Assembly: GCA_964556125.1 (NCBI GenBank)
Contig: CAZKUW010000002.1
Coordinates: 37,380-101,379, forward strand
Reading direction: 5' to 3'
Origin: an uncultured Candidatus Saccharibacteria bacterium
GTDB taxonomy: Bacteria > Patescibacteriota > Saccharimonadia > Saccharimonadales > Saccharimonadaceae
DNA length: 64,000 nt
Part shown: piece by piece, positions 1 through 64,000 of the stretch
Position numbering within the stretch: the first letter of the stretch is position 1
How the letters are laid out: every line of letters begins with the position of its first letter
Translations under genes and position numbers: made by a program
Notes under the pieces: model-generated
The model's input: the letters and a program-made list of their open reading frames with translations, nothing else
Told to the model about the DNA's origin: nothing
Databases searched by the model: none

Positions 1-248
1 CACAACCAACACCTGTTTCTGACGACGAAATCCGAAAGATCAAGAAGCGAATGGGTGTTGAAGATCCTAAACACTTCATTGATTTCTCTGAAGGTGAAGT
101 TATTAGCATCACTGATGGTCCATTCAAGGGCTTTGATGGCTCAATCTCTGAAATTGACAACCAAAAAGGTAAAGTCAAAGTCATGGTCAGCATGTTCGGT
201 CGTGATACTTCAGTCGAACTCGACGCATTGCAGGTCAAAAAGGTCTAA
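1..248 (+). CDS. nusG: NusG C-terminal (KOW) fragment, 5' end outside the window
   Basis: The frame is open from base 3. GEVISITDGPFKGFDGSISEIDNQKGKVKVMVSMFGRDTSVELDALQV matches the NusG KOW domain, and the gene lies upstream of rplK as in the canonical cluster. Confidence 0.85.
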   Translation, partial: QPTPVSDDEIRKIKKRMGVEDPKHFIDFSEGEVISITDGPFKGFDGSISEIDNQKGKVKVMVSMFGRDTSVELDALQVKKV

Positions 249-249
249 T

Positions 250-606
250 ATGCCCGGCGCCGGCGAAAACGAGGCTGGAAAACCTTCGGACGTCCCCAAC
301 TATGGTGAATATCGTATCAGCCAACTGATGGATGAGATCCACGATACGACCGATGCACAACTGTTGCGAAGCATGCGTGACACCCTCATGTCTGCGCAGC
401 AGCGTGATCCGTACAACCAGCAGATTAGCCAAGCAATAATACTATTGAATGCTCATTGTCATAACCTGATCACTTTTGGGATACTGAGTCCGCACTCTCT
501 TGAAGAATCAAGCGAATATCCGCTAATACCTGATCGTGAACGCATCACAGGTGAACAGCGCAGACTAACCGATGTCGCATTTCGTGAGATTATTACAGGC
601 TTTTAA
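250..606 (+). CDS. hypothetical protein (118 aa) inserted between nusG and rplK
   Basis: The ATG at 250 directly follows the nusG TAA (taatATG). Track ORF 55..606 is this frame over-extended through nusG. No domain recognised. Confidence 0.45.
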   Translation: MPGAGENEAGKPSDVPNYGEYRISQLMDEIHDTTDAQLLRSMRDTLMSAQQRDPYNQQISQAIILLNAHCHNLITFGILSPHSLEESSEYPLIPDRERITGEQRRLTDVAFREIITGF

Positions 607-697
607 CCCCACCCTAGTCAAAACGGTTAATTTCTGCTACAATACTTCAGTTACGCACTAAATATCGCTTCAAATATATTTAGTACAAGGAAAAAAT

Positions 698-1123
698 ATG
701 GCAAAGAAAATTATTGGAAATCTAAAACTTCGTATCCCAGCTGGTCGTGCGACTGCAGGTCCTCCTGTTGGTTCAACACTTGGTCAATGGGGTCTGAACA
801 TGATGGACTTCATCAACCCGTTCAACGACGCAACCAAAGATATGATGGGTAAGGACGTGATTGTTCACATTCAAGTGTATGAAGACCGCACCTTTACTTG
901 GAACTCACTCGGTCAACCAGTTGACGATATGATCCGCGATGCAATTGGTATCACAAAGGGTAGCGCAAAGTCTCACACCGACAAGGTTGGTAAGATTACT
1001 CGTGCTCAACTTGAAACTATTGCCGAAGCGAAAAAAGATCAACTCAACGCAATCGATCTTGAGGGTCGCGTAAAAGTTATCGCTGGTACTGCTCGCTCAA
1101 TGGGCGTTGAAGTCGAAGGCTAA
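698..1123 (+). CDS. rplK: 50S ribosomal protein L11
   Basis: 141 aa. IPAGRATAGPPVGSTLGQWGLNMMDF and the C-terminal ITRAQLETIAEAKKDQLNA are typical of L11. AAGGAAAAAA lies upstream of the ATG. Confidence 0.95.
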   Translation: MAKKIIGNLKLRIPAGRATAGPPVGSTLGQWGLNMMDFINPFNDATKDMMGKDVIVHIQVYEDRTFTWNSLGQPVDDMIRDAIGITKGSAKSHTDKVGKITRAQLETIAEAKKDQLNAIDLEGRVKVIAGTARSMGVEVEG

Positions 1124-1455
1124 TAACTCTCACCAGGTGTAGGTGGTAAATCTGTAATAGGCTCTCCGATGGAGGGCCTATTTAGTTCTACGGGATCAAC
1201 TCTATTCTTCATTTTCTTTTTAACATACTTATAGACAGCATCCGGTTGTCTCAATAATGCGACACTCGGTATTTGACCGCCAAAAGCTTTCTTTCCAAAT
1301 GATCGAAAGTACCAATCACTAATCCTTGTTTCATTCCCTCTATAGTAATGGGTGAGGATCTCTCTTATTTTAGACTCGATTCTTTCTCGTCTTGCTACCT
1401 CAGCCTGAATCTTGTCGACATCGTCAATAATTTCTGGTTTTGACTTCTCATTCAT
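1120..1455 (-). CDS. small protein with a DUF2384-like (Xre/MbcA/ParS antitoxin C-terminal-like) motif
   Basis: 111 aa. WYFRSFGKKAFGGQIPSVALLRQPDAVYKYV fits the W..(n)..(F/L)GG..P..LL pattern of DUF2384. Assigned by eye only. Confidence 0.5.
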   Translation of the reverse strand: MNEKSKPEIIDDVDKIQAEVARRERIESKIREILTHYYRGNETRISDWYFRSFGKKAFGGQIPSVALLRQPDAVYKYVKKKMKNRVDPVELNRPSIGEPITDLPPTPGESY

Positions 1456-1560
1456 AGTGTTTATTATGCACCTACATTCTCATAGGCCAAAACTCGCTTT
1501 TTTATTGCTTTTCACTGAGGAAAAGCTTATGGTAAAAGAAGTAAATGAGGGATTGTTAAC

Positions 1561-3345
1561 ATGCACGCGAACGAATTACATGATGCTGATGAAGCACCGG
1601 AAGTATTACCTCCTATCGAAGAACCAGATGCTGCTCAAAATATTGAGCCAGCCACTCTAGTCGAAGAAGCGAAACCACCAAAGAAAAGTCATAAAAAACG
1701 TATTATTTTAATCGTTCTTGGCGTCCTTGTCGTGGCCGCTGCAACGACTACAGCGTTATGGTTCTTTTTGAAGCCTGCACCAGTCGCCCAGACAGAAACA
1801 GTAAAAGAAGAGGCGACACAACCAATCCCTGAAGCAGATGCTCTTGCTCGATTCACCACTCCAACGACCGGCGAGACATGGCTTAGTGCGCCAAAACCTA
1901 TTGCCAGCCTCGGTTATATACAAATAAGTGATGGTGAAGATGATGCTAAATACTACGAAGTAGGAAAACGTGGTGAAAACACTATCATTATGACCGTTCA
2001 GAGTTTCATCGGAGACTCAATCGAGCTATTTGAAAAAGGTCCGAATGGGGAAGCCACGGTGATCGTCAGGCCAAATGCGAACCTTGACTACACATTGAAG
2101 GAAAATGACACGGCAGACTCACAAAAAACTGACGGCCACTGGTCATACAATGTCGATGTCAGCAAGACAATTCATTATGATTCGCTAAGTATCCCGACAA
2201 GCTTCGATCTAAATGACAAAGAAAAGCTCGTCCCGACAATCTACAACTACCTTGGCAATCTGACGAACACAGACGAGGATACGACGAAACGAACAGTTGT
2301 AAAGAAACTCGGCAGCTCAAACCTCGTTAAACTCGAGCGTGCCTACGTCGATACGAAGCTGAGTGCCGTTACTTATGCCCTGGAATTACCAACAGGTACA
2401 ACGTCATACCTTACCTACGCACCAGTCCCAGAAAAAATTGATGACTTTACCTGGACAGACGGAATCAAGCGCGCAGGTACTATCTCTGGAGTAATCCGTG
2501 GTTGTGGAGCGGTTGGAAGCTCTGTCAGCCGACTCGACGGTGCTAGTGACACAGACTTTGTCAGTATCGGTAAAACCGCTGATGGACAAACTATCTACGG
2601 ATTCAAAAATGCGACGCATCCACTTCTAAAAGTTGACTATGACGAGTACGTTGAATCACTCAGCTATCAAAAAGATGTCACACCATTAACCTTTGAACAA
2701 TGGATGACCGATCATGCTATGATTGCCTACAAAAATAATGCTGGTGAATGGCTCATCTACAGCCAAGATAAGTACGCACTCGTCGGTGGATGCGGCAAAC
2801 CAGTTGTCTACCTTTACCCTACAAAGACGACAACTGTTAATGTAGCAGTCGGCGCTGACGTCACCGTCTCCGAGCCATACTATAACCCTTCAACGGGATG
2901 GAAGAATGTTGTTGCTCAACCGGACGGGCAACTCAACTATCAAGGGAGAAGTTACGACTCACTCTTCTGGGAAGGGACTGGCTACGGGCCTTACCCAGCA
3001 ATTACGAGCGGTACTGTCGTTGCTCGATCACAAGCAGAAACTACCATACGATCCCAGCTAAAGTTACAGGGTCTTAATACAAAAGAATCAAACGACTTTA
3101 TGGACTTCTGGACATCAAGAATTCCAAACACAGCCTATGTTCGACTTGCATGGTTTAGTACAAAAAGCCTTGATACACTCGCGCCATTGAAAATCAGTCC
3201 TGCGCCACAAACAAGCATTCGAGTATTCCTCGACATGCGCGGACTTGATAGTCCTATCTCAATCCCAACCCAGACCTTCAGTACACCACCTGCACGTAAC
3301 GGCTTTACCGTTGTCGAATGGGGTGGCCTGATCAGTGGTATATAG
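1561..3345 (+). CDS. membrane-anchored extracytoplasmic protein (594 aa), function unknown
   Basis: N-terminal TM helix IILIVLGVLVVAAATTTALWFF. The large ectodomain has a conserved-looking C-terminal block GGCGKPVVYLYP...SLFWEG...IRVFLDM. No named family recognised. Confidence 0.7.
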   Translation: MHANELHDADEAPEVLPPIEEPDAAQNIEPATLVEEAKPPKKSHKKRIILIVLGVLVVAAATTTALWFFLKPAPVAQTETVKEEATQPIPEADALARFTTPTTGETWLSAPKPIASLGYIQISDGEDDAKYYEVGKRGENTIIMTVQSFIGDSIELFEKGPNGEATVIVRPNANLDYTLKENDTADSQKTDGHWSYNVDVSKTIHYDSLSIPTSFDLNDKEKLVPTIYNYLGNLTNTDEDTTKRTVVKKLGSSNLVKLERAYVDTKLSAVTYALELPTGTTSYLTYAPVPEKIDDFTWTDGIKRAGTISGVIRGCGAVGSSVSRLDGASDTDFVSIGKTADGQTIYGFKNATHPLLKVDYDEYVESLSYQKDVTPLTFEQWMTDHAMIAYKNNAGEWLIYSQDKYALVGGCGKPVVYLYPTKTTTVNVAVGADVTVSEPYYNPSTGWKNVVAQPDGQLNYQGRSYDSLFWEGTGYGPYPAITSGTVVARSQAETTIRSQLKLQGLNTKESNDFMDFWTSRIPNTAYVRLAWFSTKSLDTLAPLKISPAPQTSIRVFLDMRGLDSPISIPTQTFSTPPARNGFTVVEWGGLISGI

Positions 3346-3609
3346 TTACCGAAAGAGATGAGGCTTTGTCAAGAAATAGACAGCTTTGACAAGCCGATCT
3401 GGTGCTTGAGAGAAGGCGACTTCCGGACTCATACCGCCTAGATAATCGTTATTTGCGGCCCACCAGTTATTTGTCTTCTGAGTATCATGTCCGAAGTGGT
3501 CGAACACCATTGCTCGCAAGCCTGCGATAGCTTCATTGATTTCACCAAGATCACTAAAGGTAGGAAGACGTTCGATAGGGTGTCTGTTTGTCTCTAGCTC
3601 TGAATACAT
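3346..3609 (-). CDS. small protein with a DUF2384-like motif (second copy)
   Basis: 87 aa. NNWWAANNDYLGGMSPEVAFSQAPDRLVKAV shows the same W...LGG.sP pattern as 1120..1455. Confidence 0.5.
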   Translation of the reverse strand: MYSELETNRHPIERLPTFSDLGEINEAIAGLRAMVFDHFGHDTQKTNNWWAANNDYLGGMSPEVAFSQAPDRLVKAVYFLTKPHLFR

Positions 3610-3638
3610 TCACCCTATAGTAGCACCGGGTTCAAGAC

Positions 3639-3667
3639 TTGGCTAGCATAAGCTTTTGTGCTATAAT
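3639..3667 (+). promoter_or_regulatory. sigma70-like promoter for rplA (TTGGCT-17 bp-TGcTATAAT)
   Basis: -35 TTGGCT at 3639-3644, a 17-nt spacer, and an extended -10 TGcTATAAT ending at 3667, about 68 nt upstream of the rplA ATG. Confidence 0.55.
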
Positions 3668-3734
3668 AAATGTATAACAATCAATGTTGGGAGGCCTAGA
3701 CAGCCGTTTGCACCACAGAAAGGGTTTATACCTT

Positions 3735-4736
3735 ATGGCAAAGAAAGCCGACCTGCTCGCGCAGGCTAAAGACCTTGGTCTTGAAGTATCAGAAAAGAGT
3801 ACTATCGCTGAAATCGAAGCAGCGATTGCTGGTGCATCAGAAACACCTGCAGCACCTGCAGACGTCACAAGTGACGTTGTTCCTGAAGAAACCGTTGCAA
3901 AAGCTGGCAAGCGAAGTGCGAAAGCTATCGCAGAAGCTGAAGCTAAGTTAGAAAAAGAAGCACGTAAAGAAGCAGGCGACACGACCCCAACTGATGGTGA
4001 AGAGTCAACTGTGAAACGTGGTCCACGTCCTGTGACTCGTCCTTTGATTGAGCGACGCGGAAAGAACTACCGTAAAGTTGCTGAACAAGTTGAAGCAAAC
4101 ACTCTTTACTCTCTTGCAGATGCAATGGAATTGGCCGTTAAGACTAACCCTGCTAAATTTGATGCTAGTGTTGAACTTCACATTCGTCTAAACGTTGACC
4201 CACGCCAAGCAGACCAAAACATCCGTGCAACCGTCTCACTTCCAAACGGTACCGGTAAAACCATTAAGGTTGCCGTTTTTGCTCCGGAAGCTGACCACAA
4301 AGCAGCCAGCGCTGCAGGTGCTGATATCGTTGGTGATGAAACCTTCCTCGCTCAACTTGATAAAGAAGTTATCGACTTCGACATCTTGATTGCAACACCA
4401 CAATTCATGCCTCGTCTTGGTAAATACGCACGTCTCCTCGGTCCACGCGGCCTCATGCCTAACCCTAAGAGCGGTTCTGTTGCAACTGATGTTGCAAAAG
4501 CCGTCACTGAAGCAAAGGCTGGTAAAGTTGAATACCGCGTCGACAAGCAAGCGATTGTTCACCTCAGCATCGGTAAAGTAAGCTTCGGTGCAACTAAGCT
4601 AAACGAGAACGCTAAAAGCTTCTTCGACAGCCTTACAAGCCAAAAGCCAACCACTATTAAGGGAAGCTTCGTTAAATCTATTAACGTCAGCACTTCAATG
4701 GGTCCTGGTATTAAAGTCGAAAACTTTATTGCCTAA
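3735..4736 (+). CDS. rplA: 50S ribosomal protein L1 with an N-terminal extension of about 115 aa
   Basis: The canonical L1 core starts near GKNYRKVAEQVE...FDASVELHIRLNVDPRQADQNIRATVSLPNGTGK. The start is placed at the internal ATG 3735 (MAKKADLL...); the track ORF starts at 3684. Confidence 0.9.
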   Translation: MAKKADLLAQAKDLGLEVSEKSTIAEIEAAIAGASETPAAPADVTSDVVPEETVAKAGKRSAKAIAEAEAKLEKEARKEAGDTTPTDGEESTVKRGPRPVTRPLIERRGKNYRKVAEQVEANTLYSLADAMELAVKTNPAKFDASVELHIRLNVDPRQADQNIRATVSLPNGTGKTIKVAVFAPEADHKAASAAGADIVGDETFLAQLDKEVIDFDILIATPQFMPRLGKYARLLGPRGLMPNPKSGSVATDVAKAVTEAKAGKVEYRVDKQAIVHLSIGKVSFGATKLNENAKSFFDSLTSQKPTTIKGSFVKSINVSTSMGPGIKVENFIA

Positions 4737-4750
4737 GCTACCTGTTCATA

Positions 4751-4780
4751 AAAAAGATCTCCGTGACGGGGATCTTTTTT
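4751..4780. terminator. bidirectional intrinsic terminator between rplA and the convergent ORF
   Basis: AAAAA-GATCTCCG-tga-CGGGGATC-TTTTTT: an 8-bp stem (one G.U pair) flanked by an A-run and a T-run. Confidence 0.75.
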
Positions 4781-5543
4781 ATTGCTGGGCGTTTTCATTG
4801 GGTTCTTCAATAATGGTTGGTTGCGTCGATATCTCGGGGCGCCGACCAAACATCGATTCCATAATCGTTCTAAACAATGAACCCGTCGATTCATTAGCCT
4901 GAGCGGCTTCTACTTGTTCGACTTCGGCAGCAGTTGCAATACCCGCCGTCACATCAAATGCAGCTAATTTTAGTGCTGAGGGGTGACGAGCAATATACAG
5001 ATCTCTCAGATCACGCAATACCTTTAAGTGAGCATTTCGCTGTTCGATCTGTTTTGCATCGGTATCTCTTTGTAATGCACTTATTTCTGCCTGGAGTCTT
5101 TCGATCGTTTTCAAACTTTCTGCGTACAGTTCGGTTGGATCTTCTGAATTAACAATGGCAATAGATTGCTCAAGGGTCGACGTGACGAACTGATCGACTA
5201 AATGCGGAAGTGGACCGCCCTGGCTCCCTCTGGTGAGGTTAATCGTCCCTTCATTTGCCGCCGCTAGGACATCTGCTGCAAACCGTCGACGTTCGGATTC
5301 GTAGTGTACGACATTATGCACAGCAGCCGTTGCAACATCGAGAGCACGAATCTCAAGTAGTGGACGGGAATAGTCAGATGCCTCTTGAGGACCAATAGGG
5401 AATTCGTGAATAAAATCTGTGAAGTGTCGCGGGCCGATAGGCTCATCATAGAGAAGAACAGGTCGATCATCTGCCTTTGGAGTAGGGATATCATCTATCG
5501 GCAACCGTTCAGTGCTGGGGATAGACGTTTCTGTGTAAGTCAT
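4779..5543 (-). CDS. hypothetical protein (254 aa)
   Basis: Long ORF convergent with rplA, with a coiled-coil-like central part. No family recognised. Confidence 0.55.
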   Translation of the reverse strand: MTYTETSIPSTERLPIDDIPTPKADDRPVLLYDEPIGPRHFTDFIHEFPIGPQEASDYSRPLLEIRALDVATAAVHNVVHYESERRRFAADVLAAANEGTINLTRGSQGGPLPHLVDQFVTSTLEQSIAIVNSEDPTELYAESLKTIERLQAEISALQRDTDAKQIEQRNAHLKVLRDLRDLYIARHPSALKLAAFDVTAGIATAAEVEQVEAAQANESTGSLFRTIMESMFGRRPEISTQPTIIEEPNENAQQ

Positions 5544-5740
5544 ACAGACTACTCCTTGAACTTTGTTTGCTGATACTGCGTTTTTGTTTGGTGTTTAACG
5601 TCGCTACGACAAATTATACCATGAACGATATGCTTGTTGTGAAAAAAATCCCGATTTGACAGATGGTAGCGCCATTTCAGTGATTGTCATACCGCATATG
5701 GTGTGCCATCATTGAATTAACACAGTTCTTAGGGGAAAAC

Positions 5741-6670
5741 ATGAAACAATATTTAGATTTGCTACAAGATATTAAAGATAATGGAACCATAAAAAAAGAT
5801 CGTACTGGCGTTGGCACGAAGAGCGTCTTCGGACGTCAAATGCGATTCGATCTGACAAAAGGTTTTCCAGCAGTCACGACAAAAAAGCTCTATATGAAGG
5901 CAGTTGTTCATGAATTACTGTGGATGCTTCAAGGCACCACGAACATACAGTATCTTGTAAAGAACGATGTAAAAATCTGGAACGAATGGGCCTATCAAAC
6001 CTATCTTGAAAAAACGGGTCTTGATAAAAAACTCGAACGCTATTCTGATGAATGGAGCGAGGAATTAAAAAATTTCGTAAAGAACCTTAAAGAAGATGAT
6101 GAGTTCGCAAAAAAATGGGGTGAGTTAGGGCCAGTCTATGGCAAACAATGGCGTCGATGGACAGGTGAAGATGGAAAAGATATTGATCAGATTGCAAATA
6201 TCATAGACCTGATTAATAATGACCCGACTTCGCGACGAATTATTGTCTCAGGTTGGAATGTCGGCGAAATCCAAGAACTGATCCGAAGTCATGACCATAC
6301 ACCCCCTCCATGTCACAGTCTTTTTCAGTTCATGGTTATTGACGGAAAACTATCATGTCAGCTCTATCAAAGAAGTGGTGATGTTTTCTTAGGCATTCCA
6401 TTCAACATTGCATCCTACGCACTTTTGACACATATGATCGCACAAGTAACTGGCCTTGAGGTAGGTGATTTTATTCACACACTTGGCGATGCTCACATTT
6501 ATCTCAATCACTTCGATCAAGTCGATGAGCAGCTCTCACGCACACCACTTGCGCTGCCGAAGATCAAATTGAATCCAGCTATCAAGAGTATCGATGATTT
6601 CACCTACGATGATATCGAACTCGTCGACTACGAATCATACCCAGCTATCAAAGCACCTATCGCCGTTTAG
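5741..6670 (+). CDS. thyA: thymidylate synthase (ThyA, long form)
   Basis: [32 protein letters not shown] and [22 protein letters not shown] are ThyA signatures. AGGGGAAAAC lies before ATG 5741; track ORF 5684 is over-extended. Confidence 0.93.
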
Positions 6671-7149
6671 CGGCGAGTATAGCGAACAAAGTCGAACGCA
6701 TATTTATTGCGTTCGTCTTTTTCGTGAGACTCACGAGAGACTTCTCGCCATATCGTCAGATCAATAGGTGGGAAGAAGACTGTCGCCTTGTCGAAAGTTT
6801 CCTGTACTTCTGTGGCTTCAATCACGTCAGCGTTTTTTACTGTTTCAGCATAAATTTGAGCGCCACCAATGATAAATATCTCGTCAGTAGCAAGATCATA
6901 GGCCTCATCCAGAGTACGAGCGACCTCAACTCCTTCTGTATCTTGCATCGAACGACTGACAACTATATTTTGACGATTCGGAAGTGCGCGTCCAATTGAA
7001 GTAAACGTATTACGACCCATGATGACGGTGTGACCGGTTGTGAGATCCTTAAAGTGTTTGAGGTCAGCCGGTAGATCACGGAGCCACAATAAATCATTAT
7101 TTGCGCCAATGCCGTAATTTTTATCAAAAGCAACAACAATTGTTTTCAT
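6667..7149 (-). CDS. folA: dihydrofolate reductase
   Basis: 160 aa. [51 protein letters not shown] and [10 protein letters not shown] are DHFR motifs. Confidence 0.9.
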
Positions 7150-7197
7150 GACCTTATCTTAGCATGCTACAATCAAAGAAAGTGAAGGGGAGAACAG

Positions 7198-7872
7198 ATG
7201 AGTGTCTATAGCAATATAGAAATTGAAGAAGCGATTAAAGATGGTCACATTATTTTCCATCCATACCGTCCAGAACATATTAATGGAAGTAGTGTTGACG
7301 TCACACTAGGTGAATGGTTTTACCGTACCGACCGAAAAAGTCCGGAGAGCGTCTACAACCCGTTCGACAAGATCGAGGTTGATCGTTATTACGGAGAACC
7401 ACAAAAAGCTATCACTCATGCCGAATGGTGCAAGCAAACTGGCAACAAACCCCTTGTTAACATTCCTGCCGACCATCCTGTTATCGTACTCGAACCGGGT
7501 GAACGCATCTTGGCTCATACCAACGAGTTTATTGGTATCCTCCCTCCGGGTACCACGAGTATGCAGTCACGTAGTACTTGGGGACGTAATGGCGTCGCAG
7601 TATGTTTTGACGCTGGTTGGGGAGACCCTGGCTACGTCAACCGCTGGACACTCGAGGTATACAACCTTAATCAACGTCACAGTATTGTACTTCCTGTCGG
7701 TGAGCGTATTGCTCAGATTGTCTTCTTCCACACTGGAGAAGTCCGAGGCACTTACGCGAGCTTGAGTGGAAAGTATACTCTCGGGACAGATCTCGATGAA
7801 CTCATCAAGGGCTGGGAACCACAACAAATGCTCCCACGCGCTTACAAAGATAAGCGACAAGGAATCTCATAA
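7198..7872 (+). CDS. dcd: dCTP deaminase family protein
   Basis: INGSSVDVTLG..., a Ser/Arg-rich QSRSTWGRNG block and GWGDPGY..RWTLEVYN resemble the dCTP deaminase/dUTPase fold. Confidence 0.75.
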   Translation: MSVYSNIEIEEAIKDGHIIFHPYRPEHINGSSVDVTLGEWFYRTDRKSPESVYNPFDKIEVDRYYGEPQKAITHAEWCKQTGNKPLVNIPADHPVIVLEPGERILAHTNEFIGILPPGTTSMQSRSTWGRNGVAVCFDAGWGDPGYVNRWTLEVYNLNQRHSIVLPVGERIAQIVFFHTGEVRGTYASLSGKYTLGTDLDELIKGWEPQQMLPRAYKDKRQGIS

Positions 7873-8550
7873 GTGGGTATTTTCATTGCTATCGAAGGTG
7901 GTGACGGCTCCGGGAAAGCAACCCAGACGAAAATCTTGGCTGAGTACGCTGAAAAAGAACTCAAGAAAAATGTCTTCACTATCGCATTCCCACAACACGG
8001 CGAGTTCTCATCCTATTACGCTGATCAGTACCTAAATGGTGCCTATGGCGGCGTCAATGACGTCCATGCTGATCTTGCCAGCCTGCCCTATGCGATTGAC
8101 CGTTTTGCTGCGAGTCCGAAAATTCGGGAGGTGCTTGATGATCCCAATGGTCTCGTGATCGCTGATCGTTACGTGGCCTCAAACCTTGCACACCAAGGCT
8201 CTAAACTGAGTGACCGGAAAGAGCGTCATGAATACTACGACCGGATGATGCAAACAGAGTTTGAAGTCCTCGGTATTCCTAAACCTGACGTGAATATTAT
8301 TTTATTAGTGCCTTCTGCAATTTCTCAGGAAAATATTGATAAAAAAGAAGCCCGTGGCTATACGGACATGAAGAGAGACATCCACGAACAAGACGCAAAC
8401 CACCTTGATCGTACAAAAGCTAACTACGAAGAACTGACGGAAATATATCCGGACTGGTTCCGCGCCATTGATTGCATGAATGACCAGGGCACTATGCGTT
8501 CCATCGAAGCTATACAAGACGACATTCGACGACTCCTTAAGGCCGTTTAA
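7873..8550 (+). CDS. tmk: thymidylate kinase
   Basis: GTG start. P-loop IAIEGGDGSGKATQ and DRYVASNLAHQG are typical of Tmk. Confidence 0.9.
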   Translation: MGIFIAIEGGDGSGKATQTKILAEYAEKELKKNVFTIAFPQHGEFSSYYADQYLNGAYGGVNDVHADLASLPYAIDRFAASPKIREVLDDPNGLVIADRYVASNLAHQGSKLSDRKERHEYYDRMMQTEFEVLGIPKPDVNIILLVPSAISQENIDKKEARGYTDMKRDIHEQDANHLDRTKANYEELTEIYPDWFRAIDCMNDQGTMRSIEAIQDDIRRLLKAV

Positions 8551-9736
8551 TAATTCGGCTCATCAAGCGGCGGAGCGGAGACTCTTTTGGTTTACCAACA
8601 TTCAGATTATCGAAAAATGCTTGAACCTCAGGTGATGGATAAATCTTTGTATTGTTTCGGACTGCTGCAATTTCACTCGAGAGTGTCACGTTATTGAGTC
8701 GTTCTTGAATATGCTTAGAACTATCTGGATCTTCGTCGGAGAAGTAATATTGTCGAGGAAGATGCTCCCTTTCGATACCTTGCTCCTCTAACATTTCTTG
8801 CTGCTTCGCTACTTCTCGAGCCGTAGTAGGGTTGTAGGCATAGATAGTTGAAGACATAGAGATAGCATTCTTTTTCTTTTTTGAAGTAGAAAGTTCTTCA
8901 ATAAACTCTTTGTAAGGTTCGAGGAGTTTTTCTTGAACAAGTCCTTCTTCCATTTGAATCATCCTCATCATTGCGACACCTTCCTCACCAAATTCTTTAT
9001 AGAACCGACTGTCCTTATCAGTCCGAAGAACGAAGGATGAACGCTCACGTACAATTGTTCCATCAGGTAGGGTCGCAAGTGTCTTTTTTCGAGTCATCAG
9101 TAAGCCTGCTGGAATACTCAGATCTCCTTCTTCAAGAGCTAGACCTTCATCACTCACTGCTTCCTTTACCCTAAAACGAGGCTCCGACGAATCGTCAAGC
9201 TTCCCGCCCAACAGATCAACAGCATACGAAACAGCTTTATGCATAGCAGCGAGCGATTCTTCATGTTCTCCGTATGGATGTGTAAGGCAGGCGAGTTCGA
9301 TACTTCGAATCCCAAGTAGATCCCGAACCAATAGCAATTCAGCAGGTGATGCCGCTCCTAGTCTTGCTCTTTCAACAATTGCGCTGAGTCGTAAGTCCAA
9401 TACTGGTAAAGCGTCGTAGCGAAGTGCTGTCATAAAATTTTCATCATTAGCTTTGGCGCGATTGCTAAATCGGATATCAAACGTATCCCGAATATAGCTA
9501 GCAATGCTCAGTGGAGTTCCATCTGGAATCGATAGCAATAATTTATGAAGCTCGAGACGAATTCTTTTTTGTGACCCCATCGTCAAAGGGCGATCAAGTG
9601 GCGTTGCGCCAAATGTAAGGTCTTCACCTTTTGGAGCTATCTCAGATAATACTAATAGGTCACTATCGAGTGAGTAAAAAGGGCCGGTATTAAAAGAGAA
9701 CTCGCCTGTAGCCTCGTTATTTGCTTGACCTACCAT
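8537..9736 (-). CDS. hypothetical protein (399 aa)
   Basis: Long ORF convergent with tmk, overlapping its 3' end by 14 nt. No family recognised. Confidence 0.6.
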   Translation of the reverse strand: MVGQANNEATGEFSFNTGPFYSLDSDLLVLSEIAPKGEDLTFGATPLDRPLTMGSQKRIRLELHKLLLSIPDGTPLSIASYIRDTFDIRFSNRAKANDENFMTALRYDALPVLDLRLSAIVERARLGAASPAELLLVRDLLGIRSIELACLTHPYGEHEESLAAMHKAVSYAVDLLGGKLDDSSEPRFRVKEAVSDEGLALEEGDLSIPAGLLMTRKKTLATLPDGTIVRERSSFVLRTDKDSRFYKEFGEEGVAMMRMIQMEEGLVQEKLLEPYKEFIEELSTSKKKKNAISMSSTIYAYNPTTAREVAKQQEMLEEQGIEREHLPRQYYFSDEDPDSSKHIQERLNNVTLSSEIAAVRNNTKIYPSPEVQAFFDNLNVGKPKESPLRRLMSRIIKRP

Positions 9737-9796
9737 ATCAGGTAGTTATTATACCATTCTAGAGACATTCTGTCTAACTATTTACAGAGGTGAAAC

Positions 9797-9875
9797 GAGC
9801 CCCGGCGTATGCCTGGGGCTCTATAGTGTGAGGGAGTTCCGGCGAGCGGAGCCGTCGTCATTGACGGCTCCGCTC
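9797..9875 (-). terminator. two GC-rich hairpins downstream of GC-islet gene B
   Basis: GAGCCCC..GGGGCTC (9797-9821) and a perfect 13-bp stem GAGCGGAGCCGTC-gtcatt-GACGGCTCCGCTC (9844-9875). T-runs are weak. Confidence 0.5.
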
Positions 9876-9909
9876 GGGCTCAGGGATGGGCTCGCACGAG
9901 ATGGGTGAG

Positions 9910-10176
9910 CTAGCTCACCAGCGCCAACTCTCGAATCGGCTCTTCAGCCATTTCGACAGCGACATCCGTCTCGAGTGCGACCCACAGTAGACCGCTGATG
10001 AACTGACGACGTCCGGCCACGAGTTCGCGGACGGACATCTTCAGAAGCAGCTTCGAGATCCCGTTGGCGGTGATGGCGTACTGAACCGCCACCGCCGCAT
10101 CCTGGAGGTTGTTGAAGGTTTCGCTCTCAAGAAGCAAGGTATCAACAACCTTAACGATCGGTTCCTGTGTGCTCAT
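9910..10176 (-). CDS. GC-rich islet B: hypothetical protein (88 aa)
   Basis: ATG 10176 is preceded by AGGGAG. GC-rich third codon positions in this frame. MSTQEPIVKVVDTLLLESETF.... The track ORF is extended to 10221. Confidence 0.6.
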   Translation of the reverse strand: MSTQEPIVKVVDTLLLESETFNNLQDAAVAVQYAITANGISKLLLKMSVRELVAGRRQFISGLLWVALETDVAVEMAEEPIRELALVS

Positions 10177-10223
10177 GTATCTCCCTCGTTGTGTGAATGC
10201 GGTAGTGCAGACGACAATCACTG

Positions 10224-10252
10224 ATTGTATACTATTACGACATATTTTTCAA
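10224..10252 (-). promoter_or_regulatory. promoter of islet B (TTGAAA-17 bp-TACAAT)
   Basis: Read on the minus strand: TTGAAA, a 17-nt spacer, then TACAAT, about 48 nt upstream of the ATG. Confidence 0.5.
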
Positions 10253-10317
10253 TTACGCCAAGGGTGGGGGAATAGCGTCCTGGTCAATACACCACCCATA
10301 GTGCCTCAAAGGGGTTA

Positions 10318-10346
10318 TTGACATATTTACTATAGTTTTATATACT
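10318..10346 (+). promoter_or_regulatory. rplJ-rplL promoter (TTGACA-17 bp-TATACT)
   Basis: Consensus -35 TTGACA at 10318-10323, a 17-nt spacer, and TATACT at 10341-10346. This gives a leader of about 180 nt. Confidence 0.65.
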
Positions 10347-10359
10347 CCCTAGTAGACAT

Positions 10360-10464
10360 CCCAAAGACAGTAGCTGTGGCAACACTTAATTCGCTACCGA
10401 GGTAAATGTAAAACATACATTTTTTCAGTCTTTGGCAGTGCGAGAACCAAAGACTTTTTGTTTT
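10360..10464 (+). promoter_or_regulatory. rplJ leader with terminator/antiterminator alternative pairing (L10-leader-like attenuator)
   Basis: AGTCTTTGG (10427-35) pairs with CCAAAGACT (10447-55), followed by TTTTGTTTT. An upstream CCAAAGAC (10361-68) can pair with the same 5' arm. Confidence 0.55.
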
Positions 10465-10535
10465 CTCTGGGAAAAGCTGCCTGTCTAGCATGACTTAACA
10501 ATTTGGCCGAATGAATAATAACCAAGGAGATTTTT

Positions 10536-11060
10536 ATGGCAATTACCCGCGATAAAAAGAACGAATTGGTTGCTGAAATGGGCGAACTGTTCACAAGTGC
10601 AAAAGCAACTGCTTTCGCACACTACGACGGTTTAAGTGTCGCTGACCTTCAAAAGTTACGTGCACAAGCCCGCGAAGCTGGCGTGGTTATCCGAGTGGTT
10701 AAAAACCGCTTGGTCCGCGTTGCTCTCGGTGAAGTCGAGGCATATAAAAACACTGATGTCTCAGGCCTTACTGGACAACTCCTTTACGCTATTAGCGCTG
10801 AGGATGAAGTTGCTCCCGCAAAGACCTTGAGTACATTTGCAAAAACCAATGACGCGCTTGTCATCGCTGGTGGATTTTCTAACGAAGGAGCTCTTTTGAG
10901 CGCCGCGGAAGTTACCTCACTTGCGAGCCTGCCAAGCAAGAACCAACTTATTGGCGAAGTCATTGCACAACTGCTTTCACCAGTTCACGATATCACCAAC
11001 GCACTTCAGGGCAACCTGCACGCGCTTTTGGATGGTATTGAAGCTAAAGCAACCAGTTAA
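10536..11060 (+). CDS. rplJ: 50S ribosomal protein L10
   Basis: 174 aa. AAGGAG RBS. KKNELVAEMGELF...ADLQKLRAQAREAGVVIRVVKNRL is typical of L10. Confidence 0.93.
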   Translation: MAITRDKKNELVAEMGELFTSAKATAFAHYDGLSVADLQKLRAQAREAGVVIRVVKNRLVRVALGEVEAYKNTDVSGLTGQLLYAISAEDEVAPAKTLSTFAKTNDALVIAGGFSNEGALLSAAEVTSLASLPSKNQLIGEVIAQLLSPVHDITNALQGNLHALLDGIEAKATS

Positions 11061-11096
11061 TTACATATAATTTAAAGAATTTTAAAGGAGTCACTT

Positions 11097-11471
11097 ATGG
11101 CTGATTTGAAAAAACTTGCAGAAAGCCTCGTTGGCTTGACTGTACTTGAGGTCAACGAACTCAAGACCATTTTGAAAGATGAATACGGCATCGAGCCAGC
11201 TGCTGCAGCTGTCGCTGTTGCTGGACCTGCTGCAGAAGCAGCACCTGCTGAAGAAGCAAAATCTGACTACACTATCGTCCTTAAAGACGCTGGTGCACAA
11301 AAAGTTGCTGTTATTAAGGCTGTTAAAGACATTACTGGTCTTGGCCTTGGTGAAGCAAAAGCTATCGTTGACGGTGCACCTGCAACCGTTAAAGAAAAAG
11401 CTCCTAAAGAAGAAGCTGAAGCTGCAAAGAAAACCCTCGAAGAAGCCGGCGCAACCGTCGAACTTCAATAA
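11097..11471 (+). CDS. rplL: 50S ribosomal protein L7/L12
   Basis: 124 aa. AAAGGAG RBS. An Ala/Pro hinge, then [27 protein letters not shown]...[18 protein letters not shown]. Confidence 0.95.
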
Positions 11472-11499
11472 TAGCTATTCGGCCATTTGTTGTCTTAAT

Positions 11500-11530
11500 A
11501 CACCGTCCCTCACAGGGCGGTGTATTTGTT
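11500..11530 (+). terminator. intrinsic terminator after rplL
   Basis: ACACCG(T)CCCT-cac-AGGGCGGTGT followed by ATTTGTT. Confidence 0.7.
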
Positions 11531-11602
11531 AGGCAAAATATACAACGTTTTTTATTCTACCTCTGATTTGTTTGTGGAAAAGAAAAAGTTTACAATGATG
11601 GC

Positions 11603-12457
11603 ATGACAGAATTGTCCCCCCGAGTTATATACAGTCCTGAGACCAAACATCTCACTCTTCGGGCAACGCCTGACCCAGAATTTACTGATCGTATCCAGCG
11701 AGATCTTGTACTGATTGATGGTAAACCTGGATACGAAGTAGCAGAGTTGGCTGATGGCGATTTTTCACTAGACGTCGATATCGACCAAGTCATCGAAGAG
11801 AGAGACGATCCCTACGAGGGGCATTCCGCCGATGAGCTCATCGCGACACTGGGATCTTTTGGCCATCTTCACTACAAAGACCCACGTGATGGAGTCGTCT
11901 CTGTTGGAATGATCAGTAACTGGGGGCTAAAGACACCTGTTTACCATCAATTCCAATCTTGGCTCAATGAAGCAGGCCTGAACGAAGCAATTGCAAGAGA
12001 AACCATCACGAGTATGGCGCAGCCCTTTGGCACAGCGACACTACAAGAAATTATGAAATTATTTGAATATCGCGAGGGACCTCTTGGTTCTGGCGGTTTC
12101 ACTGAGGGATGGATGAAAGTCACCAGTCGACTAGAAGGGCTTAAAATGTATGACACAACGACAGAAGGCGATGCTATCACCGAACGATTGGGGAAAGCTG
12201 ATTGGCGCGTTATAGATCTTACGACTGATGGAAGTTGTGCGTGTTTCGGTTTGGATGGGAACGATAAAAGCCACATACGCGTAGATAGTGATCGCACCAA
12301 AGATCTATACGAGCTGAAACCTCACAACGTTGACCACGGCATACAGTCTCTAAGCCTGTTGCTAGGGCTGGGCAATCTTGCTCGTCATGCCGCATCCTAC
12401 ACGCCAAATCAAGACCTACTCGAGTCAGTCGAATGGTACCGACACCAAACATTCTAA
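11603..12457 (+). CDS. hypothetical protein (284 aa)
   Basis: The ORF occupies the position where rpoB usually follows rplL. TACAAT lies 6 nt before the ATG (leaderless-type start). No family recognised. Confidence 0.6.
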   Translation: MTELSPRVIYSPETKHLTLRATPDPEFTDRIQRDLVLIDGKPGYEVAELADGDFSLDVDIDQVIEERDDPYEGHSADELIATLGSFGHLHYKDPRDGVVSVGMISNWGLKTPVYHQFQSWLNEAGLNEAIARETITSMAQPFGTATLQEIMKLFEYREGPLGSGGFTEGWMKVTSRLEGLKMYDTTTEGDAITERLGKADWRVIDLTTDGSCACFGLDGNDKSHIRVDSDRTKDLYELKPHNVDHGIQSLSLLLGLGNLARHAASYTPNQDLLESVEWYRHQTF

Positions 12458-12538
12458 TATTGACATACTGATTACGCCTTGGTATAAGTGGGGTAATACA
12501 ACTTCAAAAATACACAGATTAAGGAATTGCGAGTACCC

Positions 12539-13057
12539 ATGTCTGACCTACCAGAGAAACAAGTAAAGCGACTTCACGCTTTAATTCAAGAAGCAGAAAC
12601 AAACCTAGCAGCTGCTAAGGAATTATTGATTAGTATCATTGGTGATGATGGCACAGTTATCACCCCAAAGACCAGCAATAACGAAGAAGTTGGCGGCAAG
12701 GTTATCGAGGGTGTGTTTGACGGTCAAAAGATGGCTGGACCTGATGGCAAAGAGTACCCTGTGCCTGCTAACTATGCCAGCAAGTCAAAGCTTGTTGAAG
12801 GCGATATTCTTAAACTGACTATTGCGGACGACGGTAGCTTCATTTACAAGCAAATTGGCCCGATCGAACGAACTCAGATTATCGGTACTCTCGTCCAACA
12901 TGACGGGGCTTATTACGTCGAAGCGAACGGAAAAGAATACCGTATCCTTCTCGCTAGTGTGACTTATTTCCGTATCAACGTTGGCGACCAAGTGACCATT
13001 ATTATCCCAACTGACAACCCAGATGCTACTTGGGCGGCTGTCGAAGCGTCACTTTAG
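12539..13057 (+). CDS. hypothetical protein (about 172 aa)
   Basis: The start is placed at ATG 12539 (MSDLPEKQ...); the track start at 12527 is a TTG. No family recognised. Confidence 0.55.
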   Translation: MSDLPEKQVKRLHALIQEAETNLAAAKELLISIIGDDGTVITPKTSNNEEVGGKVIEGVFDGQKMAGPDGKEYPVPANYASKSKLVEGDILKLTIADDGSFIYKQIGPIERTQIIGTLVQHDGAYYVEANGKEYRILLASVTYFRINVGDQVTIIIPTDNPDATWAAVEASL

Positions 13058-13062
13058 TCAGA

Positions 13063-13091
13063 TTGACTTTTACCTCTTAAAATGATATAAT
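13063..13091 (+). promoter_or_regulatory. consensus promoter of islet C (TTGACT-17 bp-TATAAT)
   Basis: TTGACT at 13063-68, a 17-nt spacer, and TATAAT at 13086-91. Confidence 0.65.
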
Positions 13092-13171
13092 CAACCTCAG
13101 CTTTTTGCGTTTCATCGCGATTGGCTTGTCCTGTGAGTTCGCTCACGCCGAAAAGTAGGAAAGCTGGGGAA

Positions 13172-13798
13172 ATGAATAGCTTGCTGTACCCGCCTCTCAT
13201 CGAGGTGGTCTCCCGCGATCGTGCCGCGATGTCGGCCCTTCGTAGCGCCCGCATCTTCCACACCGTTGGACTGACTCTCTGGAGTCGAGAGGAGCTGGTC
13301 GCCGACACAGGCGTCACGCTCACTCAGGTCCGACACATGGAGGTGGCCCTCAAGGAGGCTGGACTCGCACTGCGTCCGTACTCCTACAAGAAGGTGGACA
13401 TGGTCATTGACCAGCTGCCCGTGAACGAGACCTCGTCTGCGGAGCTGCTCCACCTGTGGTTCACCCAGAGGGAAGCGGATCTCAAGAGGAAAGATAGCGT
13501 CAGGTACTATCCCTGCGCCGTCGTCACCCTCCTGACCGCGAACCTCGGCTGCAAGACGGTCGGCGATGTCCTGGAGATCAACACCGGAGAAATTCGCCGG
13601 CTACTCCGATCGCTCACCGAAGGTCAGTGGCAGTTCTACGCGGGTCACAATCCGCGTGTACGGCGCGATGCCAGTCGAGAAGTCATCATCCCCAAGATGG
13701 TGACGAACTACTTCGACCGACTCGGCCGCTGGGGTCTCACCGAGAAGGTGAAAGTGCTGACGCACGCTTCACCGACGCCTACAAGATCGGCTCGCTGA
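13172..13798 (+). CDS. GC-rich islet C: protein with two RpoA alpha-CTD-like helix-hairpin-helix repeats
   Basis: ATG 13172 follows GGGGAA. IFHTVGLTLWSREELVADTGVTLTQVRHMEVALKEAGLAL aligns by eye with RpoA CTD [40 protein letters not shown]. A second, weaker copy is LTANLGCKTVGDVLEINTGEIRRLL. Confidence 0.6.
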   Translation: MNSLLYPPLIEVVSRDRAAMSALRSARIFHTVGLTLWSREELVADTGVTLTQVRHMEVALKEAGLALRPYSYKKVDMVIDQLPVNETSSAELLHLWFTQREADLKRKDSVRYYPCAVVTLLTANLGCKTVGDVLEINTGEIRRLLRSLTEGQWQFYAGHNPRVRRDASREVIIPKMVTNYFDRLGRWGLTEKVKVLTHASPTPTRSAR

Positions 13799-13817
13799 GC
13801 TCACCGGACATGCTGAT

Positions 13818-13833
13818 CCGCCCTCCGGGGCGG
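13818..13833 (+). terminator. GC hairpin after islet C
   Basis: CCGCCC-tccg-GGGCGG, followed by a second imperfect hairpin GTGACCCCTAG...CTAGGGATCAC. No clear T-run. Confidence 0.45.
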
Positions 13834-13963
13834 GTCGGCGTGACCCCTAGAAACAGGTGAAAACGTGTTACTAGGGATCACTTGCAAAAGCAACACATAA
13901 GCACTATAGTAGGTGTATCACTGAGGTGAAAACAAAAAAGGGTGACCAAATTAGGGGATTAGT

Positions 13964-14578
13964 GTGGCAAAACTTCATTTTAAGTACGGTGCGATGAATA
14001 GCGGTAAGAGCGATACCCTTATTAAGACTGCCTATAACTACATTGAGCGTGGTCTCAGCGTCGTTGTCGTAAAACCGAGCATCGATACAAAAGGCGATAA
14101 CTTAATCGTTGCGCGTGCCGGTATGACCCGTGCAGTTGATATTATTGCGACACCTGATCTCGATATCCGCCTCTCAGTAAAAAAATATGCAAAAGACAAT
14201 GGCATCGAACACATTGCCTGCGTGCTTATTGACGAAGCCCAATTCTTGACCGACGAACAGATCAATCAACTTTTTTCAATCGCAAAAGAGGATCAGACAT
14301 CAGTCATTGCCTATGGACTGCGCGCTGACTTTAGAACTGAGCTATTCCCTGGCAGCAAAAGACTCCTTGAACTTGCAGATAACATCGAAAAACTACCGAC
14401 AATGTGTCGTTGTGGAAACCAAGCCGAGTTTAACTGCCGAAAAGTAAATGACGAATATATTTTTGAGGGAGAACAGGTCGCCATCGACGGCGAAGGCAGC
14501 GTTACCTACGATTCATTATGTGGATCGTGCTATTTAACAGAGAAGGCACTCGCAGCGTCCAAAAACACAACAAAATAG
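13964..14578 (+). CDS. tdk: thymidine kinase
   Basis: GTG start. P-loop GAMNSGKS, IDEAQF, and the C-terminal zinc motif CRCG...C..C. Confidence 0.9.
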   Translation: MAKLHFKYGAMNSGKSDTLIKTAYNYIERGLSVVVVKPSIDTKGDNLIVARAGMTRAVDIIATPDLDIRLSVKKYAKDNGIEHIACVLIDEAQFLTDEQINQLFSIAKEDQTSVIAYGLRADFRTELFPGSKRLLELADNIEKLPTMCRCGNQAEFNCRKVNDEYIFEGEQVAIDGEGSVTYDSLCGSCYLTEKALAASKNTTK

Positions 14579-14622
14579 ACCAACCGGAAACGGTATACTA
14601 AAACAAACAAAGGGGAATCAAC

Positions 14623-16107
14623 GTGGCACAAGCACTGTATCGAAAATATCGTAGTAAGTCATTGGCGGAAGTTGTCGGCCAATCACACATCACCGATATT
14701 TTATCGCGAGCAATCAAGACAGGGCGAATCTCACACGCCTACTTACTTACTGGACCTCGAGGTGTTGGTAAAACCTCTGTTGCCCGTATTCTTGCTCACG
14801 AGATTAACAACTTGCCTTATGATGACGACTCGACACATCTCGATATCATCGAAATTGATGCAGCTAGTAATAATGGAGTTGAAGATGTCCGAACACTTCG
14901 AGAAAAGGTACAAATCGCTCCCGTATCAGCAGCCAAGAAGGTCTACATCATCGATGAAGTACACATGCTCTCAAAAGCCGCCTTTAATGCACTCCTAAAA
15001 ACACTTGAGGAGCCGCCTGAGCACGTTGTATTCATTCTTGCGACAACAGACGCCGATAAGCTACCGGCAACCATTATCAGCCGTACACAGCGCTATGGTT
15101 TCCGAGCGATAAACGACACAGACGCTATCAAACATCTTCGTCATATTGCCGATGAAGAAAAGATTACAATCGACGATGCGTCACTTGCTATCATTGCGGC
15201 AAGGGGAGACGGCAGTTTTCGAGACAGCATCAGTCTTCTCGACCAGCTCTCAAGTTTGGCTGATGAAAAAACTGGCATTACTCCGGAACTCGTCGCAAAT
15301 ACACTTGGTCTCGCGCCATTTGATGTTGTTGATGACCTTCTGAGTGCAGTCGAAGCTCATGACGTCACTAAAGTAGCGAAGTTACTCCACGACACCGAAG
15401 CAGACGGAATCAGCGCGGTCACACTCACACAACAACTCACCTTGAAGCTCCGTGAACTCATCGCTGAAAAACCACAACTTCTGCCACTCTTCGACAACCT
15501 TCTTGACGTCGCTCGATCGAGCCAACCATCACTTAAGCTTCTCAGCACCCTCGGCACCGCCGCACTCGAAAACAAACCCCAAAAAACTGCCGCCCTCGCA
15601 ACCCCAGTACTCGAAGTTACCGCAACCATCGAAGAACTCTCAAAACAAGCCACGCGCGTAAAACCCTCAATAAAAGTTGAGCCAGTAACCGAAGAGTCCT
15701 TTTTAGAAGGGGATGTCCCTTCCAAGGCGAGCCAAGCGCCACGGGCTGAGCAAAGCTCACCCGTAAAGCGGCCCCTGAAAAAAAGCGAATCTTCGGTTAC
15801 GGACTTCGATTCTACTGAGCTCATTGAACATGCTCGCACCAACTTCGTTGCCCTCTACAGCGTCCTCTGCAAATGTGCATTTAGCCTAGAAGACAGCGAA
15901 TTAACCATCTACACCCAGAACAATTTTTACAAAAAGAAGCTCGACGACCCAAAGTACAGTAAACACCTTTACGACTCGCTCGAGACCCTTGGTTATAAAC
16001 TCAGTATCCACACAATACCCACACCTCAGCCACCCCGAGATAGCAAAGCTGCCGCGATAGCTGTTATCATGGGTGGAGGAGAAGAGGTTTCCATCGAAAC
16101 CTCGTAA
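14623..16107 (+). CDS. dnaX: DNA polymerase III subunit gamma/tau
   Basis: GTG start. YRKYRSK.L.EVVGQ.H, GPRGVGKTS, IIDEVHMLS..AFNALLKTLEEPP and SRTQRY. Confidence 0.92.
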   Translation: MAQALYRKYRSKSLAEVVGQSHITDILSRAIKTGRISHAYLLTGPRGVGKTSVARILAHEINNLPYDDDSTHLDIIEIDAASNNGVEDVRTLREKVQIAPVSAAKKVYIIDEVHMLSKAAFNALLKTLEEPPEHVVFILATTDADKLPATIISRTQRYGFRAINDTDAIKHLRHIADEEKITIDDASLAIIAARGDGSFRDSISLLDQLSSLADEKTGITPELVANTLGLAPFDVVDDLLSAVEAHDVTKVAKLLHDTEADGISAVTLTQQLTLKLRELIAEKPQLLPLFDNLLDVARSSQPSLKLLSTLGTAALENKPQKTAALATPVLEVTATIEELSKQATRVKPSIKVEPVTEESFLEGDVPSKASQAPRAEQSSPVKRPLKKSESSVTDFDSTELIEHARTNFVALYSVLCKCAFSLEDSELTIYTQNNFYKKKLDDPKYSKHLYDSLETLGYKLSIHTIPTPQPPRDSKAAAIAVIMGGGEEVSIETS

Positions 16108-16114
16108 ATGAGGC

Positions 16115-17464
16115 ATGGCTGACAAGAACGTTCCTGCGGGGAAAATTCCACCACAAAACCTAGACGCCGAGATGAGTCTGCTCGGTGCTGTTTTGATTGA
16201 TGAAGAAACACTTGCCGACATTACTGAGCACGTCAAAGCCCATGACTTTTATGACAAGCGCCATGCCATCGTTTATGATGCCATGATGCGTCTTTATGAA
16301 AAACGCCGTCCGGTTGATCTTTTGACTCTTACTGAAGAGCTCAAACGAAAGAATGAAATCGAAACCGTTGGCGGCTCAGCGTATCTTACAGAGCTGACGA
16401 ACTACGTGCCGACCGCGGCACACGCTGAAAGCTACGCTGAAATCGTGGCACAGAAAGCTGTTCGTCGTCGTCTCATTAAAGCCAGTGCCGATATTTCTGA
16501 ACTCGGCTTTAACGAGGAGACATCAACCCAAGAACTTCTTGAACAAGCTGAAGCAGAACTCTTTTCTGTCAGTGATCAATCTCTGAAACAAGACCTCGTC
16601 AGTATTGAAAGTATTTTGACAGAGAGTTTCGACCGTATGGAAGAACTCCACCGTAACAAGGGGAGTCTTCGTGGCGTCAGAACTGGCTACCGTGATCTTG
16701 ATAATATGACAGCAGGTCTACAAAGAAGCGACTTGATTATCCTGGCAGCCCGTCCAGCAATGGGTAAAACAACACTCGTCACAAACTTGGCATACAACGT
16801 GGCGACGATCGCAAAGCAACCAGTTCTCTTCTTTAGTCTTGAGATGAGTAAAGAACAGCTTGTTGATCGTATGCTCGCAGATGCATCGGGAGTTGATGGT
16901 TGGGCAATCCGAACCGGAAATCTTTCTGATGAAGACTTTAGTAAACTTTCTGAAGCTATGGGTGAAATGGCTGAAGCGCCGATCTTTATTGATGACACTC
17001 CAGGAGTCAGTGTGCTTGAGATGCGCACAAAAGCCCGTCGCGCTGCACACGAACAGCCACTCGGCCTTATCATCGTCGACTACCTCCAGCTGATGCAGGG
17101 GAGTGGGCGAGATGGCGGCAATCGCGTACAAGAGGTGAGTGAAATCTCACGTGGCCTGAAGCTGCTCGCTCGTGAGTTGAACGTTCCTGTGATTGCACTT
17201 TCTCAGTTGTCTCGTTCTGTCGAATCCCGTTCACCTCAAATCCCTCAACTCGCTGACCTCCGTGAATCAGGATCAATCGAGCAAGATGCCGATATTGTTA
17301 TGTTTATTTACCGTGAAGCGTATTACAACCCAGATACCGACCGAGGGAACATCACCGACCTGATTATCGCCAAGCACCGTAACGGACCGACCGGTAAGGT
17401 TGAACTTTACTTCCACCCAGAACGTCTCCGCTTCATGTCACTCGACCGCAAGCATGATGAGTAA
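16115..17464 (+). CDS. dnaB: replicative DNA helicase DnaB
   Basis: PPQNLDAEMSLLGAVLID, Walker A ARPAMGKTT, IIVDYLQLM and SQLSRSVESR. Confidence 0.95.
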   Translation: MADKNVPAGKIPPQNLDAEMSLLGAVLIDEETLADITEHVKAHDFYDKRHAIVYDAMMRLYEKRRPVDLLTLTEELKRKNEIETVGGSAYLTELTNYVPTAAHAESYAEIVAQKAVRRRLIKASADISELGFNEETSTQELLEQAEAELFSVSDQSLKQDLVSIESILTESFDRMEELHRNKGSLRGVRTGYRDLDNMTAGLQRSDLIILAARPAMGKTTLVTNLAYNVATIAKQPVLFFSLEMSKEQLVDRMLADASGVDGWAIRTGNLSDEDFSKLSEAMGEMAEAPIFIDDTPGVSVLEMRTKARRAAHEQPLGLIIVDYLQLMQGSGRDGGNRVQEVSEISRGLKLLARELNVPVIALSQLSRSVESRSPQIPQLADLRESGSIEQDADIVMFIYREAYYNPDTDRGNITDLIIAKHRNGPTGKVELYFHPERLRFMSLDRKHDE

Positions 17465-17485
17465 GTGATATAATCAAAGTATTCT

Positions 17486-18922
17486 ATGGCATCGTTAGAT
17501 CTGACCAAGTACATTCTGTATAGGTGGCGTTACATCCTAGGCTATGCTGTTATTGGTTTGCTTCTGGCGGCACTCCTTATTTTTGCAGGACTCTTCATTC
17601 CTGGTGGCATCTCTCCCGAAGAAATGCGTGCTGCTGTGCGCGCCGATAACCTCTCCTTGAGCGATTGGAGTACACTAGGTGTCACAAGTCTCCCGTATTA
17701 TCTTCTCCAAGCGACAATTTTTCACTTCTTTGGTATTTATGACTTTACGATAAAAATACCTTCACTCATATTGGCCCTTTTTTCTGCGATTGGGCTTATT
17801 TTGCTCCTCAGACGATGGTTTAAACCAAATATTGCCGTCCTCGCATCACTAATTGCTATTACCACCGGTCAATTCTTATTCGTTGCTCAAAATGGTACGC
17901 CGAGTATTCTTTATATCTTCTGGCCCGTCCTCCTGCTTCTTCTCGGTACACAAGTCACCCGAGCAAAACGTTTCCGAGGTTTCTGGAAAGTTTCTTTTGC
18001 CATATCAGCAGCACTCAGCCTCTATACACCACTCAGTATCTATCCATTACTTGCTATATTCTTGGCGATTATTCTCCACCCGCACCTACGCAACGCCGTC
18101 CGCCGGCTATCGAAAGTGAAAGTCACCATTAGCGTTCTACTCGGCGCGATTATTGTTTCACCACTCGTTATCCTCATTTGGCAAACACCTCAGCTTGGCC
18201 TGACCATGCTCGGCATTCCTTCCACTTGGCCACCTGATATCGCTGCCAATGTGGTGACAGTGCTCAAACAATACTTTGTCTTCTGGGCACCGAGTACTAC
18301 CACCCTCATGACCCCAGTCTTTGGACTTGGTTCCGTTCTCATTATCTTGCTCGGTCTTTATCGAATGATTCGTACACGCGAGACAACCCGCAGCTACCTG
18401 CTCATTATCTGGCTACTCTGTTTAATTCCAGTCCTAGTGCTCAACCCTATATTTACGAGTGTCACTTTTGTTCCGATGGTACTACTGCTCGCAGCAGGGT
18501 TAACCAGCCTTATTGGCTATTGGTACCGTCTCTTCCCTCGTAATCCTTACGCACGTATCTCAGGACTTGTACCGCTCGTTATCCTCGTTGTTGTTCTTAT
18601 GGGGTCGGGGCTCGATCGATTTGTCTACGGATACCATTACGACCCAAATACTGCGGTGAACTTTTCAAGGGACCTCAAGTTATTGCCAAAAGATACGACT
18701 AGCCTCGTCGTCTCGGCAGATGAATTACCATTCTACCAAGCGGTTTCTCACCACCGCGACGGGCTCACTGTCTCGACACAACCAGATCTGAGCGTTCCTA
18801 GCTTTACAACCACACGAGCAGCAAAGAATAATTACAGTTTATATGCTATCGATAAGATCATTACGACCACCTACTCAAAAGATAGTGATCGCCTCTATAT
18901 CTATAAAAAGGTAACTCAGTAA
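17486..18922 (+). CDS. polytopic membrane protein, GT-C/ArnT-PMT-like glycosyltransferase candidate
   Basis: 478 aa with 10 or more predicted TM helices and a C-terminal soluble tail. The family call rests on architecture only. Confidence 0.45.
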   Translation: MASLDLTKYILYRWRYILGYAVIGLLLAALLIFAGLFIPGGISPEEMRAAVRADNLSLSDWSTLGVTSLPYYLLQATIFHFFGIYDFTIKIPSLILALFSAIGLILLLRRWFKPNIAVLASLIAITTGQFLFVAQNGTPSILYIFWPVLLLLLGTQVTRAKRFRGFWKVSFAISAALSLYTPLSIYPLLAIFLAIILHPHLRNAVRRLSKVKVTISVLLGAIIVSPLVILIWQTPQLGLTMLGIPSTWPPDIAANVVTVLKQYFVFWAPSTTTLMTPVFGLGSVLIILLGLYRMIRTRETTRSYLLIIWLLCLIPVLVLNPIFTSVTFVPMVLLLAAGLTSLIGYWYRLFPRNPYARISGLVPLVILVVVLMGSGLDRFVYGYHYDPNTAVNFSRDLKLLPKDTTSLVVSADELPFYQAVSHHRDGLTVSTQPDLSVPSFTTTRAAKNNYSLYAIDKIITTTYSKDSDRLYIYKKVTQ

Positions 18923-18960
18923 CGTATAATTAAGGCAGTAAGTAAAGACGGAGTTAAATT

Positions 18961-19251
18961 ATGGCTTTTGACCAAGTAAAAATGTTGAACCAATTACGTA
19001 AAGCACAAAATGAATTGAAAAAAGAAGTTGTTGAAGTTGAAGCAGGTGATGGCGCAGTTGTCGTCCAAATTACTGGTGAGATCAAGATTAAGAAAATCAC
19101 CATCGATCCAGAACGAGTTGATGTTGATGACATCGGAGAACTTGAACACTGGATTGAAATTGCAGTCCGCGATGGCCTCGTAAAAGCACAAGAGATCGCT
19201 GCTGAAAAAATGAAACCCCTCATGGGTGGACTTGGCAACCTAGGACTCTAG
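18961..19251 (+). CDS. ybaB: nucleoid-associated protein YbaB/EbfC
   Basis: 96 aa. MLNQLRKAQNELKK...VEVEAGDGAVVVQITGE.KI..I.IDPE. Adjacent to recR as in most bacteria. Confidence 0.88.
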   Translation: MAFDQVKMLNQLRKAQNELKKEVVEVEAGDGAVVVQITGEIKIKKITIDPERVDVDDIGELEHWIEIAVRDGLVKAQEIAAEKMKPLMGGLGNLGL

Positions 19252-19253
19252 TC

Positions 19254-19868
19254 GTGGCACATTTGCTGCCTGTTGCGCTTGAGAAATTAATCGACGAACT
19301 AGGACATCTTCCTGGCGTTGGGGCGCGTACCGCTGAAAGGTACGCCTACTACCTTTTGCGCGCAGAACAGCGTATAAACGACGGGCTGGCGACTGCTATC
19401 CATGATGTTCACTCTCAAGTGAAGACCTGCCCGATCACCTTTGCACTCATCGATGCTGACGAAGAGGTCTCTGAGCTCTACAGTGATCCAGATCGTGACA
19501 AAACACTCATCGCAGTCGTCGAAGAACCGCTCGATATCGTAGCACTCGAACGAACGGGGCAATTTAAGGGAACGTATCACGTCCTTGGTGGGGCAATAAG
19601 TCCTATTGACGGTATTGGTCCTGAGCAACTGCATATCCCCGAACTTCTGAAACGTATTACCGACGATGAGGTAAAAGAAATTATTATCGCTACAAATGCC
19701 AGCGTTGAAGGGGAGTCTACAGCACTCTTTTTGCAACGACATGTTCTCGATGCTGGCCTTAAGGTGATAATGAGCCGCTTGGCACGGGGTATTCCTGTCG
19801 GTGTGGATCTTGAGTACGCCGATCAGATCACTTTAACACATGCACTTGAAGGCCGTCGTAGCTTGTAA
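19254..19868 (+). CDS. recR: recombination protein RecR (degenerate zinc finger)
   Basis: GTG start. LIDELGHLPGVGARTAERYAYYLL (HhH) and Toprim VVEEPLDIVALERTG.F.G.YHVLGG. Only one Cys lies where the C4 finger normally sits. Confidence 0.88.
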   Translation: MAHLLPVALEKLIDELGHLPGVGARTAERYAYYLLRAEQRINDGLATAIHDVHSQVKTCPITFALIDADEEVSELYSDPDRDKTLIAVVEEPLDIVALERTGQFKGTYHVLGGAISPIDGIGPEQLHIPELLKRITDDEVKEIIIATNASVEGESTALFLQRHVLDAGLKVIMSRLARGIPVGVDLEYADQITLTHALEGRRSL

Positions 19869-19939
19869 ATATAGTACTTTAATGGTATAAATACCATTAA
19901 GCCTCATCCCGTAGGTCTATCGATTCCCTTGGAGGAAAA

Positions 19940-20599
19940 GTGTTCCGTACCATCTTTGGCAAGCGCTGGCTGCAGACTCATATCTACATGACCCGCATGT
20001 TGGATAACGCCATCGAGCACCGCTACGAGAAGCACAGCGTCCTCATCGGAACGCTGCTCCTCGTCGCCGCTCTCAGTGTCGTGCCGCTCTCCGTCTACGG
20101 ACTTCAGTCCGGCAGCTTCGGGCCCGACCTGGCGTTTCTGCTGGCAGTCATCGGCCTGTTCTGCGTCTACATCGGCGTGCACAATCTTCGGATTCGCCGT
20201 GTCCACGAGATCCTGATCAAGAACTCCACGAGTGAGTGGCGCTACCGCTACCTCTTCAGTGAAGACGACTTGATCTACCAGTCGATCATGTTCCCGTCCT
20301 ACGTCGAGTACCTGGACGGACGAGATCGCGAGAGCATCAACATGGAGGCTTGGTGTATCCTCCAGGACTACGCGCGTTCGGCGCTCGACCACTGGGAGAT
20401 CATCAACATCGAGATGGCGCACCCCGATTGCAGTGACTCCGAGAGAATACAACTCGAGGAAGAGCAACAGGAGTACATCCATTCGATCGCCCATGCGGCT
20501 GGAATCCGCATCGCCGCACTGCTGGGACTCGATCCGGGCTCGTTCTTCAGAGACCGTGCTCGGATGATCGTCAAGAGCCGGCGACCCAACAACAAGTAG
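19940..20599 (+). CDS. GC-rich islet D: two-TM membrane protein (219 aa)
   Basis: GGAGGA RBS followed by GTG 19940. GC3-rich in this frame. TM helices VLIGTLLLVAALSVVPLSVYGL and LAFLLAVIGLFCVYIGV are followed by a soluble C-terminal domain. Confidence 0.6.
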   Translation: MFRTIFGKRWLQTHIYMTRMLDNAIEHRYEKHSVLIGTLLLVAALSVVPLSVYGLQSGSFGPDLAFLLAVIGLFCVYIGVHNLRIRRVHEILIKNSTSEWRYRYLFSEDDLIYQSIMFPSYVEYLDGRDRESINMEAWCILQDYARSALDHWEIINIEMAHPDCSDSERIQLEEEQQEYIHSIAHAAGIRIAALLGLDPGSFFRDRARMIVKSRRPNNK

Positions 20600-20614
20600 A
20601 CCACGGAGACGGCT

Positions 20615-20660
20615 CAGGCGTCTGGCACGAACGGTACCCCCGATCGTTGCCAGGCGCCTG
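20615..20660 (+). terminator. GC-rich hairpin after islet D
   Basis: CAGGCGTCTGGCA...(20 nt)...TGCCAGGCGCCTG: a 13-bp stem with one G.U pair, followed by TCTTCAATTT. Confidence 0.45.
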
Positions 20661-20688
20661 TCTTCAATTTCTGTTACAATAAGACCCA

Positions 20689-21684
20689 ATGTTCGATAAA
20701 GCAAAAAATCTTATTACCGAGGCAAAAAAAATTGTCATCATTCAAGCTGAAAACCCTGACGGTGATTCTCTTGGTAGTGCACTGGGCTTAGAAGAAATTT
20801 TAGGTGATCTTGGCAAAGAAGTCAGCCTCTACTGCGACGTCGAGACCCCAAAATACCTCCGCTACATAAACGGCTGGGATCGTGTCAGCCAAGACTTTGA
20901 TACGTCCGCTGATCTTGCTATTATCGTCGACACCAGCAGTGAGACACTTATCGGAAAATCATTGGACATACCAGGTGTGCGTCATTTCTATGAAACCCAC
21001 CCAGTTCTTGTGATTGACCACCATAATCTTGTTGAATCAACTCTAAGCTTTGAACACACGCTCTTAAACGAAAAGGCTGTTGCTGCCGGTGAACTACTGT
21101 ATTACATGGCAAAAGATGCTGGATGGGCTATCAACCCTGCAGGCGCTGAAGCGATGCTCGCCGGAATCTTATCAGATAGCCTCGGGCTTTCGACTCAAAA
21201 CACTACTGCAGAGTCATATGAAGCCGCAGCGGGCCTTGTCCGCCTCGGAGCTGACCCTCACGCACTCGAATCACGTCGTCGTGAGTTTATGAAAAAGTCA
21301 GCTGAGATTCTTGCCTACAAAGGACGTCTGCTCGAACGAATCGAGTATTTCCTCGACGGGAGACTCGCCCTTATTCATGTGCCCTGGGAAGAGATCCAAG
21401 AATTTAGCGATCAGTATAATCCGAGTGTCCTTGTGCTCGATGAAATGCGTCTCGTTGAAGGGGTGCAGTTAGCAATTGCTATCAAGACCTACCCTGATGG
21501 TAAACTCACCGGTAAACTCCGCAGTAATGCACCGATTTCAGAACAAGTCGCTGGTTTCTTCGGTGGTGGCGGCCATGCATATTCTGCAGGCTTCCGTGTC
21601 TTCGAAGAATATGACAAAATAATTTCAGAATTACTAACAGCTACAGACAAGGCTCTCAACAATCATGACGCTTCGCTTTCATAA
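20689..21684 (+). CDS. DHH/DHHA1 phosphoesterase (NrnA-like)
   Basis: ENPDGDSLGS, IVDTS, VIDHH and GGGGHAYSAG motifs. Confidence 0.8.
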   Translation: MFDKAKNLITEAKKIVIIQAENPDGDSLGSALGLEEILGDLGKEVSLYCDVETPKYLRYINGWDRVSQDFDTSADLAIIVDTSSETLIGKSLDIPGVRHFYETHPVLVIDHHNLVESTLSFEHTLLNEKAVAAGELLYYMAKDAGWAINPAGAEAMLAGILSDSLGLSTQNTTAESYEAAAGLVRLGADPHALESRRREFMKKSAEILAYKGRLLERIEYFLDGRLALIHVPWEEIQEFSDQYNPSVLVLDEMRLVEGVQLAIAIKTYPDGKLTGKLRSNAPISEQVAGFFGGGGHAYSAGFRVFEEYDKIISELLTATDKALNNHDASLS

Positions 21685-23125
21685 CCAACTCAGCAAACAA
21701 GTAGACGATTTTACGCCACTGGTTGATGGTAAAGCGACTCTATACACTTGTGGCCCAACTGTCTATGACTATCCTCATGTCGGTAACTGGTCTGGATACA
21801 TCTATTGGGATATCCTCGTCCGAGTCCTACGTGCAAACGACCTTCAGGTGACTCGAGTGATGAACATCACCGATGTTGGCCACTTGGTGAGCGATGCAGA
21901 TGACGGCGAAGACAAGCTCGAGAAGGGTGCTCGTCGTGAAGGAAAAACCGCTTGGGAAGTCGCAGCCTTTTATACTGCGGACTTTATGAAGGGTATCGAA
22001 CGTCTTGGCCTGATCAAGCCTGACCACATCACCAAAGCCACCGACTTTATCGAGGAACAGTTAGCGCTTGTACGAACATTGAAAGAGAAAGGTTTTACCT
22101 ACGAAATCGATGATGGTATTTATTTTGATACATCGAAATTTCCATCCTATGATGATTTTGCCGATCTAAATCTTGAAGCTCAAAAAGCAGGGGCACGAGT
22201 CGAATTTAATCCTGAAAAAAGGAACCATAGCGACTTTGCACTTTGGAAATTCACCCCAAGCGGTGAAAAGCGGGACATGGAATGGGACACTCCTTCTGAT
22301 CTTATCGAAGCAGGTGAGACACGACGAGGATTTCCTGGTTGGCATCTCGAGTGTTCAGCTATGGCGATGTCTCTCTTAGGTGAGACTCTCGACCTACACA
22401 CAGGCGGTATCGACCACATCCCCGTACACCACACAAATGAAATTGCTCAATCTGAAGGTGCAACAGGCGTTCGATTCACAAACTATTGGGTACACAACAA
22501 CCACCTAAAGGTGAACGGAACAAAAATTAGTAAATCTCTTGAAAATGGCTTTACACTTGATGACCTTGAGAAGAAGGGATATAGTCCACTCGACTTTCGA
22601 CTTTTTGTTCTCCAAAGTCATTACCGAACTGAAGGCAATTTCACTTTTGAGAATCTAGAAGCTGCAAAGAATCGTCTCCTCAATTGGCGTAACGTCGCCG
22701 CACTACGCCATCAAACACACGACACAATTCGTGACGACGACGAGAAATCAACCGATGACAAGACAGTATCACTCTATGCGGCCTCTCAGGCACTCGTAGA
22801 GACTCTTTCAAATGATCTTGATACTCCTGAAGCATTTAAAATAATCGATGATGCCTTTAGTCGTATTCTTGGCGTATCAGTCGGTGACATCCACCAACAT
22901 GCTTTAACGAGCTTCCTTGAAACCATCGACGATCTTCTTGGTCTACAATTACTCAAAACAACTCCGGACATTGACGATGATGTCAAAAGACTCATTGTTG
23001 AGCGAGAACGTGCTCGAGAGAACAAAGACTGGAAGGCTTCAGATAGCCTCCGAGCAGACATAGAAAAAAGCGGCATCACTGTTCGTGACACCGCCAATGG
23101 TTCAATCTGGGAATATAGCAGCTAA
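21665..23125 (+). CDS. cysS: cysteine--tRNA ligase
   Basis: YTCGPTVYDYPHVGN (HIGH-like), GWHLECSAM and KISKS (KMSKS). Overlaps the upstream gene by 20 nt. Confidence 0.9.
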   Translation: MTLRFHNQLSKQVDDFTPLVDGKATLYTCGPTVYDYPHVGNWSGYIYWDILVRVLRANDLQVTRVMNITDVGHLVSDADDGEDKLEKGARREGKTAWEVAAFYTADFMKGIERLGLIKPDHITKATDFIEEQLALVRTLKEKGFTYEIDDGIYFDTSKFPSYDDFADLNLEAQKAGARVEFNPEKRNHSDFALWKFTPSGEKRDMEWDTPSDLIEAGETRRGFPGWHLECSAMAMSLLGETLDLHTGGIDHIPVHHTNEIAQSEGATGVRFTNYWVHNNHLKVNGTKISKSLENGFTLDDLEKKGYSPLDFRLFVLQSHYRTEGNFTFENLEAAKNRLLNWRNVAALRHQTHDTIRDDDEKSTDDKTVSLYAASQALVETLSNDLDTPEAFKIIDDAFSRILGVSVGDIHQHALTSFLETIDDLLGLQLLKTTPDIDDDVKRLIVERERARENKDWKASDSLRADIEKSGITVRDTANGSIWEYSS

Positions 23126-24255
23126 GCTTTTGCTTCCGTCTTCGTCGTTATTTCGGCATCTGGAATCTTTGGAAGTTTATTTGCCTTGCGAAGCATAAGG
23201 TGCTCATCGATCAGTACTCGGATAGTTCCAGCGATTGGAATCGCGATGATACCACCAACAATACCGAACATGTAGAGTCCAACGGTGATTGCCACCAAGA
23301 CTGCTAATGCAGAAAGCTCGTTCTTACGCGCTTGGATGTGTGGCGCTATGAAGTTGTTTTCGATCTGTTGGTAGACAATGAAGTAGATCAAGTAAACGAT
23401 TGCAGCCGGCAAACTACTGAATGCCAAGAGGATAAGGATGATACCCGCACCAATCGTAGAACCGAACATTGGGATCAATGAAAGAGTGAAGGTAACCGCA
23501 ACCGCTGGCATCGCGAGGTTAGCAGGTAATGCTGGGAATATGAGACTCAGCACGAAGATCGTGAAGCCGGCCAGTGTTGCACCGATCGTCGATACGGTCA
23601 ATTGTCCAGTAATGTAGCCTTGGATAACCCCATAAATACGCCCAAGAACTCGCTTGTGAGTTTCCATGCGCTTTTTATTCGCATACATGCTCCACATTTG
23701 TTTCATCCAACCCGGTCCTTCGATGAGCATCAAGAAGGTAAGCACCAGCACTAAGAACAATGAGAAGAGGAACGTGACGATAGAACCGATCCCGGTGACG
23801 ACACTTTTTCCGACGTTGCTTGCCCATCCAGCAGCACTATCTTTAACCGAGTTCACCGCGCTATCAACCTGTGGTTGTAAGTTATATTGGTCAATCACCC
23901 CGCGGAGACCGTCCCACGACTTAGTGGCGGTATCAACAAAGGTAGGTAATGTTTGCGCAAATTTAGCGGTCTGTTGAATGACTGGTGGAATGACTAGGAA
24001 CACGATCGCTCCAAGGAGTAAAACGATCGCGACATAGGCAATTGCTGTTGCCCCGACTCGGCTTTTACCTGGCAGGCGTTTTGCGATTTGTGAGACTGGC
24101 CCATTCAATGCAAGCGCCAAAAACAGTGAAGCGCCGACAATAATAAGTGCAACTCGAGCGTTATAGGCGAGATAGCCAATGAGGCCCAATGCAATAACGA
24201 CTACCCAAAAACGTACAAACGTGCGCGTATCAATATGTACAGTGCTATTCTTCAT
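23122..24255 (-). CDS. AI-2E/PerM family membrane transporter
   Basis: 377 aa from the internal ATG 24255 (MKNSTVHIDTR...), multi-TM, with a C-terminal IAIPIAGTIRVLIDE typical of the family. The track ORF is extended to 24432. Confidence 0.7.
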   Translation of the reverse strand: MKNSTVHIDTRTFVRFWVVVIALGLIGYLAYNARVALIIVGASLFLALALNGPVSQIAKRLPGKSRVGATAIAYVAIVLLLGAIVFLVIPPVIQQTAKFAQTLPTFVDTATKSWDGLRGVIDQYNLQPQVDSAVNSVKDSAAGWASNVGKSVVTGIGSIVTFLFSLFLVLVLTFLMLIEGPGWMKQMWSMYANKKRMETHKRVLGRIYGVIQGYITGQLTVSTIGATLAGFTIFVLSLIFPALPANLAMPAVAVTFTLSLIPMFGSTIGAGIILILLAFSSLPAAIVYLIYFIVYQQIENNFIAPHIQARKNELSALAVLVAITVGLYMFGIVGGIIAIPIAGTIRVLIDEHLMLRKANKLPKIPDAEITTKTEAKA

Positions 24256-24337
24256 GGTTCGTATTATACACATATTCGGATGAAAGAAGTAGTTCAGCTC
24301 TGGCAAGATGCTTATCCTTAGGCTATAGTGTTGGTAT

Positions 24338-26002
24338 ATGGACGAACTTCTACGAAAACTACGCACGATTTTTGAAGGTGAGATTTTAACTGACGATATC
24401 ACACGGGCAAATTTTAGCCACGACGCAAGCATTTATGAGCTAGTTCCGGAAGCGGTACTCTCACCGAAGAACGCAAAAGATATTGAAACACTCGTCAAGT
24501 TTGTCAATAAAAATAAAAAATTACACCCCAGCCTTTCAATTACTCCTCGCAGCGCTGGGACTGACATGTCGGGAGCAGCGATTGGTAACTCTTTGGTGAT
24601 TGATATGCTAAAGCACTTCAATCAGATCGAAGGGCTATCGGGAAAGATTCTCCATACACAACCTGGCGTCTATATGCGTGATATCGATCCTTTCTTAGCG
24701 AAAGAAAATCTAATGCTTGGTTGTGTTCCGGCGAGCCGTGCCATCAATACGATTGGCGGTATGGTCGGCAACAACTCGGGTGGTGAACAATCGCTTCGAT
24801 ATGGCAACACTGAACGCTCTGTACGTGAATTAAAGGTTGTTCTCGCTGACGGAAACGAATACCTGGTGAAACCTTTAACCAAGAAACAACTCGAACTAAA
24901 GATTAAACAAAAGACCTACGAATCTGAACTGTACCGAAAAGTATATGAAATGATCGAAGCAAATTACGATCTTATTAAAAATGCCCGCCCTCACGTCAAT
25001 AAGAACTCGATGGGGTACAACCTATGGAGTGTCTGGGATCGTGGCACAGGTATCTTCGACTTAACACATCTCTTCACAGGCAGCCAAGGAACACTAGGCA
25101 TTATTACTGACATTAAGATCGAGGCTGTCGAAAAAGCACCACACGAAGGACTCCTGCTGGCATATCTCCCATCTCTCAAACATCTCGGTGAGATTATCCC
25201 CCTGGTTATGAAGCATCAACCATCAACCTTTGAAGGTTTTGATGATATTACATTCAACCTCGGTATCCGCTATTTCTCAACCTTCCGTAAACAGCTAGGG
25301 ATGAAAGAATGGGCCCGTCAACAGGCATCACTCCTTGGTTCGGTCGCAAAGTTCAAAGGCCACCTTCCAAATCTTCTCCTTATGATTGAGTTTGAAGGTC
25401 AAACAAAAGAAGAAGTCTACAAAAAGATATCGATCATGCACGATGCGCTAAAGCATTTCCCTATAAAAATGGATATCGAAGGCGATGAAGCATCAGAAGC
25501 GCCTTTTTGGCAGATTCGTCGAGCAGCACTTGCACTGCTTCGTAATCGTGTTCACGACAAGTACGCCTCTCCGTTCATTGATGACATGACCGTCCAGCCA
25601 AAGCACTTGCCTAAGTTTGTTCCCGAACTCCGTAAGGTCATCCGAAAATATAAACTCCCTGCGACCGTTCAAGGTCACTTTGGTGATGGCAACTTCCACG
25701 TCATCCCATTGTTGGATATTGCCGGAACGAAGGACCAACTGAAGCTTGAGCCAGTAATGCGTGAGCTTATCCCGATTGTGCTCAAGTACGGGGGTACAAT
25801 GGCAGGCGAACACAATGACGGTATGGTACGAGGTCCGTGGCTCCCTGCCGTCTTTGGTAACGAAATGTTTGCCATCTTTAAAGACGTCAAAGAACTCTTC
25901 GATCCAAACTTCATCTTCAACCCACATAAAAAGACTGACGCAGCCTGGGAATATAGCATGGATCACGTCCGAACTACGAATCAGAACGGCTGGATAAAAT
26001 AG
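24338..26002 (+). CDS. FAD-binding oxidoreductase (GlcD/D-lactate dehydrogenase-like)
   Basis: PRSAGTDMSGAAIGNSLVIDM (FAD_binding_4-like) and the C-terminal GHFGDGNFHV...GGTMAGEHNDG. Confidence 0.75.
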   Translation: MDELLRKLRTIFEGEILTDDITRANFSHDASIYELVPEAVLSPKNAKDIETLVKFVNKNKKLHPSLSITPRSAGTDMSGAAIGNSLVIDMLKHFNQIEGLSGKILHTQPGVYMRDIDPFLAKENLMLGCVPASRAINTIGGMVGNNSGGEQSLRYGNTERSVRELKVVLADGNEYLVKPLTKKQLELKIKQKTYESELYRKVYEMIEANYDLIKNARPHVNKNSMGYNLWSVWDRGTGIFDLTHLFTGSQGTLGIITDIKIEAVEKAPHEGLLLAYLPSLKHLGEIIPLVMKHQPSTFEGFDDITFNLGIRYFSTFRKQLGMKEWARQQASLLGSVAKFKGHLPNLLLMIEFEGQTKEEVYKKISIMHDALKHFPIKMDIEGDEASEAPFWQIRRAALALLRNRVHDKYASPFIDDMTVQPKHLPKFVPELRKVIRKYKLPATVQGHFGDGNFHVIPLLDIAGTKDQLKLEPVMRELIPIVLKYGGTMAGEHNDGMVRGPWLPAVFGNEMFAIFKDVKELFDPNFIFNPHKKTDAAWEYSMDHVRTTNQNGWIK

Positions 26003-26026
26003 CTTTTTGACGATTCAAGCTAGATA

Positions 26027-26365
26027 ATGTATAGTAAAGATACGATGAACAGTACCGAAACTGTCGGCTGTGTCAAAGCAGCAACCAAAATCTTAGGTGA
26101 CAAATGGACACCCCAATTGCTGCGCTTCTTCGTCAACGAAGAAACCGTCCGTTTTTGTCAGATTCAAGATCTCGTTGAGGGGATAAACCCTCGGACGCTG
26201 TCAGCACGCTTAGATTACTTAGAATCTGAAGGAATAATCACAAAATCACCAACGACTTCAGATAGCCGATGTGAATACAGCTTAACTGAAAAAGGCTACG
26301 AGTTAGTGCCAATTCTTAAAGACATGGAAGCGTGGAGTGATCGCTACGCAACTGTCACAGCTTAA
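26027..26365 (+). CDS. HxlR-family transcriptional regulator
   Basis: ILGDKWTPQLLRFF....RFCQIQDLVEGINPRTLSARLDYLESEGII. Confidence 0.75.
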   Translation: MYSKDTMNSTETVGCVKAATKILGDKWTPQLLRFFVNEETVRFCQIQDLVEGINPRTLSARLDYLESEGIITKSPTTSDSRCEYSLTEKGYELVPILKDMEAWSDRYATVTA

Positions 26366-26428
26366 GACATTCTTAAGATCTTCCCAAAATTAAGTATTTT
26401 TTAAGGACTGCAGGGCTATACTTATTAT

Positions 26429-27100
26429 ATGAGAGTCCTGATTGTTGAAGATGAACATAAAATTGCACGAGCACTGAAAAAAGCGCTCGAGCAAGAGACC
26501 TATGCGGTAGATGTAGCATATGATGGCGACGAAGGCCACGCTATGGCCACCACGGAACCATATGATATTGCAATTATTGATCGGATGCTTCCAGGTGAAT
26601 ACGATGGACTTGGTATCGTGAAGGCTATGCGCGAAGCGAAAGTTCATACGCCTGTCTTATTCCTAAGTGCGCTGGGGAGTGTTGCTGAACGAACAGCAGG
26701 ACTTGATGCTGGTGCTGACGATTATTTAGTAAAACCATTCGCGCTCGAAGAACTACTGGCTCGCGTTCGTGCATTGCTACGTCGACCAACCGAACAACAG
26801 GCTACTATACTAAAAGCAGGGGACCTGACTCTCAATACCATCACCTATAGTGTTGAGCGCGGAGGCAAACCAGTCCAACTCACCAGTAAAGAATTCGCGT
26901 TACTTGAATACATGCTCAGAAACCCAGGCCGGCCATTGAGCAAAGAAATTATTATTAGCCATGTCTGGGATTATGATGCAGATATCCTCCCTAATACCGT
27001 CGAGGTATATATTAAATATCTCCGAAACAAAATCGATATTCCCTTTAAATCTGCGCTGATCCACACCGTTCGCGGTTTCGGCTATAAACTCGAGGCATAA
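26429..27100 (+). CDS. OmpR-family response regulator
   Basis: A receiver domain (RVLIVEDE...DIAIIDRMLPG) plus a winged-helix domain (LTSKEFALLEYMLRNPGRPLSKE...VRGFGYKL). Confidence 0.9.
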   Translation: MRVLIVEDEHKIARALKKALEQETYAVDVAYDGDEGHAMATTEPYDIAIIDRMLPGEYDGLGIVKAMREAKVHTPVLFLSALGSVAERTAGLDAGADDYLVKPFALEELLARVRALLRRPTEQQATILKAGDLTLNTITYSVERGGKPVQLTSKEFALLEYMLRNPGRPLSKEIIISHVWDYDADILPNTVEVYIKYLRNKIDIPFKSALIHTVRGFGYKLEA

Positions 27101-27103
27101 AAG

Positions 27104-28117
27104 ATGCAAATGTTCACCTCGGCAACACTCAAGCTGACTGGTTGGTACCTTGCTATCATCATGACGATCAGCATTTTTTTTAGTTTTGCTATTTACCAGA
27201 TAAACTTCCATGAGGTAAATGTCCGTCTGGAAAACCTCCAAAACGGCTTGATTAACACTCCAAGCTTCCGACCCATGATCCTCGATAATGATGGCACCAA
27301 CATTCGACAGGCACAATCCGACCAAGCAGCGCTACAAATGATCTTATCCCTCATCTATATCAATCTCATCATCTTGGTAGCAGGAGGTTTTGGTAGTCTA
27401 TTTCTCGCACGACGAACGTTACGGCCAATCCAAGAGGCTCACGAAGCGCAAAGTCGTTTCACCAGTGACGCCAGCCATGAACTTCGAACGCCGCTGACAG
27501 TCATTAAGGCTGAAATCGAGGTACTTCTTCGTGACAAGAAGATCGACCCAAAGGAAGCGAGAGAACTGCTCGAAAGCAATCTCGAAGAAGTCGAGAAACT
27601 CATTCAACTTTCTGAAATGCTTCTTAATCTATCGAGACTCGATGAAAATAACCTAGAAAAGAAGCAAGAGAATATACCTCAGCTTCTCGAGGCAACGCTC
27701 AAAACATTTAAAGCCTCGTCAAAAAGATTTGATATTACCACCCGTAAAAACGCATCAGCCTATGTCAACAAAGCCGCGATCATAGAACTCATGTCAATCT
27801 TGATCGATAATGCTTTGAAATATAGCGAACCAAAATCAAAGATCACTATACGAGTTTTTCAAAAACTCACCACATTAGGATTTGAAATCATTAATATAGG
27901 TCCTGCGATTAAAGAAGAGGCGCTACCTCACTTATTTGAAAGATTTTATCGTGGCGACGGCTCTCGCACTAACAGTAACAAAAACGGGTACGGCCTCGGG
28001 CTCGCCATCGCAAAGAAGATTGTTGATGTTCACGATGGAGAGATCCATGTTGAAAGTAAAAATGGAAAAACAGTTTTTACGTTTTATCTGCCAATTCTCA
28101 GAATCCCTAAAGCATAA
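27104..28117 (+). CDS. sensor histidine kinase
   Basis: Two TM helices, H-box FTSDASHELRTPLT, N-box LIDNALKYS and G-box GYGLGLAIAKKIV. Confidence 0.9.
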   Translation: MQMFTSATLKLTGWYLAIIMTISIFFSFAIYQINFHEVNVRLENLQNGLINTPSFRPMILDNDGTNIRQAQSDQAALQMILSLIYINLIILVAGGFGSLFLARRTLRPIQEAHEAQSRFTSDASHELRTPLTVIKAEIEVLLRDKKIDPKEARELLESNLEEVEKLIQLSEMLLNLSRLDENNLEKKQENIPQLLEATLKTFKASSKRFDITTRKNASAYVNKAAIIELMSILIDNALKYSEPKSKITIRVFQKLTTLGFEIINIGPAIKEEALPHLFERFYRGDGSRTNSNKNGYGLGLAIAKKIVDVHDGEIHVESKNGKTVFTFYLPILRIPKA

Positions 28118-28177
28118 GTTCAGTATTAAAGAATACACTCAGTCTATCATCTACAAATAATAAAAGGAGATAGACAG

Positions 28178-29533
28178 ATGAATGTAGTTAGTAGGGGCAT
28201 AAAGAATGCTCTGAGGAGTCCGATGAAGTCCGGCGCGATCATACTCATGTTTGCCATAAGTATTGCTCTGGTACTCAGCATGCTCGTGGCTCGTGGCAGT
28301 GTGACCGAAAAAATAAATGAAGTGAAGTCGAGCGCTGGCACGACCGTGACTATCCAGCCTGCTGGAGTCATGGGATTTCAGGGTGGCGGCGATCCGCTTA
28401 CGACTGACCAGCTGACGACAATATCGTCAACCGCTCATGTGAGCTCTGTGACCTCGACGCTGTCGGATCAGCTTGGGACAGATGATACAAACCTAACGTC
28501 ATCATTGACGCTGGGAAGCTTTGGTCAACGACAAATGCGTTTCGAGTCATCGGACACTAGTTCATCAACCACAACAACGGGTGCCGAGCCGGCTCTAAGC
28601 GATCGACCCGCTCCAACACCACGCATTACAGTCACGGGGACCACCGATCCCAATTCTGTATCAACTGATGGGAATAGTCTCAACATCACCACCGGGAAAA
28701 CGATTGATGCCTCGTCATCAGACAATGTCGCACTGGTCGGTACTGACCTTGCAACAAAGAATAACCTCGAAGTAGGCGATACTTTTACCGCATACGGTAC
28801 GACTATCACTGTCGTTGGAATCTATAAAACAAGTAACACCTTCCAAGATAGCGGTGTTATTATGCCACTCAAAACCGTCCAAACACTGACTGACCAAGCA
28901 GGTGCTGTCACCAGTGTCAAAGCGACTGTCGATAGTAGCGATAATGTCAGCTCAACTGTCAGTGCATTGAAAACTGCTCTTGGGGATAAAGCTGATATCA
29001 CGAGTGAAATTGAGCGTGCTAATGAAAGCGTTGCGTCACTGGAAAGCATTTCTAGCTTGGCACTCGCAGGGGTAATCGGTGCAGCAATTGCTGGAGGAAT
29101 TATCATTTTGCTCGCGATGATTATGGTTGTGAGAGAGCGACGCCGTGAGATTGGTGTCATCAAAGCAATCGGCGGCACAAATGCAAAGGTAGTAGGACAA
29201 TTCATTACTGAAGGCCTGACTATCACCGTTATTGGAGCAGTCGTCGGACTATTCCTGGGGGTTCTCGTTAGTGGACCAATGACCACATCACTCGTCAGTA
29301 GCAGCCAAAATACAAATACCTCAACGCAACGTGGACCTGGTGGTCCGGGTGCAGCGATCCAAGGTGGATTTAATCAAATTGGTCAGAATGCTGATCAAAT
29401 TACTGCAAACCTCACACCACAGATTTTTGCCTCAGCAGTCGGTATCACGCTCTTGATTGCGATCTTAGGAAGTGCCATCCCCGCATGGTTTACCGCCCGA
29501 GTTCGTCCAGCAGAAGTATTAAGGACAGAATAG
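28178..29533 (+). CDS. ABC transporter permease, FtsX/MacB-type with a large Thr/Ser-rich ectodomain
   Basis: An N-terminal TM helix, an extracytoplasmic region of about 250 aa, then three C-terminal TM helices with RRREIGVIKAIGGT. Confidence 0.8.
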   Translation: MNVVSRGIKNALRSPMKSGAIILMFAISIALVLSMLVARGSVTEKINEVKSSAGTTVTIQPAGVMGFQGGGDPLTTDQLTTISSTAHVSSVTSTLSDQLGTDDTNLTSSLTLGSFGQRQMRFESSDTSSSTTTTGAEPALSDRPAPTPRITVTGTTDPNSVSTDGNSLNITTGKTIDASSSDNVALVGTDLATKNNLEVGDTFTAYGTTITVVGIYKTSNTFQDSGVIMPLKTVQTLTDQAGAVTSVKATVDSSDNVSSTVSALKTALGDKADITSEIERANESVASLESISSLALAGVIGAAIAGGIIILLAMIMVVRERRREIGVIKAIGGTNAKVVGQFITEGLTITVIGAVVGLFLGVLVSGPMTTSLVSSSQNTNTSTQRGPGGPGAAIQGGFNQIGQNADQITANLTPQIFASAVGITLLIAILGSAIPAWFTARVRPAEVLRTE

Positions 29534-29541
29534 GAGAATAT

Positions 29542-30213
29542 ATGTTAACCGTAGAACAAGTATCAAAATCATTTCAAACACCAGGCGGGCAAGTAAAAGC
29601 CCTGCAAGATATCAACTTGAAAGTAAAGACAGGCGAATTCGTCAGCATTATCGGCAAAAGCGGTAGCGGGAAGAGCACACTGCTTAGTATTCTCGGTGCG
29701 CTCGATAACCCAACCAGCGGTACCATCACTGTCGACGATACCTCAATTACGAAACTCAGCGGTTCTCAACAAACGAAATACCGCGCCAGTAAGATCGGCT
29801 TTGTCTTTCAGCAGTACAACCTGATTCCGAACTTAACAGCTCTCGAAAATGTCATGCTCGCCCTCGAATTTGGTGGCTATCCAGCCAGCAGCAGGCGTGA
29901 CCGAGCAATCCAACTCCTTGAGTCTGTTGGGATTGAAAGTGATCAACAATTGCGACGACCGTCACGATTGAGTGGTGGTCAACAGCAACGCGTCAGTATT
30001 GCTAGAGCACTGGCAAACAAACCATCCTTTATCCTCGCGGATGAACCAACAGGAAATCTTGACAGCGCAACCGGTAAAAAGATATTTGATCTCTTACACG
30101 ACCTATCACGAAGCGAGAAGACCACCATCATTGTTGTCACCCATGATCTTGAGATCGCGGGCAAGACTGACCGAACTTTCACCTTATCGGATGGCAAAAT
30201 TACAACAAAATAA
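29542..30213 (+). CDS. ABC transporter ATP-binding protein
   Basis: AGGAGA RBS followed by ATG 29542. GKSGSGKST, LSGGQQQRVSIARAL and ILADEPTGNLD. Confidence 0.92.
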   Translation: MLTVEQVSKSFQTPGGQVKALQDINLKVKTGEFVSIIGKSGSGKSTLLSILGALDNPTSGTITVDDTSITKLSGSQQTKYRASKIGFVFQQYNLIPNLTALENVMLALEFGGYPASSRRDRAIQLLESVGIESDQQLRRPSRLSGGQQQRVSIARALANKPSFILADEPTGNLDSATGKKIFDLLHDLSRSEKTTIIVVTHDLEIAGKTDRTFTLSDGKITTK

Positions 30214-30324
30214 TGTGTGTTTTTAAGAATTAACTCAGCTAAGTGAGCGATACTCATAACCAGTAGCAGTAACAAAAAGCTACACACAAACAAAGTGCTA
30301 ATGCACAAGGAGGGAGTGAACACT

Positions 30325-30807
30325 ATGAACACCACCATCACCACTGAACATAAAACAATTCTACTCAGTAAAAAGGGTATGAAAGAATTGCGTAAAGCAA
30401 TTACACAACTCGAGCATGACCGACAGTCAGTCATTCGCGGTCTGCACGACATCGACAAGAGTACTGGTCATGATGACCGCCTTGAACGCATCGAACGCCT
30501 AGCGCGGCTTGAAGCAATCGAGTCTGAACTCGCCGAAAAACACCAGACGTTGAACGATGCGAAACTACTTCCATCACGACGTGCACGCATGAAAGTAGCG
30601 ATTGGCTCAATTGTTGATCTCATCGATCAAGAAGGACGTCTCGTTCGTTACACACTCGTTGATACCATCGAGGCTAACCCTAGCGACGGACGCATATCCG
30701 TCCTAAGTCCACTAGGGAGTAACCTCGTCGGCAAGACAGTGAAGGATATCGTGCAATGGGGCTCAGATCTCCAAGGGAAAAAACTTCAACTTGTCCGTAT
30801 CAGTTAA
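30325..30807 (+). CDS. greA: GreA/GreB-family transcription elongation factor
   Basis: GGAGGGA RBS. An N-terminal coiled coil, then the C-terminal VAIGSIVDLID.EG....YTLVD..EANPSDGRISVLSPLGSNLVGK. Confidence 0.65.
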   Translation: MNTTITTEHKTILLSKKGMKELRKAITQLEHDRQSVIRGLHDIDKSTGHDDRLERIERLARLEAIESELAEKHQTLNDAKLLPSRRARMKVAIGSIVDLIDQEGRLVRYTLVDTIEANPSDGRISVLSPLGSNLVGKTVKDIVQWGSDLQGKKLQLVRIS

Positions 30808-30825
30808 GCGTTTCGGTCAGTGACA

Positions 30826-30856
30826 AATAGCCTCCGTTCTTGGAGGCTATTTTGTT
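30826..30856 (+). terminator. intrinsic terminator after greA
   Basis: ATAGCCTCC-gttctt-GGAGGCTAT followed by TTTGTT. Confidence 0.8.
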
Positions 30857-30868
30857 ACAATAAAGGTA

Positions 30869-33394
30869 ATGCTTTTTTATCATCAATCCGTCGACGATAC
30901 CTACGCCGAGTTTCGCAGCGGTCCTGATGGTATCTCGCGTCGTGAAGCCGAAAATAGATTACATGTCTATGGGCCCAACGCCATCAAGATAAAAGGCGAC
31001 CCTCTGTGGCGAGCCCTCCTTGAACCTTTCCGTAATGTCTTTATGTTGGTACTATTTGCCGCAGCAATCATTAGCTTCTTTCATCATGCGCCTTTCGATG
31101 GCATTATTATCATCTCAATCATGATGATCAGCGCTTTGATTTACTACGTTCAGCGCTTTTCAACAGAAAGGGTCCTCAGATCACTCCAAAAACGCTCGAG
31201 CCAGCAAGTCGAAGTGACTCGTGGTGGAGAGAAGTTGACCGTAGATGCCAGCGAACTCGTTCCGGGAGATATCGTCTCACTGACAGAAGGTGATAAAATC
31301 CCAGCCGACATACGGCTCGTATCAGCAGATTCTGTCAAAGTTGACGAGGCGATGCTGACGGGTGAATCGGAAGCTATGAGCAAATCGCCAGAGACACTAC
31401 CCGATAAAAAAGAGGTCTACGAACAAACAAATATGCTGTTTCAGGGCTCTTTTATTATCTCCGGTAACGCAACTGGTATCGTGGTCTTCACCGGTAACCG
31501 AACCGAGTTTGGGCGTATCGCTGAGCTCAGCAAAAAAACGAGTGATGATTCAGTAAGTCCGGTTCAAAAGAAGATCGACAGGCTACTTGTCTATATCGTG
31601 ATCGTCGTCGCTAGTCTTGCGGTGGTGGCATTTGTGTTGGCGCTCCTTCGAGGTATTGAGTTCACTGAAGCGATCCGCTTCGTTCTTGCAATGACCGTTT
31701 CAGCAGTACCCGAAGGTCTCCCTGTCGCCATTTCCGTTATTCTCGTTCTCGGGATGCGTCGAATGACGAAAAAGAAGGCACTAGTGCGCTCAATGCAAGC
31801 AATTGAAACCATCGGTGTCATTACGACCATTGCCACTGATAAAACTGGTACGTTGACCGAGAACAAACTCTCTGTCCAAGAAATATGGCAACCAGATCAC
31901 AACAAACATCCTCTCCACACGATCGCGTACCGAACCATTACCCATCAGGATCATAAGGGAGGTGACCCTCTTGATAGTGCGATGGATCAATACGTCAGCG
32001 TAAAAAGAGACGTTGATACAAAAGGTGAGTCGATCTCATCCTTGCCATTCAATCAAGCGCTCGCTATGAGTGGTAATGTTTGGCAGATAGGGGCCGGGTA
32101 TGAGCTTGCCGTTAAAGGTGCTCCCGAACAAATTCTAGGCAGGAGCCATCTTTCAAAGACCGCTCTCGATGAGGCTGAGACAGCGCTCACACACCTCACC
32201 TCACAGGGCTACCGCGTCATCGCGCTCGCAACAAAGAAAATCGATAAGCCAATCTATTCATTTCAAGAAATGAATCCCGCTCAACAACTTGAGTTCGTCG
32301 GCTTTTTAGCTATCGCTGACACCATTCGAAGAAGTAGCCGAAATGCCATCCATGTTGCACAGCAGGCGGGCGTCACTGTCCGTATGATTACTGGTGATCA
32401 TTTCGAAACCGCTTTCCATATCGCGAAAAAGCTAGGACTTGCCAAAAACCGTGACCAGGTCTTTGATAGTCGTTTGATGGATGAATTGTCTGAACAAGAA
32501 TTGGCAGATCGCATCAACAGTGCCCGTGTCTTCTCTCGAGTCACCCCAGAAAATAAATTCCGTATCTTAAAAGCACTGAAACAGAAAGAAATCACCGCTA
32601 TGACCGGTGACGGAGTGAATGATGTCCCGGCGCTTGCAAATGCCCATGTTGGTATTGCTATGGGGAGTGGCTCACAGATCGCAAAAGATGCAGGTGCCAT
32701 TATCCTTCTAAACGATAACTTCGATAGTATTGTCAGCGCGATGAAAGAGGGAAGAATTGTCTTTTCAAATGTCCGGAGAATGCTCTTTTATCTCCTCTCG
32801 TCTAATACCGCTGAAGCACTTATCATGGTTGTCGCGCTTATCATCGGTCTTCCGCTCCCACTGCTTCCTGTACAGATTCTCTGGGTCAACCTTGTCAGTG
32901 AAACAGCCGTTGTTATCCCACTGGGTCTCGAGCCAGGTGAGAAACGTATTATGCGACATAAACCTGTATCACCAACTGCCCCACTTCTCAGTAAGTACAT
33001 GATAAGTCGTATCTTCTTAGTCGCCGCAACGATGACTGCTGTCACATTGATGATGTATGCGCATTATAACGCCCTCTACGGCGTCCCTTACGGCCAGACC
33101 ATCGTCTTTACCTCAATCGTTGTCATGGTATGGGCAAACGCCTTTAACGCCCGTAGTACGTTTGAATCTGCCTTCAAACGGCTTAGAGTATGGAACGGTG
33201 CCTTCTTTATCGGGCTCTCCGTCTCGATCGGTCTCCAGGTCCTTGCCGTTCTGGGTCCACTCCAGGGTGTACTCCACGTCCATCCGATAGCTCTCGGGGA
33301 CCTCGTTATCACGAGCGTTATCGCGTTCGCCTCAATCATCTTCGTTGTCGAAGTCCACAAGTTCTTCGGTCGTCGATTCCTTAAGAATTCTTAA
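30869..33394 (+). CDS. cation-transporting P-type ATPase (P2-type, Ca2+/Mg2+-like)
   Basis: 841 aa. TGES, PEGLPVAISV, DKTGTLT and TGDGVNDVPAL. Confidence 0.9.
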   Translation: MLFYHQSVDDTYAEFRSGPDGISRREAENRLHVYGPNAIKIKGDPLWRALLEPFRNVFMLVLFAAAIISFFHHAPFDGIIIISIMMISALIYYVQRFSTERVLRSLQKRSSQQVEVTRGGEKLTVDASELVPGDIVSLTEGDKIPADIRLVSADSVKVDEAMLTGESEAMSKSPETLPDKKEVYEQTNMLFQGSFIISGNATGIVVFTGNRTEFGRIAELSKKTSDDSVSPVQKKIDRLLVYIVIVVASLAVVAFVLALLRGIEFTEAIRFVLAMTVSAVPEGLPVAISVILVLGMRRMTKKKALVRSMQAIETIGVITTIATDKTGTLTENKLSVQEIWQPDHNKHPLHTIAYRTITHQDHKGGDPLDSAMDQYVSVKRDVDTKGESISSLPFNQALAMSGNVWQIGAGYELAVKGAPEQILGRSHLSKTALDEAETALTHLTSQGYRVIALATKKIDKPIYSFQEMNPAQQLEFVGFLAIADTIRRSSRNAIHVAQQAGVTVRMITGDHFETAFHIAKKLGLAKNRDQVFDSRLMDELSEQELADRINSARVFSRVTPENKFRILKALKQKEITAMTGDGVNDVPALANAHVGIAMGSGSQIAKDAGAIILLNDNFDSIVSAMKEGRIVFSNVRRMLFYLLSSNTAEALIMVVALIIGLPLPLLPVQILWVNLVSETAVVIPLGLEPGEKRIMRHKPVSPTAPLLSKYMISRIFLVAATMTAVTLMMYAHYNALYGVPYGQTIVFTSIVVMVWANAFNARSTFESAFKRLRVWNGAFFIGLSVSIGLQVLAVLGPLQGVLHVHPIALGDLVITSVIAFASIIFVVEVHKFFGRRFLKNS

Positions 33395-33404
33395 ATAAAA
33401 GAAA

Positions 33405-33428
33405 TACCCAGGCTCGCAGTCCTGGGCA
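33405..33428. terminator. hairpin between the convergent ATPase gene and a small ORF
   Basis: CCCAGG-ctcgcagt-CCTGGG with A-rich sequence upstream. Weak T-run. Confidence 0.45.
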
Positions 33429-33451
33429 TTAACGATTCACAAGTACTCTCC

Positions 33452-33718
33452 TTAGGACATAATGTTCAATAGAGTCCAGTTTCCTCCATGGTTGTCGCTG
33501 CGAAGACGGTAAAGAGATTGGCCATCAGATAGGGTAATAATCTCAGCCATTTGCTCGCCTGAGCGGACGATACAGCGAAGTCCGGCGTCGATAAATTCGT
33601 AGATTGATCCACGGAACTCCATACGACGTGGGTACGCAGACAAGTCCTTTTTGAAACCCATTTTTGTGACGGCGATTTCTTCATTGATAGTGATACGATT
33701 CATTGTTTTGTTCTCCAA
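33452..33718 (-). CDS. hypothetical small protein (83-88 aa)
   Basis: ORF with a GGAGA RBS before the MNRITINEE start. No family recognised. Confidence 0.5.
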   Translation of the reverse strand: MENKTMNRITINEEIAVTKMGFKKDLSAYPRRMEFRGSIYEFIDAGLRCIVRSGEQMAEIITLSDGQSLYRLRSDNHGGNWTLLNIMS

Positions 33719-34009
33719 AGTAGATTTATTGTGTAGTAACGCAAAATAGCTGACAACAAGATTCTGGTCAGCAGCGGCTTTTAATGGAGGAGAGATTTAG
33801 AGAGGGGAGAGAGACCGCTTCGACTCGTCTGCCTTTTTACTAAACATCACGTAGAATTGTATCGATTGCTAGGGGCGCCTTCCTGTTAACCGGGGTGTGC
33901 ATAGCATCGTTTGGTGGCTTCTTTAAGCCTATAAGTGAAAATCCTCGCAGAAGTACTTATATGACTGTTCCTAGTATACTCCCGTTGACCGGCCTGATAC
34001 AATAGATTT

Positions 34010-35089
34010 ATGGCCGAACCGGTGATAAATATTAACACTTCTGTACTGACACAAGAGCAAGCAAAATCGCTCGTTAATGTGTACTCAAAAAGACTTTTTG
34101 AATGGCGCACATCGCAAGCGTCGTCTGTTCATAGTAACTATGAACGGCTTTGGACTACCATTTCAACATTGTTTCATTCTGGAGGCAAACGCCTTCGTCC
34201 ATTTATGACCTTATTGACCTACCAAGCCTATTCAAACAAACCCGTCACAAATATTCTCCCTGCTGCAGTTGCCCAAGAGTTACTCCATCAGGCAATGCTC
34301 ATCCATGACGATATTATCGACCGTGACACGACTCGCTATCATGTCAAAAATGTTTCTGGCCAATATCGAGATATTTACGCGGGTACACCCGAGGCAACTC
34401 ATTTTGCCGATAGTAGCGCCCTCCTTGCTGGTGACCTACTCCTCTCTGAAGCCCACGTCCAGGTAGCTCTCGTAGATGTCAGCCCTGAAATCCTCACAAA
34501 AGCCCAAGACATCCTCAATCAAGAGGTCTTTCATGTTGTTGGTGGTGAATTACTTGATACCGAAGCGAGTTTCACAAATGACTCGACGATTGACCCGTTA
34601 ACTATTGCTGAACAAAAAACAGCGAGCTATTCATTCGTGGGTCCGCTCACAATGGGAGCGACACTCGCTGGCGCTAGCGAAGAGCAAATCGGACTGCTCA
34701 AACACTTTGGAACCTCTGTCGGAATCGCTTTTCAGCTTCGAGATGATATTCTCGGTATCTTTGGCAGCCAAGACGTGACAGGTAAGAGTACTGAAGGTGA
34801 TATCCGAGAAGGAAAACGGACACTTCTTATCGACGAGTTTTATAAGCGAGCCTCTGCTGAACAAAAGGCACAATTCGATGCAATTTTTGGCTCAAAAGAT
34901 GCGACCAACGAAGATATTCAGACACTACGAGATCTGTTAACCCACAGCGGTGCCCGCTCTGCAATTGAAACCTATATCGAATCGTATAAACAACAAACCA
35001 CTGACCATTTAGCCGAGCTCGACATCACAGATGATTACCGTCAACAATTTGTCAGTTTGATCGAAAAAAGCTTGGACCGGGAAAGTTAA
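34010..35089 (+). CDS. crtE: polyprenyl (geranylgeranyl) diphosphate synthase
   Basis: First Asp-rich motif LIHDDIIDRD and second FQLRDDILG. First gene of the carotenoid operon. Confidence 0.85.
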   Translation: MAEPVININTSVLTQEQAKSLVNVYSKRLFEWRTSQASSVHSNYERLWTTISTLFHSGGKRLRPFMTLLTYQAYSNKPVTNILPAAVAQELLHQAMLIHDDIIDRDTTRYHVKNVSGQYRDIYAGTPEATHFADSSALLAGDLLLSEAHVQVALVDVSPEILTKAQDILNQEVFHVVGGELLDTEASFTNDSTIDPLTIAEQKTASYSFVGPLTMGATLAGASEEQIGLLKHFGTSVGIAFQLRDDILGIFGSQDVTGKSTEGDIREGKRTLLIDEFYKRASAEQKAQFDAIFGSKDATNEDIQTLRDLLTHSGARSAIETYIESYKQQTTDHLAELDITDDYRQQFVSLIEKSLDRES

Positions 35090-35913
35090 TGGATCTTTAC
35101 GAACGAACATCCTATCATCTCAGTAAAGAGCTTACCAATAGCTACTCAACCTCTTTTAGCTTGAGCATGCGCTTATTTAGTCCTAACATTCGTGAACACG
35201 TCTATGCTGTGTACGGCATGGTTCGTATCGCCGACGAGATCGTCGACAGCTACGCCGGAAAAGATCAACGACTGCTTCTCGATGAGCTCGAAAAGGAAGT
35301 CAAAGCTGCGGTAAAAAGAGGCTACAGTACTAATCCTATTGTTCACTCGTATGCACTGACCGCTCATCGCTACAATATCCCCAATACGCTCGTGACTGCG
35401 TTCTTTAAGAGTATGCGCATGGACCTCCATAAAGTGACGTTTGACACCGCTCTGTACGAGACCTACATCTATGGCTCGGCAGAAGCCGTTGGTTTAATGT
35501 GCTTAAAGATATTCACCGATGATGAAGCGCTATACCTTAAGCTCGAAAAGGGTGCTCGTCATCTCGGAGCAGCGTACCAAAAAGTAAACTTTCTTCGTGA
35601 TATAAAAGCTGACCACGAAGCGCTCGATCGTTGGTATTTCCCGTACGCTTCTTTCGAAAGTTTCGATGATAAGATCAAAGCAAGAATCATTAAAGATATT
35701 GAAAAGGATTTTGTCATCGCGCAAAAAGGTGCCGACGGCCTTCCCGAAAACTCTCGCCGTGCCGTCCAGCTCAGTATTTCTTATTACCAGACACTCCTTA
35801 ATAAGATAAAGTCTGTCCCGGCATCGAAGCTCAAAACTCATCGCCTCCGACTCAATAATCTCCACAAGCTCGGGCTTTTTGTGAAGGTAAGGACCATGCG
35901 CAGTGAATCGTAA
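35089..35913 (+). CDS. crtB: phytoene synthase
   Basis: Squalene/phytoene synthase family: YAVYGMVRIADEIVD, YIYGSAEAVGLM and AYQKVNFLRDIKAD. The start overlaps the crtE stop (TAATG). Confidence 0.85.
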   Translation: MDLYERTSYHLSKELTNSYSTSFSLSMRLFSPNIREHVYAVYGMVRIADEIVDSYAGKDQRLLLDELEKEVKAAVKRGYSTNPIVHSYALTAHRYNIPNTLVTAFFKSMRMDLHKVTFDTALYETYIYGSAEAVGLMCLKIFTDDEALYLKLEKGARHLGAAYQKVNFLRDIKADHEALDRWYFPYASFESFDDKIKARIIKDIEKDFVIAQKGADGLPENSRRAVQLSISYYQTLLNKIKSVPASKLKTHRLRLNNLHKLGLFVKVRTMRSES

Positions 35914-37420
35914 GGTTATTATCATTGGCGGAGGCATCGGTGGCCTGGCGACAGCGAATCTTTTGCAAAAAGCAGGCTATAGCGTTTCCCTTTATGAACA
36001 AAATGACCAACTCGGAGGACGAGCAGGTCTAAAAGTCACTCAGGGTTTTAGCTTTGACACTGGACCGTCATGGTACTTAATGCCGGGCGTCTTTCGCCAT
36101 TACTTTGATCTCTTTGGTATCAATGTCGATAAAGAACTGGCATTAAAGAAGCTCAAGCCTGCCTATAAGGTGTTTTACGAGTCGCATGGACCGATTACTA
36201 TTACAGGAAACCTAAAAACCGATACTGTAACATTCGAAAGGATCGAAGCCGGCGCTGGTGAGGCATTAGATCGATACGTCGAGCAGGGAAATGACATCTA
36301 CCAATTCGCTCTCAAACACTTCTTGTATACAAACTTCGATCTTCGTGACTTTATGAAGACCGATATCATCAAGAAAACTTTTCCGCTGTCGAAGCTCCTC
36401 GTTACTTCGATTCACAACAGAGTAAAATCATTCGTGAAGCACCAAACGCTGCAACAGATCTTAGAGTATCCAATGGTATTTCTTGGTACCTCACCATTCA
36501 AAGCCCCAGCTCTCTATAGCCTGATGAGCGCACTCGATTTTAAAGAAGGGGTGTACTATCCAAAAGATGGTATTTACTCTATCATCACCCTCCTTGAGAA
36601 GACTGGCCGTGACCTTGGCGTGTCATACCGTCTCAAATCTGGCGTAAAGAAAATCACTCATAAGAACGGACGGGCGACAGGGATCGAACTCCTCAACGGT
36701 AAACAGATTGAGGCAGATATCGTGATTTCGAATGCAGACCTTCACTTTACAGAAACGAAGCTACTTTCGCCATCGGTACGCTCCTACCCAGAAGAGTACT
36801 GGAAAGACAAAGAACCTGGCATTTCTGCTCTCCTCGTCTACCTTGGTGTGAAAGGTTCGTTGCCACAACTCGAACATCACAATCTCTTTTTCGTCGATAA
36901 ATGGAAAGAGAACTTTAAGAAGATTTATGAATCAAGAGAGATTCCAGAGTCAGCCTCACTCTACATCTGCAATCCATCGAAGTCTGACCCGAACGTCGCT
37001 CCAAAAAATAATGAAAATCTCTTTATGTTAGTGCCACTTCCTGCCGGTGTTTCATTGAACAAAGCGAAACTTGCACAACTAACCGAAAAATTCATCGATC
37101 AATTTGCAGAGTCTATTGGTGAGAAAGATTTAAAGAATCGTATCGTTTATCAAGAAAGTTTTGGACCGAATGATTTCGAAACGAAATTTGGTGCTTGGCA
37201 GGGGACAGCGCTAGGAGCATCACATATCTTAAAACAAAGTGCATTTTGGCGGACACCAAATAAAAGTAAAAAACTTGATAATCTCTTTTACGTCGGCGGC
37301 AATACTGTCCCAGGTGTTGGGCTTCCGATGTGTTTAATCGGTGCTGAGCTTGTCTACAAAAGAATTGCTGACATTAAAGTAAGTGGTCCCATCACCAAGA
37401 TTGAAGGAATGCAGCAATAA
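35903..37420 (+). CDS. crtI: phytoene desaturase
   Basis: GTG start. FAD fold VIIIGGGIGGLATANLL, and the C-terminal LFYVGGNTVPGVGLPM typical of CrtI. Confidence 0.88.
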   Translation: MNRKVIIIGGGIGGLATANLLQKAGYSVSLYEQNDQLGGRAGLKVTQGFSFDTGPSWYLMPGVFRHYFDLFGINVDKELALKKLKPAYKVFYESHGPITITGNLKTDTVTFERIEAGAGEALDRYVEQGNDIYQFALKHFLYTNFDLRDFMKTDIIKKTFPLSKLLVTSIHNRVKSFVKHQTLQQILEYPMVFLGTSPFKAPALYSLMSALDFKEGVYYPKDGIYSIITLLEKTGRDLGVSYRLKSGVKKITHKNGRATGIELLNGKQIEADIVISNADLHFTETKLLSPSVRSYPEEYWKDKEPGISALLVYLGVKGSLPQLEHHNLFFVDKWKENFKKIYESREIPESASLYICNPSKSDPNVAPKNNENLFMLVPLPAGVSLNKAKLAQLTEKFIDQFAESIGEKDLKNRIVYQESFGPNDFETKFGAWQGTALGASHILKQSAFWRTPNKSKKLDNLFYVGGNTVPGVGLPMCLIGAELVYKRIADIKVSGPITKIEGMQQ

Positions 37421-37725
37421 TGCCTTGGTATTTGATCGGTCTCATTGTCGCCATCAGTTGTCTCGCGCTGATTGACTACCGTTTCAAGCTCGCATTTTTC
37501 TTTGACAAAAAACGCACCATCGCCACCCTTGGCACGGCTATCGCATTATTCATCGTATGGGATGTTCTCGGTATTTGGTTGGGCATTTTCTTTCACGGGG
37601 GCTCAACGCTCACTCTTCCGTTTCGGATTATTCCGGAATTTCCGATCGAAGAGTTATTCTTCCTTTTGCTTTTGACCTATACGACCTTGATAGCATTTCG
37701 TTTTCTTGAAAAGAGGAAGTCATGA
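37420..37725 (+). CDS. lycopene cyclase domain protein, small subunit 1 (CrtYc/CrtYe-like)
   Basis: 101 aa with three TM helices and PIEELFFLLL (the cyclase PxE(E/D) motif). The start overlaps the crtI stop. Confidence 0.7.
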   Translation: MPWYLIGLIVAISCLALIDYRFKLAFFFDKKRTIATLGTAIALFIVWDVLGIWLGIFFHGGSTLTLPFRIIPEFPIEELFFLLLLTYTTLIAFRFLEKRKS

Positions 37726-38012
37726 CGTATATTATCCTCAACCTCCTTTTCCTGGCGACGCTGATATTCTTCTTACCCAATAGCTTTAAAAAACCGACCA
37801 AAAAATGGTGGTTACTCCTGGCGATTGTCATCGGCATGACGGCAATTTTTGATCCGATCATCATCGCGCTCGATATCGTCGACTATAACCCTCAACACAT
37901 CCTCGGAATTTACTGGTTCGGAGCACCGATTGAAGATTTCTTCTACGCTTTCTATGCGGTATTATTAATTCCATTAGTCTGGAACAAATTAGGAGCCTCC
38001 CGTGTTAAATAA
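37722..38012 (+). CDS. lycopene cyclase domain protein, small subunit 2 (CrtYd/CrtYf-like)
   Basis: 96 aa, membrane protein, with PIEDFFYAF. ATGA overlap with the previous gene. Confidence 0.7.
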   Translation: MTYIILNLLFLATLIFFLPNSFKKPTKKWWLLLAIVIGMTAIFDPIIIALDIVDYNPQHILGIYWFGAPIEDFFYAFYAVLLIPLVWNKLGASRVK

Positions 38013-38847
38013 GTTACAGAAACTTTTTAAGGTGTCACGACCGATTTCTTGGGTAAACACCGCCTATCCTTTTGCAGCAGGGTATTTATTACTTGGTGGT
38101 CATGTTGATCCTGTCTTTATAATCGGCAGCCTCTTCTTCCTAATTCCTTACAACATTTTGATGTACGGCATAAATGACGTTTTCGATTATGAGTCCGACA
38201 TTCGCAACCCTCGAAAGGGAAGTATCGAGGGTGCTGTGGAGTCAAAACAGTTCCACCCGTTTATCATTAAGGCGTCGCTCATTTCAACCCTCCCTTTTGT
38301 TGTCATCTTAGCGTTTTTGATCCCATGGTATGCACTCCTGACACTCATAGGTGTGTTGTTCTTTGTCGTTGCTTATAGCGTAAAAGGACTTCGTTTTAAG
38401 GAAATACCGTTTATCGATTCCATCACTAGTAGCCTGCACTTTGTTGGACCACTTATTGTTGCTATGGCAATATTCGGTTTCCCTCAAGTCGCGTGGCCAT
38501 TCGTTGCCGCCTTCTTCTTATGGGGAATGGCGAGCCATGCATTTGGTGCTGTTCAAGACATTATTCCAGATCGAAAAGGGCATCTGGCATCGATTGCAAC
38601 GGTGCTCGGAGCTCGGTCAACGGTTGGCGTGAGCTTCCTACTGTACTTGCTCAGTTCGATTATTCTCGCTGAAAAAGGTCACAACGTCTTCGTTGCTGTC
38701 ATCGGCTTATTGTACGTACTAAATGTCCTGCCGTATCTTCGTGTTACGGATAAGACATCCCAAAAAACAAATAAAGGATGGCGCCGGTTTATCTGGATCA
38801 ACTACGCAGCTGGCGCGATGATCACCCTGAGCCTTATTTTTATCTAA
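38002..38847 (+). CDS. UbiA-family prenyltransferase (lycopene elongase CrtEb-like candidate)
   Basis: 281 aa, polytopic, with NDVFDYESD (NDxxDxxxD) and a second Asp-rich site AVQDIIPD. Overlaps the cyclase gene by 11 nt. Confidence 0.7.
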   Translation: MLNKLQKLFKVSRPISWVNTAYPFAAGYLLLGGHVDPVFIIGSLFFLIPYNILMYGINDVFDYESDIRNPRKGSIEGAVESKQFHPFIIKASLISTLPFVVILAFLIPWYALLTLIGVLFFVVAYSVKGLRFKEIPFIDSITSSLHFVGPLIVAMAIFGFPQVAWPFVAAFFLWGMASHAFGAVQDIIPDRKGHLASIATVLGARSTVGVSFLLYLLSSIILAEKGHNVFVAVIGLLYVLNVLPYLRVTDKTSQKTNKGWRRFIWINYAAGAMITLSLIFI

Positions 38848-39314
38848 ACACCAAAACCTTCTTGAAGCGCCGCTTGTCTGGCCATCTTTGCCTGCTTTTC
38901 GACAGCAGCAATGCCGATCACCTCAGCAAATACTTTCACACGGGCGACATGATTGATTTCGACACCCTCACTTAATAAGCGCCAGTAACTGTCAAAGTCA
39001 TTCACAAAACTAAGCGAATCGACAGGAGCTTTAAAGACCTCAACACACCCCCCTCCGGCTCGCATCATAGAGGGATCTTCTTCAAAGTAGCTGTATCCAT
39101 TGATCCATACCTGAATAGGACGATCATCTGTTCGCTTGATCGATAAGAAATTGTCCTCGCGGACGAGTCCTAAGCGAGCCCGGCCCACATCATCACCGGA
39201 AAAAACATTCTCTATTTGAATAACATCTCGAAAAGTAGGGACACCTAAAGTAAACTCCCCACGCTCAATGGCGCTCAAATCAGGTGAGTGGAACGTCTCG
39301 CGATATCCTGGCAT
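38844..39314 (-). CDS. hypothetical protein (156 aa)
   Basis: ORF with TATAAT 8 nt upstream of the ATG. No family recognised. Confidence 0.5.
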   Translation of the reverse strand: MPGYRETFHSPDLSAIERGEFTLGVPTFRDVIQIENVFSGDDVGRARLGLVREDNFLSIKRTDDRPIQVWINGYSYFEEDPSMMRAGGGCVEVFKAPVDSLSFVNDFDSYWRLLSEGVEINHVARVKVFAEVIGIAAVEKQAKMARQAALQEGFGV

Positions 39315-39411
39315 ATTTATATATTATACCATTTTTTCAACATAAGGAAAACACCCCGCCAGCTACGACGAGGTGCTCCCGGTCGGAGTGGCGAGGTGTG
39401 AGCTCGCTGTT

Positions 39412-40020
39412 CTATCCGCGCAACAGCCAGGCAAGGAGGCGACGAGGTCGCTGCTCCTGCTTAGGCGTGTAGTGCGTGTCGACACGCCGACCTGCCTTGA
39501 TGGTCTGGCCGCCGGCCAGCTTGACGTGAGCATCGATCGTCACGTTCTGGGCCACGACGATGTCGTTTCCCATAGTGACGAAGTTGCCGATGCGGCTGTT
39601 CTTGCCGAGCGTGACGTTGCCGCCAGCCTGGAAGTTCTTGCCGATCACGACACCATCCTCGATGGTGGAGTTGGGACCGATGTCGCAGGACCAGCCGATC
39701 ACGACGTTGTTGCCGACCGTGATGTTGGTGTCCATGCAGACACTGCCCTCGAACTCCGTGTGATGACCGATCTTCACCCAGGCAAGCTGGGTGTCGAAAC
39801 CGATCTTGGAGAAATCGCCGATGACGATCTCCATGAACTCGCAACCGTTCCCGATCACGACGTTGTTGCCGATGTGCACGTCATCCTTGAACCAGACGTT
39901 GTGCCCGATGGTGACGTGGTCACCGACGGTGAAGCTCCCCCCGACCTTCACCTCAACGACAGAGCCGTCAGGGTTTGTGTGCGAGTAGGTAGTTAGTGTA
40001 TCCAAGATGGATGCCCCCAA
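39412..40020 (-). CDS. GC-rich islet E: left-handed beta-helix (hexapeptide-repeat) protein
   Basis: Tandem [LIV]-G-x4 repeats (VTIGHNVWF.DDVHIGNNVVIGNGCEF...VGNNVVIGWSCDIGPNSTIEDGVVIGKN). GC3-rich. The start is uncertain: TTG at 40020 or a downstream TTG. Confidence 0.65.
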   Translation of the reverse strand: MGASILDTLTTYSHTNPDGSVVEVKVGGSFTVGDHVTIGHNVWFKDDVHIGNNVVIGNGCEFMEIVIGDFSKIGFDTQLAWVKIGHHTEFEGSVCMDTNITVGNNVVIGWSCDIGPNSTIEDGVVIGKNFQAGGNVTLGKNSRIGNFVTMGNDIVVAQNVTIDAHVKLAGGQTIKAGRRVDTHYTPKQEQRPRRLLAWLLRG

Positions 40021-40060
40021 TGATTGCGTGTCGAATTGTGGAAGAACAACTTACACCATA

Positions 40061-40089
40061 ATTTTATCATAAATGGATCCAAAAGTCAA
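40061..40089 (-). promoter_or_regulatory. promoter of islet E (TTGACT-17 bp-TAAAAT)
   Basis: Read on the minus strand: TTGACT, a 17-nt spacer, then TAAAAT, about 40 nt upstream of the ORF. Confidence 0.5.
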
Positions 40090-40123
40090 TATTTGGAAGG
40101 TAGTTAACAGTAGTAGAGGTAAA

Positions 40124-40648
40124 TTATTCTACGACAGGAGCCTGTCCCTTTGGACGCGAAAGTATCAATCGAATAGCGATATATATCACGCCTACAATGA
40201 GTGTCGTTGTGATAGCGACAGTCATTTCATATTCTTTACGATTAACTCTAAATACAGGAACTGACGAATTGTTATCTTGAGGCTTTAATGCTGAACAAAC
40301 GATACTTTGGTCAGATGTCGCATTACTCGGTGCTTTATAATCAAACTTCCCGTCGAATACGCAGCCTAATATCTTCGTGTCATCAATAGCGCTACAGTCA
40401 CGAGGTTGAAAGACATTTAGGTTGGGATCCTGGACTCTGCTATCAGCACACATTTGAAGACTAGTGTAGTTTTTAGCTATCGGGTACTGCGGCAAAAGTA
40501 CATCTACCGCGAGAGGGCTTAAGACAAAATAAAACAATACCCCGAATACTGCGAGACAAAAGAAAAAGAGCGGGCTGAGTATTTTTGTTATCGTCCGTCG
40601 TCGATTGCTTCCAGAGACAAAAGACCAAATAGTATCAAATGATGGCAT
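40124..40648 (-). CDS. membrane protein (174 aa; N- and C-terminal TM helices, Cys-containing ectodomain)
   Basis: TM helices ILSPLFFFCLAVFGVLFYFVL and TTTLIVGVIYIAIRLIL. No family recognised. Confidence 0.55.
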   Translation of the reverse strand: MPSFDTIWSFVSGSNRRRTITKILSPLFFFCLAVFGVLFYFVLSPLAVDVLLPQYPIAKNYTSLQMCADSRVQDPNLNVFQPRDCSAIDDTKILGCVFDGKFDYKAPSNATSDQSIVCSALKPQDNNSSVPVFRVNRKEYEMTVAITTTLIVGVIYIAIRLILSRPKGQAPVVE

Positions 40649-40668
40649 ATTTCTTATGGTAGCACGGC

Positions 40669-41391
40669 TTAAACGTGATTAAACAATTCTACCCACTGAT
40701 GGAGTCTCATTTCTGACGGCTTGATACCTTCAGGGAGCCCCACCGCTTCTCGTGGCGCTTTCGCAAATAGCTTTGGGTCAGAGAAACAGCCTTCAATGAA
40801 TTTCCGATATTCAGGCATTTTCTCTAGTGGAATAAATGGCTCATCACGCTTTTTTATCTCGATAAGTGCAGTGTCGACATTCGGATGAGGGAAATAGTCA
40901 GTCCGTTTGAGTGGACGACGAATCCTCACTCCAAAAGTGGGGCCGATCATCATACCAAGCTGCCCAGTGAAGCGATCAGAGTTTGGTAGCAATTTATTGG
41001 CAAATTGTTTTTGAACAATGAGATACGCCGCAGTAGGGGGGTGGGGATCCTCAGTGATTTTACGGACGATTGGTGAGCTAAGGTGAAAGGGAATATTGGC
41101 AAATATCTTATACGGCTTGCTCGGGAGTTTTAAATCAAGAAAGTCTGTCTCGGTGACAAACACGTTCGGATACCGTTCCATGTTCTCACGAAGTTTTCCT
41201 GCCATGCGTGGTTCAAACTCGATCGCCTCGACGCGCTTTACTTTCCCGGCAAGGACCGCCGATATTGCACCACTTCCTGCACCGATGTCATAAACAACGT
41301 CGTTTGACTTTATATTGGTATGTCCGATGAGTTCTTTAATAAAGTCCGGACTGCGGAGGAAGTATTGAGAATAGTGCGCAAGGCGTTTCAT
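40669..41391 (-). CDS. erm: Erm-like 23S rRNA (adenine-N6)-methyltransferase
   Basis: By-eye alignment to ErmC: YSQYFLRSPDFIKELI vs HSQNFITSKHNIDKIM; YDIGAGSGA vs FEIGSGKGH; YKIFANIPFHLSSPIVRKI vs YKIFGNIPYNISTDIIRKI; AYLIVQKQFANKLL vs IYLIVEYGFAKRLL. The 240-aa length fits Erm better than KsgA. Confidence 0.7.
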   Translation of the reverse strand: MKRLAHYSQYFLRSPDFIKELIGHTNIKSNDVVYDIGAGSGAISAVLAGKVKRVEAIEFEPRMAGKLRENMERYPNVFVTETDFLDLKLPSKPYKIFANIPFHLSSPIVRKITEDPHPPTAAYLIVQKQFANKLLPNSDRFTGQLGMMIGPTFGVRIRRPLKRTDYFPHPNVDTALIEIKKRDEPFIPLEKMPEYRKFIEGCFSDPKLFAKAPREAVGLPEGIKPSEMRLHQWVELFNHV

Positions 41392-41410
41392 ACTTAAGTG
41401 ATTATACCTT

Positions 41411-41454
41411 AAAAATGAAGCGCCGGCCTCCCTCGAACATAAGGGGGGCCGGCG
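41411..41454 (-). terminator. intrinsic terminator of islet F
   Basis: Read on the minus strand: CGCCGGCC(CCCC..GGGA)GGCCGGCG followed by CTTCATTTTT. Confidence 0.7.
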
Positions 41455-41469
41455 ACTTCGGACATGAGC

Positions 41470-41943
41470 CTAGCGGCTCACGAGTCCCTCGAGGGTCTTG
41501 ACGAAGCCCTCGGGGCCGGAGAACAACGCGTCCTGGTCATCCTGCTCGTAGCCGTTGTCGGGCAGGATCAGGGTGGCGAAGCGGATCGACCGCATCATCA
41601 CACAGACCGGGCCGGTCTTCTTCGGGTCGATGTAGCGCAGGTTGTAGAACCCGAACGCGACCTCGTGACTCGTCGAGAGGCGGTAGAGGATCAGGTCGGC
41701 CGGACCGATCGCCTCCGTGTCGAGCTCCTCCTGGAAGATGAGGAACTCGAACTGCGCGGCGGGGTGCGGCTTGATCTGGAAGTCCTCGGGGTGAGGGAAG
41801 ATCGTTGCCATTCCCTCGACGGCGCCGACGAGTCCGTGCTCCTTGATCAGGGGCAGGACGGCGTCGAGCGAGTCGATCAGAGCCTGCTTGCGCGCGTTGA
41901 AGACGCGCACGCGGGGGTCGGTGAACAACATCGTGTCAGTCAT
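41470..41943 (-). CDS. GC-rich islet F: hypothetical protein (157 aa)
   Basis: GC3-rich frame. MTDTMLFTDPRVRVFNARKQALIDSLD.... No family recognised. Confidence 0.6.
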   Translation of the reverse strand: MTDTMLFTDPRVRVFNARKQALIDSLDAVLPLIKEHGLVGAVEGMATIFPHPEDFQIKPHPAAQFEFLIFQEELDTEAIGPADLILYRLSTSHEVAFGFYNLRYIDPKKTGPVCVMMRSIRFATLILPDNGYEQDDQDALFSGPEGFVKTLEGLVSR

Positions 41944-42023
41944 GCGTTATCTCTTCTCAGTAATGTCCAAAGTCCTTGCGGAGCTTGGACTATCGGGTAG
42001 TGCCTAAGCTCTCGCTTAATATT

Positions 42024-42052
42024 ATTATAGCACTTTCAATCAATAAAGTCAA
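42024..42052 (-). promoter_or_regulatory. consensus promoter of islet F (TTGACT-17 bp-TGcTATAAT)
   Basis: Read on the minus strand: TTGACT, a 17-nt spacer ending in TGC, then TATAAT. Confidence 0.65.
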
Positions 42053-42079
42053 TCTGACGTTTTATCATATGTCCATAAC

Positions 42080-42117
42080 GAAGTGGAGCCCGCGCCCGAA
42101 GGAGCGGACTCCACTTC
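42080..42117 (-). terminator. GC-rich hairpin terminating islet G
   Basis: GAAGTGGAG(C)CCGC...GCGG(A)CTCCACTTC, a stem of about 14 bp lying 14 nt after the stop codon. Confidence 0.6.
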
Positions 42118-42130
42118 GGACACGGGCGTG

Positions 42131-42760
42131 TCAGATGAACGAACGAGGGTAGGTCGTGTCAGAGACCACCTCGTACGTGGCGTAGGTCTCTTCCGAGTCA
42201 TCCTGTTCATGAACGGTGATGCGCAGCACACGTACGCGCTGGAGGAAGGCCGCTCCGGGGTAGTCGGTCGCTTCGAAAACGAGCGACTTTTCTTCTCCAT
42301 CCCGAGAACCATGGATCACCTTGATGTGATACAGGTTGAGGTCCTCAGTGATCGCCTGCAGGTGGACGAAGAAGTTGTGCTCGGCGATCCCCGACATGTT
42401 CGAGCTGATCGGCGCATGTGATCGAACGAACGAACCACCTGCGAGCGACAGCGTCGCGACCTGAACTCTGAGTGGCTCTCCCAGCGTTGACCCGCCGTGA
42501 TGCGGGCCAGCGTGGTTGAGGTCAGAGAGTCGGAACAGCTCGAACTTGTCAGGAACGTCCCAGACCAGATCGAAGCCGTGAAGGGCACTAGCGACGATCT
42601 CGTCGTCAGGCGGATAGCCCGCATCGATCCAGTCTGCGAGCTGCTCCTCGGTCGGTACGTGGATGCGACGCATCCACGAGGGGACCGGTGCGGTTCCAGG
42701 CTGCACCTTCCGAGGGTGCCGGCGGACAGGCGTTTTCTTTTTTTCGTTTCCCTGATTCAT
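42131..42760 (-). CDS. GC-rich islet G: hypothetical protein (209 aa, basic N-terminus)
   Basis: ATG 42760 is preceded by GAAAGAGAG. MNQGNEKKKTPVRRHPRKV.... GC3-rich. The track ORF is extended to a GTG at 42814. Confidence 0.6.
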   Translation of the reverse strand: MNQGNEKKKTPVRRHPRKVQPGTAPVPSWMRRIHVPTEEQLADWIDAGYPPDDEIVASALHGFDLVWDVPDKFELFRLSDLNHAGPHHGGSTLGEPLRVQVATLSLAGGSFVRSHAPISSNMSGIAEHNFFVHLQAITEDLNLYHIKVIHGSRDGEEKSLVFEATDYPGAAFLQRVRVLRITVHEQDDSEETYATYEVVSDTTYPRSFI

Positions 42761-42840
42761 CTGCTCTCTTTCTAGGTGGGTGGATGTGCTGCCATGATCG
42801 AATCTTGGAAGCACGACACCAGCCCAGAAAGAGTACTATA

Positions 42841-42869
42841 GTTATACTAACAACCCTTTATAAGGTCAA
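42841..42869 (-). promoter_or_regulatory. promoter of islet G (TTGACC-17 bp-TATAAC)
   Basis: Read on the minus strand: TTGACC, a 17-nt spacer, then TATAAC. Confidence 0.45.
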
Positions 42870-42888
42870 CCTTAAACGAAATAGAGTA

Positions 42889-43446
42889 TTATTCGTTCTC
42901 TTTAATAATTACTGCGCCCATGCGCACAATTTCGATCGCGTCATCAATCACCCGAATAATCGTAGATGGCTCACTGTTTACCACGCCGCCATCTTCATAC
43001 CATTTGACATCGTTTCCAAAATAGGCTTTTGCTTCAGCAACGGTTGTCGCTGGAGGTTCACCTGGTTGATTGGCGCTACTGGTCACAAGAGGACCTGTTT
43101 CCTTTAATAGCTTCTGCAACCATGGATCATCGGGGATACGGACTGCCACACTACCAACACCCTGATGGATATAGTCGAGCTCAGGACCACATAGGGTAAT
43201 AACACTGACGGCTCCTGGCCAAAATTGCTCCACAGCAGTCAAATAACGCTTTTTAAAGCCCAGCTCGACCAATTGATCGATATTTGCCGCAACGAGTGTA
43301 CCAGGCTTGTGTTCACGGTGTTTCAAAGCGTAGAGCGCAGCAACCGCTTCACGATCTTGAGCACGAGCAACAACTCCATACACAGTGTCGGTCGGGATAA
43401 CAGCTATACTGCCAGGCATCAAGAGAAAAGAGGTCAGTGAAGTCAT
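42889..43446 (-). CDS. tsaC: L-threonylcarbamoyladenylate synthase (TsaC/YrdC domain)
   Basis: IAVIPTDTVYGVVARA, HREHKPGTLV and VTSSANQPGEPPAT. The start is placed at the internal ATG 43446. Confidence 0.8.
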   Translation of the reverse strand: MTSLTSFLLMPGSIAVIPTDTVYGVVARAQDREAVAALYALKHREHKPGTLVAANIDQLVELGFKKRYLTAVEQFWPGAVSVITLCGPELDYIHQGVGSVAVRIPDDPWLQKLLKETGPLVTSSANQPGEPPATTVAEAKAYFGNDVKWYEDGGVVNSEPSTIIRVIDDAIEIVRMGAVIIKENE

Positions 43447-43500
43447 ACAGATATGGTAGGTCAAGAAATCAGGTCAGTCAAATACTACAGTTCTCAAAGC

Positions 43501-44214
43501 CTAAACTCCTGAGACACCGAAAAAACTACCAATACCATAGGTGATTATCATTGCGACAGCACCTCCAGAGACAACACGAAGAATAGACGTTACTTTACTT
43601 GTCCCGCCCAGCTTCGCGCTCAAAAAGCCCGTAATAATAAGTGCCGCGATGACCGAGGCAAAGGTTACAGGAACCGTTAAGCTTCCTATAGGTAACATGA
43701 CCGCAGCGAGCGGGATAGCAGAGCCGATCAAAAAGGCGACAGCCGATGCGAATGCAGCCCGCCAAGCGCTGGTCAGGTTATTCGGATCGATAGAGAGTTC
43801 AGCATCGACATGTGCAGCGAACGCATCCTTTTTTGTCAGCTCGGTCGCTACAAGACGAGCTGTACTTGGCTTGAGGCCTTTGTACTCATAGATAGATGCG
43901 AGTTCATCGAGTTCTGACTCGGGTTTCGTCTTAAGTTCTTCTCGTTCCTTTTTAAGGAGTGTTTTTTCGATATCGCGTTGTGTACTAACCGATACATATT
44001 CACCGGCCGCCATAGATAAAGCGCCCGCCACAATTCCAGCGACACCAGCGGTCAAAATAATCAGTTTAGAATCTGTTGCTCCGGCGACACCCACTACCAA
44101 TCCTGCAATCGAGACGATACCGTCGTTTGAGCCAAGGACTGCGGCGCGTAGCCAGTTTGAGCGTGCACTCAATTGCTTCGCATGATGGGGAGTATAAAGT
44201 GTTTGTTTAGTCAT
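43501..44214 (-). CDS. VIT1/CCC1-family iron/manganese transporter
   Basis: SNWLRAAVLGSNDGIVSIAGLVVGVAGA and AGALSMAAGEYVSVSTQRD. Confidence 0.8.
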   Translation of the reverse strand: MTKQTLYTPHHAKQLSARSNWLRAAVLGSNDGIVSIAGLVVGVAGATDSKLIILTAGVAGIVAGALSMAAGEYVSVSTQRDIEKTLLKKEREELKTKPESELDELASIYEYKGLKPSTARLVATELTKKDAFAAHVDAELSIDPNNLTSAWRAAFASAVAFLIGSAIPLAAVMLPIGSLTVPVTFASVIAALIITGFLSAKLGGTSKVTSILRVVSGGAVAMIITYGIGSFFGVSGV

Positions 44215-44266
44215 GTCTTCAATATAGCACTCTCAGGCGCAGTCGTTATAAATATTGGATAATAGT

Positions 44267-44803
44267 ATGAAGCATGGTATAAATATGGTTATGCATACCA
44301 CAGAAGAAACACATGATATTCAAACAAAACACCACCGTCTCGTTATTCAAAGTTTTCGCGCTAAAGCCGATGCGAAACGAACACTTGCTGACAGATTCGC
44401 CGACAAATTAACCGCTAGATTTGGTACCGTATTATTCCTTGCTCTTAACGCACTCTGGTTTTTGGTTTGGATTGTCGTCAACACCAACTTGATCCCTGGT
44501 ATCCCGGCATTTGACCCCTTCCCATTCGGTCTCTTAACGATGATCGTCTCTCTTGAAGCCATCTTCCTAGCGATTATCGTTTTGATCTCACAAAACCGTG
44601 CGGCGAAAGTTGCCGAACTCCGTGAAGAAGTTGCGCTTCAAATCAACTCGATTGCAGAGACAGAAGTCTCAAAGAGTATCATGATGCTTCGATTGTTGCT
44701 TGAAAAAAATGGCATCGAACTAGATGACCCCGATATCGCCGACATGGTTCGCCCAATCCGAAGTTCTGACATTCAACGAATGCTCGAAAAACAATTAAAA
44801 TAA
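44267..44803 (+). CDS. DUF1003 membrane protein
   Basis: FGTVLFLALNALWFLVWIVVN...FDPFPFGLLTMIVSLEAIFLAIIVLISQNR. Confidence 0.7.
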   Translation: MKHGINMVMHTTEETHDIQTKHHRLVIQSFRAKADAKRTLADRFADKLTARFGTVLFLALNALWFLVWIVVNTNLIPGIPAFDPFPFGLLTMIVSLEAIFLAIIVLISQNRAAKVAELREEVALQINSIAETEVSKSIMMLRLLLEKNGIELDDPDIADMVRPIRSSDIQRMLEKQLK

Positions 44804-44809
44804 TCTCGT

Positions 44810-45367
44810 CTAATTCTTTCTCAAACGGGCAAAACCTATACTACTTGCCATGCCTATCACGAGCGCTGTGATGCCAACTACATATCCCGCCACATTTGCG
44901 ACGTATGCCATGCTATCGAAGGCGTAAGCGTTCAGCAACATTCCCCTCAGAGTCTCACCCCGGAATATGGTATCAACTTTAGCAACGAGTTCTGCATTTG
45001 ATGGATCTTTCATTGCTTGAGCACTTAACTCTGAATAGGTCTTACCGTCACCAATCCTTGAGACATGAACTGCGATGTAATGATCAGCGAATACTTCAGC
45101 CTGCAGGCCGTCTACGAGTTGTTGGCCCGCATACTGTGACACCAGATCTTTATCTCCACTTGGTAATGCATTCATCTCAGGGCTATCAAGAGTAGGGAAG
45201 AAGATCCTCTGTCTCTCTAGCTGACTCGACACCTGACCATGAAGAAAGTTATAGGTGACAAACAGACCCAAAGAGATACTCGCCAGCATTATAGCGATAC
45301 AGACACCGATGACTGAAACCCCTTTCAGGACAGTGGAGCGAGATATATTCATAAGAATGATACCCAA
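44810..45367 (-). CDS. membrane protein (185 aa), function unknown
   Basis: N- and C-terminal TM helices around an ectodomain. Overlaps the upstream VKOR gene by 19 nt, suggesting an operon. Confidence 0.55.
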   Translation of the reverse strand: MGIILMNISRSTVLKGVSVIGVCIAIMLASISLGLFVTYNFLHGQVSSQLERQRIFFPTLDSPEMNALPSGDKDLVSQYAGQQLVDGLQAEVFADHYIAVHVSRIGDGKTYSELSAQAMKDPSNAELVAKVDTIFRGETLRGMLLNAYAFDSMAYVANVAGYVVGITALVIGMASSIGFARLRKN

Positions 45368-45972
45368 TACTCACGAAACTGAATAAGGACCAGTACTATG
45401 AACGCGACGTACCATACACTCCCGATAATCACACGATTTTTAGAGATATAGGCGACAACATTACTAGTGCTTCTGGTAACTTTTTTATGATCAAGGTGTG
45501 CATATTCACTTATCAGTGATAAGAACAAAAGTGGTGTTGTGAGCCAAATAGAGAGACACCAAGGACAAATGACATGCAGCACAAAGAGACTTTGGATGAT
45601 TAAATAATGTACGAAGACTAGTCCTAGTATCGAAAATACGAGCAATGTTTTCCATATGACCCGCGGGAAACGAACATTTAAGAGCAGTAGTCCCGCAACA
45701 ACCACCAACGCCATGTACAACATGACGCCAAAGAGACTATTTGGTACACCAAGTATTTCTGACTGTTCTGATGACATAGCCGACATACACGAGATGATCG
45801 GATTAATACTGCAGGCAGGCACAAAATCTGGCTCTTGGAGAAGTCGGATCTTATCAATTGTCAGTACGAACGATGCCAGCAAACCAACAACGCCGCTGAA
45901 TAGTATGACGATGCTATTTCGATGAGTGTTAAGGAATAAAATGAGAGTTTTAAGTGTGCGCGAACTATTCAT
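45349..45972 (-). CDS. vitamin K epoxide reductase (VKOR) family protein
   Basis: A loop Cys pair (ACSINPIISC) followed by the redox motif CPWC in a TM helix. About five TM helices in total. Confidence 0.75.
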   Translation of the reverse strand: MNSSRTLKTLILFLNTHRNSIVILFSGVVGLLASFVLTIDKIRLLQEPDFVPACSINPIISCMSAMSSEQSEILGVPNSLFGVMLYMALVVVAGLLLLNVRFPRVIWKTLLVFSILGLVFVHYLIIQSLFVLHVICPWCLSIWLTTPLLFLSLISEYAHLDHKKVTRSTSNVVAYISKNRVIIGSVWYVAFIVLVLIQFREYWVSFL

Positions 45973-46118
45973 AGATATATAGTGAACGTCTTATACAGTC
46001 ATGTCAGTGACAATAATCACACATATAGGAAGTTACGCTGCACATTCAACGTGTTAATTGTTGCGGATCTTAAAGATTTATCCTAAAATAACGTTAAGGA
46101 AATAATAAAAAAACAAAC

Positions 46119-46589
46119 ATGAATAATAGTGAACATATTCCACCAAAAGCTGTCGAAGATATAGATAAAGCAAGAGCCATGGCTCAAGCAGAAGATGCGG
46201 GCAGATCTAGCGCTGCAATTGATAAAGCTGCGATAGAGATCGTAGAAGAATCTTGGCAGAACGACAAACATGTCCAGTTTATAGATGCAGCAGCGAGTGC
46301 AGCTGAAGCTCTCAGTCGAGATCAAGGCTATCCACGAAAATGGCAAGAAGAGCGACACCTCCAAGGGACCCGAAGAGCTGCCAATGCGTGGGAGACAGGT
46401 CTCGAACGTAATGCAACTGTACTGGAATCCAAACACGCTGTTGAGTTTGTTACCGACAGTGCACTTTCTGAGTTAGAGCGCTCAGCGAAACGACATGCTC
46501 GACAGGCCGATAAAGCAGGTAGGTTAGCGGCCCGAGCTTACGACAAAGACCAGAAACGTCAATCTAATGAGAGCGATATAGCTGCTTAA
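46119..46589 (+). CDS. hypothetical protein (156 aa, charged, Ala-rich)
   Basis: ORF only. No family recognised. Confidence 0.45.
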   Translation: MNNSEHIPPKAVEDIDKARAMAQAEDAGRSSAAIDKAAIEIVEESWQNDKHVQFIDAAASAAEALSRDQGYPRKWQEERHLQGTRRAANAWETGLERNATVLESKHAVEFVTDSALSELERSAKRHARQADKAGRLAARAYDKDQKRQSNESDIAA

Positions 46590-46623
46590 GTGCCCCGAAC
46601 GAGCTACCAAAAGTAACTGACAT

Positions 46624-46656
46624 AAAAATAGATCGCATAGTATGTGATCTATTTTT
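46624..46656. terminator. bidirectional terminator at the distal end of the tRNA-Gln islet
   Basis: AAAAATAGATC-gcatagtatgt-GATCTATTTTT. Confidence 0.75.
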
Positions 46657-46669
46657 ATATATGAATTCT

Positions 46670-46685
46670 TGGCTGGGGATATGGG
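46670..46685. repeat. direct repeat of the tRNA-Gln 3' end (att-like, distal copy)
   Basis: TGGCTGGGGATaTGGG here against TGGCTGGGGATgAGGG at 49176-49191: the first 11 nt are identical and 14 of 16 match overall. Confidence 0.6.
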
Positions 46686-46723
46686 TCTAGTACCTAAAAT
46701 GAGACGAATGAGATACGGTAGGG

Positions 46724-47395
46724 CTACTCCCATCCCCATTTTTTCGGCAGTGTAGGGTCGACATCACTTTCAAGCAGCACGGTAACTCGTGCAAGCCCTT
46801 CCGGACTTAATGGATATTCGTAAGGCATAGGATCAACTGTGACTCCGTAAAGGCCGTGGGCCACTGCGACCAAATCGTGAACCTTGATAAGTGCACGCCT
46901 GATCGCAACCAGTACATCTTCACTAATACTAATTTCTTTGATCCAATACTTTCGCCACACCCCATACTGCTCGTCGAGAGCGGAGTGACCCGGATCAAGG
47001 AATATGCGACCGGCTTTACTCTTTGTCCAACGTTCAAGTATCTCCACGCTATGAAGATCTCCGCGAACCTCATGACTAAAAGCCAGCTTTAGACGACGTC
47101 CACGGTAAAGCCCTACATCGATCTTACTTCCATCGAAGATAGCTTTTTGATGGAGCGTTACATTACGAGCACCCTTTACAGCACCGAGCCACGGATCATC
47201 TTTAAATGGTTCACGAGCCTGGTTCCACTTAACCACATCTCCTTTTTTCTCGATCTCTTTTTGTAGAAACGTTTCTACTGAGTTAACGGAGGTAAGTAAT
47301 GCATTTAGGTTATACCTGAAAGCGCGCGGATCATGGTATTCGCGTTCTAGACGTTCGGCATTATGAAAACACTCCATGAGCCGATCCTCGCTCAT
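46724..47395 (-). CDS. hypothetical protein (223 aa), third gene of the islet operon
   Basis: ORF co-oriented with the Shedu-like gene. No family recognised. Confidence 0.55.
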   Translation of the reverse strand: MSEDRLMECFHNAERLEREYHDPRAFRYNLNALLTSVNSVETFLQKEIEKKGDVVKWNQAREPFKDDPWLGAVKGARNVTLHQKAIFDGSKIDVGLYRGRRLKLAFSHEVRGDLHSVEILERWTKSKAGRIFLDPGHSALDEQYGVWRKYWIKEISISEDVLVAIRRALIKVHDLVAVAHGLYGVTVDPMPYEYPLSPEGLARVTVLLESDVDPTLPKKWGWE

Positions 47396-47443
47396 TGGTA
47401 TAGGACAGGAGACTTCATCTTCACATAGTTGGCAAGAAGTAAT

Positions 47444-47788
47444 TTAGAAACCTCCTGTTAGCTGATCGCTCGGCTTAACACACTTTTCGTGAACATCCAG
47501 GACTGGATATCGCTTTTTTGTCCAAGCAACATACAGTGGATGAACTTCGTAATCTATTTTGTCCTCAAGTGCCCATGAGCCTTCGCCCTGATGAATTAAT
47601 TCACCGCATTTTGCACAAACTCGATGATTATGAAACCAATGAAAGTGCATGCCTTCACGTTCTGCTTCCTTTTTTAAATTTGGAGCTTTTTCAAAGAAAT
47701 CAGGATCGTTCAATCGAACCCTGATAACTATATCTTTGTCACAATATTCGCAACGTTTAACTACCTGATAAACAGTCCTCAAAAACAT
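47444..47788 (-). CDS. small zinc-ribbon protein (114 aa; CxxC...CxxC, His-rich)
   Basis: The start is placed at ATG 47788, 1 nt after the upstream stop. CEYCDK...HFHWFHNHRVCAKCGELIH. The HNH-like resemblance is weak. Confidence 0.5.
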   Translation of the reverse strand: MFLRTVYQVVKRCEYCDKDIVIRVRLNDPDFFEKAPNLKKEAEREGMHFHWFHNHRVCAKCGELIHQGEGSWALEDKIDYEVHPLYVAWTKKRYPVLDVHEKCVKPSDQLTGGF

Positions 47789-47789
47789 T

Positions 47790-49118
47790 TCATTCCTGGC
47801 CGATACCCAAAGACACTTCAAGGTAACTAACGTAATTCTCTAAATTCTTGATTAACTCATCAAAAAGAACGATATCTATGTTGCTATAAGTTGTCTTGAG
47901 CTTCTTAATCTCTTTTTCAAGCCGCGCGGTTAATTCATCGTCAGCAGCGTCTGAAGTAATATGGTCTCTTGAGGAGATGATTAATATGCCTCTAGGTCGA
48001 TAGATCTTATCATTTTCAATAAGCGATTTCGTATAATCGTCCTTAATCTTGGATGTATCAATATTTTCCATGCGCATATCCATATACTTATTGAGCTGGA
48101 AAATAGATTTGTTTAATTCACTGGACGGATAGTAGGAGTCACGTCCAGTTTCTTTTCGGAATAGAATTGCTCGATGTGTCTTTATTTCAATGATATCCAC
48201 ATTGTTATAAATATCCACTGCCAAGAAGTCTGGTCGGGTTTCCTTGTCGTAGCCTTTCATAGGCTTGAATACAGTTTGTGGGTAAAACTCTTTATAACTC
48301 ATTAACAAAACTCGGAGGTATTTCTCAAAATACAATTGCCAGCATGACTCAAGAGTCTTACGCTCCTCGCCAAGAACTTTTTTGGAGATGGATTTTATTT
48401 TTGTTTTATTACCAGTCAACTCAAGGAGTTCTCTGCCAATCTTAATGATTTCTCGAATACTTTCTTTATACAGAGGGAGTGTTTCACTCAGAGTAAGCTT
48501 ATATGCGCCCTCTTTGATCTGGTCATCCATAAAATTCTTAATGAATGTTCTGTCACCTTTACTTAGGGTAAGATACTTACCCTCAAACCCCTTAACAACG
48601 TAGCCAACATTGGCGAAAATGGCGGATGTATCGATGTCGGAACTATCGGTAGCATTAAATTTGTCGCGAACTATCTTCGAAGTTTTTGTCCGAATTTTTT
48701 TTACTTTATTTAAGTGATCGAGATAATTGTCGTATTTGGCCATATCAATCACCGTTACATCAGCAACTTCATATCCGGCTGGGATACTGGTAATAAAGCT
48801 CAGATAAGGATTCTGAATTGCTTGCAGCTCAGAAAATTCTTTTAGCTCCTTCTTTAGGGTAAAGTTTTCGAAAGATATGTATTTTTCATACTCGGATAAG
48901 TTACGCTTATCAAGAAAAGCGTGTGTGAAATATTCTGTCCTTTGAGCAATTTGGTCTCGAGTATTGCGTTGGCCGTTCTGATATACACTGTCCAGTCTAC
49001 GAACATTGTAGAGTTTCGCAACAACAGTATTTCCTTGATCGCTAAGTAGAGGAGACTCACCCCAGTTATTCTCAAAAGCTTCTGATTTTTCATGTAATTG
49101 CTCTTCGTTCATATTCAC
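47790..49118 (-). CDS. sduA: Shedu-like defence nuclease (DUF4263 / PD-(D/E)xK C-terminal domain)
   Basis: RPDFLAVDIYNNVDIIEIK (D...ExK), SIFQLNKY, RPRGILIISSRD and IDIVLFDELI match the DUF4263 pattern. The N-terminal half (about 270 aa) is unassigned. Confidence 0.7.
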   Translation of the reverse strand: MNMNEEQLHEKSEAFENNWGESPLLSDQGNTVVAKLYNVRRLDSVYQNGQRNTRDQIAQRTEYFTHAFLDKRNLSEYEKYISFENFTLKKELKEFSELQAIQNPYLSFITSIPAGYEVADVTVIDMAKYDNYLDHLNKVKKIRTKTSKIVRDKFNATDSSDIDTSAIFANVGYVVKGFEGKYLTLSKGDRTFIKNFMDDQIKEGAYKLTLSETLPLYKESIREIIKIGRELLELTGNKTKIKSISKKVLGEERKTLESCWQLYFEKYLRVLLMSYKEFYPQTVFKPMKGYDKETRPDFLAVDIYNNVDIIEIKTHRAILFRKETGRDSYYPSSELNKSIFQLNKYMDMRMENIDTSKIKDDYTKSLIENDKIYRPRGILIISSRDHITSDAADDELTARLEKEIKKLKTTYSNIDIVLFDELIKNLENYVSYLEVSLGIGQE

Positions 49119-49130
49119 ATTATACGACTA

Positions 49131-49157
49131 AAATCAAATGAGACCCCTATGGGTCTC
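49131..49157 (-). terminator. terminator downstream of tRNA-Gln
   Basis: Read on the minus strand: GAGACCC-atag-GGGTCTC followed by ATTTGATTT. Confidence 0.65.
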
Positions 49158-49175
49158 ATTTCTATGTGTCGCATC

Positions 49176-49191
49176 TGGCTGGGGATGAGGG
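49176..49191. repeat. att-like repeat, proximal copy (tRNA-Gln 3' end)
   Basis: TGGCTGGGGATGAGGG. See 46670-46685. Confidence 0.6.
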
Positions 49192-49249
49192 ATTCGAACC
49201 CCCGATATCGGGACCAGAACCCGGTGCCTTACCACTTGGCCAATCCCCA
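49176..49249 (-). tRNA. tRNA-Gln (anticodon CUG), CCA encoded
   Basis: TGGGGATTGGCCAAGTGGTAAGGCACCGGGTTCTGGTCCCGATATCGGGGGTTCGAATCCCTCATCCCCAGCCA. The 7-bp acceptor stem, the GGTTCGAATCC T-arm and the anticodon loop TTCTGGT fold by hand, and the sequence is close to E. coli tRNA-Gln. Confidence 0.9.
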
Positions 49250-49354
49250 GTATAGCGTCTTGCGACAGAGGTCATTATACCACGAAGGCTACAGAGAGGT
49301 GAACCATAAAAAAAGCAACTTGCGGTTATGGTTATATTTCGATAAACTTTAAGT

Positions 49355-50938
49355 ATGAATAGGCTGAGGCGGGGCTTTACATTAATAGAACTTATCGTAG
49401 TGATTGCCGTCATCGGCATCCTTGCGACTATTACTGTTGTCGGACTCTCTCGTTACCAAGCAGACACTCGTGATGCGCGAAGGACTTCGAGCGTCAGCGT
49501 TATCTCAGAAGCTCTCGAAAAATATTATGATCTGAATGGTGAATACCCGGGCTGTAATGCGTTGCAACAAAGCGGGGCAATTGTCGCTACAGACACGCTC
49601 AAAGGCATTAGTTCATCAACACTGGTCACTCCTCAAGCAGACAACAGTACTACGAACTCAATCAGCTGTACAACCGTCACGACAAACGGCACCGATATCA
49701 TCGAATATCAAGGTGATGGTAGTAGTACCTGTAGTTCAGGGACGTCATGTCTGTCTTATACACTGCGCTACAAAGAAGAGGGAACAGGCACAATTAAAGA
49801 GGTTAAGAGTCGACGAACAACAGACATTGCGACTTCTGGTGATTCGACAATCAGCCTGGGTAACGTCAGCTTTACTCGTATCGTCGTCCTATGGACTCCC
49901 GTTGCCAACGCTGCGTCATATGATCTCGAAACAAACGGTGTCATCTCTTCAGTAACGGGTGTATCCACTATCTTGACTGGTCTCCCGATGAATACTGGCT
50001 ACACTTTCAAAATTCGTCCAGTCGGATCTGGTGGAGCTGGTGCGTGGTCAAACGTCGTTAGCACAACGACTCTTAACCTTGCAGCCCCAGTAGTAACCGC
50101 TACGGGCAATACCGCAACGAATTACACCGCAGCATGGAGTCCTATCACAAATGCAACTGCATATAATGTCCAATGTTCGACCGACAACGTCACTTGGGGA
50201 ACTGGGTGTCAGCAAACAACCTCAAGTACCAGTTACACATTTACTAACGGTTCAATGGCGACTCGATACTATGTCCGTGCTCAGGCAATCAACACTACTG
50301 CTGCGGATGCTCCTCAGGCCGGAAACTGGTCGGCCTCAGCAAACACCTATACGACCGTGACCGCACCGGCAACTTACACCATATCTTCAAGCACCCCAGC
50401 ATGGAACACACTTCAGGCAACCAGTAATGCGGTCTGTACTGGAAGTTCTGTTCCACAATATGTATGGTACGCCAATGGATCGGTATGGGCCGGAGCGACA
50501 ACTCAAACCGTTACCTATACCCTGAGTTGGAACCAGAGCGTCACTTTGTCAGTCAACACTCGTTGTACTTTGAACGGTCAAAATAGTACCTACACCACCT
50601 CAACCAACACAGCTAGTCGATCACTCCCTGGTCCGACAGCATGGGCAGGAAACTGTGCTAGCCGTACCGCTTGTTGGGATGGAAGCTGTCCTGCAGGAAC
50701 AACCAGTGGCTACATTAACTGGCGGGTTAACTCGGCTGTACAAGGAAACCCGTGGGTCTCAAGTAACGCCGGAGTAGGGTATGGAACATGGGCTGCAACT
50801 GGTTCCACATGGGGAGATGGTGACGTACGGTCAACAACCTATTGTTCAGGTCCTTGGGGAACAGTCACTGCGAGCGGATGGGGTCCATTCGGCTCAGGGT
50901 GTGTCCCAACAATCGTATCGGGATGGTGTACTGTCTAA
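49355..50938 (+). CDS. giant type IV pilin-like protein with FN3-like repeat(s) and a Cys-rich C-terminal domain
   Basis: Prepilin signal MNRLRRG/FTLIELIVVIAVIGILA (Gly-1, Phe+1, Glu+5). FN3-like block SFTRIVVLWTPVANAASYDL...GYTFKIRPV. 527 aa. Confidence 0.85.
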   Translation: MNRLRRGFTLIELIVVIAVIGILATITVVGLSRYQADTRDARRTSSVSVISEALEKYYDLNGEYPGCNALQQSGAIVATDTLKGISSSTLVTPQADNSTTNSISCTTVTTNGTDIIEYQGDGSSTCSSGTSCLSYTLRYKEEGTGTIKEVKSRRTTDIATSGDSTISLGNVSFTRIVVLWTPVANAASYDLETNGVISSVTGVSTILTGLPMNTGYTFKIRPVGSGGAGAWSNVVSTTTLNLAAPVVTATGNTATNYTAAWSPITNATAYNVQCSTDNVTWGTGCQQTTSSTSYTFTNGSMATRYYVRAQAINTTAADAPQAGNWSASANTYTTVTAPATYTISSSTPAWNTLQATSNAVCTGSSVPQYVWYANGSVWAGATTQTVTYTLSWNQSVTLSVNTRCTLNGQNSTYTTSTNTASRSLPGPTAWAGNCASRTACWDGSCPAGTTSGYINWRVNSAVQGNPWVSSNAGVGYGTWAATGSTWGDGDVRSTTYCSGPWGTVTASGWGPFGSGCVPTIVSGWCTV

Positions 50939-51891
50939 TGTATCCTGAAACTCCACAGCAACCACCGGTTTCACTCTACCAGCCTCCAAAACCTTCCAAG
51001 AAGAAACCTTTGCTTATCATTATAAGTATTGTCATTGTCGTACTGATTGGAGCTGCGACAGTACTAGTGCTGATGAATTTGAAAAAAGAGACACCTGCCG
51101 CATCGACAGACACTAAAATCACCTTAAAAGAAGTTGATGCTCCTGAAATCATTATTAAAGACTACGTCAGTGCCTCGATTGGTACACGATCAACTGACTA
51201 TATCCAGCGCCAGGCAATTGCCAACGACGGAACGACGACACCTGTGGTCTCCTCAACGAAACAAAATGAACTGACGAGTCCTACGAACACCTTTATAAGC
51301 TACGATGAGAAGAGCTCATTTAGCACGATCATCCCTGTCACTGAATACGTTCAGTACGAACGAAAAGAAAAATCGACAAAAGAAAACTCGAGCGAAATTG
51401 TCGAGCAATCAAAGACATTTCTTAAAAACAAAGGACTCGTGAACACATCCACAGCAACAACGAAGAGTGGCGTTGTCTACACTAATTTCGATAGTACGAA
51501 CGTTTTCTGCCAAACAAGTGAAAATACTATCGACCCCGCATACCCAGCAACCTTTGGCATTGCTTGTGCGCTTAAGTCATTCATCTCGGACCGCTATAGC
51601 CAAATCAATACACTTCTAAAGTTGTCTCCAAGCGATAGCTCAGCCGCAAAGACAGTCACCATCGGATTAGATCTTACCGAAACAACCCAAAAACTCACCA
51701 CACTTGATGTCGTATTTGAAAGCAGTGCAAAAACACTTATCTTCGCATCTCAAAATAACGTCTGGGAGTATATCGGCGAACGACCAATTACGAATGCCGA
51801 CGACACTACTAGCTTCGTCCTTTCGGATACACTGAAAACAGCCGTTAACGATCCAAAATGGAACGGCTTCTTAGCGAAATATATTAAATAG
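50938..51891 (+). CDS. single-pass membrane protein coupled to pilin 1 (317 aa)
   Basis: The ATG overlaps the pilin stop (TAATG). A Pro-rich N-terminus is followed by the TM helix LLIIISIVIVVLIGAATVLVL. The track ORF is over-extended to 50842. Confidence 0.6.
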   Translation: MYPETPQQPPVSLYQPPKPSKKKPLLIIISIVIVVLIGAATVLVLMNLKKETPAASTDTKITLKEVDAPEIIIKDYVSASIGTRSTDYIQRQAIANDGTTTPVVSSTKQNELTSPTNTFISYDEKSSFSTIIPVTEYVQYERKEKSTKENSSEIVEQSKTFLKNKGLVNTSTATTKSGVVYTNFDSTNVFCQTSENTIDPAYPATFGIACALKSFISDRYSQINTLLKLSPSDSSAAKTVTIGLDLTETTQKLTTLDVVFESSAKTLIFASQNNVWEYIGERPITNADDTTSFVLSDTLKTAVNDPKWNGFLAKYIK

Positions 51892-53152
51892 TCTTTTCAG
51901 AATCTGTGGTATCGATGACTGTTTTTTTTACGTCAGCGGTTTCTTTTTGACGGTTAGCAAGAACGAGGAAGGGAATGGCGAGTGCTTGAACGACGCCAGA
52001 AATAGCGTAAGACATGGCATAGCCGTTTACTTCAGCAGCCTTACCGAGGGCGGGTTGCGAGACAACCCCTCCGCTTGACCCTAAGAGTGAGTCAAAAGAC
52101 AAAACAGTCGCACGCTGCTTGCTTGGAATAAGATCATTCAGATACGCCTGGCGGACAGGCATTGTCGCCGAACCAATCAATCCCCACAGAACGATCATCA
52201 AGATAACAAGGTAGAAGTTTGGCATAAAGTAGAGTGCTATTAAGATCAACGCACTCATACTTGTCCCGATAAGCAAAATAGTCGTTCGCTTTTTAAATAG
52301 TTTACGAATCGAAGGAACCAAGAGACCTCCGACTATTTGTGCGCCGGCAACGATGGCCGCGGCGAGACCTGCAATCCAATACGCCGTTTCATCACCATAA
52401 AGATTTAATAAGTATGGCTGAAGCGCATAAAAGACATAGACCATCACTCCACTAATGAACGGTGCTGAGAGCATCACCCAACGGACAGCCGGCTTGCCGA
52501 GTCCATAACGAATTGACGTCGAAAGAATCCGTTTAATCGCTTTCGAATACTTACTCCCTTTCTCAGGTGAAAAACCGAGGTCTCTCATGAACTTGAACGC
52601 AATAACGAAGGTAAGGATCAGTAATCCTGCTCGAACAAGATAAGGGACGCCTAGATTACTGAACTGTGCGATTAAACCACCGCCGACAGACCCGAGTAGC
52701 ATTGCTATACCACCAACGACCTGCGCCTTACCAAACACTGCCTCCAGTTGTCCCTTATACTTTGTGAATTTCAACGCATCGACGAGCCAAGCATCGGTCG
52801 CACCTGAGAAAAAAGTGAAGCCAAGACCCAAGAACAATGAAACAATCGCCCACAGAATAAATGGTGCTTGCACCCACGCAAGGACCAGATATAGCAACGT
52901 TGTGATAGCAAGCGTGAGCGTTCCCAGAAGATAGGAAAGGCGACGACCTTTTGAGTCGGCAATGACTCCAGTGGGGATCTCAAACAGCACCATTCCAGCG
53001 GTAAAGAAGGCATTCGCTGCAAATGCTTCGACAATACTTAATCCGGCCTCAAGAAGGAATAATGTGTTGATTCCCCAGATGAGAGAAGCGGCTAATGTAT
53101 TAAATAAGGTAAGCGTCAAATACGTGCGAATGATAGTTTTTGATCGTGACAT
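51884..53152 (-). CDS. MFS transporter
   Basis: 422 aa, about 12 TM helices, with an ADSKGRR loop motif between TM2 and TM3. Confidence 0.8.
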   Translation of the reverse strand: MSRSKTIIRTYLTLTLFNTLAASLIWGINTLFLLEAGLSIVEAFAANAFFTAGMVLFEIPTGVIADSKGRRLSYLLGTLTLAITTLLYLVLAWVQAPFILWAIVSLFLGLGFTFFSGATDAWLVDALKFTKYKGQLEAVFGKAQVVGGIAMLLGSVGGGLIAQFSNLGVPYLVRAGLLILTFVIAFKFMRDLGFSPEKGSKYSKAIKRILSTSIRYGLGKPAVRWVMLSAPFISGVMVYVFYALQPYLLNLYGDETAYWIAGLAAAIVAGAQIVGGLLVPSIRKLFKKRTTILLIGTSMSALILIALYFMPNFYLVILMIVLWGLIGSATMPVRQAYLNDLIPSKQRATVLSFDSLLGSSGGVVSQPALGKAAEVNGYAMSYAISGVVQALAIPFLVLANRQKETADVKKTVIDTTDSEKTI

Positions 53153-53188
53153 ATCCTAAGTATAGCCCAACCTTGGTATAATAACGGG

Positions 53189-54490
53189 ATGCCTAAAAAA
53201 AATTTGCCCATTGTCACCGCCACACTCGAAAAAATAGTCGGGGGTGGTCAAGCTATGGGGACCATGGAAGATGGTCGTAAACTGTTCGTCTGGGGAGGAC
53301 TTCCCGGTGAGACTGTTGAAGTACAACTGACAAAAAAGAAGTCAAAACTTGCCGAAGGCTACGTGACCTCTGTGATGAAAGCGAGCAAAGAACGTGTTGA
53401 ACCACGCGATCCCGAGAGCTTCCTTTCAACGAGCCCATGGCAGATCATGAGCCTCGAGACCGAGCAGACCTACAAAGCAGCACTTATTAAGGAGGCTTTT
53501 GACCTTCATAACGTCACACTTCCTAACGAAATCTCTCTTTTCACCAACGGACAAGAATATGAATACCGCAACAAAGTCGAATTCAGCTTTTGGGTTGATG
53601 CCGATACCCGCCAACTCGATCTCGCTTTCTTTCGGCGCGGCACTCATGGCAAGATTCCCATCACTGGCACTTCGCTTGCACATCCAGCGATTAATACAGC
53701 TGGCCAAGCGATTCGTGATCTCTTAATCAAAAAGGGGATTAGTGGGTTTGATCTGAAGACATTATTGATCCGTTGCGATGCAGAAGGAAATGTCGTTGCG
53801 CAACTCTATGTGAAAACAGAAGAATTCCGTCGCCCTTCAGATCAAGACCTTAAAGCGTTGCCGATTAAAGGATTTGAACTTATCTTTAGTAATCCGAAAA
53901 GTCCAGCTAGCGTGATCACGAAAACACTATTTAGTTGGGGAGACATCGTGCTCTCTGATACGATCCTAGACATTCCTTTCACTTATGCAACAGAAGGCTT
54001 TTTCCAGATCAATCTACCTGTCTACACTCAAGCCCTGATCGACATGAAAGAGTGGATCCCGGCTGAAAAGTCTGTAGTAGACCTATACAGTGGCGTCGGT
54101 TCAATTGGTCTGACGATTGGTGGTAAAAAAGTCACGCTCGTCGAGCTTAATGAGTCTGCCGTCCGAGAGATGAAAGAAAATATCACCGCTCTGAAGCGCA
54201 ATAGCGAAGCGACAGCGGTGCTTGCTGCAAGCGAAAAAGCTCTGGAGTACATTACTTCGAATGACACTATCATTGTCGATCCACCTCGTGCTGGTCTCCA
54301 CCAAGATGTCGTTGAACGTCTGCTTTCCGAGCTGCCAGAGCGTATTATTTATCTGTCGTGCAACCCGGTCACTCAAGCACGAGATGTCATGCTCCTAAAG
54401 GAACACTATGAGATCAAAGCCCACCAAGGTTATAACTTCTTCCCTCGCACTCCCCACATTGAAAATCTCGTTATTTTAGATAAAAAATAA
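53189..54490 (+). CDS. RNA (uracil-5-)-methyltransferase, RumA/TrmA family
   Basis: An N-terminal TRAM-like domain, then DLYSGVGSIGL, VDPPRAGL and YLSCNP. Confidence 0.8.
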   Translation: MPKKNLPIVTATLEKIVGGGQAMGTMEDGRKLFVWGGLPGETVEVQLTKKKSKLAEGYVTSVMKASKERVEPRDPESFLSTSPWQIMSLETEQTYKAALIKEAFDLHNVTLPNEISLFTNGQEYEYRNKVEFSFWVDADTRQLDLAFFRRGTHGKIPITGTSLAHPAINTAGQAIRDLLIKKGISGFDLKTLLIRCDAEGNVVAQLYVKTEEFRRPSDQDLKALPIKGFELIFSNPKSPASVITKTLFSWGDIVLSDTILDIPFTYATEGFFQINLPVYTQALIDMKEWIPAEKSVVDLYSGVGSIGLTIGGKKVTLVELNESAVREMKENITALKRNSEATAVLAASEKALEYITSNDTIIVDPPRAGLHQDVVERLLSELPERIIYLSCNPVTQARDVMLLKEHYEIKAHQGYNFFPRTPHIENLVILDKK

Positions 54491-54519
54491 ACCCACCAAT
54501 CGGTGAGTGTTGTGACGAG

Positions 54520-54560
54520 GCGCGCAGCCTGAGCGGGCCCGAAGGCCCACCCAGACGCGC
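54520..54560 (-). terminator. GC-rich nested hairpin after islet H
   Basis: GCGCG...GGGCC-cgaa-GGCCC...CGCGC. A T-run occurs only further downstream (54481-54491 on the minus strand). Confidence 0.4.
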
Positions 54561-54564
54561 ACCT

Positions 54565-54927
54565 CTAGAGGGGGTGAGACTGCTTCTCATGCTCGATCTT
54601 GTGCTGGATCAGTCCCTTGATGATGTCCACGAACGCGAACAGCACCATGGCCCAGACCACGAACACGAGGACAGCCTCGATGAACGTGAGCCAGATGACA
54701 GCGTCGTTGACGTCGTCGCGACGGATGAAGTTGGCGAACGCGACGTACACGTCGAGATCCTTCATCTGCGCTCCGAGCCAGACAGCGCCGAGCATGGCGA
54801 TCCATCCGAAGATGGGGATGACGAGATGCAACGAGTGCGTCATGCGTCCCCAGATCGTCAGGCCGATCAGCAGGAAGCCAGCGAACAGCGCCAGCTTCGT
54901 TGCCCCTACAATCCACGCCGGGTCCAT
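54565..54927 (-). CDS. GC-rich islet H: small three-TM membrane protein (120 aa)
   Basis: AGGAGG RBS 4 nt before the ATG. GC3-rich codons. TM helices ATKLALFAGFLLIGLTIW, LVIPIFGWIAMLGAVWLGA and VIWLTFIEAVLVFVVWAMVLFAFV. Confidence 0.7.
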   Translation of the reverse strand: MDPAWIVGATKLALFAGFLLIGLTIWGRMTHSLHLVIPIFGWIAMLGAVWLGAQMKDLDVYVAFANFIRRDDVNDAVIWLTFIEAVLVFVVWAMVLFAFVDIIKGLIQHKIEHEKQSHPL

Positions 54928-54964
54928 AGCTCCTCCTTAGGGGTAGTGGTGGTCGTGTAAATAT

Positions 54965-54993
54965 ATTATAGCATAAATACTTTGAAAATTCAA
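54965..54993 (-). promoter_or_regulatory. promoter of islet H (TTGAAT-17 bp-TGcTATAAT)
   Basis: Read on the minus strand: TTGAAT, a 17-nt spacer ending in TGC, then TATAAT. Confidence 0.6.
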
Positions 54994-55155
54994 TATGTGG
55001 TGGACAAATAATCGAGCTTGTGCTACAATAACTCCATTGCATCCGAATGGATACCGTCTCTATCTCATCAGAATAGATATCAAAAGGTTCTCGCTGTTCG
55101 TCTGCAGCGCAATCATATCTACTAACATGCCCCGAAGAGGGGAGACAGGACTTTA

Positions 55156-56397
55156 ATGTCATTTCGAAATACTTCATCTAACTCTCGTTCACGAACCAGC
55201 CGCCCAGGACAAGGAAACAGCCGTTCATTCGGACCTTCTCGTCATTCACAAAAAAGCGGTGGTGCTCGCCGTGGTGCTTACATCCACCCAAGCAAGTTTA
55301 TTAACAAAGCCGTCGCTCCTGCCGAAGAAATCGTGTACGAAGCGAAGCACAAGTTTACTGACTTTGCATTGAGCGAAGCGCTCCAACAAAACATCCGTGA
55401 CAAGGGCTACACTATCCCTAGTGCCATCCAAGACCAAGCAATTCCTTTCATTCTTGAAGGTAAAGATGTTATCGGTCTTGCAAACACTGGTACTGGTAAA
55501 ACAGCTGCCTTCGCACTTCCTATCATCCAAAATCTCGACAAGCACGCTCTCACACCAGCAGTCCTCATCATGGCGCCAACTCGTGAACTTGCCCAGCAAA
55601 TTGACGAACAGTTCCGCCAATATGGGAAAGGTCTCGGCTTTTACTCAGCAATCTGTGTCGGTGGTATGAACATCGACCGTCAAATCCGCGATCTTCGCCG
55701 TAAACCACACGTTATTATCGGTACTCCAGGACGCCTGAAGGACCTAATGAAGCGTAACGAACTTAAGCTTGATAACATCAACGTTGTCGTTCTAGACGAA
55801 GCTGACCGTATGATGGACATGGGATTTGTCGACGACATGAAGATGATCCTCGGTCTTACTCCAAAGTCTCGTCAGACACTGTTCTTTAGTGCGACGATTA
55901 CTCCTAGTATTCAAATCTTGGTCCAACAATTCTTGAACAATCCTGAAACCGTCTCAGTTCGTACTGCTGAAACCAGCGAACACGTCGAACAAGATATCAT
56001 CGAGTCACCAACCAAAGAAGCGAAGCTTGAAATCCTTACTGAGATGCTTAAAGCGAGTGAATTTGAAAAAGTCCTCGTGTTTGGTGAAACGAAGTTTGGC
56101 GTCCAACGTCTTTCTGACCACCTAGAGCGCGAAGGATTTACTTCTGCAGCCATCCACGGCAATAAGTCTCAATCACAGCGTCAACGTGCCCTAAAGGCAT
56201 TCAAGGACAACAAGGTAAAGATCCTTGTCGCAACTGATGTTGCTGCTCGTGGTCTCGACATTCCAAATGTGAGCCACGTCATCAACTTCGACCAACCAGC
56301 ATCATACGAAGACTACGTTCACCGTATCGGCCGTACTGGTCGTGGTGGTGCATCAGGTAAAGCCTTTACCTTTGTTCCGACACAACGCAACCGTTAA
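55156..56397 (+). CDS. DEAD-box ATP-dependent RNA helicase
   Basis: Q-motif F.DF.L...L, NTGTGKTAAF, PTRELA, VLDEADRM, SAT and HRIGRTGRGG. Arg/Ser-rich N-terminus. The 5' UTR (about 125 nt) follows TGcTACAAT. Confidence 0.93.
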   Translation: MSFRNTSSNSRSRTSRPGQGNSRSFGPSRHSQKSGGARRGAYIHPSKFINKAVAPAEEIVYEAKHKFTDFALSEALQQNIRDKGYTIPSAIQDQAIPFILEGKDVIGLANTGTGKTAAFALPIIQNLDKHALTPAVLIMAPTRELAQQIDEQFRQYGKGLGFYSAICVGGMNIDRQIRDLRRKPHVIIGTPGRLKDLMKRNELKLDNINVVVLDEADRMMDMGFVDDMKMILGLTPKSRQTLFFSATITPSIQILVQQFLNNPETVSVRTAETSEHVEQDIIESPTKEAKLEILTEMLKASEFEKVLVFGETKFGVQRLSDHLEREGFTSAAIHGNKSQSQRQRALKAFKDNKVKILVATDVAARGLDIPNVSHVINFDQPASYEDYVHRIGRTGRGGASGKAFTFVPTQRNR

Positions 56398-56444
56398 GAC
56401 CTCTTCGTATTTGTGATTGCGTTTATGTTTGTTAAAATGAATAC

Positions 56445-58121
56445 ATGCGCAAGCTTACGTGGGGCTTTACACTTGTTGAATTAATTGTCGTCATTGCAAC
56501 AATCGGTATCTTAGCGACGATTTCAGTTATTGGACTGAGTCGCTACCAAGCAGACACGAGAGACGCTCGCCGCGTGGCGAGCGTTAGTGTTATATCTGAA
56601 GCACTCGAAAAATATTACGATGCAAACGGGGAATACCCTAGCTGTAGTTCGATAAAGGCACCTGCGGCCACGCTGACAACGACCACTCTCAATGGTGTTG
56701 ATCAAACCGCCCTGGTTGCCCCTCAGGCTGCCCCAGCAATCGACAACTCTCTCCAATGTACCAGTGATGGTAATAGTTTATCGGTCAATGGGACCGATTT
56801 CTTTGAATATACAGGCGACAATAGTGTGGCTTGTAACGGGACAGTGTCTTGTCTTCAGTATTCTTTAAAATATAAAGAAGAATCAACGGGAAGTATTAAA
56901 ACTGTTTCAAGCCGGCGTAACACCTCCATCGCTACTTCTGGAGCTGCCACTCTCTCCGCATCAACAACCAGCTTTACTAACGTCAATCTCTCTTGGACAA
57001 CAGTACAAAATGCTAGTGCATACGTCCTACAGGTCAGTACTGCTTCGAGTTTCCCGAATGATTCATCAACTCAAACGGTAAGTGGCATCAACGGCACTAC
57101 GTACAACGCAACCGGGCTTACAGCTGGAGTTTCATATTTCTTCCGCGTGAGGTCTGATGCGCTCAGTAGTACAGGAAACTGGTCAAACACACTTCCCGTA
57201 ACGACGTTAACCCTTGGTGCGCCAGGAAGCTGTTCGGCAACAGCGAACTCGAGCTCACAGATCACCGCTGGCTGTAACACCGTTGCGAATGCTTCTACTT
57301 ATGACGTTGACTACTCAACTTCAAGCACCTTTGCCTCAGGCGTCGTATCAACTACGAACTTAAGCACACCAAGCTATGTCGCGTCGGGACTGGCGACAGG
57401 AACACAATATAGTTTCCGTATTCGTGCCGTGGCACCGACCTATACTGGCCCATGGTCATCAACATTCAATGCGACGACTACCGTTCCGACACCAACAGGA
57501 TTAGCGCTCGCAGTCAATTCTTCAAGCCAAATCACCGCAACCTGGACGGCTGTATCGGTCGCGACGTCATACTCGATCGATTACTCTATCAACTCAAACT
57601 TTACCTCATCAACGACAATCAATAATATCTCGGGCACCTCACGAGTCGTCACTGGACTCCAACAAGGTCGCACCTGGTATTTCCGTGTCTCCGCTAACGT
57701 CGGAAGTGTTCCGAGCGCCCCATCAGCTGGTGTCAGCGCAACGACAACGCTCGATACACCAAATAGCCTTAGCTTTGGTGCGGCTCGTCCAGCCGGCGTG
57801 TACTCTACAGGAAACTCAAACTGGCTTCCAGGACAAAACTTCTCTGAAGGATCTGGTAACTATTACTATGCCTATGGATCAGTCAGTGGCGGATGTCCGT
57901 CAGGTTCGAGTATGGCGGTCTGGATGCGCGGTCGCTATAACTCACCAACGACTTGGTACTCAGCAAACTGGACGTATCAGCCAACCTGGGTCATTATCTC
58001 ACCGACAAGCGGCTATCAAGCAATATTCGAAGCCTACGCACGCTGTGATGGTCCAAACACTTCATCAGCTCAGGTGTATCTCGGCACTCGCTGTATTACA
58101 GCAGGGAATGTAGGTTGCTAA
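56445..58121 (+). CDS. giant type IV pilin-like protein with three FN3-like repeats (paralog of 49355..50938)
   Basis: MRKLTWG/FTLVELIVVIATIGILA. The first 60 or so residues are nearly identical to pilin 1. Three repeats follow the pattern ...W..V..A..Y.......F......(Y/W)(F)FR(V/I).... Confidence 0.85.
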   Translation: MRKLTWGFTLVELIVVIATIGILATISVIGLSRYQADTRDARRVASVSVISEALEKYYDANGEYPSCSSIKAPAATLTTTTLNGVDQTALVAPQAAPAIDNSLQCTSDGNSLSVNGTDFFEYTGDNSVACNGTVSCLQYSLKYKEESTGSIKTVSSRRNTSIATSGAATLSASTTSFTNVNLSWTTVQNASAYVLQVSTASSFPNDSSTQTVSGINGTTYNATGLTAGVSYFFRVRSDALSSTGNWSNTLPVTTLTLGAPGSCSATANSSSQITAGCNTVANASTYDVDYSTSSTFASGVVSTTNLSTPSYVASGLATGTQYSFRIRAVAPTYTGPWSSTFNATTTVPTPTGLALAVNSSSQITATWTAVSVATSYSIDYSINSNFTSSTTINNISGTSRVVTGLQQGRTWYFRVSANVGSVPSAPSAGVSATTTLDTPNSLSFGAARPAGVYSTGNSNWLPGQNFSEGSGNYYYAYGSVSGGCPSGSSMAVWMRGRYNSPTTWYSANWTYQPTWVIISPTSGYQAIFEAYARCDGPNTSSAQVYLGTRCITAGNVGC

Positions 58122-58122
58122 T

Positions 58123-58788
58123 ATGAATAACTTTGCCAATCTCTCAACTCTCAAGAAAGTGCTCATCAGCCTGATAATTATTGTCGTTGTCGCCGGTGGC
58201 GTTATCGTCGGTCTGGAGCTATTTAAAAAACCTGTCGTCACTCAGGTTGCCTCAGAAGAAGAGGAAGAAGAAGTCTATCCAATGGCTCCTGACACCACGA
58301 AAGATTTCGGCGCCTGTAAATTACTTGATAAAGAGAAGTTAAAGACCACACTAGGAACACCGGCAGCAACCTTGCAGGGTCCAGACAACCTAGGTCTCGT
58401 CCGATCAAGCTCAGATAATGGCACCGGTCGTCTTGGTGATGAATCTCAAGTGTGTAGCTATTCGTTTATCACTGGCGGTAAATTTGAAACAAACTTCAAT
58501 ATAGAGCAAGGATTTAGCGTCGAAATCTTTAAGTATGCGACTAAAATGAGCACTGATGCCGCTGTTGCCACATACACGAAAGATACTTCAATAACTGGAC
58601 TGGGTGACGGCGCTTACTACGGATCGACTACAAATGAGTTCCAGGGAATTACCCAGTATTGGCTCACTGTCTTTAGTGGACAAACCCACTATAGTTACCG
58701 TATCTCAGAAAAAATGGGTGACAAAGCATACACTACCGAATCAGCACGAGGAGTACTCGAAGCTATCGCCAAACAAGTCACGTACTAG
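58123..58788 (+). CDS. single-pass membrane protein coupled to pilin 2 (221 aa)
   Basis: Starts 2 nt after the pilin stop. TM helix VLISLIIIVVVAGGVIVGL followed by an acidic linker EEEEEE. Confidence 0.6.
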   Translation: MNNFANLSTLKKVLISLIIIVVVAGGVIVGLELFKKPVVTQVASEEEEEEVYPMAPDTTKDFGACKLLDKEKLKTTLGTPAATLQGPDNLGLVRSSSDNGTGRLGDESQVCSYSFITGGKFETNFNIEQGFSVEIFKYATKMSTDAAVATYTKDTSITGLGDGAYYGSTTNEFQGITQYWLTVFSGQTHYSYRISEKMGDKAYTTESARGVLEAIAKQVTY

Positions 58789-59282
58789 CTTGTTTTAATG
58801 CGGCGATAGGTGAATTTGGCGTTTTGTCGCCACTCGCCCGTACTGTCACTATCGTATTGATAGATAGCACCAGCCTTCACTTCTGAAATCAATATTAACG
58901 CAGGACTATACGGCGTTAAAGTTCGATAAAAAATAATATCTTCTGGCGATATGTTCGTTCGCCCCGGGAAAATTTCACGAAATTTAGACACACCTACCTC
59001 ATCGAAGTAGTGCGGTCGACCTTTAGGTGGCATATAGAGTTCAGCCTTCAATCCCACTCGCGAAACAATCTTCTGAACATCAGAAAGTAATAGTTTTGAT
59101 TGGCTCGTGATATAGAGAAATAATTGTTTCTTTTTCGTCAAGAAAAGCGTTGCTTCTGCAGTGCGGCTAACCGGAAAACGACGAGCAATGACCGCATCAA
59201 TATCAATATCAACCCCGAATTGGCTCTTGGCAATTTTCTCGAGGGCGAAGTCCTCGTACACCTGATCATTCATGTCTGTCAT
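58785..59282 (-). CDS. hypothetical protein (about 165 aa)
   Basis: The start is placed at the internal ATG 59282 (MTDMNDQ...) after AGGGGTGG. No family recognised. Confidence 0.5.
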   Translation of the reverse strand: MTDMNDQVYEDFALEKIAKSQFGVDIDIDAVIARRFPVSRTAEATLFLTKKKQLFLYITSQSKLLLSDVQKIVSRVGLKAELYMPPKGRPHYFDEVGVSKFREIFPGRTNISPEDIIFYRTLTPYSPALILISEVKAGAIYQYDSDSTGEWRQNAKFTYRRIKTS

Positions 59283-59361
59283 TGTACCACCCCTGATGAG
59301 CTTGAACAAAGAGTGAAGGAGTATATAATCATAAATTTTACTCTGTGACAGGGGTGTTATA

Positions 59362-62300
59362 ATGAGGGTAATGAATTTTTCGGAGAGGTATAAGCAGCTC
59401 AATACTGCTCAAAAAGAGGCAGTCGATCACATCGATGGACCAGTGATGGTTATTGCCGGACCTGGTACCGGAAAGACTGAGCTACTTAGTGTTCGAACGG
59501 CAAATATACTCGCGAAGACAGATACCTTACCTAGTAGTATCCTCTGTTTGACGTTTACTGAAAGTGGCGCAGCGGCGATGCGACAGCGTCTCGTCGGCAT
59601 TATCGGTAAGGATGCCTACAAGGTCGCTATCCACACATTTCACAGTTTCGGTACAGAAGTAATCAATCAAAACCGTGAATATTTTTATCACGGCGCCTTA
59701 TTTGAGCCAGCGGATGACCTGAGTCGATATGAAATTCTTCGTGGCATTTTCGATGAACTCGACTATAAGAATCCTCTCGCCAGCACTATGAATGGCGAAT
59801 ATACGCACCAACCCGATGCTACAAAAGTTATTTCTGAATTGAAACGGAGTGGCTTAACAAGTGATGAACTGCTCGCAGTGTTAGATGCAAGCGAATCTGC
59901 GCTCGATACGGCCGAGGCCTTAATCGCCCCTATACTTAGCGGAACAGTTAGCGTCAAAGTCCGAGATGCCCTCCAAGCCGCTCTCCCGGAACTTCTTGTT
60001 GCTGCAGAGAGAAGCGAAACACTATTTGAGATACCGCCACTCGCAAGAGTTATTTACGATGGACTGGTTAGCGCGATTGAGTTGTCTCAAGTCGATCACC
60101 CGACAAAACCGATCACTGCCTGGAAAAAGAAATGGCTCGTTAAAAATGAAAAAGGTGAGTTCATCTTTAAATCTCGTAATTATCTTGCAAAGCTCCGCTC
60201 ACTCACGTTTGTCTACTATGAATACCTCAGTCGTATGGAACAAGCAGGACTCTATGACTACGACGACATGATCCTTCAAGTGGTTCATGCCATGGAAGTT
60301 CATGATGAGCTCCGTTTTAATCTTCAAGAAAAGTATCTTTACATTATGGTTGATGAGTTCCAGGATACGAACTTAGCTCAGATGCGTATCCTTCATAACC
60401 TGACTGACAACCCGGCAAACGAAGGTGCCCCAAATGTGCTTGTCGTCGGTGACGATGACCAAGCCATCTATAGTTTCCAAGGCGCTGATATCAGTAACAT
60501 TCTTCGTTTTAAAGAAATTTACCCGAGCGCATCTCTTGTTACTCTAAAAGATAACTACCGTTCAGGCGAAGCTATCATCTCGGAATCTCGTGAAGTGATT
60601 GTTCAGGGTGAAGACCGTCTTGAAAACAAAGTTGTCGATCTTAACAAGGAATTAACACCACAGCAATCAATCAATGCACAGGTCGAGCTCATGCATGCTC
60701 CGACCATTGAAAGTGAGCGACACTGGCTCGTCAGCTCCATTTCAAAAGCAATCCAAAACGGTACAAAACCTGCCGATATCGCCGTTTTGACACGCCGTCA
60801 CTTTGAAATCCAAGGTTTACTACCATATTTTCAAGATGCAGGTATAGCCATTAGTTATGATCGTCAAGAAAATGTACTGGAACAACCGCCGATTGTCGCA
60901 CTCGAATTGCTCGCAACCGTTGTGGTCTCATTGAGCAATGGTGAGCACGATGTCGCGAACAGTTTACTACCCCGACTCCTCGCACATCCAGCATGGGGCA
61001 TCACTCCAAAGGAGTTGTGGGAGCTCAGCACCACAGCGTATCAAAGTCGTGAGCGCTGGCTCGATGTTATGGCGACGACACCTCGATTTCTTGATATTCA
61101 CAGCTGGTTAATCGAGCTAGCGGCATTGTCACAACAACTCGCACTGGAGCCAATGATTGATCGTCTCATTGGCCGTAGCGAAGAGGCGACCTATCCGAGT
61201 CCTTTCTTTGAATATTTCTTCGCAAAAGAAAAACTCCTTGAAACACCAAGTGCCTACCTTGATTGTCTTGCGGCTCTGAGAACTATTCGCTCACATCTTC
61301 GCGAATACCGTCCGAAAGACCAACCGACATTGTCATCCTTTATTGAATTTATCGTTCTTCACCGTCGTCTTGGGAGCAATCTCATGGTGGCACATGCTCG
61401 TCTCGAAGGCGATGACAATGCCGTAAATCTAATGACCGCCCATCGCTCGAAAGGACTTGAGTTTGATACAGTCTATATCTTCAATAGTGTGGACAACGTC
61501 TGGGGTGAAAAAGCCCTATCACGGAGCCGATCAATTAACTATCCTGAGAACCTCACTCTCGCTGATGCTGGTGGCTCTGCCGATGAGCGACTGCGTTTGT
61601 TTTACGTTGCGATGACACGAGCGAAAAAGCGTCTCGTCATGAGCTATAGCGACAGTAACGATACCGGTAAATCGACACTTATCGCAAGCTTCCTGTCTGA
61701 AAAAGCAGGTGAGGCAAAAGATATTCTAGATCATAGTGAAAGAGATTCAGTAAAAGCTGCTGAGCTCGCTTGGTATGCGCCGCTAGTCGAACCATCTGTC
61801 GATTTGAAGAAAATTCTTGCACCAACCTTACAAAATTATAAACTCAGTGTCACTCACCTCAATGCTTTTATCGATATCTCTCGCGGTGGTCCACAACATT
61901 TCTTGTTAGATCATTTGCTTCATTTCCCGAGCGCTAAATCTGCATCAGCCTCATATGGTTCAGCTATACACGCCACCTTACAACAAGCACATGTTCATCT
62001 CGCGGCAACAGGAGAGCAGAAGCCTCTTGAGGATATCTTGCGTGATTTCGAAGTCAACCTTAGTAATCAGCGACTCAGTCCACTTGACTACAGCACCTAT
62101 CACCAAAAGGGAAGTGAACAACTCCAAGCATTTCTTGCGGTTAAGTACGATGAGTTCAAACGAACCGAGAAATCTGAGCTCAACTTCTCAGGCCAAGAAG
62201 CGATGCTTGGTGAGGCTCACCTAACCGGTATGATCGATGTCGTCGATATTGACGAAAAGAGAAAATCAATGATCGTCACAGATTATAAAACCGGAAAGCC

Positions 62301-62640
62301 TGCCCTGAGTTGGAAGGGAAGTGATGATAATGAGAAAATTAAACTTCACAAATACCGCCAACAACTGATGTTCTACCATCTAATGATCAAGTCATCTCGT
62401 GATTATAGTAACTACACCGCCGAAATTGGCAAACTCGCATTTATCGAGCCGACAAAGTCAGGCGAAATCTCAACGCTTGAAATGTCTTTTGAAAAAGAAG
62501 AACTCGATCGATTTGAACGCTTGATCGGGAAGATCTGGGAACGAATCATCAATCTTGATCTGCCTGATGTTTCAGGATTTGATACATCATATAAGGGCGT
62601 CTTAGCGTTCGAAGAAGCACTCCTTGATGGTAGCGCTTAA
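59362..62640 (+). CDS. UvrD/PcrA-type helicase fused to a C-terminal PD-(D/E)xK nuclease (AddA/RecB-like)
   Basis: AGPGTGKTE (Walker A), VDEFQDTN, VGDDDQAIYSFQGA and TAHRSKGLEF. The C-terminal GMIDVVDID...IVTDYKTGKP...YRQQLMFYHLM is a RecB-type nuclease motif. Confidence 0.85.
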   Translation: MRVMNFSERYKQLNTAQKEAVDHIDGPVMVIAGPGTGKTELLSVRTANILAKTDTLPSSILCLTFTESGAAAMRQRLVGIIGKDAYKVAIHTFHSFGTEVINQNREYFYHGALFEPADDLSRYEILRGIFDELDYKNPLASTMNGEYTHQPDATKVISELKRSGLTSDELLAVLDASESALDTAEALIAPILSGTVSVKVRDALQAALPELLVAAERSETLFEIPPLARVIYDGLVSAIELSQVDHPTKPITAWKKKWLVKNEKGEFIFKSRNYLAKLRSLTFVYYEYLSRMEQAGLYDYDDMILQVVHAMEVHDELRFNLQEKYLYIMVDEFQDTNLAQMRILHNLTDNPANEGAPNVLVVGDDDQAIYSFQGADISNILRFKEIYPSASLVTLKDNYRSGEAIISESREVIVQGEDRLENKVVDLNKELTPQQSINAQVELMHAPTIESERHWLVSSISKAIQNGTKPADIAVLTRRHFEIQGLLPYFQDAGIAISYDRQENVLEQPPIVALELLATVVVSLSNGEHDVANSLLPRLLAHPAWGITPKELWELSTTAYQSRERWLDVMATTPRFLDIHSWLIELAALSQQLALEPMIDRLIGRSEEATYPSPFFEYFFAKEKLLETPSAYLDCLAALRTIRSHLREYRPKDQPTLSSFIEFIVLHRRLGSNLMVAHARLEGDDNAVNLMTAHRSKGLEFDTVYIFNSVDNVWGEKALSRSRSINYPENLTLADAGGSADERLRLFYVAMTRAKKRLVMSYSDSNDTGKSTLIASFLSEKAGEAKDILDHSERDSVKAAELAWYAPLVEPSVDLKKILAPTLQNYKLSVTHLNAFIDISRGGPQHFLLDHLLHFPSAKSASASYGSAIHATLQQAHVHLAATGEQKPLEDILRDFEVNLSNQRLSPLDYSTYHQKGSEQLQAFLAVKYDEFKRTEKSELNFSGQEAMLGEAHLTGMIDVVDIDEKRKSMIVTDYKTGKPALSWKGSDDNEKIKLHKYRQQLMFYHLMIKSSRDYSNYTAEIGKLAFIEPTKSGEISTLEMSFEKEELDRFERLIGKIWERIINLDLPDVSGFDTSYKGVLAFEEALLDGSA

Positions 62641-62643
62641 CTA

Positions 62644-62672
62644 TTGACGTAACACCTTAAAAATGCTATATT
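62644..62672 (+). promoter_or_regulatory. promoter of islet I (TTGACG-17 bp-TGcTATATT)
   Basis: TTGACG at 62644-49, a 17-nt spacer ending in TGC, and TATATT at 62667-72, immediately after the helicase stop. Confidence 0.55.
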
Positions 62673-62849
62673 AGTAGACGCATTGATCGAGGACGTGAGA
62701 CGTGGATGAAAATCTATTTGTATCTATATCCCACGTCCTCTCAAGCACCTGAACAGAGATGGAAATGGTATCTTTCGCCCCATGACGATAGGTAGGTTGC
62801 TTACGAGTGACCATTGAGACTTCGGTCTCGAATTCACCGAACGAAAGGT

Positions 62850-62993
62850 ATGGCCATGGCCACAACCTGCAACGGCTGTTGCGAGCGCTGCAGCGGTAGC
62901 TCGCAGCGTTCCCACGGTGGTACCGGCACCTGCAACGGTAGCTGCCGGGGATCCGGGCACACTCCCTACTGCACGGCGACCCACAAGACGTAG
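62850..62993 (+). CDS. GC-rich islet I: 45-47 aa Cys/His-rich peptide (not in the ORF track)
   Basis: Hand translation gives M-A-MATTCNGCCERCSGSSQRSHGGTGTCNGSCRGSGHTPYCTATHKT*. Seven Cys, three His, and TCNG(C/S)C occurs twice. 38 of 47 codons end in G or C, against about half in the competing 86-aa antisense ORF. AAAGG lies 7 nt before the second ATG (62856). Confidence 0.5.
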   Translation: MAMATTCNGCCERCSGSSQRSHGGTGTCNGSCRGSGHTPYCTATHKT

Positions 62994-63082
62994 ACTTTAC
63001 GTCGCGTCGCTAAGAGCACGAGGAGAAGACGGACAGGACGGTCGCAAGACCCCCTGTAAAAACAGTAGCTCCATCTCTGTTC

Positions 63083-63124
63083 CGTCTCCCATTCATCATA
63101 AAAAATTATGATCAGCGGGAGACG
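63083..63124 (+). terminator. long imperfect hairpin after islet I
   Basis: CGTCTCCC...ATCATAA-aaaa-TTATGAT...GGGAGACG followed by TTTGG. Terminator function is uncertain. Confidence 0.35.
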
Positions 63125-63154
63125 TTTGGAAACCTAACATGAGACAATAGAATA

Positions 63155-64000
63155 ATGAAAAATTTTTGGCAGGACCTTCCAAAACCTTTCTTCATCCTTG
63201 CTCCAATGGAAGCCGTGACGGATGTTGTTTTTCGTCATGTCATTGATACTGCCGGTGCACCTGATGTTTACTTTACAGAATTTACCAACGCCGCCAGCTA
63301 CTTTAGCGAAAAAGGTCGAGATAGTACAAAAGGTCGCCTTGCATTTACGGATGATGAACAGCCGATCGTAGCGCAAATCTGGGGAACCAAGCCGGAGCAC
63401 TTCGGCTTTATGGCAAAGGGCATGAAAGAACTCGGTTTTGCTGGTGTTGATATCAATATGGGCTGTCCCGCTAAAGACGTCGTTAAGACTGGTGGCGGAA
63501 GTGGCATGATTCGTGATCCAGAGCGCGCTGCTGCGGTCATTGCGGCTGCAAAGGAATCTGGTTTGCCGGTGAGCGTTAAGACGCGTCTAGGGGATGTGAA
63601 GACCGAGGAGTTTACCGAATGGCTCACTCATATTCTTAAACAAGACATCGTCAACCTCACGATTCATCTCCGTACTCGAAAAGAAATGAGTAAAGTTCCT
63701 GCGCACTACGAATTAATTTCTGATATTAAAAAACTTCGTGATGAAATCGCTCCTCAAACTCTCCTAAGTATTAATGGAGATATCCGTGACCGTGCCCATG
63801 GTCTCGAACTTGTTGAAAAATATGGCGTTGATGGTGTCATGATTGGCCGAGGAGTCTTTACAAACCCTTATGCCTTCTCGAAGGACATTCGCACACGAAG
63901 CCGCGAAGAATTACTTGGATTACTGGAGCAACAATTAGATCTATTCGATAAATACTCAAAAGAACTCGAGCCACGAAAGTTCGATCCTCTGAAACGATTC
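63155..64000 (+). CDS. dus: tRNA-dihydrouridine synthase, 3' end outside the window
   Basis: Hand translation gives [29 protein letters not shown]...IVAQIWG...[26 protein letters not shown], the Dus family motifs. Absent from the track because there is no stop codon in the window. Confidence 0.85.

Follow-up and report, generated by a model that had tools for sequence, protein, structure and literature searches.

Eight short GC-rich islets are scattered through the window (the whole stretch of DNA that was analyzed, 64,000 nucleotides), each carrying a single supported gene between the housekeeping genes of a Saccharibacteria genome. We favor, with a probability of about 0.5, the reading that these islets are native, fast-evolving accessory cassettes restricted to Saccharibacteria, whose silent sites are held G/C-rich by selection on the transcript. 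High GC content at third codon positions (GC3) appears to be a maintained property of the islet genes and not the fading trace of a recent import, since it is kept in the same slots while the backbone silent sites of relatives have fully turned over. The case for GC3 being at equilibrium is argued from this slot conservation, and the force that maintains it probably acts on the transcript.

Composition and architecture of the islets

A preliminary description of this DNA had listed eight GC-rich segments, and all eight stand out in sliding-window GC. Islet GC is 0.57-0.63, with sliding-window peaks of 0.52-0.63, compared to a window mean of 0.465; the hand counts given earlier (40/60 G+C at 41471-41530 and 25/60 at 42891-42950) were reproduced exactly. 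As had also been proposed, G and C are concentrated at third codon positions in one frame per islet. GC3 is 0.63-0.68 for islet B, 0.72 for C, 0.78-0.80 for D, 0.83 for E, 0.93 for F, 0.69 for G, 0.85-0.87 for H and about 0.8 for I, whereas backbone genes range from 0.34 to 0.50 (pooled, about 0.44). Base frequencies at position 3 are A.07, C.47, G.33 and T.13 in the islets, versus A.25, C.27, G.17 and T.31 in the backbone, and the islet codons TTC, ATC, AAC, TAC, AAG and CAG each make up 91-96% of their own codon family. Islet amino-acid usage resembles that of the backbone (Ala 7.4%, Ile 6.7%, Asn 3.5%), as does GC2 (0.34-0.46, average about 0.39), while GC1 is slightly raised together with a shift from Lys to Arg. 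The excess GC of the islets is almost entirely synonymous.

Fast evolution alone was rejected as the cause of high GC3, because equally fast-evolving or variable neighbors (g40124, g38844, 4779-5543 and 11603-12457) lie within the normal GC3 range. Translational selection for high expression was rejected as well. The GC3 of rplJ is 0.42 and that of rplL is 0.29, so G/C endings are not the expression-optimal codons of this genome.

The islets are dispersed single genes flanked by rplJ, tk, recR, nrnA, ksgA, tsaC, a DEAD-box helicase gene and dus, in agreement with the original description. The promoters and terminators named below are predictions from sequence patterns. Islet B (9793-10252, minus strand) has a promoter-like site at 10224-10252, an ORF at 9910-10176 for a family-less protein of 88 aa, and hairpins at 9846-9873 and 9793-9821. 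Islet C (13063-13881, plus strand) begins with a promoter, TTGACT-17-TGATATAAT, at 13063-13091, followed by an ORF at 13172-13798 for an all-helical, family-less 208-aa protein and by hairpins at 13818-13833 and 13840-13881. In islet D (19931-20670, plus strand), for which no promoter of its own could be recognized, a Shine-Dalgarno site and GTG start at 19931-19942 open an ORF (19940-20599; 219 aa, two predicted TM helices) that is followed by a long hairpin at 20615-20670. Islet E (39346-40089, minus strand) consists of a promoter, TTGACT-17-TGATAAAAT, at 40061-40089, an ORF at 39412-40020 and a hairpin at 39346-39380. Its 202-aa product is a left-handed beta-helix of hexapeptide repeats, encoded by 18-nt periodic repeats, and is read from a TTG start with no Shine-Dalgarno site ahead of it, a correction to the preliminary description, which gave such a site to most islets.

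The two adjacent islets F and G also lie on the minus strand. Islet F (41411-42052) has a promoter, TTGACT-17-TGCTATAAT, at 42024-42052, a 5' UTR hairpin at 41965-41990, an ORF of 157 aa at 41470-41943 and a terminator at 41411-41459. Islet G (42077-42869) has a promoter-like TTGACC-17-TATAAC at 42841-42869, a leader hairpin at 42766-42833 that runs across the 5' UTR as far as the Shine-Dalgarno site, an ORF at 42131-42760 for a 209-aa orphan and a terminator at 42077-42117. The terminators of F and G share a GTCCGAAGT box, which occurs only there and shows no enrichment in the window. Islet H (54481-54993, minus strand) pairs a promoter, TTGAAT-17-TGCTATAAT, at 54965-54993 with an ORF at 54565-54927 (120 aa, three predicted TM helices) and hairpins at 54522-54560 and 54481-54505. 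Finally, islet I (62644-63124, plus strand) carries a promoter, TTGACG-17-TGCTATATT, at 62644-62672, a 5' hairpin at 62689-62740 and an ORF at 62850-62993 for a Cys-rich product of 47 aa, with a perfect 13-nt inverted repeat on either side of the ORF (62751-62763 and 63070-63082) and a hairpin at 63083-63124.

By pattern matching, consensus-like, sigma-70-like promoters occur at seven of the eight islets, five of the seven with a TG-extended -10 element, and the GC-rich terminal hairpin reported previously for most islets lies 3' of the ORF in every one. Judged by eye, GC is not elevated in the 5' UTRs of the units.

The preliminary description held that each islet contains exactly one ORF. 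In fact every islet has long ORFs in multiple frames on both strands, as expected from high GC3, but each has a single supported frame. That frame is supported by Pfam for E, by a protein family for F and by orthologs for B and C. Substitutions in the sense frame of C, D, E and F follow the order position 3 > position 1 > position 2, which marks the antisense ORFs as shadows and led us to reject antisense or dual coding as the cause of low silent divergence. Structured RNA genes of the kind found in AT-rich thermophiles were rejected because the codon periodicity is protein-like. Rfam at gathering thresholds returned the L10 leader and one tRNA only, and at E <= 1 there were no matches in the E-F-G and I regions.

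The protein of islet C had been labeled alpha-CTD-like HhH, a label that found no backing in Pfam or NCBIfam, nor in PDB sequences below E = 0.3; its AF2 model (pLDDT 49) is too poor to be used for a fold search. Islet E matches Pfam Hexapep (2.9e-19, 68 bits versus a cut-off of 27) and the beta-helix domains of LpxD, LpxA and GlmU in the PDB, and its 18-nt period likewise resembles hexapeptide-repeat left-handed beta-helix proteins. Unlike the hexapeptide-repeat enzymes, it is a stand-alone helix of 202 aa with no recognizable catalytic or nucleotide-binding domain, and it falls in no defined enzyme family (best NCBIfam 69.6 bits versus a cut-off of 207, other models far lower). The islet F model is a confident one (pLDDT 87), yet it has no match in the PDB or BFVD. 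Similarity of islet H to MscL is sub-threshold (Pfam 20.8 bits versus 27.4, NCBIfam 18.8 versus 142).

Relatives, slot turnover and possible donors

The earlier guess that the DNA comes from a Saccharibacteria-like cell was borne out, and the genome is Microsaccharimonas-like. Sister genomes carry islets B, C, D, E and F in the corresponding slots, again with high GC3. The preliminary description had stated that clade-wide conservation of the genes at unchanged composition would refute its proposal, and such conservation is what we found for these five. The sole homolog of C (P0012, 82% identical, GC3 0.70) lies in the same slot of the sister Saccharibacteria genome L048, and C in L055 has 96% amino-acid identity. 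The B ortholog in L048 is 61% identical at the amino-acid level with a GC3 of 0.71, so B and C keep a GC3 of about 0.7 in a genome whose backbone dS exceeds 1. Islet D in L050 is 90% identical in amino acids (GC3 0.80). The slot of E is kept in three genomes with GC3 of 0.83, 0.82 and 0.70: its syntenic orthologs have amino-acid sequences 90% identical in L052 (GC3 0.82) and 48-49% identical in L001 (GC3 0.68-0.70), where the neighbors are 41-54% identical. Position 3 differs at 55-59% of identical-residue sites in the neighbors of E.

Gain and loss are also piecemeal, as had been suggested. Islet D is absent from L048, where the recR-nrnA gap is 45 bp, and islet G is absent from the closest relative there (L052), leaving 15 nt between tsaC and the F promoter. 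Islet H is absent from L054, where its slot is filled by an unrelated gene (146 aa, normal GC) on the opposite strand. At the B slot the closest relative (L055) carries an allele that is 34% identical within flanks of 88-97% identical DNA. The I slot of L054 keeps the same promoter and a 5' hairpin with compensatory changes, and contains a non-homologous GC3-rich ORF (73 aa, GC3 0.84) inside a 15-nt perfect inverted repeat whose sequence is unlike that in the window.

Islet G has no homolog but itself among 5.8 billion clusters, and islet D has none in the protein collection, its own protein included. Islet F has eight full-length relatives, one fragment and a weak partial tenth match among 1.84 billion representatives, at identities of 25-39%; no further loci of this family were found in JGI metagenomes. 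The contigs of five relatives were read, and in each of them the gene has a GC3 of 0.86-0.95 inside flanks of 0.44-0.51 GC. The family occupies three or more different loci, and conservation extends to its promoter, UTR hairpin and terminator arm. Two pairs of relatives share a slot (dprA|topA and beside NDH), with pair members about 35% identical. The adjoining TopA and NDH fragments appear by eye to be roughly 80% conserved, far above F itself.

The preliminary description had put forward, as one hypothesis, piecemeal acquisition from a high-GC donor, such as an actinobacterial host; the form considered here is a recent transfer from a cellular donor. Saccharibacteria live on Actinobacteria and take up DNA, D, G and H are variably present in this Saccharibacteria genome and its relatives, and islet codon usage is like that of high-GC Actinobacteria, with more than 90% C- or G-ending codons in two-fold families. 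However, Actinobacteria are heavily sampled in sequence collections, and searches of 5.8 billion clusters and 1.84 billion representatives placed no homolog of any islet protein in a high-GC context. The F relatives with contigs read all lie in mid-GC DNA. Furthermore, amino-acid usage (for example Ala 7.4% and Ile 6.7%, with GC2 about 0.39) is backbone-like and unlike that typical of Actinobacteria, and syntenic orthologs keep high GC3 beyond silent-site saturation. We therefore consider a cellular donor of this kind very improbable, and largely refuted already.

Phage, plasmid or defense origin was likewise rejected, as database searches gave no informative match: PHROGs, PADLOC, IMG/VR, INPHARED phages and PLSDB plasmids returned nothing for the islets save a trivial 26% hexapeptide match, and BFVD contained no islet homolog. 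Among the islet proteins there was no recombinase match in Pfam, PHROG or NCBIfam. A repeat scan agreed with the earlier statement that no consistent flanking repeat is present; islet G is flanked by an imperfect direct repeat, TTCGTT(T)A(A/T)GG. An assembly or binning chimera, in which high-GC reads were joined into a mid-GC contig, would account for the sharp compositional boundaries and nothing more. The sequence across the E, F and G junctions recurs with 100% identity in two independent Logan assemblies made from other runs, and B, C, D, E and F keep their slots in related genomes recovered from other samples. From these matches we conclude that the junctions are not assembly artifacts, and we give the chimera virtually no credence. 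Literature searches returned no account of GC3-rich genes in Saccharibacteria or Patescibacteria.

Silent-site divergence and mRNA folding

In comparisons with the closest relative, dS ranges from 0.08 to 0.20 for the islets and from 0.36 to 1.46 for the backbone. Silent sites of the islets are 2-10 times less diverged than those of their neighbors, yet islet dN is higher than backbone dN. For example, dS is 0.127 for C versus 0.80 in its neighbor, 0.115 for E versus 0.49-0.62, and 0.076 for F versus 0.73-1.1. DNA identity is 92-98% across the islets, including their UTRs, and 77-91% in the backbone. The low-divergence tracts match the predicted transcription units; for E and F, the two islets examined in this respect, they end at the unit boundaries. 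Selection on GC content alone was rejected as the cause of low dS, because C<->G changes at four-fold sites are equally depleted (3.3-fold rarer in islets, 8 observed versus 26 expected). All silent substitution classes are reduced by the same factor of about 0.3. Such a uniform, roughly threefold silent drop fits a younger islet ancestor, through recent exchange between lineages, or a locally lower mutation rate just as well as it fits selection on the transcript.

A younger ancestor is what would be expected if the islets were moron-like cassettes from an unsampled GC-rich mobile pool (phage, plasmid or other) that are repeatedly inserted, swapped and recently exchanged. High GC3 would then be the signature of the pool, and the uniform reduction to about 0.3 would reflect less time since divergence, at the mutation spectrum of the backbone; about 33 S/W differences are expected on this basis, and 26 were seen. 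The presence or absence of D, G and H and the allele replacement at B and I between otherwise collinear genomes favor such a pool, as do the predicted self-contained promoter-ORF-terminator architecture, the spread of the F family over three or more loci and the imperfect direct repeat around G. However, IMG/VR, INPHARED, PLSDB, PHROGs and BFVD hold no homolog, the repeat scan found no consistent flanking repeats, the amino-acid composition is that of a mid-GC genome, and the low-divergence tracts of E and F stop at transcription-unit boundaries. Moreover, E, B and C diverge in step with their neighbors past saturation and keep high GC3, so the pool would need to replace them repeatedly at the same site without its own composition decaying. 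We regard this explanation as unlikely, though well short of negligible.

The slots might instead be recombination hot spots in a naturally competent lineage, where GC-biased heteroduplex repair drives unconstrained sites to G/C and transformation homogenizes slots among close relatives while occasionally importing distant alleles. This would give a single cause for high GC3 with the slight GC1 rise and the Lys-to-Arg shift, and would also cover the indels and the low divergence from close relatives with raised dN/dS. The 34%-identical B allele within its 88-97%-identical flanks would be explained too, and backbone dS is itself mosaic (0.36-1.46). However, a rise in GC3 from 0.44 to 0.93 would require a conversion bias of a strength that, to our knowledge, has not been documented in bacteria. 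The by-eye composition of the 5' UTRs is hard to reconcile with such a bias, variable neighbors such as 11603-12457 are not GC-rich, and recombination has no reason to stop at transcription-unit boundaries. The excess folding described below is not predicted either, and we think this account improbable.

Selection on the transcript is consistent with the predicted folding of the islet mRNAs. Minimum free energies are lower than those of synonymous shuffles, with a mean z of -2.8 (plain) and -2.5 (dinucleotide-preserving) for the islets of the window. In a set of 22 GC3-rich genes (seven window islets and 15 from relatives) and 44 backbone genes, mean z was -2.2 and -0.4, respectively (Mann-Whitney p = 8e-4 and 1e-5). 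The effect is strong in islets B (z = -5.3 and -3.4) and G (-4.1 and -3.8), and slight in D and some members of the F family (z about 0 to -1.4). Part of the shift may be common to GC3-rich coding sequences in general. In addition, rplJ and rplL combine low dS and structured mRNAs without high GC3, which means that mRNA structure does not require GC-rich codons. Conserved leader and end structures include the 5' hairpin of the F family, the G leader stem, and the I-slot hairpin with a 5'-3' bracket showing covariation. Scans for 5'-3' duplexes reached modest significance, and only for F, some F relatives and I.

Under selection on the transcript, each cassette would be a monocistronic unit, with its own promoter in seven of eight cases, in which a structured leader precedes a single short, fast-evolving ORF that is followed by a strong hairpin. 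G/C-ending codons would yield mRNAs with extensive base pairing, closed off by stem-loops at the 5' end, by pairing between the 5' and 3' ends and by terminator hairpins, and such mRNAs may be long-lived or nuclease-resistant. Purifying selection on mRNA pairing could then slow every kind of silent change. The products, which include membrane, beta-helix and Cys-rich proteins and novel folds, would evolve quickly and be gained, lost and swapped slot by slot, and this fast evolution and turnover points to possible functions in conflict or at the cell surface.

A more speculative extension, which we hold doubtful, is that Saccharibacteria possess 'hardened' expression slots, each combining a conserved promoter, 5' stem-loop and 5'-3' clamp and accommodating variable orphan ORFs. 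G/C recoding would in that case be a regulatory layer marking a functional gene class and not ancestry. It might allow transcripts to outlast conditions that destroy or silence AU-rich mRNAs, such as nuclease attack. Alternatively, it might ensure pure Watson-Crick reading by G34/C34 tRNAs when wobble modifications or certain tRNAs are limiting, for instance during dispersal or host attachment. The I slot, where bracketing inverted repeats of 13 nt in the window and 15 nt in L054 lie at equivalent positions, could also be an invertible DNA switch; 5'-3' pairing in the RNA explains these repeats equally well.

Comparison with known systems and implications

Phage morons are independent promoter-ORF-terminator units of atypical base composition that lie between conserved phage genes. 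The islets resemble them in being single-ORF units with a predicted sigma-70-like promoter of their own (7/8) and a putative hairpin terminator, wedged between conserved genes, and in being compositionally distinct, variably present in close relatives and accessory-looking in their products. However, the islets sit in a cellular chromosome with housekeeping flanks, have no prophage context or phage homologs, differ in composition at silent sites only and are kept in their slots over long divergence. With genomic islands they share atypical composition and codon usage, a patchy distribution and accessory or orphan genes. Unlike such islands, they are single genes and not multi-gene blocks, with no consistent direct repeats and no adjacent tRNA (the only tRNA, at 49176-49249, adjoins no islet). 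They also have no donor homologs, a native amino-acid composition and no sign of amelioration in syntenic orthologs, and they are GC-rich, whereas classical genomic islands are more often AT-rich. In contrast to integron gene cassettes, they are scattered singly and mostly have their own promoters.

Selection on mRNA structure is known in bacterial coding regions, as are 5' stem-loop stabilizers such as the ompA and aprE leaders. The islets are similar in that their coding sequences fold beyond synonymous shuffles, 5' hairpins are combined with strong 3' hairpins and silent divergence is reduced. They differ from the known cases in that the effect is limited to a small class of orphan genes and accompanied by an extreme GC3 shift.

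Atypical composition is routinely taken as a sign of horizontal transfer, an inference that fails for the synonymous, clade-restricted and in-place signal of the islets. If the pattern is genome-wide, selection at the mRNA level would define a class of genes in Saccharibacteria, and perhaps in further ultra-small symbionts, and composition-based screens would over-call transfer from the host in these lineages. The class would also provide a short candidate list for host-interaction or conflict functions among many orphans. Gene callers mis-annotate these genes: the public annotation of this genome calls an antisense shadow ORF at E (P0026) and another at F, and the real proteins are therefore invisible to homology searches.

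Composition and anatomy of the GC-rich islets

Sliding-window analysis bore out the eight GC-rich islets (B to I) of the preliminary description, with G+C peaks of 0.52-0.63 over a background of 0.465, and its hand counts (40/60 and 25/60 G+C) proved exact on recount. As had also been described, the excess lies at the third codon position of one frame per islet. GC3 is 0.63-0.93 in the islets versus 0.34-0.50 in the mid-GC backbone genes, and GC1 (about 0.60 versus 0.56) and GC2 (about 0.39 versus 0.39) barely differ. Pooled third positions are A.07, C.47, G.33 and T.13 in the islets and A.25, C.27, G.17 and T.31 in the backbone. Within the islets, TTC, ATC, AAC, TAC, AAG and CAG each account for 91-96% of the codons in their family, and amino-acid usage is of the mid-GC backbone type (Ala 7.4%, Ile 6.7%, Asn 3.5%). 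The GC excess of the islets is synonymous.

Judged by its predicted signals, each islet is a stand-alone unit. A TTGACx-17-TATAAT-like promoter was found by pattern matching in seven of the eight, five of these with a TG-extended -10 element, and is followed by a leader of 40-190 nt, one ORF of 47-219 aa and one or two GC-rich hairpins. The leaders of islets F, G and I have stem-loops at, or close to, their 5' ends. A GCTCA(C) motif occurs 0-15 nt past the stop codon in islets B (9905-9910), C (13799-13804), D (20612-20616), E (39398-39403) and F (41465-41469); with one GCTCA per roughly 720 nt of the window, its post-stop presence in five of eight islets is far above chance. The G cassette carries an imperfect direct repeat, TTCGTT(T)A(A/T)GG, at both ends (42870-42885 and 42065-42080, minus strand), which could be an insertion trace or merely reflect similar terminator feet.

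The product of E is a stand-alone left-handed beta-helix scoring far below every enzyme-family cut-off, and that of I is a 47-aa Cys-rich peptide. Two transmembrane helices are predicted in the D product and three in the H product, which resembles MscL only below threshold. The proteins of B, C, F and G have no match in Pfam, NCBIfam, PHROGs or PADLOC. An earlier label of 'alpha-CTD-like HhH' for C is unsupported, as sequence searches gave no match in Pfam and none below E = 0.3 in the PDB, and the AF2 model was unusable. The AlphaFold model of F is confident (pLDDT 87) and has no fold match in the PDB or BFVD.

Homologues and slots in related genomes

Homologues of the islets are restricted to the clade. 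Islet G matched only itself among 5.8 billion clusters, no homologue of D was found in the protein collection, and C has just one, from a sister Saccharibacteria genome. The search with F, over 1.84 billion representatives, gave eight relatives of full length and a single fragment; a tenth match is weak and partial, within an 856-aa protein. No islet homologue was found in IMG/VR, INPHARED phages, PLSDB plasmids or JGI metagenome contigs. Piecemeal acquisition from a high-GC, for example actinobacterial, donor had been proposed. The missing donor homologues and the backbone-type amino-acid usage rule out that the islets were recently imported from Actinobacteria or from any other high-GC donor that has been sampled, and we consider an actinobacterial donor highly improbable.

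All five F relatives with a readable contig have GC3 of 0.86-0.95 and GC2 of 0.36-0.44 within flanks of 0.44-0.51 GC. The five share a promoter type and a 5' UTR hairpin, TCCAAGGyTCC-GNRA-GGAACyTTGGACA, and the three contigs that reach beyond the stop codon share a related terminator. This conserved hairpin (41965-41990, minus strand, in the window; also in L043-L047 and in L052 of the closest relative) places its GNRA-like loop immediately 5' of the Shine-Dalgarno site and matches no Rfam family. Its 5' arm is repeated at the terminator foot (CCAAGGTTCC twice in L044, one of the F-relative loci), making 5'-3' pairing possible. Two F relatives lie at dprA|topA and two adjoin the same NADH dehydrogenase gene; the proteins are about 35% identical within each pair, and the TopA and NDH fragments beside them are roughly 80% identical, as judged by eye without a computed alignment. 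Other Saccharibacteria loci also carry single GC3-rich genes, mutually unrelated and often adjoining ksgA.

A search with KsgA (40669-41391) returned 40 loci, mostly titled Saccharibacteria or Saccharimonadales, the best match being 87% identical. The sister genome GCA_028286445.1 (L048) is collinear with the window over 3.3-24.3 kb, and most of its backbone proteins are 82-99% identical. It carries B (61% amino-acid identity, GC3 0.71) and C (82%, GC3 0.70) and lacks D, its recR-nrnA gap being 45 bp. The closer relative ERZ27249406 (L050, L052, L055) has C, D, E and F at 96%, 90%, 90% and 89% amino-acid identity, with GC3 as in the window, and lacks G. An allele of 34% identity occupies its B slot, where the flanking DNA is 88-97% identical. 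In the related locus L001, whose KsgA is the 87% match, E occupies its slot at 48-49% identity with GC3 of 0.68-0.70, beside neighbors at 41-54%. Silent sites of the L001 backbone are saturated, with third positions differing at 55-59% of identical residues. The same genes, with the same composition and in the same slots, have thus outlasted complete neutral silent-site turnover, which tells against the acquisition first proposed and is the kind of conservation across the clade that the preliminary description had itself named as refuting it.

In related genomes recovered from different samples, the islets occupy the slots that they have in the window, and Logan assemblies of two further runs match the window at 100% identity over E, F and G. 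Because of this agreement, the islets are not chimeras, a concern raised for their junctions, and there is virtually no chance that they are an assembly artefact.

Slots also change their contents. Another related locus, L054, lacks H, and at the I slot (62644-63124; 12600-13260 in L054) keeps the promoter and, with compensatory changes, the 5' hairpin, followed by a different GC3-rich ORF. The two ORFs are unrelated, a 47-aa Cys-rich peptide in the window and a 73-aa helical protein in L054, and each is bracketed by a perfect inverted repeat (13 nt in the window, 15 nt of different sequence in L054). The repeat might act in the RNA as a 5'-3' clamp, or else mark a site of DNA inversion or cassette exchange.

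Genes of normal GC vary as well. A 284-aa ORF (11603-12457, plus strand) is absent from L048 and L055, a 254-aa ORF (4779-5543, minus strand) is replaced in L048, and in the closest relative an additional 504-aa gene separates VIT1 from tsaC (L052 874-2388). Fast evolution or variability was rejected as the cause of high GC3, since these two window ORFs and also the neighbors g40124 and g38844 are equally fast or variable with normal GC3. Separately, thyA (5684-6670; L048 3076-3993) is only 65% identical beside dhfr, dcd and tmk at 85-99%, which suggests that it was replaced by a divergent copy in one lineage.

Silent-site divergence and mRNA folding

Silent divergence from the closest relative is reduced in the islets. 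Backbone genes have dS of 0.36-1.46 and dN/dS of 0.003-0.11, compared with dS of 0.076 (dN/dS 0.68) for F, 0.115 (0.38) for E, 0.127 (0.15) for C and 0.20 (0.22) for D. Over the whole unit, with promoter, leader and terminator counted in, islet DNA is 92-98% identical versus 77-91% around it. The extent of the low-divergence tracts was examined for E and F, and in both they coincide with the transcription unit. A moron-like origin, with recent exchange of cassettes from a GC-rich mobile pool that is unsampled, would fit both this uniform drop in dS and the gain and loss of islets; the native amino-acid composition, the absent viral matches and the divergence in place are at odds with it, and we hold it possible but rather unlikely. 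At fourfold sites, changes of every class are less frequent in the islets by a factor of about 3.3 (C↔G transversions, 8 observed versus 26 expected). Because C↔G changes are equally depleted, selection or conversion for GC content alone is insufficient. The depletion calls for one of three causes: a base-pairing constraint, a mutation rate that is lower locally, or islets that share a more recent common ancestor. Recombination hot spots with GC-biased conversion are considered an unlikely explanation.

The islet ORFs are predicted to fold more stably than shuffles permuting synonymous codons, with z of -5.3, -4.4, -4.1, -2.7, -1.6, -1.4 and -0.2 against a backbone mean of -0.5 (n=39 genes). 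When the shuffle also preserved all dinucleotides, mean z was -2.5 for the window islets (Mann-Whitney p = 8e-4), -2.2 for 22 GC3-rich genes, namely seven window islets and 15 from relatives (p = 1e-5), and -0.4 for 44 backbone genes, the comparison genes all being mid-GC backbone. The excess is absent in D and some F relatives, and strongly structured backbone genes are few, rplL and dnaB among them.

We favor, at a probability of about one half, the reading that the islets are native, Saccharibacteria-restricted accessory cassettes in which G/C-richness at silent sites is maintained in situ, selection on the mRNA being the most plausible means. Such selection would act on a heavily paired, end-protected, long-lived transcript. 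On this reading the proteins are fast-evolving, and the ORF in a slot can be gained, lost or exchanged. We infer that synonymous GC, slot persistence, low silent divergence, folding and leader structures are causally linked and that transcript stability is the selected trait. The islets resemble moron-like, compositionally atypical orphan cassettes but differ in their purely synonymous, maintained signature. Literature searches gave no match on GC3-rich genes in Saccharibacteria or Patescibacteria.

The ribosomal protein genes rplJ and rplL (10536-11471), preceded by an L10 leader (Rfam RF00557) at 10343-10469, have dS of 0.083 and 0.022 against the closest relative, versus 0.4-0.8 nearby. Their mRNAs are strongly over-folded (plain synonymous shuffling gives z of -2.8 and -3.9, and preserving dinucleotides gives -1.3 and -4.7) despite low GC3 (0.42 and 0.29), values on which ordinary translational optimisation was rejected as the source of islet composition.

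Reading frames, annotation and other compositional features

The statement that each islet holds exactly one ORF is not literally true: because GC3 is high, long shadow ORFs are open on both strands. The sense frame is backed by Pfam Hexapep in E, by the protein family in F, by orthologues in B and C, and by the substitution order pos3 > pos1 > pos2 in C, D, E and F. Public records of the window genome (NCBI, Logan) give an antisense shadow ORF in place of the supported frame for E (P0026, 39373-39996, plus strand, 207 aa) and F (P0027, 41464-42000, plus strand, 178 aa). For D (antisense frame 19904-20704, minus strand), neither frame was in the protein collection under the start codons tried, and an Rfam search of the islets returned no RNA family. 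Annotation appears to mis-call GC3-rich genes systematically where the genome is of mid-GC composition. The islets correct a tempting inference of horizontal transfer, expose this apparent mis-annotation and define a testable class of genes.

A compositional island of the opposite kind lies at 47400-49150 (0.36-0.39 GC), which holds a 442-aa ORF (47790-49118, minus strand) and a 125-aa ORF and adjoins tRNA-Gln(CTG) at 49176-49249. Two large plus-strand ORFs, at 49355-50938 and 56445-58121, have unusually high GC2 (0.62 and 0.59) and probably encode surface proteins rich in Thr, Ser, Ala and Pro; in L054, the counterpart to the 56445-58121 ORF contains the Pfam domains N_methyl (type IV pilin-like) and fn3.

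Follow-up and report, generated by a model that had tools for sequence, protein, structure and literature searches.

A predicted lycopene-to-C50 carotenoid operon of actinobacterial type in Saccharimonadales

The usual description of CPR bacteria is that they lack lipid, isoprenoid and cofactor biosynthesis, a reduced picture that is at odds with a conserved six-gene pigment pathway, kept under selection, in Saccharimonadales. Such a carotenoid operon lies in the 64-kb stretch of DNA analysed here (the window), and it raises the questions of which pigment its enzymes would make, whether it is native to its genome, and where its C5 precursors would come from. The window was identified as a chromosome segment of an environmental member of the Saccharimonadales (Saccharibacteria, CPR), in agreement with the metabolically reduced genome supposed in the original prediction. 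Judging from homology and gene order, we consider it likely that the operon is a functional lycopene-to-cyclic-C50 carotenoid pathway of actinobacterial type, as known from yellow Actinobacteria. The enzymology is not new; a complete operon of this predicted type is widespread in Saccharimonadales.

Gene layout and start signals

The operon and the element that precedes it comprise the following features:

33995-34003, plus strand: promoter-like box TGaTACAAT of the extended -10 type, seen in the sequence itself
34010-35089, plus strand: crtE, 359 aa, with FARM motif DDIID and SARM motif DDILG; PF00348
35089-35913, plus strand: crtB, 274 aa; PF00494
35903-37420, plus strand: crtI, 505 aa, GTG start; TIGR02734 (crtI_fam)
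37420-37725, plus strand: crtYe-like gene, 101 aa, with PIEELFF; TIGR03462
37722-38012, plus strand: crtYf-like gene, 96 aa, with PIEDFFY; PF18916 and TIGR03462
38002-38847, plus strand: crtEb, 281 aa, GTG start, with NDVFDYESD and QDIIPD; PF01040 and NF009608

The six genes had been proposed to overlap or abut through TAATG, ATGA and 11-nt junctions, and exactly this arrangement was read: all are co-directional, and successive genes share 1 nt (crtE/crtB, TAATG), 11 nt (crtB/crtI, GTG start), 1 nt (crtI/crtYe, TAATG), 4 nt (crtYe/crtYf, ATGA) and 11 nt (crtYf/crtEb, GTG start). The motifs DDIID, DDILG, PIEELFF, PIEDFFY and NDVFDYESD were all found in the proteins to which they had been ascribed. 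An SD-like purine tract lies 4-10 nt 5' of every internal start, and the crtEb stop overlaps a convergent ORF (38844-39314, minus strand). No convincing internal promoter or terminator was found in the operon above shuffled expectation, which, together with the overlapping ORFs, is consistent with one transcript.

The end of the TGaTACAAT box is only 6 nt from the crtE ATG, and crtE has no Shine-Dalgarno sequence; its start is predicted to be leaderless or near-leaderless. A TAnAAT box recurs 6-10 nt 5' of the crtE ATG in 10 of 12 Saccharibacteria loci, in which the upstream DNA is unconserved apart from this box, and these observations support the leaderless-type operon start that had been suggested. 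Expression would involve a single promoter, a probably leaderless transcript and translational coupling via overlapping stop and start codons.

Predicted enzymes and comparison with characterised C50 clusters

Gene content, gene order, orthology to characterised enzymes and intact catalytic motifs could be established by sequence comparison, and the gene identities first proposed, from a GGPP synthase to a UbiA prenyltransferase, were upheld by family scans, comparison with characterised proteins, and synteny in 80 related loci. The lycopene-supply genes crtE, crtB and crtI share one cluster with the cyclase and elongase genes, in the order E-B-I-Ye-Yf-Eb. CrtE matches PF00348 in Pfam (1.6e-48) and is 31-39% identical to the crtE product at the same first position of actinobacterial clusters; it is a predicted trans-polyprenyl diphosphate synthase, for which GGPP is an assumed product because every NCBIfam match falls under its equivalog cutoff. 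CrtB (PF00494, 4.1e-43), with the DxxxD motifs DEIVD and DIKAD, is 35-46% identical to actinobacterial CrtB at the same cluster position, and CrtI (NCBIfam TIGR02734 crtI_fam, 494 bits with a cutoff of 238; also PF01593 and PF13450 in Pfam) is 38-48% identical to its actinobacterial counterparts. They are a predicted phytoene synthase and a predicted FAD-dependent phytoene desaturase, respectively.

The UbiA-family protein CrtEb is clearly orthologous to the characterised lycopene elongases, and elongation is its probable activity. Over its full length it is 48.8% identical to Corynebacterium glutamicum CrtEb, 48.6% to Micrococcus luteus CrtE2 and 48.0% to Dietzia LbtC, references which are only 52-55% identical to one another. 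It scores 387 bits with NF009608 of NCBIfam (cutoff 217), the family to which the UbiA proteins of actinobacterial E-B-I-Ye-Yf-Eb clusters belong, with scores of 405-447 bits. The original prediction had named grouping with menaquinone or heme-O prenyltransferases as the outcome that would speak against it, and the reverse was found: phmmer gave 299-310 bits to actinobacterial CrtEb versus 1.7-9.3 to E. coli UbiA, MenA and CyoE. The protein is not a member of the MqnP family (30 bits, cutoff 375), and a PDB search returned no UbiA-family chain at E <= 0.01. It also stays under the cutoff of NF009516 (137 versus 205 bits), the PRK12875 family that we take to be LyeJ, which accepts more distant relatives (P0196, P0213 and P0216). 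P0196 stands on a contig of just 1.5 kb, too short for its gene context to be informative.

The Asp-rich sites NDVFDYESD and QDIIPD of CrtEb (NDxxDxxxD and DxxxD) are kept in all Saccharibacteria, Actinomycetota and reference elongases, with D59, D62, D66, D186 and D190 invariant in alignment A1. CrtEb has an N-terminal SRPISW motif in common with the reference elongases, and this conservation supports the GTG start of crtEb. Fusions of close CrtEb homologues occur with a lycopene-cyclase domain, with a GT2 glycosyltransferase or with a CrtI/D-type desaturase, and in outgroup lineages, too, the cyclase halves lie directly 5' of the UbiA gene.

Both short proteins carry the TIGR03462 lycopene-cyclase domain (47.5 bits for the CrtYe-like and 46.9 bits for the CrtYf-like protein, cutoff 39.4), and the latter also matches PF18916 in Pfam (5.8e-10). 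The CrtYe-like protein is 43.6% identical to C. glutamicum CrtYe, 36.4% to M. luteus CrtYg and 32.3% to Dietzia LbtA, and the CrtYf-like protein is 31-34% identical to CrtYf, CrtYh and LbtB, while the reference subunits of these three organisms are 32-38% identical among themselves. Against references drawn from C50 clusters only, the CrtYe-like protein matches by BLASTP only first subunits (CrtYe/Yg/LbtA) and the CrtYf-like protein only second subunits (CrtYf/Yh/LbtB), a pattern that points to a heterodimeric C50 carotenoid cyclase. The two proteins are about equidistant from the three characterised ring types (epsilon, gamma and beta), all of which lie inside the actinobacterial clade, and only the first subunit leans to Corynebacterium CrtYe.

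We infer the enzyme activities, the C50 product and co-transcription from these homologies and from the gene arrangement. CrtE would condense IPP with an allylic diphosphate to GGPP, CrtB would join two GGPP into phytoene, and CrtI would desaturate phytoene to lycopene. CrtEb would then add a DMAPP-derived C5 unit onto each lycopene end, giving an acyclic, flavuxanthin-like C50 intermediate, and the CrtYe/CrtYf heterodimer would cyclise both ends to a decaprenoxanthin-, sarcinaxanthin- or C.p.450-like pigment.

The closest known layout is that of C. glutamicum, crtE-cg0722-crtB-crtI-crtYe-crtYf-crtEb, whose functions were set by deletion and complementation (PMC3598387); loss of the UbiA gene makes C. 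glutamicum accumulate lycopene. The window shares with it the enzyme set, the gene order on one strand and the 4-nt overlap of crtYe and crtYf, and its elongase and cyclase halves likewise carry the Asp-rich and the PxE(E/D) motifs, respectively; identity is 48.8% for the elongase, 43.6% for CrtYe and 32.6% for CrtYf. The proposed C. glutamicum-like gene order therefore matches, the sole difference being the absence of cg0722, a membrane protein gene between crtE and crtB. In C. glutamicum a MarR-type regulator, CrtR, is encoded divergently, whereas upstream of the window operon no such regulator was detected and an unrelated 88-aa ORF takes the divergent position; the window operon also differs in its leaderless-type start, its GC content of 45% and its CPR host, which is reported to lack MEP.

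In Dietzia sp. CQ4 (crtEBI-lbtA-lbtBC, beta-cyclic C.p.450) the cyclase genes precede the elongase, as in the window, and the elongase part and LbtA are 48.0% and 32.3% identical to the window proteins, but Dietzia encodes the second cyclase subunit and the elongase as one fused protein, whereas the window has two ORFs for them that overlap by 11 nt. A fused cyclase-elongase version occurs in a related metagenomic lineage (P0121/L092). The M. luteus cluster crtE-crtB-crtI-crtE2-crtYg-crtYh (gamma-cyclic sarcinaxanthin) has the same enzyme set (elongase 48.6% and CrtYg 36.4% identical), but its elongase gene lies before the cyclase genes and not after them. The characterised Corynebacterium, Micrococcus and Dietzia reference ORFs were taken from the supplement of PMC6393565, which states the 4-base overlap of the crtYe/crtYf type in the Corynebacterium and Dietzia clusters; reference C50 clusters have been reconstituted in E. 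coli (PMC6393565), and the functions of the Kocuria rhizophila cluster were assigned with mutants and LC-MS.

Distribution, ancestry and alternative readings

By comparing 80 related loci, drawn from about 25 species of Saccharibacteria and from about 55 Actinomycetota, we found the E-B-I-Ye-Yf-Eb order to be identical in each sufficiently long locus, and this recurrence of the six-gene block is far beyond chance. All trees were built by neighbour-joining only. In the tree of concatenated CrtB, CrtI and CrtEb, the Saccharibacteria, with the fusion-bearing locus L092 included, form one clade in 291 of 300 bootstraps, which is sister to the actinobacterial clade and does not branch from within it, the two being reciprocally monophyletic. 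Internal divergence is 0.60 in Saccharibacteria and 0.61 in the sampled Actinomycetota, and 0.91 between the groups. The elongase-only tree gives the Saccharibacteria clade moderate support (121/200) and places all four characterised elongases within the actinobacterial sister clade. Outside Saccharibacteria, the closest homologues are actinobacterial.

All six genes are under strong purifying selection: omega is about 0.03-0.06 against the closest relative L087 (crtEb 0.025, crtYf 0.056), and in the comparison with L001 pS is saturated at about 0.8 and pN is 0.13-0.22. On either side of the operon lie the CPR-type housekeeping genes of a small genome, and its flanks are conserved in the closest Saccharibacteria relatives. 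Its composition is backbone-like, as had been noted: GC is 0.42-0.46 in the operon genes versus 0.461 +/- 0.028 in 27 other window genes, the codon-frequency correlation with the backbone is 0.89, and the actinobacterial loci have a mean GC of 0.635. The older acquisition or vertical inheritance suggested by the original prediction is supported by the phylogeny, and sequence comparison shows the operon to be long resident in the Saccharibacteria lineage.

The operon might be suspected not to be native, having entered by a very recent transfer or through faulty assembly or binning of DNA from a co-occurring actinobacterium, since the known hosts of Saccharibacteria and the closest outside homologues are both actinobacterial. 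This reading is effectively refuted, and we give it almost no credence, by the embedding in 64 kb of CPR-type genes, by GC and codon usage that fit the backbone and not the actinobacterial average, by the occurrence of the operon in about 25 species-level Saccharibacteria genomes with conserved flanks in the closest, and by the deep separate clade. An acyclic C50 bacterioruberin pathway of the haloarchaeal or Arthrobacter agilis kind (lyeJ-cruF-crtD) would likewise use a UbiA-family enzyme to extend lycopene to C50; the UbiA protein would be LyeJ, the CrtI-like protein CrtD, and CruF would be encoded elsewhere. Such genes were noted in Patescibacteria in a 2023 Lake Baikal study, which interpreted these C50-type genes as bacterioruberin genes and lists lyeJ, crtD and cruF, with cruF far from lyeJ/crtD in a Saccharibacteria MAG (PMC9948471). 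The best NCBIfam match of CrtI is moreover a bifunctional phytoene/3,4-desaturase (514 bits, below the cutoff of 640), and the evidence on cruF covers the 64-kb window of the genome. We nevertheless regard bacterioruberin as improbable: two cyclase-domain subunits, superfluous for an acyclic pathway, are translationally coupled to the elongase, the UbiA protein passes the CrtEb family of cyclic-C50 clusters and fails NF009516, and no CruF-type protein (Caroten_synth) emerged when essentially every window ORF of at least 150 aa was scanned with Pfam. The Lake Baikal genes belong to the same phylum-level group and are probably homologous ('lyeJ' and an adjacent 'crtD'), but that study (PMC9948471) describes scattered genes, whereas the window holds a complete six-gene operon with cyclase subunits; in our view, the bacterioruberin reading probably needs correction to cyclic C50.

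The lycopene-cyclase domain is common to C40 and C50 cyclases, and the same genes might encode a C40 pathway in which a CrtYc/CrtYd-type beta-cyclase yields beta-carotene, for example for the retinal of rhodopsins, and the UbiA protein prenylates another substrate such as a quinone for VKOR. A VKOR-family gene is indeed nearby (45349-45972), and two relatives have a heliorhodopsin gene no more than 10 kb from the operon. The UbiA protein is nonetheless remote from UbiA, MenA and CyoE and orthologous to lycopene elongases, it is fused to a cyclase subunit in related lineages, and the window holds neither blh nor a rhodopsin; blh was also not found in rhodopsin-bearing Saccharibacteria by Jaffe et al. 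(PMC9296517). We judge the C40 pathway to be quite improbable, and the cyclic C50 pathway stays our preferred reading.

Precursor supply, implications and neighbouring genes

The C. glutamicum carotenoid cluster is fed by the MEP pathway, and idi adjoins the carotenoid cluster in A. arilaitensis. No MEP, MVA or idi genes were found in the 64 kb of the window, nor did any lie in the flanks of Saccharibacteria loci, and two genomic studies describe Saccharibacteria as lacking a C5 isoprenoid pathway (PMC9166423; PMC6031116). Because of both observations, the C5 precursors of the cyclic C50 pathway would most likely come from outside the cell, that is, from the host. The same observations could mean that the operon is intact yet stranded, non-functional in practice for want of IPP and DMAPP. 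This we hold to be very improbable, as the six genes are under strong purifying selection and kept across a deep clade. Moreover, these bacteria need undecaprenyl phosphate for their peptidoglycan wall, and IPP must therefore already be obtained from somewhere.

A broader reading, which we offer tentatively, combines these points. If C5 synthesis is absent as reported, a selected carotenoid pathway must run on host-derived IPP and DMAPP, with ten C5 units per pigment molecule drawn from the host. The known hosts of Saccharibacteria are Actinobacteria. The only close relatives of the operon are found in Actinomycetota, and reciprocal sister clades of equal depth would point to a single, very old exchange between host and symbiont lineages. 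Beyond photoprotection, the pigment may stiffen a membrane made of scavenged lipids, or partner heliorhodopsins and proton-pumping rhodopsins as their carotenoid; rhodopsins and heliorhodopsins are common and concentrated in Saccharimonadia. The spending of scarce, probably host-derived C5 units on a membrane pigment makes precursor transfer from host to episymbiont testable, and the operon adds a carotenoid source to the question of chromophores or antennae of Saccharibacteria rhodopsins and heliorhodopsins. Environmental Saccharibacteria that live freely or are exposed to light are probably pigmented, which could aid their enrichment and sorting.

The neighbours of the operon that recur in Saccharibacteria loci are of housekeeping type: a histidine kinase, a response regulator, an ABC transporter, RluB and EngA, with no accessory carotenoid, idi or MVA gene among them. 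Searches of Pfam, NCBIfam and PDB gave no match for the conserved 88-aa ORF upstream or for a 156-aa ORF downstream, and both were rejected as parts of the operon, their linkage to it being limited to the closest relatives. No blh or rhodopsin gene was found in the 64-kb window, Pfam scans included. By tblastn, the window has no heliorhodopsin, and two of about 20 Saccharibacteria loci have one at a distance of up to 10 kb from the operon; with linkage in only these two, it was rejected as a component of the system. The VKOR-family gene occupies 45349-45972 of the window, and an FNR-like oxidoreductase stands beside the operon in four Saccharibacteria loci.

Layout of the carotenoid operon and assignment of its products

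By ORF listing, the six co-directional genes originally predicted at 34010-38847 were recovered at exactly these coordinates. The genes overlap or abut as proposed, with junctions, in order, of TAATG (1 nt), 11 nt (GTG start), TAATG, ATGA (4 nt) and 11 nt (GTG start), and junction inspection shows an SD-like purine tract before each internal start. All protein motifs quoted in the original prediction are present in the translations, and the products belong to the following families:

gene 1 (crtE, +): polyprenyl synthase, PF00348 (Pfam)
gene 2 (crtB, +): squalene/phytoene synthase, PF00494 (Pfam)
gene 3 (crtI, +): CrtI family, TIGR02734 at 494 bits, cutoff 238 (NCBIfam)
genes 4 and 5 (crtYe-like and crtYf-like, +): small proteins with a lycopene-cyclase domain, TIGR03462, each above cutoff
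gene 6 (crtEb, +): UbiA family, PF01040; NF009608/PRK13105 at 387 bits, cutoff 217

The UbiA protein does not group with menaquinone or heme-O prenyltransferases, as judged by direct comparison, a negative control, family assignment and gene fusions. Reference ORFs were translated from the supplement of PMC6393565, which prints enzymes reconstituted in E. coli. Over its full length the window protein is 48.8% identical to C. glutamicum CrtEb, 48.6% to M. luteus CrtE2 and 48.0% to the LbtC part of Dietzia LbtBC, these three being only 52-55% identical to each other. In phmmer it scores 299-310 bits against actinobacterial CrtEb versus only 1.7-9.3 bits against E. coli UbiA, MenA and CyoE, and it matches no UbiA-family chain in the PDB at E <= 0.01. 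Among homologue representatives clustered at 50% identity, elongase-type UbiA domains are fused to the second cyclase subunit (P0121/L092, 4612-5778, in an operon of crtE-crtB-crtI-crtYe-[crtYf~crtEb]), the same fusion as in Dietzia LbtBC; to a GT2 glycosyltransferase, in one case in a Saccharimonadales protein; and to a CrtI/D-type desaturase (fusion-bearing representatives: P0131, P0127, P0138, P0156; P0121/L092; P0253). In lineages branching just outside, the cyclase halves lie directly 5' of the UbiA gene.

The two cyclase halves can be told apart by their matches. Subunit 1 matches CrtYe (43.6%), CrtYg (36.4%) and LbtA (32.3%) and no second subunits, and matches of subunit 2 are limited to CrtYf, CrtYh and LbtB (31-34% identity); these values fall in the range of the references among themselves (32-38%). 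The 4-nt crtYe/crtYf overlap described in Corynebacterium and Dietzia (PMC6393565) is also found in the window.

A leaderless-type start of crtE, predicted from the sequence, is supported by a TGaTACAAT element whose 3' end lies 6 nt before the ATG, by the lack of an SD sequence ahead of this ATG, and by the recurrence of a TAnAAT box 6-10 nt 5' of the ATG in 10 of 12 Saccharibacteria loci with otherwise unrelated upstream DNA. Consensus scans of the operon detected no internal promoters or terminators above shuffled expectation.

Distribution and evolutionary history

A search of a genome set with a single representative for each GTDB species recovered homologues in ~25 Saccharibacteria/Patescibacteria species at 54-72% identity; Actinomycetota followed with 49-55%, chiefly members of the Micrococcales (Leifsonia, Arthrobacter, Glutamicibacter, Kocuria, Rhodoluna, Aquiluna, Brevibacterium). 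The order crtE-crtB-crtI-crtYe-crtYf-crtEb is the same in all related loci with enough flank. Neighbour-joining trees of CrtB and CrtI separate Saccharibacteria from actinobacterial copies in 200/200 bootstraps each, and the elongase tree places all four characterised elongases inside the actinobacterial clade, with the Saccharibacteria clade as its sister. In a concatenated tree of 1028 columns that includes the outside lineage L089, the actinobacterial clade is supported in 300/300 replicates and the Saccharibacteria clade, including the fusion-bearing L092, in 291/300. Mean distances are 0.60 within Saccharibacteria, 0.61 within the sampled Actinomycetota and 0.91 between the groups. Judged from these sequences, the exchange with Actinomycetota is ancient, and the trees are compatible with either direction.

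The operon genes have a GC content of 0.42-0.46 against 0.461 +/- 0.028 in 27 other window genes, in agreement with the backbone-like composition noted before; their pooled codon frequencies correlate with the backbone at 0.89, and those of the neighbouring GC-rich islet at only 0.26. Synonymous sites are saturated relative to the related locus L001 (pS ~0.8, pN 0.13-0.22), and comparison with the closest relative, L087, gives omega values of 0.025 (crtEb) and 0.056 (crtYf). The clade depth, host-like composition and low omega, together with the tree distances, fit the original suggestion of older acquisition or vertical inheritance; the operon is therefore old in the lineage, vertically inherited, ameliorated and under purifying selection.

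Where a source is named, the best-matching homologues of the UbiA protein (>120 clusters, 63-96% identity) come from Candidatus Saccharimonadales, Microsaccharimonas or Saccharibacteria. Counterparts of all six genes, 72-78% identical in amino-acid sequence, are found on a 795-kb contig of Saccharimonadales (GCA_039918075.1). There, as in the window, a P-type ATPase gene lies upstream of them and an rRNA methylase gene downstream; the operon is therefore native to the chromosome. An actinobacterial contaminant is ruled out by this Saccharimonadales context and the shared flanks. A crt operon on a contig of a MAG labelled Chloroflexi (L017, SEAL01000015.1; contig GC 0.47) nests in the Saccharibacteria clade, and this contig is probably mis-binned.

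Predicted pathway and alternative interpretation

Because the operon genes are orthologous to reference C50 clusters resolved via genetics and reconstitution (PMC3598387; Kocuria preprint; PMC6393565), the most likely pathway would proceed from GGPP (CrtE) through phytoene (CrtB) to lycopene (CrtI), to which CrtEb would add two DMAPP-derived units, giving an acyclic C50 carotenoid that CrtYe/Yf would convert to a cyclic C50 product, which may carry epsilon, gamma or beta rings. No glycosyltransferase is encoded in this operon.

Homologues of lyeJ, crtD and cruF in Lake Baikal Patescibacteria were interpreted as a bacterioruberin pathway (PMC9948471), and the operon genes could be read in the same way. 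Three features speak against it for the present operon: the elongase gene is coupled to genes for cyclase subunits, no CruF is encoded in the 64-kb window, and the UbiA protein belongs to NF009608, not NF009516. The former family takes the UbiA proteins of actinobacterial clusters with the same gene order at 405-447 bits (Glutamicibacter, Kocuria, Rhodoluna, Agromyces), and the latter takes more distant UbiA relatives. The six-gene cluster is real, and its interpretation as an actinobacterial-type C50 cluster is supported by sequence comparison. The operon is a known kind of gene cluster, now in a new phylum, and its interest lies in host biology, not enzymology. Full-text searching of the literature found no description of the six-gene operon in Saccharibacteria.

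Pfam scans and neighbour inspection revealed no MEP, MVA or idi genes in the 64-kb window or the flanks of related loci. Saccharimonadia were reported to have only C10-C20 isoprenoid steps (Chiriac et al., PMC9166423), and a closed rhizosphere Saccharibacteria genome was described as having no IPP pathway, with scavenging suggested (Starr et al., PMC6031116). The lack of such genes in the window and flanks and this literature thus make import of C5 precursors the most economical inference.

Four Saccharibacteria loci (L010, L012, L015 at 10907-12034 +, and L017) carry, immediately 3' of crtEb, a ferredoxin-NADP-reductase-like oxidoreductase, assigned by reading sequence motifs, that may be an accessory gene; it is not in the window.

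Papers on Saccharibacteria rhodopsins report that blh is missing and leave carotenoid genes unmentioned (including PMC9296517 and PMC9166423). A heliorhodopsin gene (PF18761) lies <10 kb from the crt operon in two of ~20 Saccharibacteria loci (L001, 17309-18070 -; L009, 19669-20409 -), versus a rough random-placement expectation of about 0.3 or fewer; this proximity is a hint that carotenoid and heliorhodopsin may be functionally connected. The 64-kb window contains no heliorhodopsin.

Neighbouring genes

The remaining window genes are those of a typical small CPR genome. They include rplA, rplJ with its leader, thyA, folA, dcd, tmk, tdk, dnaX, dnaB, recR, cysS and greA; a two-component system, a MacB-type ABC exporter, a P-type ATPase, a KsgA-like methylase, Sua5, VIT1 and VKOR; and a Shedu defence gene, pilin-like proteins and a UvrD/PD-(D/E)XK helicase-nuclease. 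Individual features are:

10343-10469, +: ribosomal protein L10 leader (RF00557, 62 bits), upstream of rplJ (10536-11060)
33452-33718, -: 88-aa ORF upstream of the operon, in opposite orientation
38844-39314, -: convergent 156-aa ORF overlapping the crtEb stop by 4 nt
39373-40020, both strands: GC-rich islet (GC 0.59)
39412-40020, -: hexapeptide-repeat acyltransferase-like protein (Hexapep, 2.9e-19)
45349-45972, -: VKOR (vitamin K epoxide reductase) family protein (1.2e-37)
47790-49249, -: Shedu anti-phage protein (SduA_C, 1.3e-17), adjoining tRNA-Gln(CTG)

Quinone synthesis is not known in the organism that carries this VKOR gene. At GC 0.37, the surroundings of the Shedu gene and tRNA-Gln(CTG) are more AT-rich than any other part of the window, and the tRNA gene may mark the site of a small defence island. 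The 88-aa ORF, without a match in Pfam, NCBIfam or PDB, is 92% identical to its homologue in L001 and 81% to that in L004, a conservation exceeding that of the crt genes; its linkage to the operon is loose, since two genes separate it from crtE in L001. The 156-aa ORF, without a family or structure match, is 54% conserved at the same position in L001 and is also found in the related loci L087 and L088. In the islet the antisense + strand ORF is likewise open and was picked by gene callers in L001 and L087; protein conservation (49% vs 39% identity) favours the - strand as the coding strand.

Follow-up and report, generated by a model that had tools for sequence, protein, structure and literature searches.

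The segment at the 3′ end of tRNA-Gln in the window, the whole stretch of 64,000 nucleotides analyzed here, from a Patescibacteria-like bacterium, is probably a mosaic defense islet without an integrase, in which an autonomous Shedu gene, a facultative accessory gene, and an unrelated cargo gene lie side by side, and not one three-gene system. The value of this result is mainly corrective: the apparent new multi-gene Shedu appears to consist of three separately mobile modules, which should therefore not be counted as a new defense architecture. The sequence-only reading had regarded any multi-gene Shedu as unprecedented, a premise that is now outdated, as a two-component system, KELShedu, has been published (PMC12577705).

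Organization of the islet

Exactly three genes lie between the two repeats, all on the minus strand, encoding proteins of 442, 114, and 223 aa (genes 1, 2, and 3). The gaps are 1 nt between genes 1 and 2 and 48 nt between genes 2 and 3, with no predicted terminator between the three. The features of the segment are as follows.

46620-46660, both strands: bidirectional hairpin terminator; minus strand −21.5 kcal/mol (z −5.75), plus strand −19.7 kcal/mol (z −3.8)
46670-46694, no strand assigned: distal att-like copy, matching the tRNA-Gln 3′ end imperfectly (11 nt exact, 14/16, 19/25)
46724-47395, minus strand: gene 3, 223 aa, with an N-terminal helical domain homologous to lambda Ea47 (PF26900 family)
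47444-47788, minus strand: gene 2, two-zinc protein of 114 aa, with zinc sites C13/C16/C58/C61 and H50/H55/H100/C103
47790-49118, minus strand: gene 1, SduA (PF14082, PADLOC SduA, PDB 8ps4)
49136-49161, minus strand: hairpin and T-tract, −20.6 kcal/mol, z −5.3 (terminator scan)
49176-49200, no strand assigned: proximal att-like copy, which spans tRNA-Gln from CCA through the discriminator base and the 3′ acceptor strand into the beginning of the T-arm
49176-49249, minus strand: tRNA-Gln, anticodon CTG (ARAGORN; Rfam RF00005, 59.8 bits)
49274-49303, minus strand: promoter-like site, TTCACC, 18-nt spacer, TG-TATAAT, 10/12 (consensus scan alone)

The ATG of gene 2 (47788) is located 1 nt past the stop codon of gene 1 (47790-92), as had been noted, and an AGGA motif lies within the tail of gene 1. 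At 0.375 and 0.394, the G+C contents of genes 1 and 2 are both below those of all 56 other long ORFs of the window (minimum 0.41), while that of gene 3 (0.473) equals the mean of the background ORFs and is host-like. The description of the segment as AT-rich is thus accurate for positions 48001-60 (18 G+C of 60) and for genes 1 and 2, but not for gene 3. No recombinase domain was found among the only three plausibly coding ORFs of at least 50 aa between the repeats. An inverted duplication involving two pairs of ORFs of 156 and 207 aa (38.8-40.0 kb and 45.3-46.6 kb) was considered and rejected, as the pairs showed no similarity to each other.

Folding placed a strong hairpin within approximately 15 nt after both tRNA-end copies. 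The inner hairpin (49136-49161) is inside the islet, 15 nt past the 3′ end of tRNA-Gln and 18 nt ahead of gene 1, and is the probable terminator of tRNA-Gln. The outer hairpin (46620-46660) lies just beyond the distal repeat and is common to the end of the operon and the convergent ORF at 46119-46589. Presumably, it originally ended tRNA-Gln and this ORF and now also serves the islet operon. The repeats had been proposed to bracket one operon together with its terminators; the three minus-strand genes are indeed between them, but the hairpin that ends the operon is outside, and the inner hairpin looks like that of the tRNA. The promoter-like site at 49274-49303 is upstream of tRNA-Gln and could drive read-through into the islet, with the consensus scan yielding no more sites than in shuffled sequences.

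Probable insertion at the 3′ end of tRNA-Gln

The tRNA-Gln gene encodes its CCA end, and its 3′ end points toward the islet. Its terminal 16-mer, TGGCTGGGGATGAGGG (49176-91), has a second copy, TGGCTGGGGATATGGG (46670-85), with 11 nt exact and 14 of 16 positions identical, and this repeat, which had been recognized from the letters alone, is anchored by the placement of the tRNA at 49176-49249 by both ARAGORN and Rfam. Local alignment extended the match to 19 of 25 positions. By chance, 0.18 matches of a 16-mer with three or fewer mismatches are expected in the whole window on both strands, and when the 10 kb following the tRNA-Gln 3′ end was shuffled 2000 times, a same-strand match with two or fewer mismatches appeared in 3 shuffles. 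A further 16-mer match at 51535-50 was dismissed as a chance match (three mismatches, opposite strand, within an ORF), and the gap between genes 2 and 3, inspected by eye for another att copy, gave at best 8/16, which is not significant.

The two copies form a direct repeat on the 3′ flank of tRNA-Gln, the match begins precisely at the CCA end, and the distal copy is intergenic, between the last islet gene and the terminator hairpin. With no integrase between the copies, the earlier proposal of att-like repeats without an integrase held up, and the arrangement fits integration of an element into the 3′ end of a tRNA gene. From the sequence, site-specific recombination at the tRNA-Gln 3′ end probably accounts for the presence of the three genes, or of genes 1 and 2 at the minimum. 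The host-like composition of gene 3 means that the three-gene block may not have arrived as one unit.

We looked for an empty site by scanning the genome collection (GTDB) with the flanking VIT1 protein, and found no close or syntenic relative, the best being 61–62% identical to the flanking protein; the matches were mostly in Actinomycetota, with only three contigs from Patescibacteria or Saccharibacteria (51–62% identity, no synteny). An exact look-up of the adjacent 156-aa ORF returned only contig L001, which is 100% identical to the window and has the same three-gene arrangement. No excised form of the islet was seen either. Since no empty site was found, insertion is something that we infer. 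The alternative is that there was no insertion, with the 16-mer match being fortuitous or a relic of a tRNA-flank duplication, and the three genes occupying a variable intergenic hotspot by the tRNA. This would agree with the shortness of the exact stretch (just 11 nt), the missing integrase and empty site, and the host-like composition of gene 3; in addition, the repeat was picked after being seen, so the true search space is larger than the one tested. We nevertheless consider it unlikely, given the rarity of an equal match in the shuffled sequences, the start of the match at the CCA end in direct orientation on the 3′ side with its extension to 19/25, the intergenic position of the distal copy, and the G+C contents of genes 1 and 2, lower than those of every other long ORF in the window.

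Gene 1, the Shedu nuclease

Gene 1 encodes 442 aa if translated from a GTG, and 440 aa if the start is the ATG at 49112. Its residues 256–423 constitute a DUF4263/SduA_C PD-(D/E)xK domain, which PF14082 matches with 64.9 bits (cut-off 27, E = 1.3e-17) over profile positions 3–159 of 159. Nine PADLOC SduA models match the protein (best 1.2e-17), as does the Shedu effector PDB 8ps4 (E = 5.2e-13), whose IDIALVD...LDIIEVKK segment aligns with the motif residues of gene 1. Residues P296, D297, D308, E311, K313, Q341, and K344 are invariant in 23 homologs of gene 1, D297/E311/K313 being the catalytic residues. The motifs on which the assignment to DUF4263/SduA had been based are therefore present, and by homology, gene 1 is a true Shedu nuclease. 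PADLOC recognized gene 1 as SduA and matched no model to genes 2 and 3.

We found 71 homologs of gene 1, almost all of which are full-length. The N-terminal region of approximately 230 residues has no family match in Pfam, PADLOC, or PDB, and it is conserved in approximately 70 homologs, of which the few with source names are from candidate-phyla bacteria. An exact look-up of the gene 1 protein gave no match, and no relatives were found in IMG/VR.

Genes 2 and 3 were absent, by tblastn and profile HMM searches, from approximately 20 loci with full-length gene 1 homologs of 44–82% identity, including 14 metagenome loci (44–80%) and L178-L181 (82%). For this reason, sequence comparison points to gene 1 as an autonomous single-gene Shedu with no obligate conserved partner, and because its closest relatives lack gene 2, the latter is not needed for Shedu function in general. 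Most of these loci are within or next to restriction-modification operons, where the gene 1 homolog is flanked by hsdM and hsdS, follows a type I or type IIG restriction-modification enzyme, or neighbors a methyltransferase. These contexts agree with the reported association of Shedu with restriction-modification (bioRxiv 10.1101/2023.08.10.552793). The homologs are AT-richer than their flanks in every locus compared. Two of them adjoin tRNA genes, namely tRNA-Glu in L098 and tRNA-Ser in L099, and L099 also contains a 19-nt duplicate of the tRNA-Ser 3′ end.

Gene 2, a two-zinc protein found beside several defense effectors

Both predicted zinc sites of gene 2, Cys4 and His3Cys, are invariant in its family. 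No significant match was obtained in Pfam, NCBIfam, PHROGs, or PADLOC, the PDB sequence search was negative, and neither WYL nor any other Pfam family matched at E values up to 1. AlphaFold2 gave one good model (pLDDT 86) and four poor ones, and the best model had no fold match in the PDB at E ≤ 0.001. An HNH nuclease was considered for the HWFHNH stretch and rejected, as H53 and N54 vary among the family members and no HNH Pfam entry matches. The family is rare, with approximately 30 representatives among 1.84 billion protein clusters and named sources in Patescibacteria only; no relatives were found in IMG/VR, the GenBank phage set, or the plasmid set.

Five distinct contexts of gene 2 were compared. 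In L182, a gene 1 tail (94% identical) is followed after 1 nt by gene 2 (76% identical), as in the window. Synonymous sites are saturated between the two, dN being 0.04 in gene 1 and 0.16 in gene 2, indicating from sequence divergence that both genes are under purifying selection. In L172-L174, a 417-aa SduA is followed after 4 nt by a gene 2 homolog, whereas in L171, a 421-aa SduA is divergently transcribed from it, 61 nt apart. The SduA proteins of L171-L174 belong to a different Shedu subfamily, with only about 24% identity to the C-terminal domain of gene 1. In L175, a complete type VI retron (HTH_VI and RT_VI) is followed after 42 nt by a gene 2 homolog. Members of the gene 2 family were found in 0 of 80 metagenome loci bearing SduA_C. 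The expected co-occurrence of gene 2 with Shedu was thus recovered as repeated adjacency to SduA, but the family also follows a type VI retron and is absent from most Shedu loci.

These comparisons suggest that gene 2 may be a facultative accessory that travels with defense effectors, and its position next to defense genes could reflect shared residence in defense islands rather than function. Could genes 1 and 2 instead form an obligate two-component Shedu in this lineage, analogous to KELShedu, in which the zinc protein is a subunit needed for DNA binding or activation and gene 3 is a bystander? The conservation of gene order and the 1-nt junction in L182 despite saturated synonymous sites, the purifying selection on both genes, and the presence of gene 2 homologs beside a second, unrelated Shedu subfamily in two arrangements are points in its favor, and there is a published precedent for a partner of approximately 110 aa needed for Shedu activity (PMC12577705). 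However, gene 1 homologs as close as 82% identity occur without gene 2, the gene 2 family is missing from all 80 SduA_C-bearing metagenome loci, one of its members also follows a complete retron, and gene 2 is unrelated to KELA, a WYL-like SH3 barrel, with no WYL match; an obligate pair therefore seems improbable to us. A tentative possibility is that the gene 2 family, with its approximately 110 aa and two zinc sites, is a portable accessory subunit of Patescibacteria, used with two unrelated Shedu subfamilies and a type VI retron, and that with gene 1 it would form a new two-component Shedu variant, its function in the pair being that of a sensor, inhibitor, or regulator.

Gene 3, an Ea47-like protein in unrelated contexts

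Gene 3 had been considered to have no recognizable domain. Its N-terminal region of approximately 95 residues is in fact homologous to Ea47 of phage lambda, a non-essential protein of the b region: hhalign aligned residues 3–96 with residues 7–102 of the 410 in Ea47 (probability 98%, E = 1.2e-13, 30% identity), and the gene 3-family HMM matched lambda ea47 at 5.5e-14 in hmmsearch. Most of the 63 homologs of gene 3 carry a precomputed PF26900 annotation. PHROG 19262 matched weakly, nothing significant was found in Pfam (a set without PF26900), NCBIfam, or PADLOC, and the PDB sequence search was negative. The AlphaFold2 model (pLDDT 88.8) had no match at E ≤ 0.001 in PDB or BFVD, the best in BFVD being a 166-aa viral protein (E = 9.5e-3).

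Homologs of 50–78% identity have neither gene 2 nor an adjacent gene 1-type Shedu in all other contexts examined (L002, L003-L006, L007-L010, L176/L177, and a Paenarthrobacter conjugative plasmid). In L002, the homolog is in an island with HEPN, serine recombinase, and SduA genes; in Microbacterium, homologs are beside ApeA, Zeta-toxin, WYL, and SLFN genes; and the family also occurs in a polysaccharide-synthesis locus without defense genes. No relatives were found in IMG/VR or the GenBank phage set, and the plasmid set contained the single Paenarthrobacter plasmid and one weak match in Pseudomonas. Judging from these contexts, gene 3 is independent cargo, unrelated to the Shedu. The gene 3 family is shared at 50–63% identity between the lineage of the window and Micrococcales, and if the organism is a Saccharibacteria-type episymbiont, this sharing would hint at gene exchange between symbiont and host lineages.

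The claim of a conserved three-gene Shedu did not survive these comparisons, as the combination of all three genes is confined to the window and the identical L001, and every other context separates them. Were genes 1–3 one conserved three-component system, genes 2 and 3 would be obligate sensor or regulator subunits. Their location on one strand, with short gaps and no predicted terminator between them, and the identical arrangement in L001 are compatible with this, but L001 is the same organism at 100% identity and no other locus combines all three. Since gene 1 homologs occur without either partner, gene 2 homologs occur in L171, L172, and L175 without gene 3, gene 3 homologs are unaccompanied by gene 2 or by a Shedu of the gene 1 type, and the G+C content of gene 3 is unlike that of genes 1 and 2, we regard the three-component system as highly improbable.

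At the other extreme, genes 2 and 3 could each be an independent single-gene defense or toxin-like cargo, or gene 2 could be a transcription regulator, found near Shedu merely through the clustering of defense genes. The neighbors of gene 3 homologs in Microbacterium and L002 fit this, as do the adjacency of gene 2 homologs to three different defense effectors and the divergent pair in L171, which is typical of a regulator and its target. Yet no PADLOC model matches gene 2 or gene 3, gene 3 also occurs in the polysaccharide-synthesis locus without defense genes, and the coupling of gene 2 to SduA at 1–4 nt in three loci points to more than loose clustering, which leaves this explanation rather doubtful.

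Proposed model and significance

We propose the following model for the mosaic islet. Recombination in the 11-bp core at the 3′ end of tRNA-Gln would bring in genes 1 and 2, with or without gene 3, and a degenerate piece of tRNA-Gln next to the original terminator would mark the distal boundary. The recombinase would have been lost or have acted in trans. By analogy with Bacillus cereus SduA, gene 1 would form a homo-oligomer in which the family-specific N-terminal domain restrains the C-terminal PD-(D/E)xK nuclease, and the nuclease would be released when invading DNA, for example free ends, is sensed, and would then cut. For gene 2, the most likely role is binding to nucleic acid or to the effector, with modulation of sensing or expression. 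Gene 3 presumably moves by itself among variable regions, defense islands, and plasmids.

The defense systems of Patescibacteria are poorly charted, and the window provides a well-conserved Shedu subfamily with an unclassified N-terminal domain. This subfamily is usually found inside restriction-modification operons, unlike here, where it occupies a tiny islet linked to a tRNA. The gene 2 product, as a rare two-zinc protein encountered repeatedly beside Shedu and also beside a retron, is a candidate for a shared defense accessory.

Comparison with known systems

Gene 1 resembles the Shedu protein SduA of Bacillus cereus (PDB 8ps4/8ps5) in its C-terminal PD-(D/E)xK domain with conserved catalytic residues, its length of approximately 440 aa, and its variable N-terminal domain; like Shedu in general, the gene 1 type appears to be a single, horizontally mobile gene, usually in restriction-modification or defense contexts. 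It differs from B. cereus SduA in that its N-terminal region of approximately 230 residues is family-specific and that a gene for a small zinc protein follows it in the window.

KELShedu is a two-component Shedu composed of KELA and KELB, in which KELA, encoded by the upstream gene, is a WYL-like SH3 barrel that binds dsDNA (PMC12577705). The window is similar in that a DUF4263 nuclease is bicistronic with a protein of approximately 110 aa, the genes being 1–3 nt apart; the small partner is closely coupled to the DUF4263 gene, with 1 nt separating them both in the window and in L182, and 4 nt in L172. Unlike KELA, which was compared by its description, gene 2 is downstream of the nuclease gene and has two zinc sites and no WYL match.

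As in tRNA-integrated islands, the 3′ end of the tRNA recurs as a direct repeat that delimits defense cargo on the 3′ side, and the tRNA is reconstituted, but the islet, at 2.5 kb, is without an integrase, has an exact core of 11 nt, and is foreign in composition for genes 1 and 2 but host-like for gene 3. The N-terminal helical domain of gene 3, approximately 95 residues long, is shared with lambda Ea47, while the proteins differ in length (223 aa vs. 410 aa) and their C-terminal halves do not align. Finally, the window contains no retron, and in L175 the gene 2 homolog is directly downstream of the type VI retron (HTH and RT), in the same place as after SduA; this retron is relevant only as a further type of partner for members of the gene 2 family.

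Organization of the tRNA-Gln islet

The islet beside tRNA-Gln (46670-49191) is best read as an integrase-less mosaic at the 3′ end of the tRNA gene, in which an autonomous Shedu nuclease is joined by a facultative accessory and by unrelated cargo. tRNA-Gln(CTG) is the sole tRNA that ARAGORN and Rfam found within the window.

Features of the islet and its borders
49176-49249, minus strand: tRNA-Gln(CTG) with encoded CCA end (ARAGORN and Rfam)
49136-61, minus strand: hairpin with U-tract (fold -20.6 kcal/mol, z -5.3)
47790-49118, minus strand: gene 1, 442 aa, ORF between the repeat copies
47444-47788, minus strand: gene 2, 114 aa, with its ATG 1 nt past the gene 1 stop
46724-47395, minus strand: gene 3, 223 aa, after a 48-nt gap from gene 2
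46620-60, minus strand: hairpin with U-tract (fold -21.5 kcal/mol, z -5.75)

In the plus-strand reading, the 3′-terminal 16 nt of the tRNA are TGGCTGGGGATGAGGG (49176-91). The distal copy that the sequence-only reading had reported, TGGCTGGGGATATGGG (46670-85), was recovered with 11 nt exact and 14/16 matching, and in a local alignment the similarity reaches into the T-arm (19/25). It lies 3′ of tRNA-Gln as a direct repeat, which is the geometry expected of an element integrated at a tRNA 3′ end. A chance origin of the repeat is unlikely, because only 0.18 matches to the 16-mer with three or fewer mismatches are expected across both strands of the window, and when the 10 kb downstream of the tRNA were shuffled 2000 times, same-strand matches with two or fewer mismatches arose in just 3 cases. 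On the minus strand, each copy is followed within ~15 nt by a strong hairpin and U-tract. The hairpin at 46620-60 lies outside the repeats and is common also to the convergent ORF 46119-46589; therefore, it appears to have been the tRNA-Gln terminator originally. The proposal that the repeats bracket one operon together with its terminators thus holds for the three minus-strand ORFs but not for this hairpin.

The G+C contents of gene 1 (0.375) and gene 2 (0.394) are below those of all 56 other long ORFs of the window (minimum 0.41, mean 0.473), whereas that of gene 3 (0.473) is exactly the background mean. The block is therefore compositionally mosaic, and the AT-richness ascribed to the entire segment is confined to genes 1 and 2.

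Gene 1 and its relatives

Gene 1 matches SduA_C (PF14082) over residues 256-423 with 64.9 bits (threshold 27), as well as nine PADLOC SduA models, and its family profile matches the solved Shedu effector (8ps4/8ps5) with an E-value of 5.2e-13. P296, D297, D308, E311, K313, Q341, and K344 are invariant across 23 homologues. These matches bear out the earlier DUF4263/SduA assignment and indicate that gene 1 encodes a true Shedu nuclease. The N-terminal region of ~230 residues matched nothing known; it is kept in ~70 homologues of 44-91% identity, almost all of them full-length. Few homologues have source names, and these are annotated as candidate-phyla bacteria (for example, Gracilibacteria and Pacebacteria). 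A perfect TATAAT is located 6 nt upstream of an in-frame ATG at 49112 (minus strand, 49112-49130), immediately past the terminator hairpin of the tRNA. Its position suggests that the transcript has no leader or almost none and yields the 440-aa form typical of the homologues.

Full-length homologues of gene 1 with 44-80% identity are present in 14 metagenome-scan loci, none of which contained a relative of gene 2 or gene 3 in tblastn searches. A profile-HMM search of every fetched locus likewise returned no relative of either gene in them, and the loci with 82%-identical homologues (L178-L181) also lack both. The homologues are mostly placed in restriction-modification contexts, in keeping with an earlier report on Shedu (bioRxiv 10.1101/2023.08.10.552793).

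Restriction-modification contexts of gene 1 homologues in the compared loci
L091, L092, L094: between hsdM and hsdS
L180/L181: after a type I restriction-modification system (hsdR)
L099: after an Eco57I/MmeI-type enzyme
L178/L179: following a 708-aa methyltransferase; the element also encodes a serine recombinase
L098: beside a C5 methylase

In every locus the gene 1 homologue is AT-richer than its flanks, and two homologues (L098 and L099) adjoin tRNA genes. The partner-free loci, the base composition, and the tRNA adjacency argue that gene 1 behaves as a single-gene module that is autonomous and highly mobile. In L098, tRNA-Glu is 110 nt upstream of the homologue. In L099, 19 nt of the tRNA-Ser 3′ end are duplicated exactly (9500-9518 and 9652-9670); the duplicate is 152 nt from tRNA-Ser, between it and the homologue, and may have been left by an earlier integration there. 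For the window itself, four observations lead us to infer an insertion at the tRNA-Gln 3′ end: the repeat, the doubling of the terminator arrangement, the base composition of genes 1 and 2, and the way the gene 1 family behaves elsewhere. A genome-collection scan and a look-up of identical proteins turned up no empty site.

Gene 2, a putative two-zinc protein

The gene 2 family is very small: six homologues were found in the first search and ~30 when 1.84 billion cluster representatives were searched exhaustively with a profile. With few exceptions, these are stand-alone proteins of 100-120 aa, and the named sources are Patescibacteria and Levybacteria. C13, C16, C58, C61, H50, H55, and H100 are invariant and C103 is nearly so; these conserved residues imply two putative zinc sites. 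No relative was detected in Pfam, PADLOC, PDB, or by fold, and only one of five structure models was confident.

Five contexts of gene 2 were readable, including that of the window. In L182, the tail of a 94%-identical gene 1 is followed 1 nt later by a 76%-identical gene 2; relative to the window, synonymous sites are saturated, with dN of 0.04 (gene 1) and 0.16 (gene 2). In L172-L174, a gene 2 homologue follows a 417-aa SduA after 4 nt. This SduA belongs to a different subfamily, with ~24% identity to gene 1 across the nuclease domain. A related 421-aa SduA in L171 is divergent from the gene 2 homologue at a distance of 61 nt, and in L175 (3453-5120) the homologue comes 42 nt after a complete type VI retron (HTH_VI 1.9e-21, RT_VI 1.9e-58; PADLOC). 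These contexts show gene 2 recurring in tight linkage with defence effectors, in most cases Shedu. A profile-HMM search of 80 other SduA-bearing loci did not find the family, and gene 2 appears to be dispensable for the gene 1 family. That the gene 2 family serves the Shedu and retron systems of Patescibacteria as a portable accessory is a tentative and rather doubtful reading.

Gene 3, a cargo gene related to lambda Ea47

Gene 3 had been described as having no recognizable domain, a view overturned by its 63 homologues, most of which carry the precomputed Pfam family PF26900 (Phage_lambda_Ea47), and by direct comparison with the fetched lambda ea47. Residues 3-96 align with Ea47 7-102 (probability 98%, E 1.2e-13, 30% identity), and the gene 3 family HMM matches ea47 at 5.5e-14; the C-terminal halves do not align. 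A fold search with the confident AlphaFold2 model (pLDDT 88.8) gave nothing at E ≤0.001 in PDB or BFVD.

Contexts of gene 3 homologues
L002: defence-like island, with the SduA of the island 3.4 kb away
L003-L006: polysaccharide-synthesis locus
L007-L010: beside an ApeA-like gene, Microbacterium
L176/L177: among hypothetical genes
Paenarthrobacter: conjugative plasmid

None of these contexts contains gene 2, and the SduA of L002 has no similarity to gene 1 detectable by tblastn. Gene 3 is cargo in its own right and not a Shedu partner. The L002 island (704-8654) encodes a HEPN_Cthe2314 protein, a large serine recombinase, and a different, 422-aa SduA, beyond which lies the 77%-identical gene 3 homologue. 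Micrococcales share the family at 50-63% identity (Microbacterium, Gulosibacter, Arthrobacter, and the Paenarthrobacter plasmid). A VIT1-family gene of the window (43501-44214) has Actinomycetota matches of up to 62%, compared with 61-62% for the best Patescibacteria/Saccharibacteria matches. The similarity pattern of these two genes could reflect gene exchange between an episymbiont lineage and actinobacterial hosts.

Other features of the window

Directly across tRNA-Gln from the islet, 49355-50938 encodes a 527-aa protein that has fibronectin type III repeats and, at its N-terminus, a type IV pilin methylation motif. A G+C-rich patch at 41200-42800 (0.55-0.63, window mean 0.465) spans ORFs 41464-42000 (plus) and 42131-42814 (minus), for neither of which a Pfam family is listed in the precomputed table of L001, a contig identical to the window. 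A ribosomal protein L10 leader (RF00557, 62 bits) is present at 10343-10469, upstream of a rplJ-like ORF (10536-11060).

Proposed function and comparison with known Shedu systems

By analogy with the solved Shedu effector, the gene 1 product would form an oligomer in which the N-terminal domain keeps the PD-(D/E)xK nuclease inactive until foreign DNA has been detected. The facultative two-zinc protein of gene 2 would most likely bind nucleic acid or the effector and so act as a modulator, and gene 3, with its Ea47 N-domain, is cargo. The occurrence of gene 1 relatives without genes 2 and 3, and of gene 3 without gene 2, contradicts a conserved three-gene Shedu. The gene 2 family is the only component of the islet with some potential for novelty. 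With the two-component KELShedu published (PMC12577705), a multi-gene Shedu can no longer be regarded as without precedent. The small partner of KELShedu is a WYL-like SH3 barrel encoded upstream (PMC12577705) and appears unrelated to gene 2. Gene 1 itself is a further member of the known Shedu nucleases.
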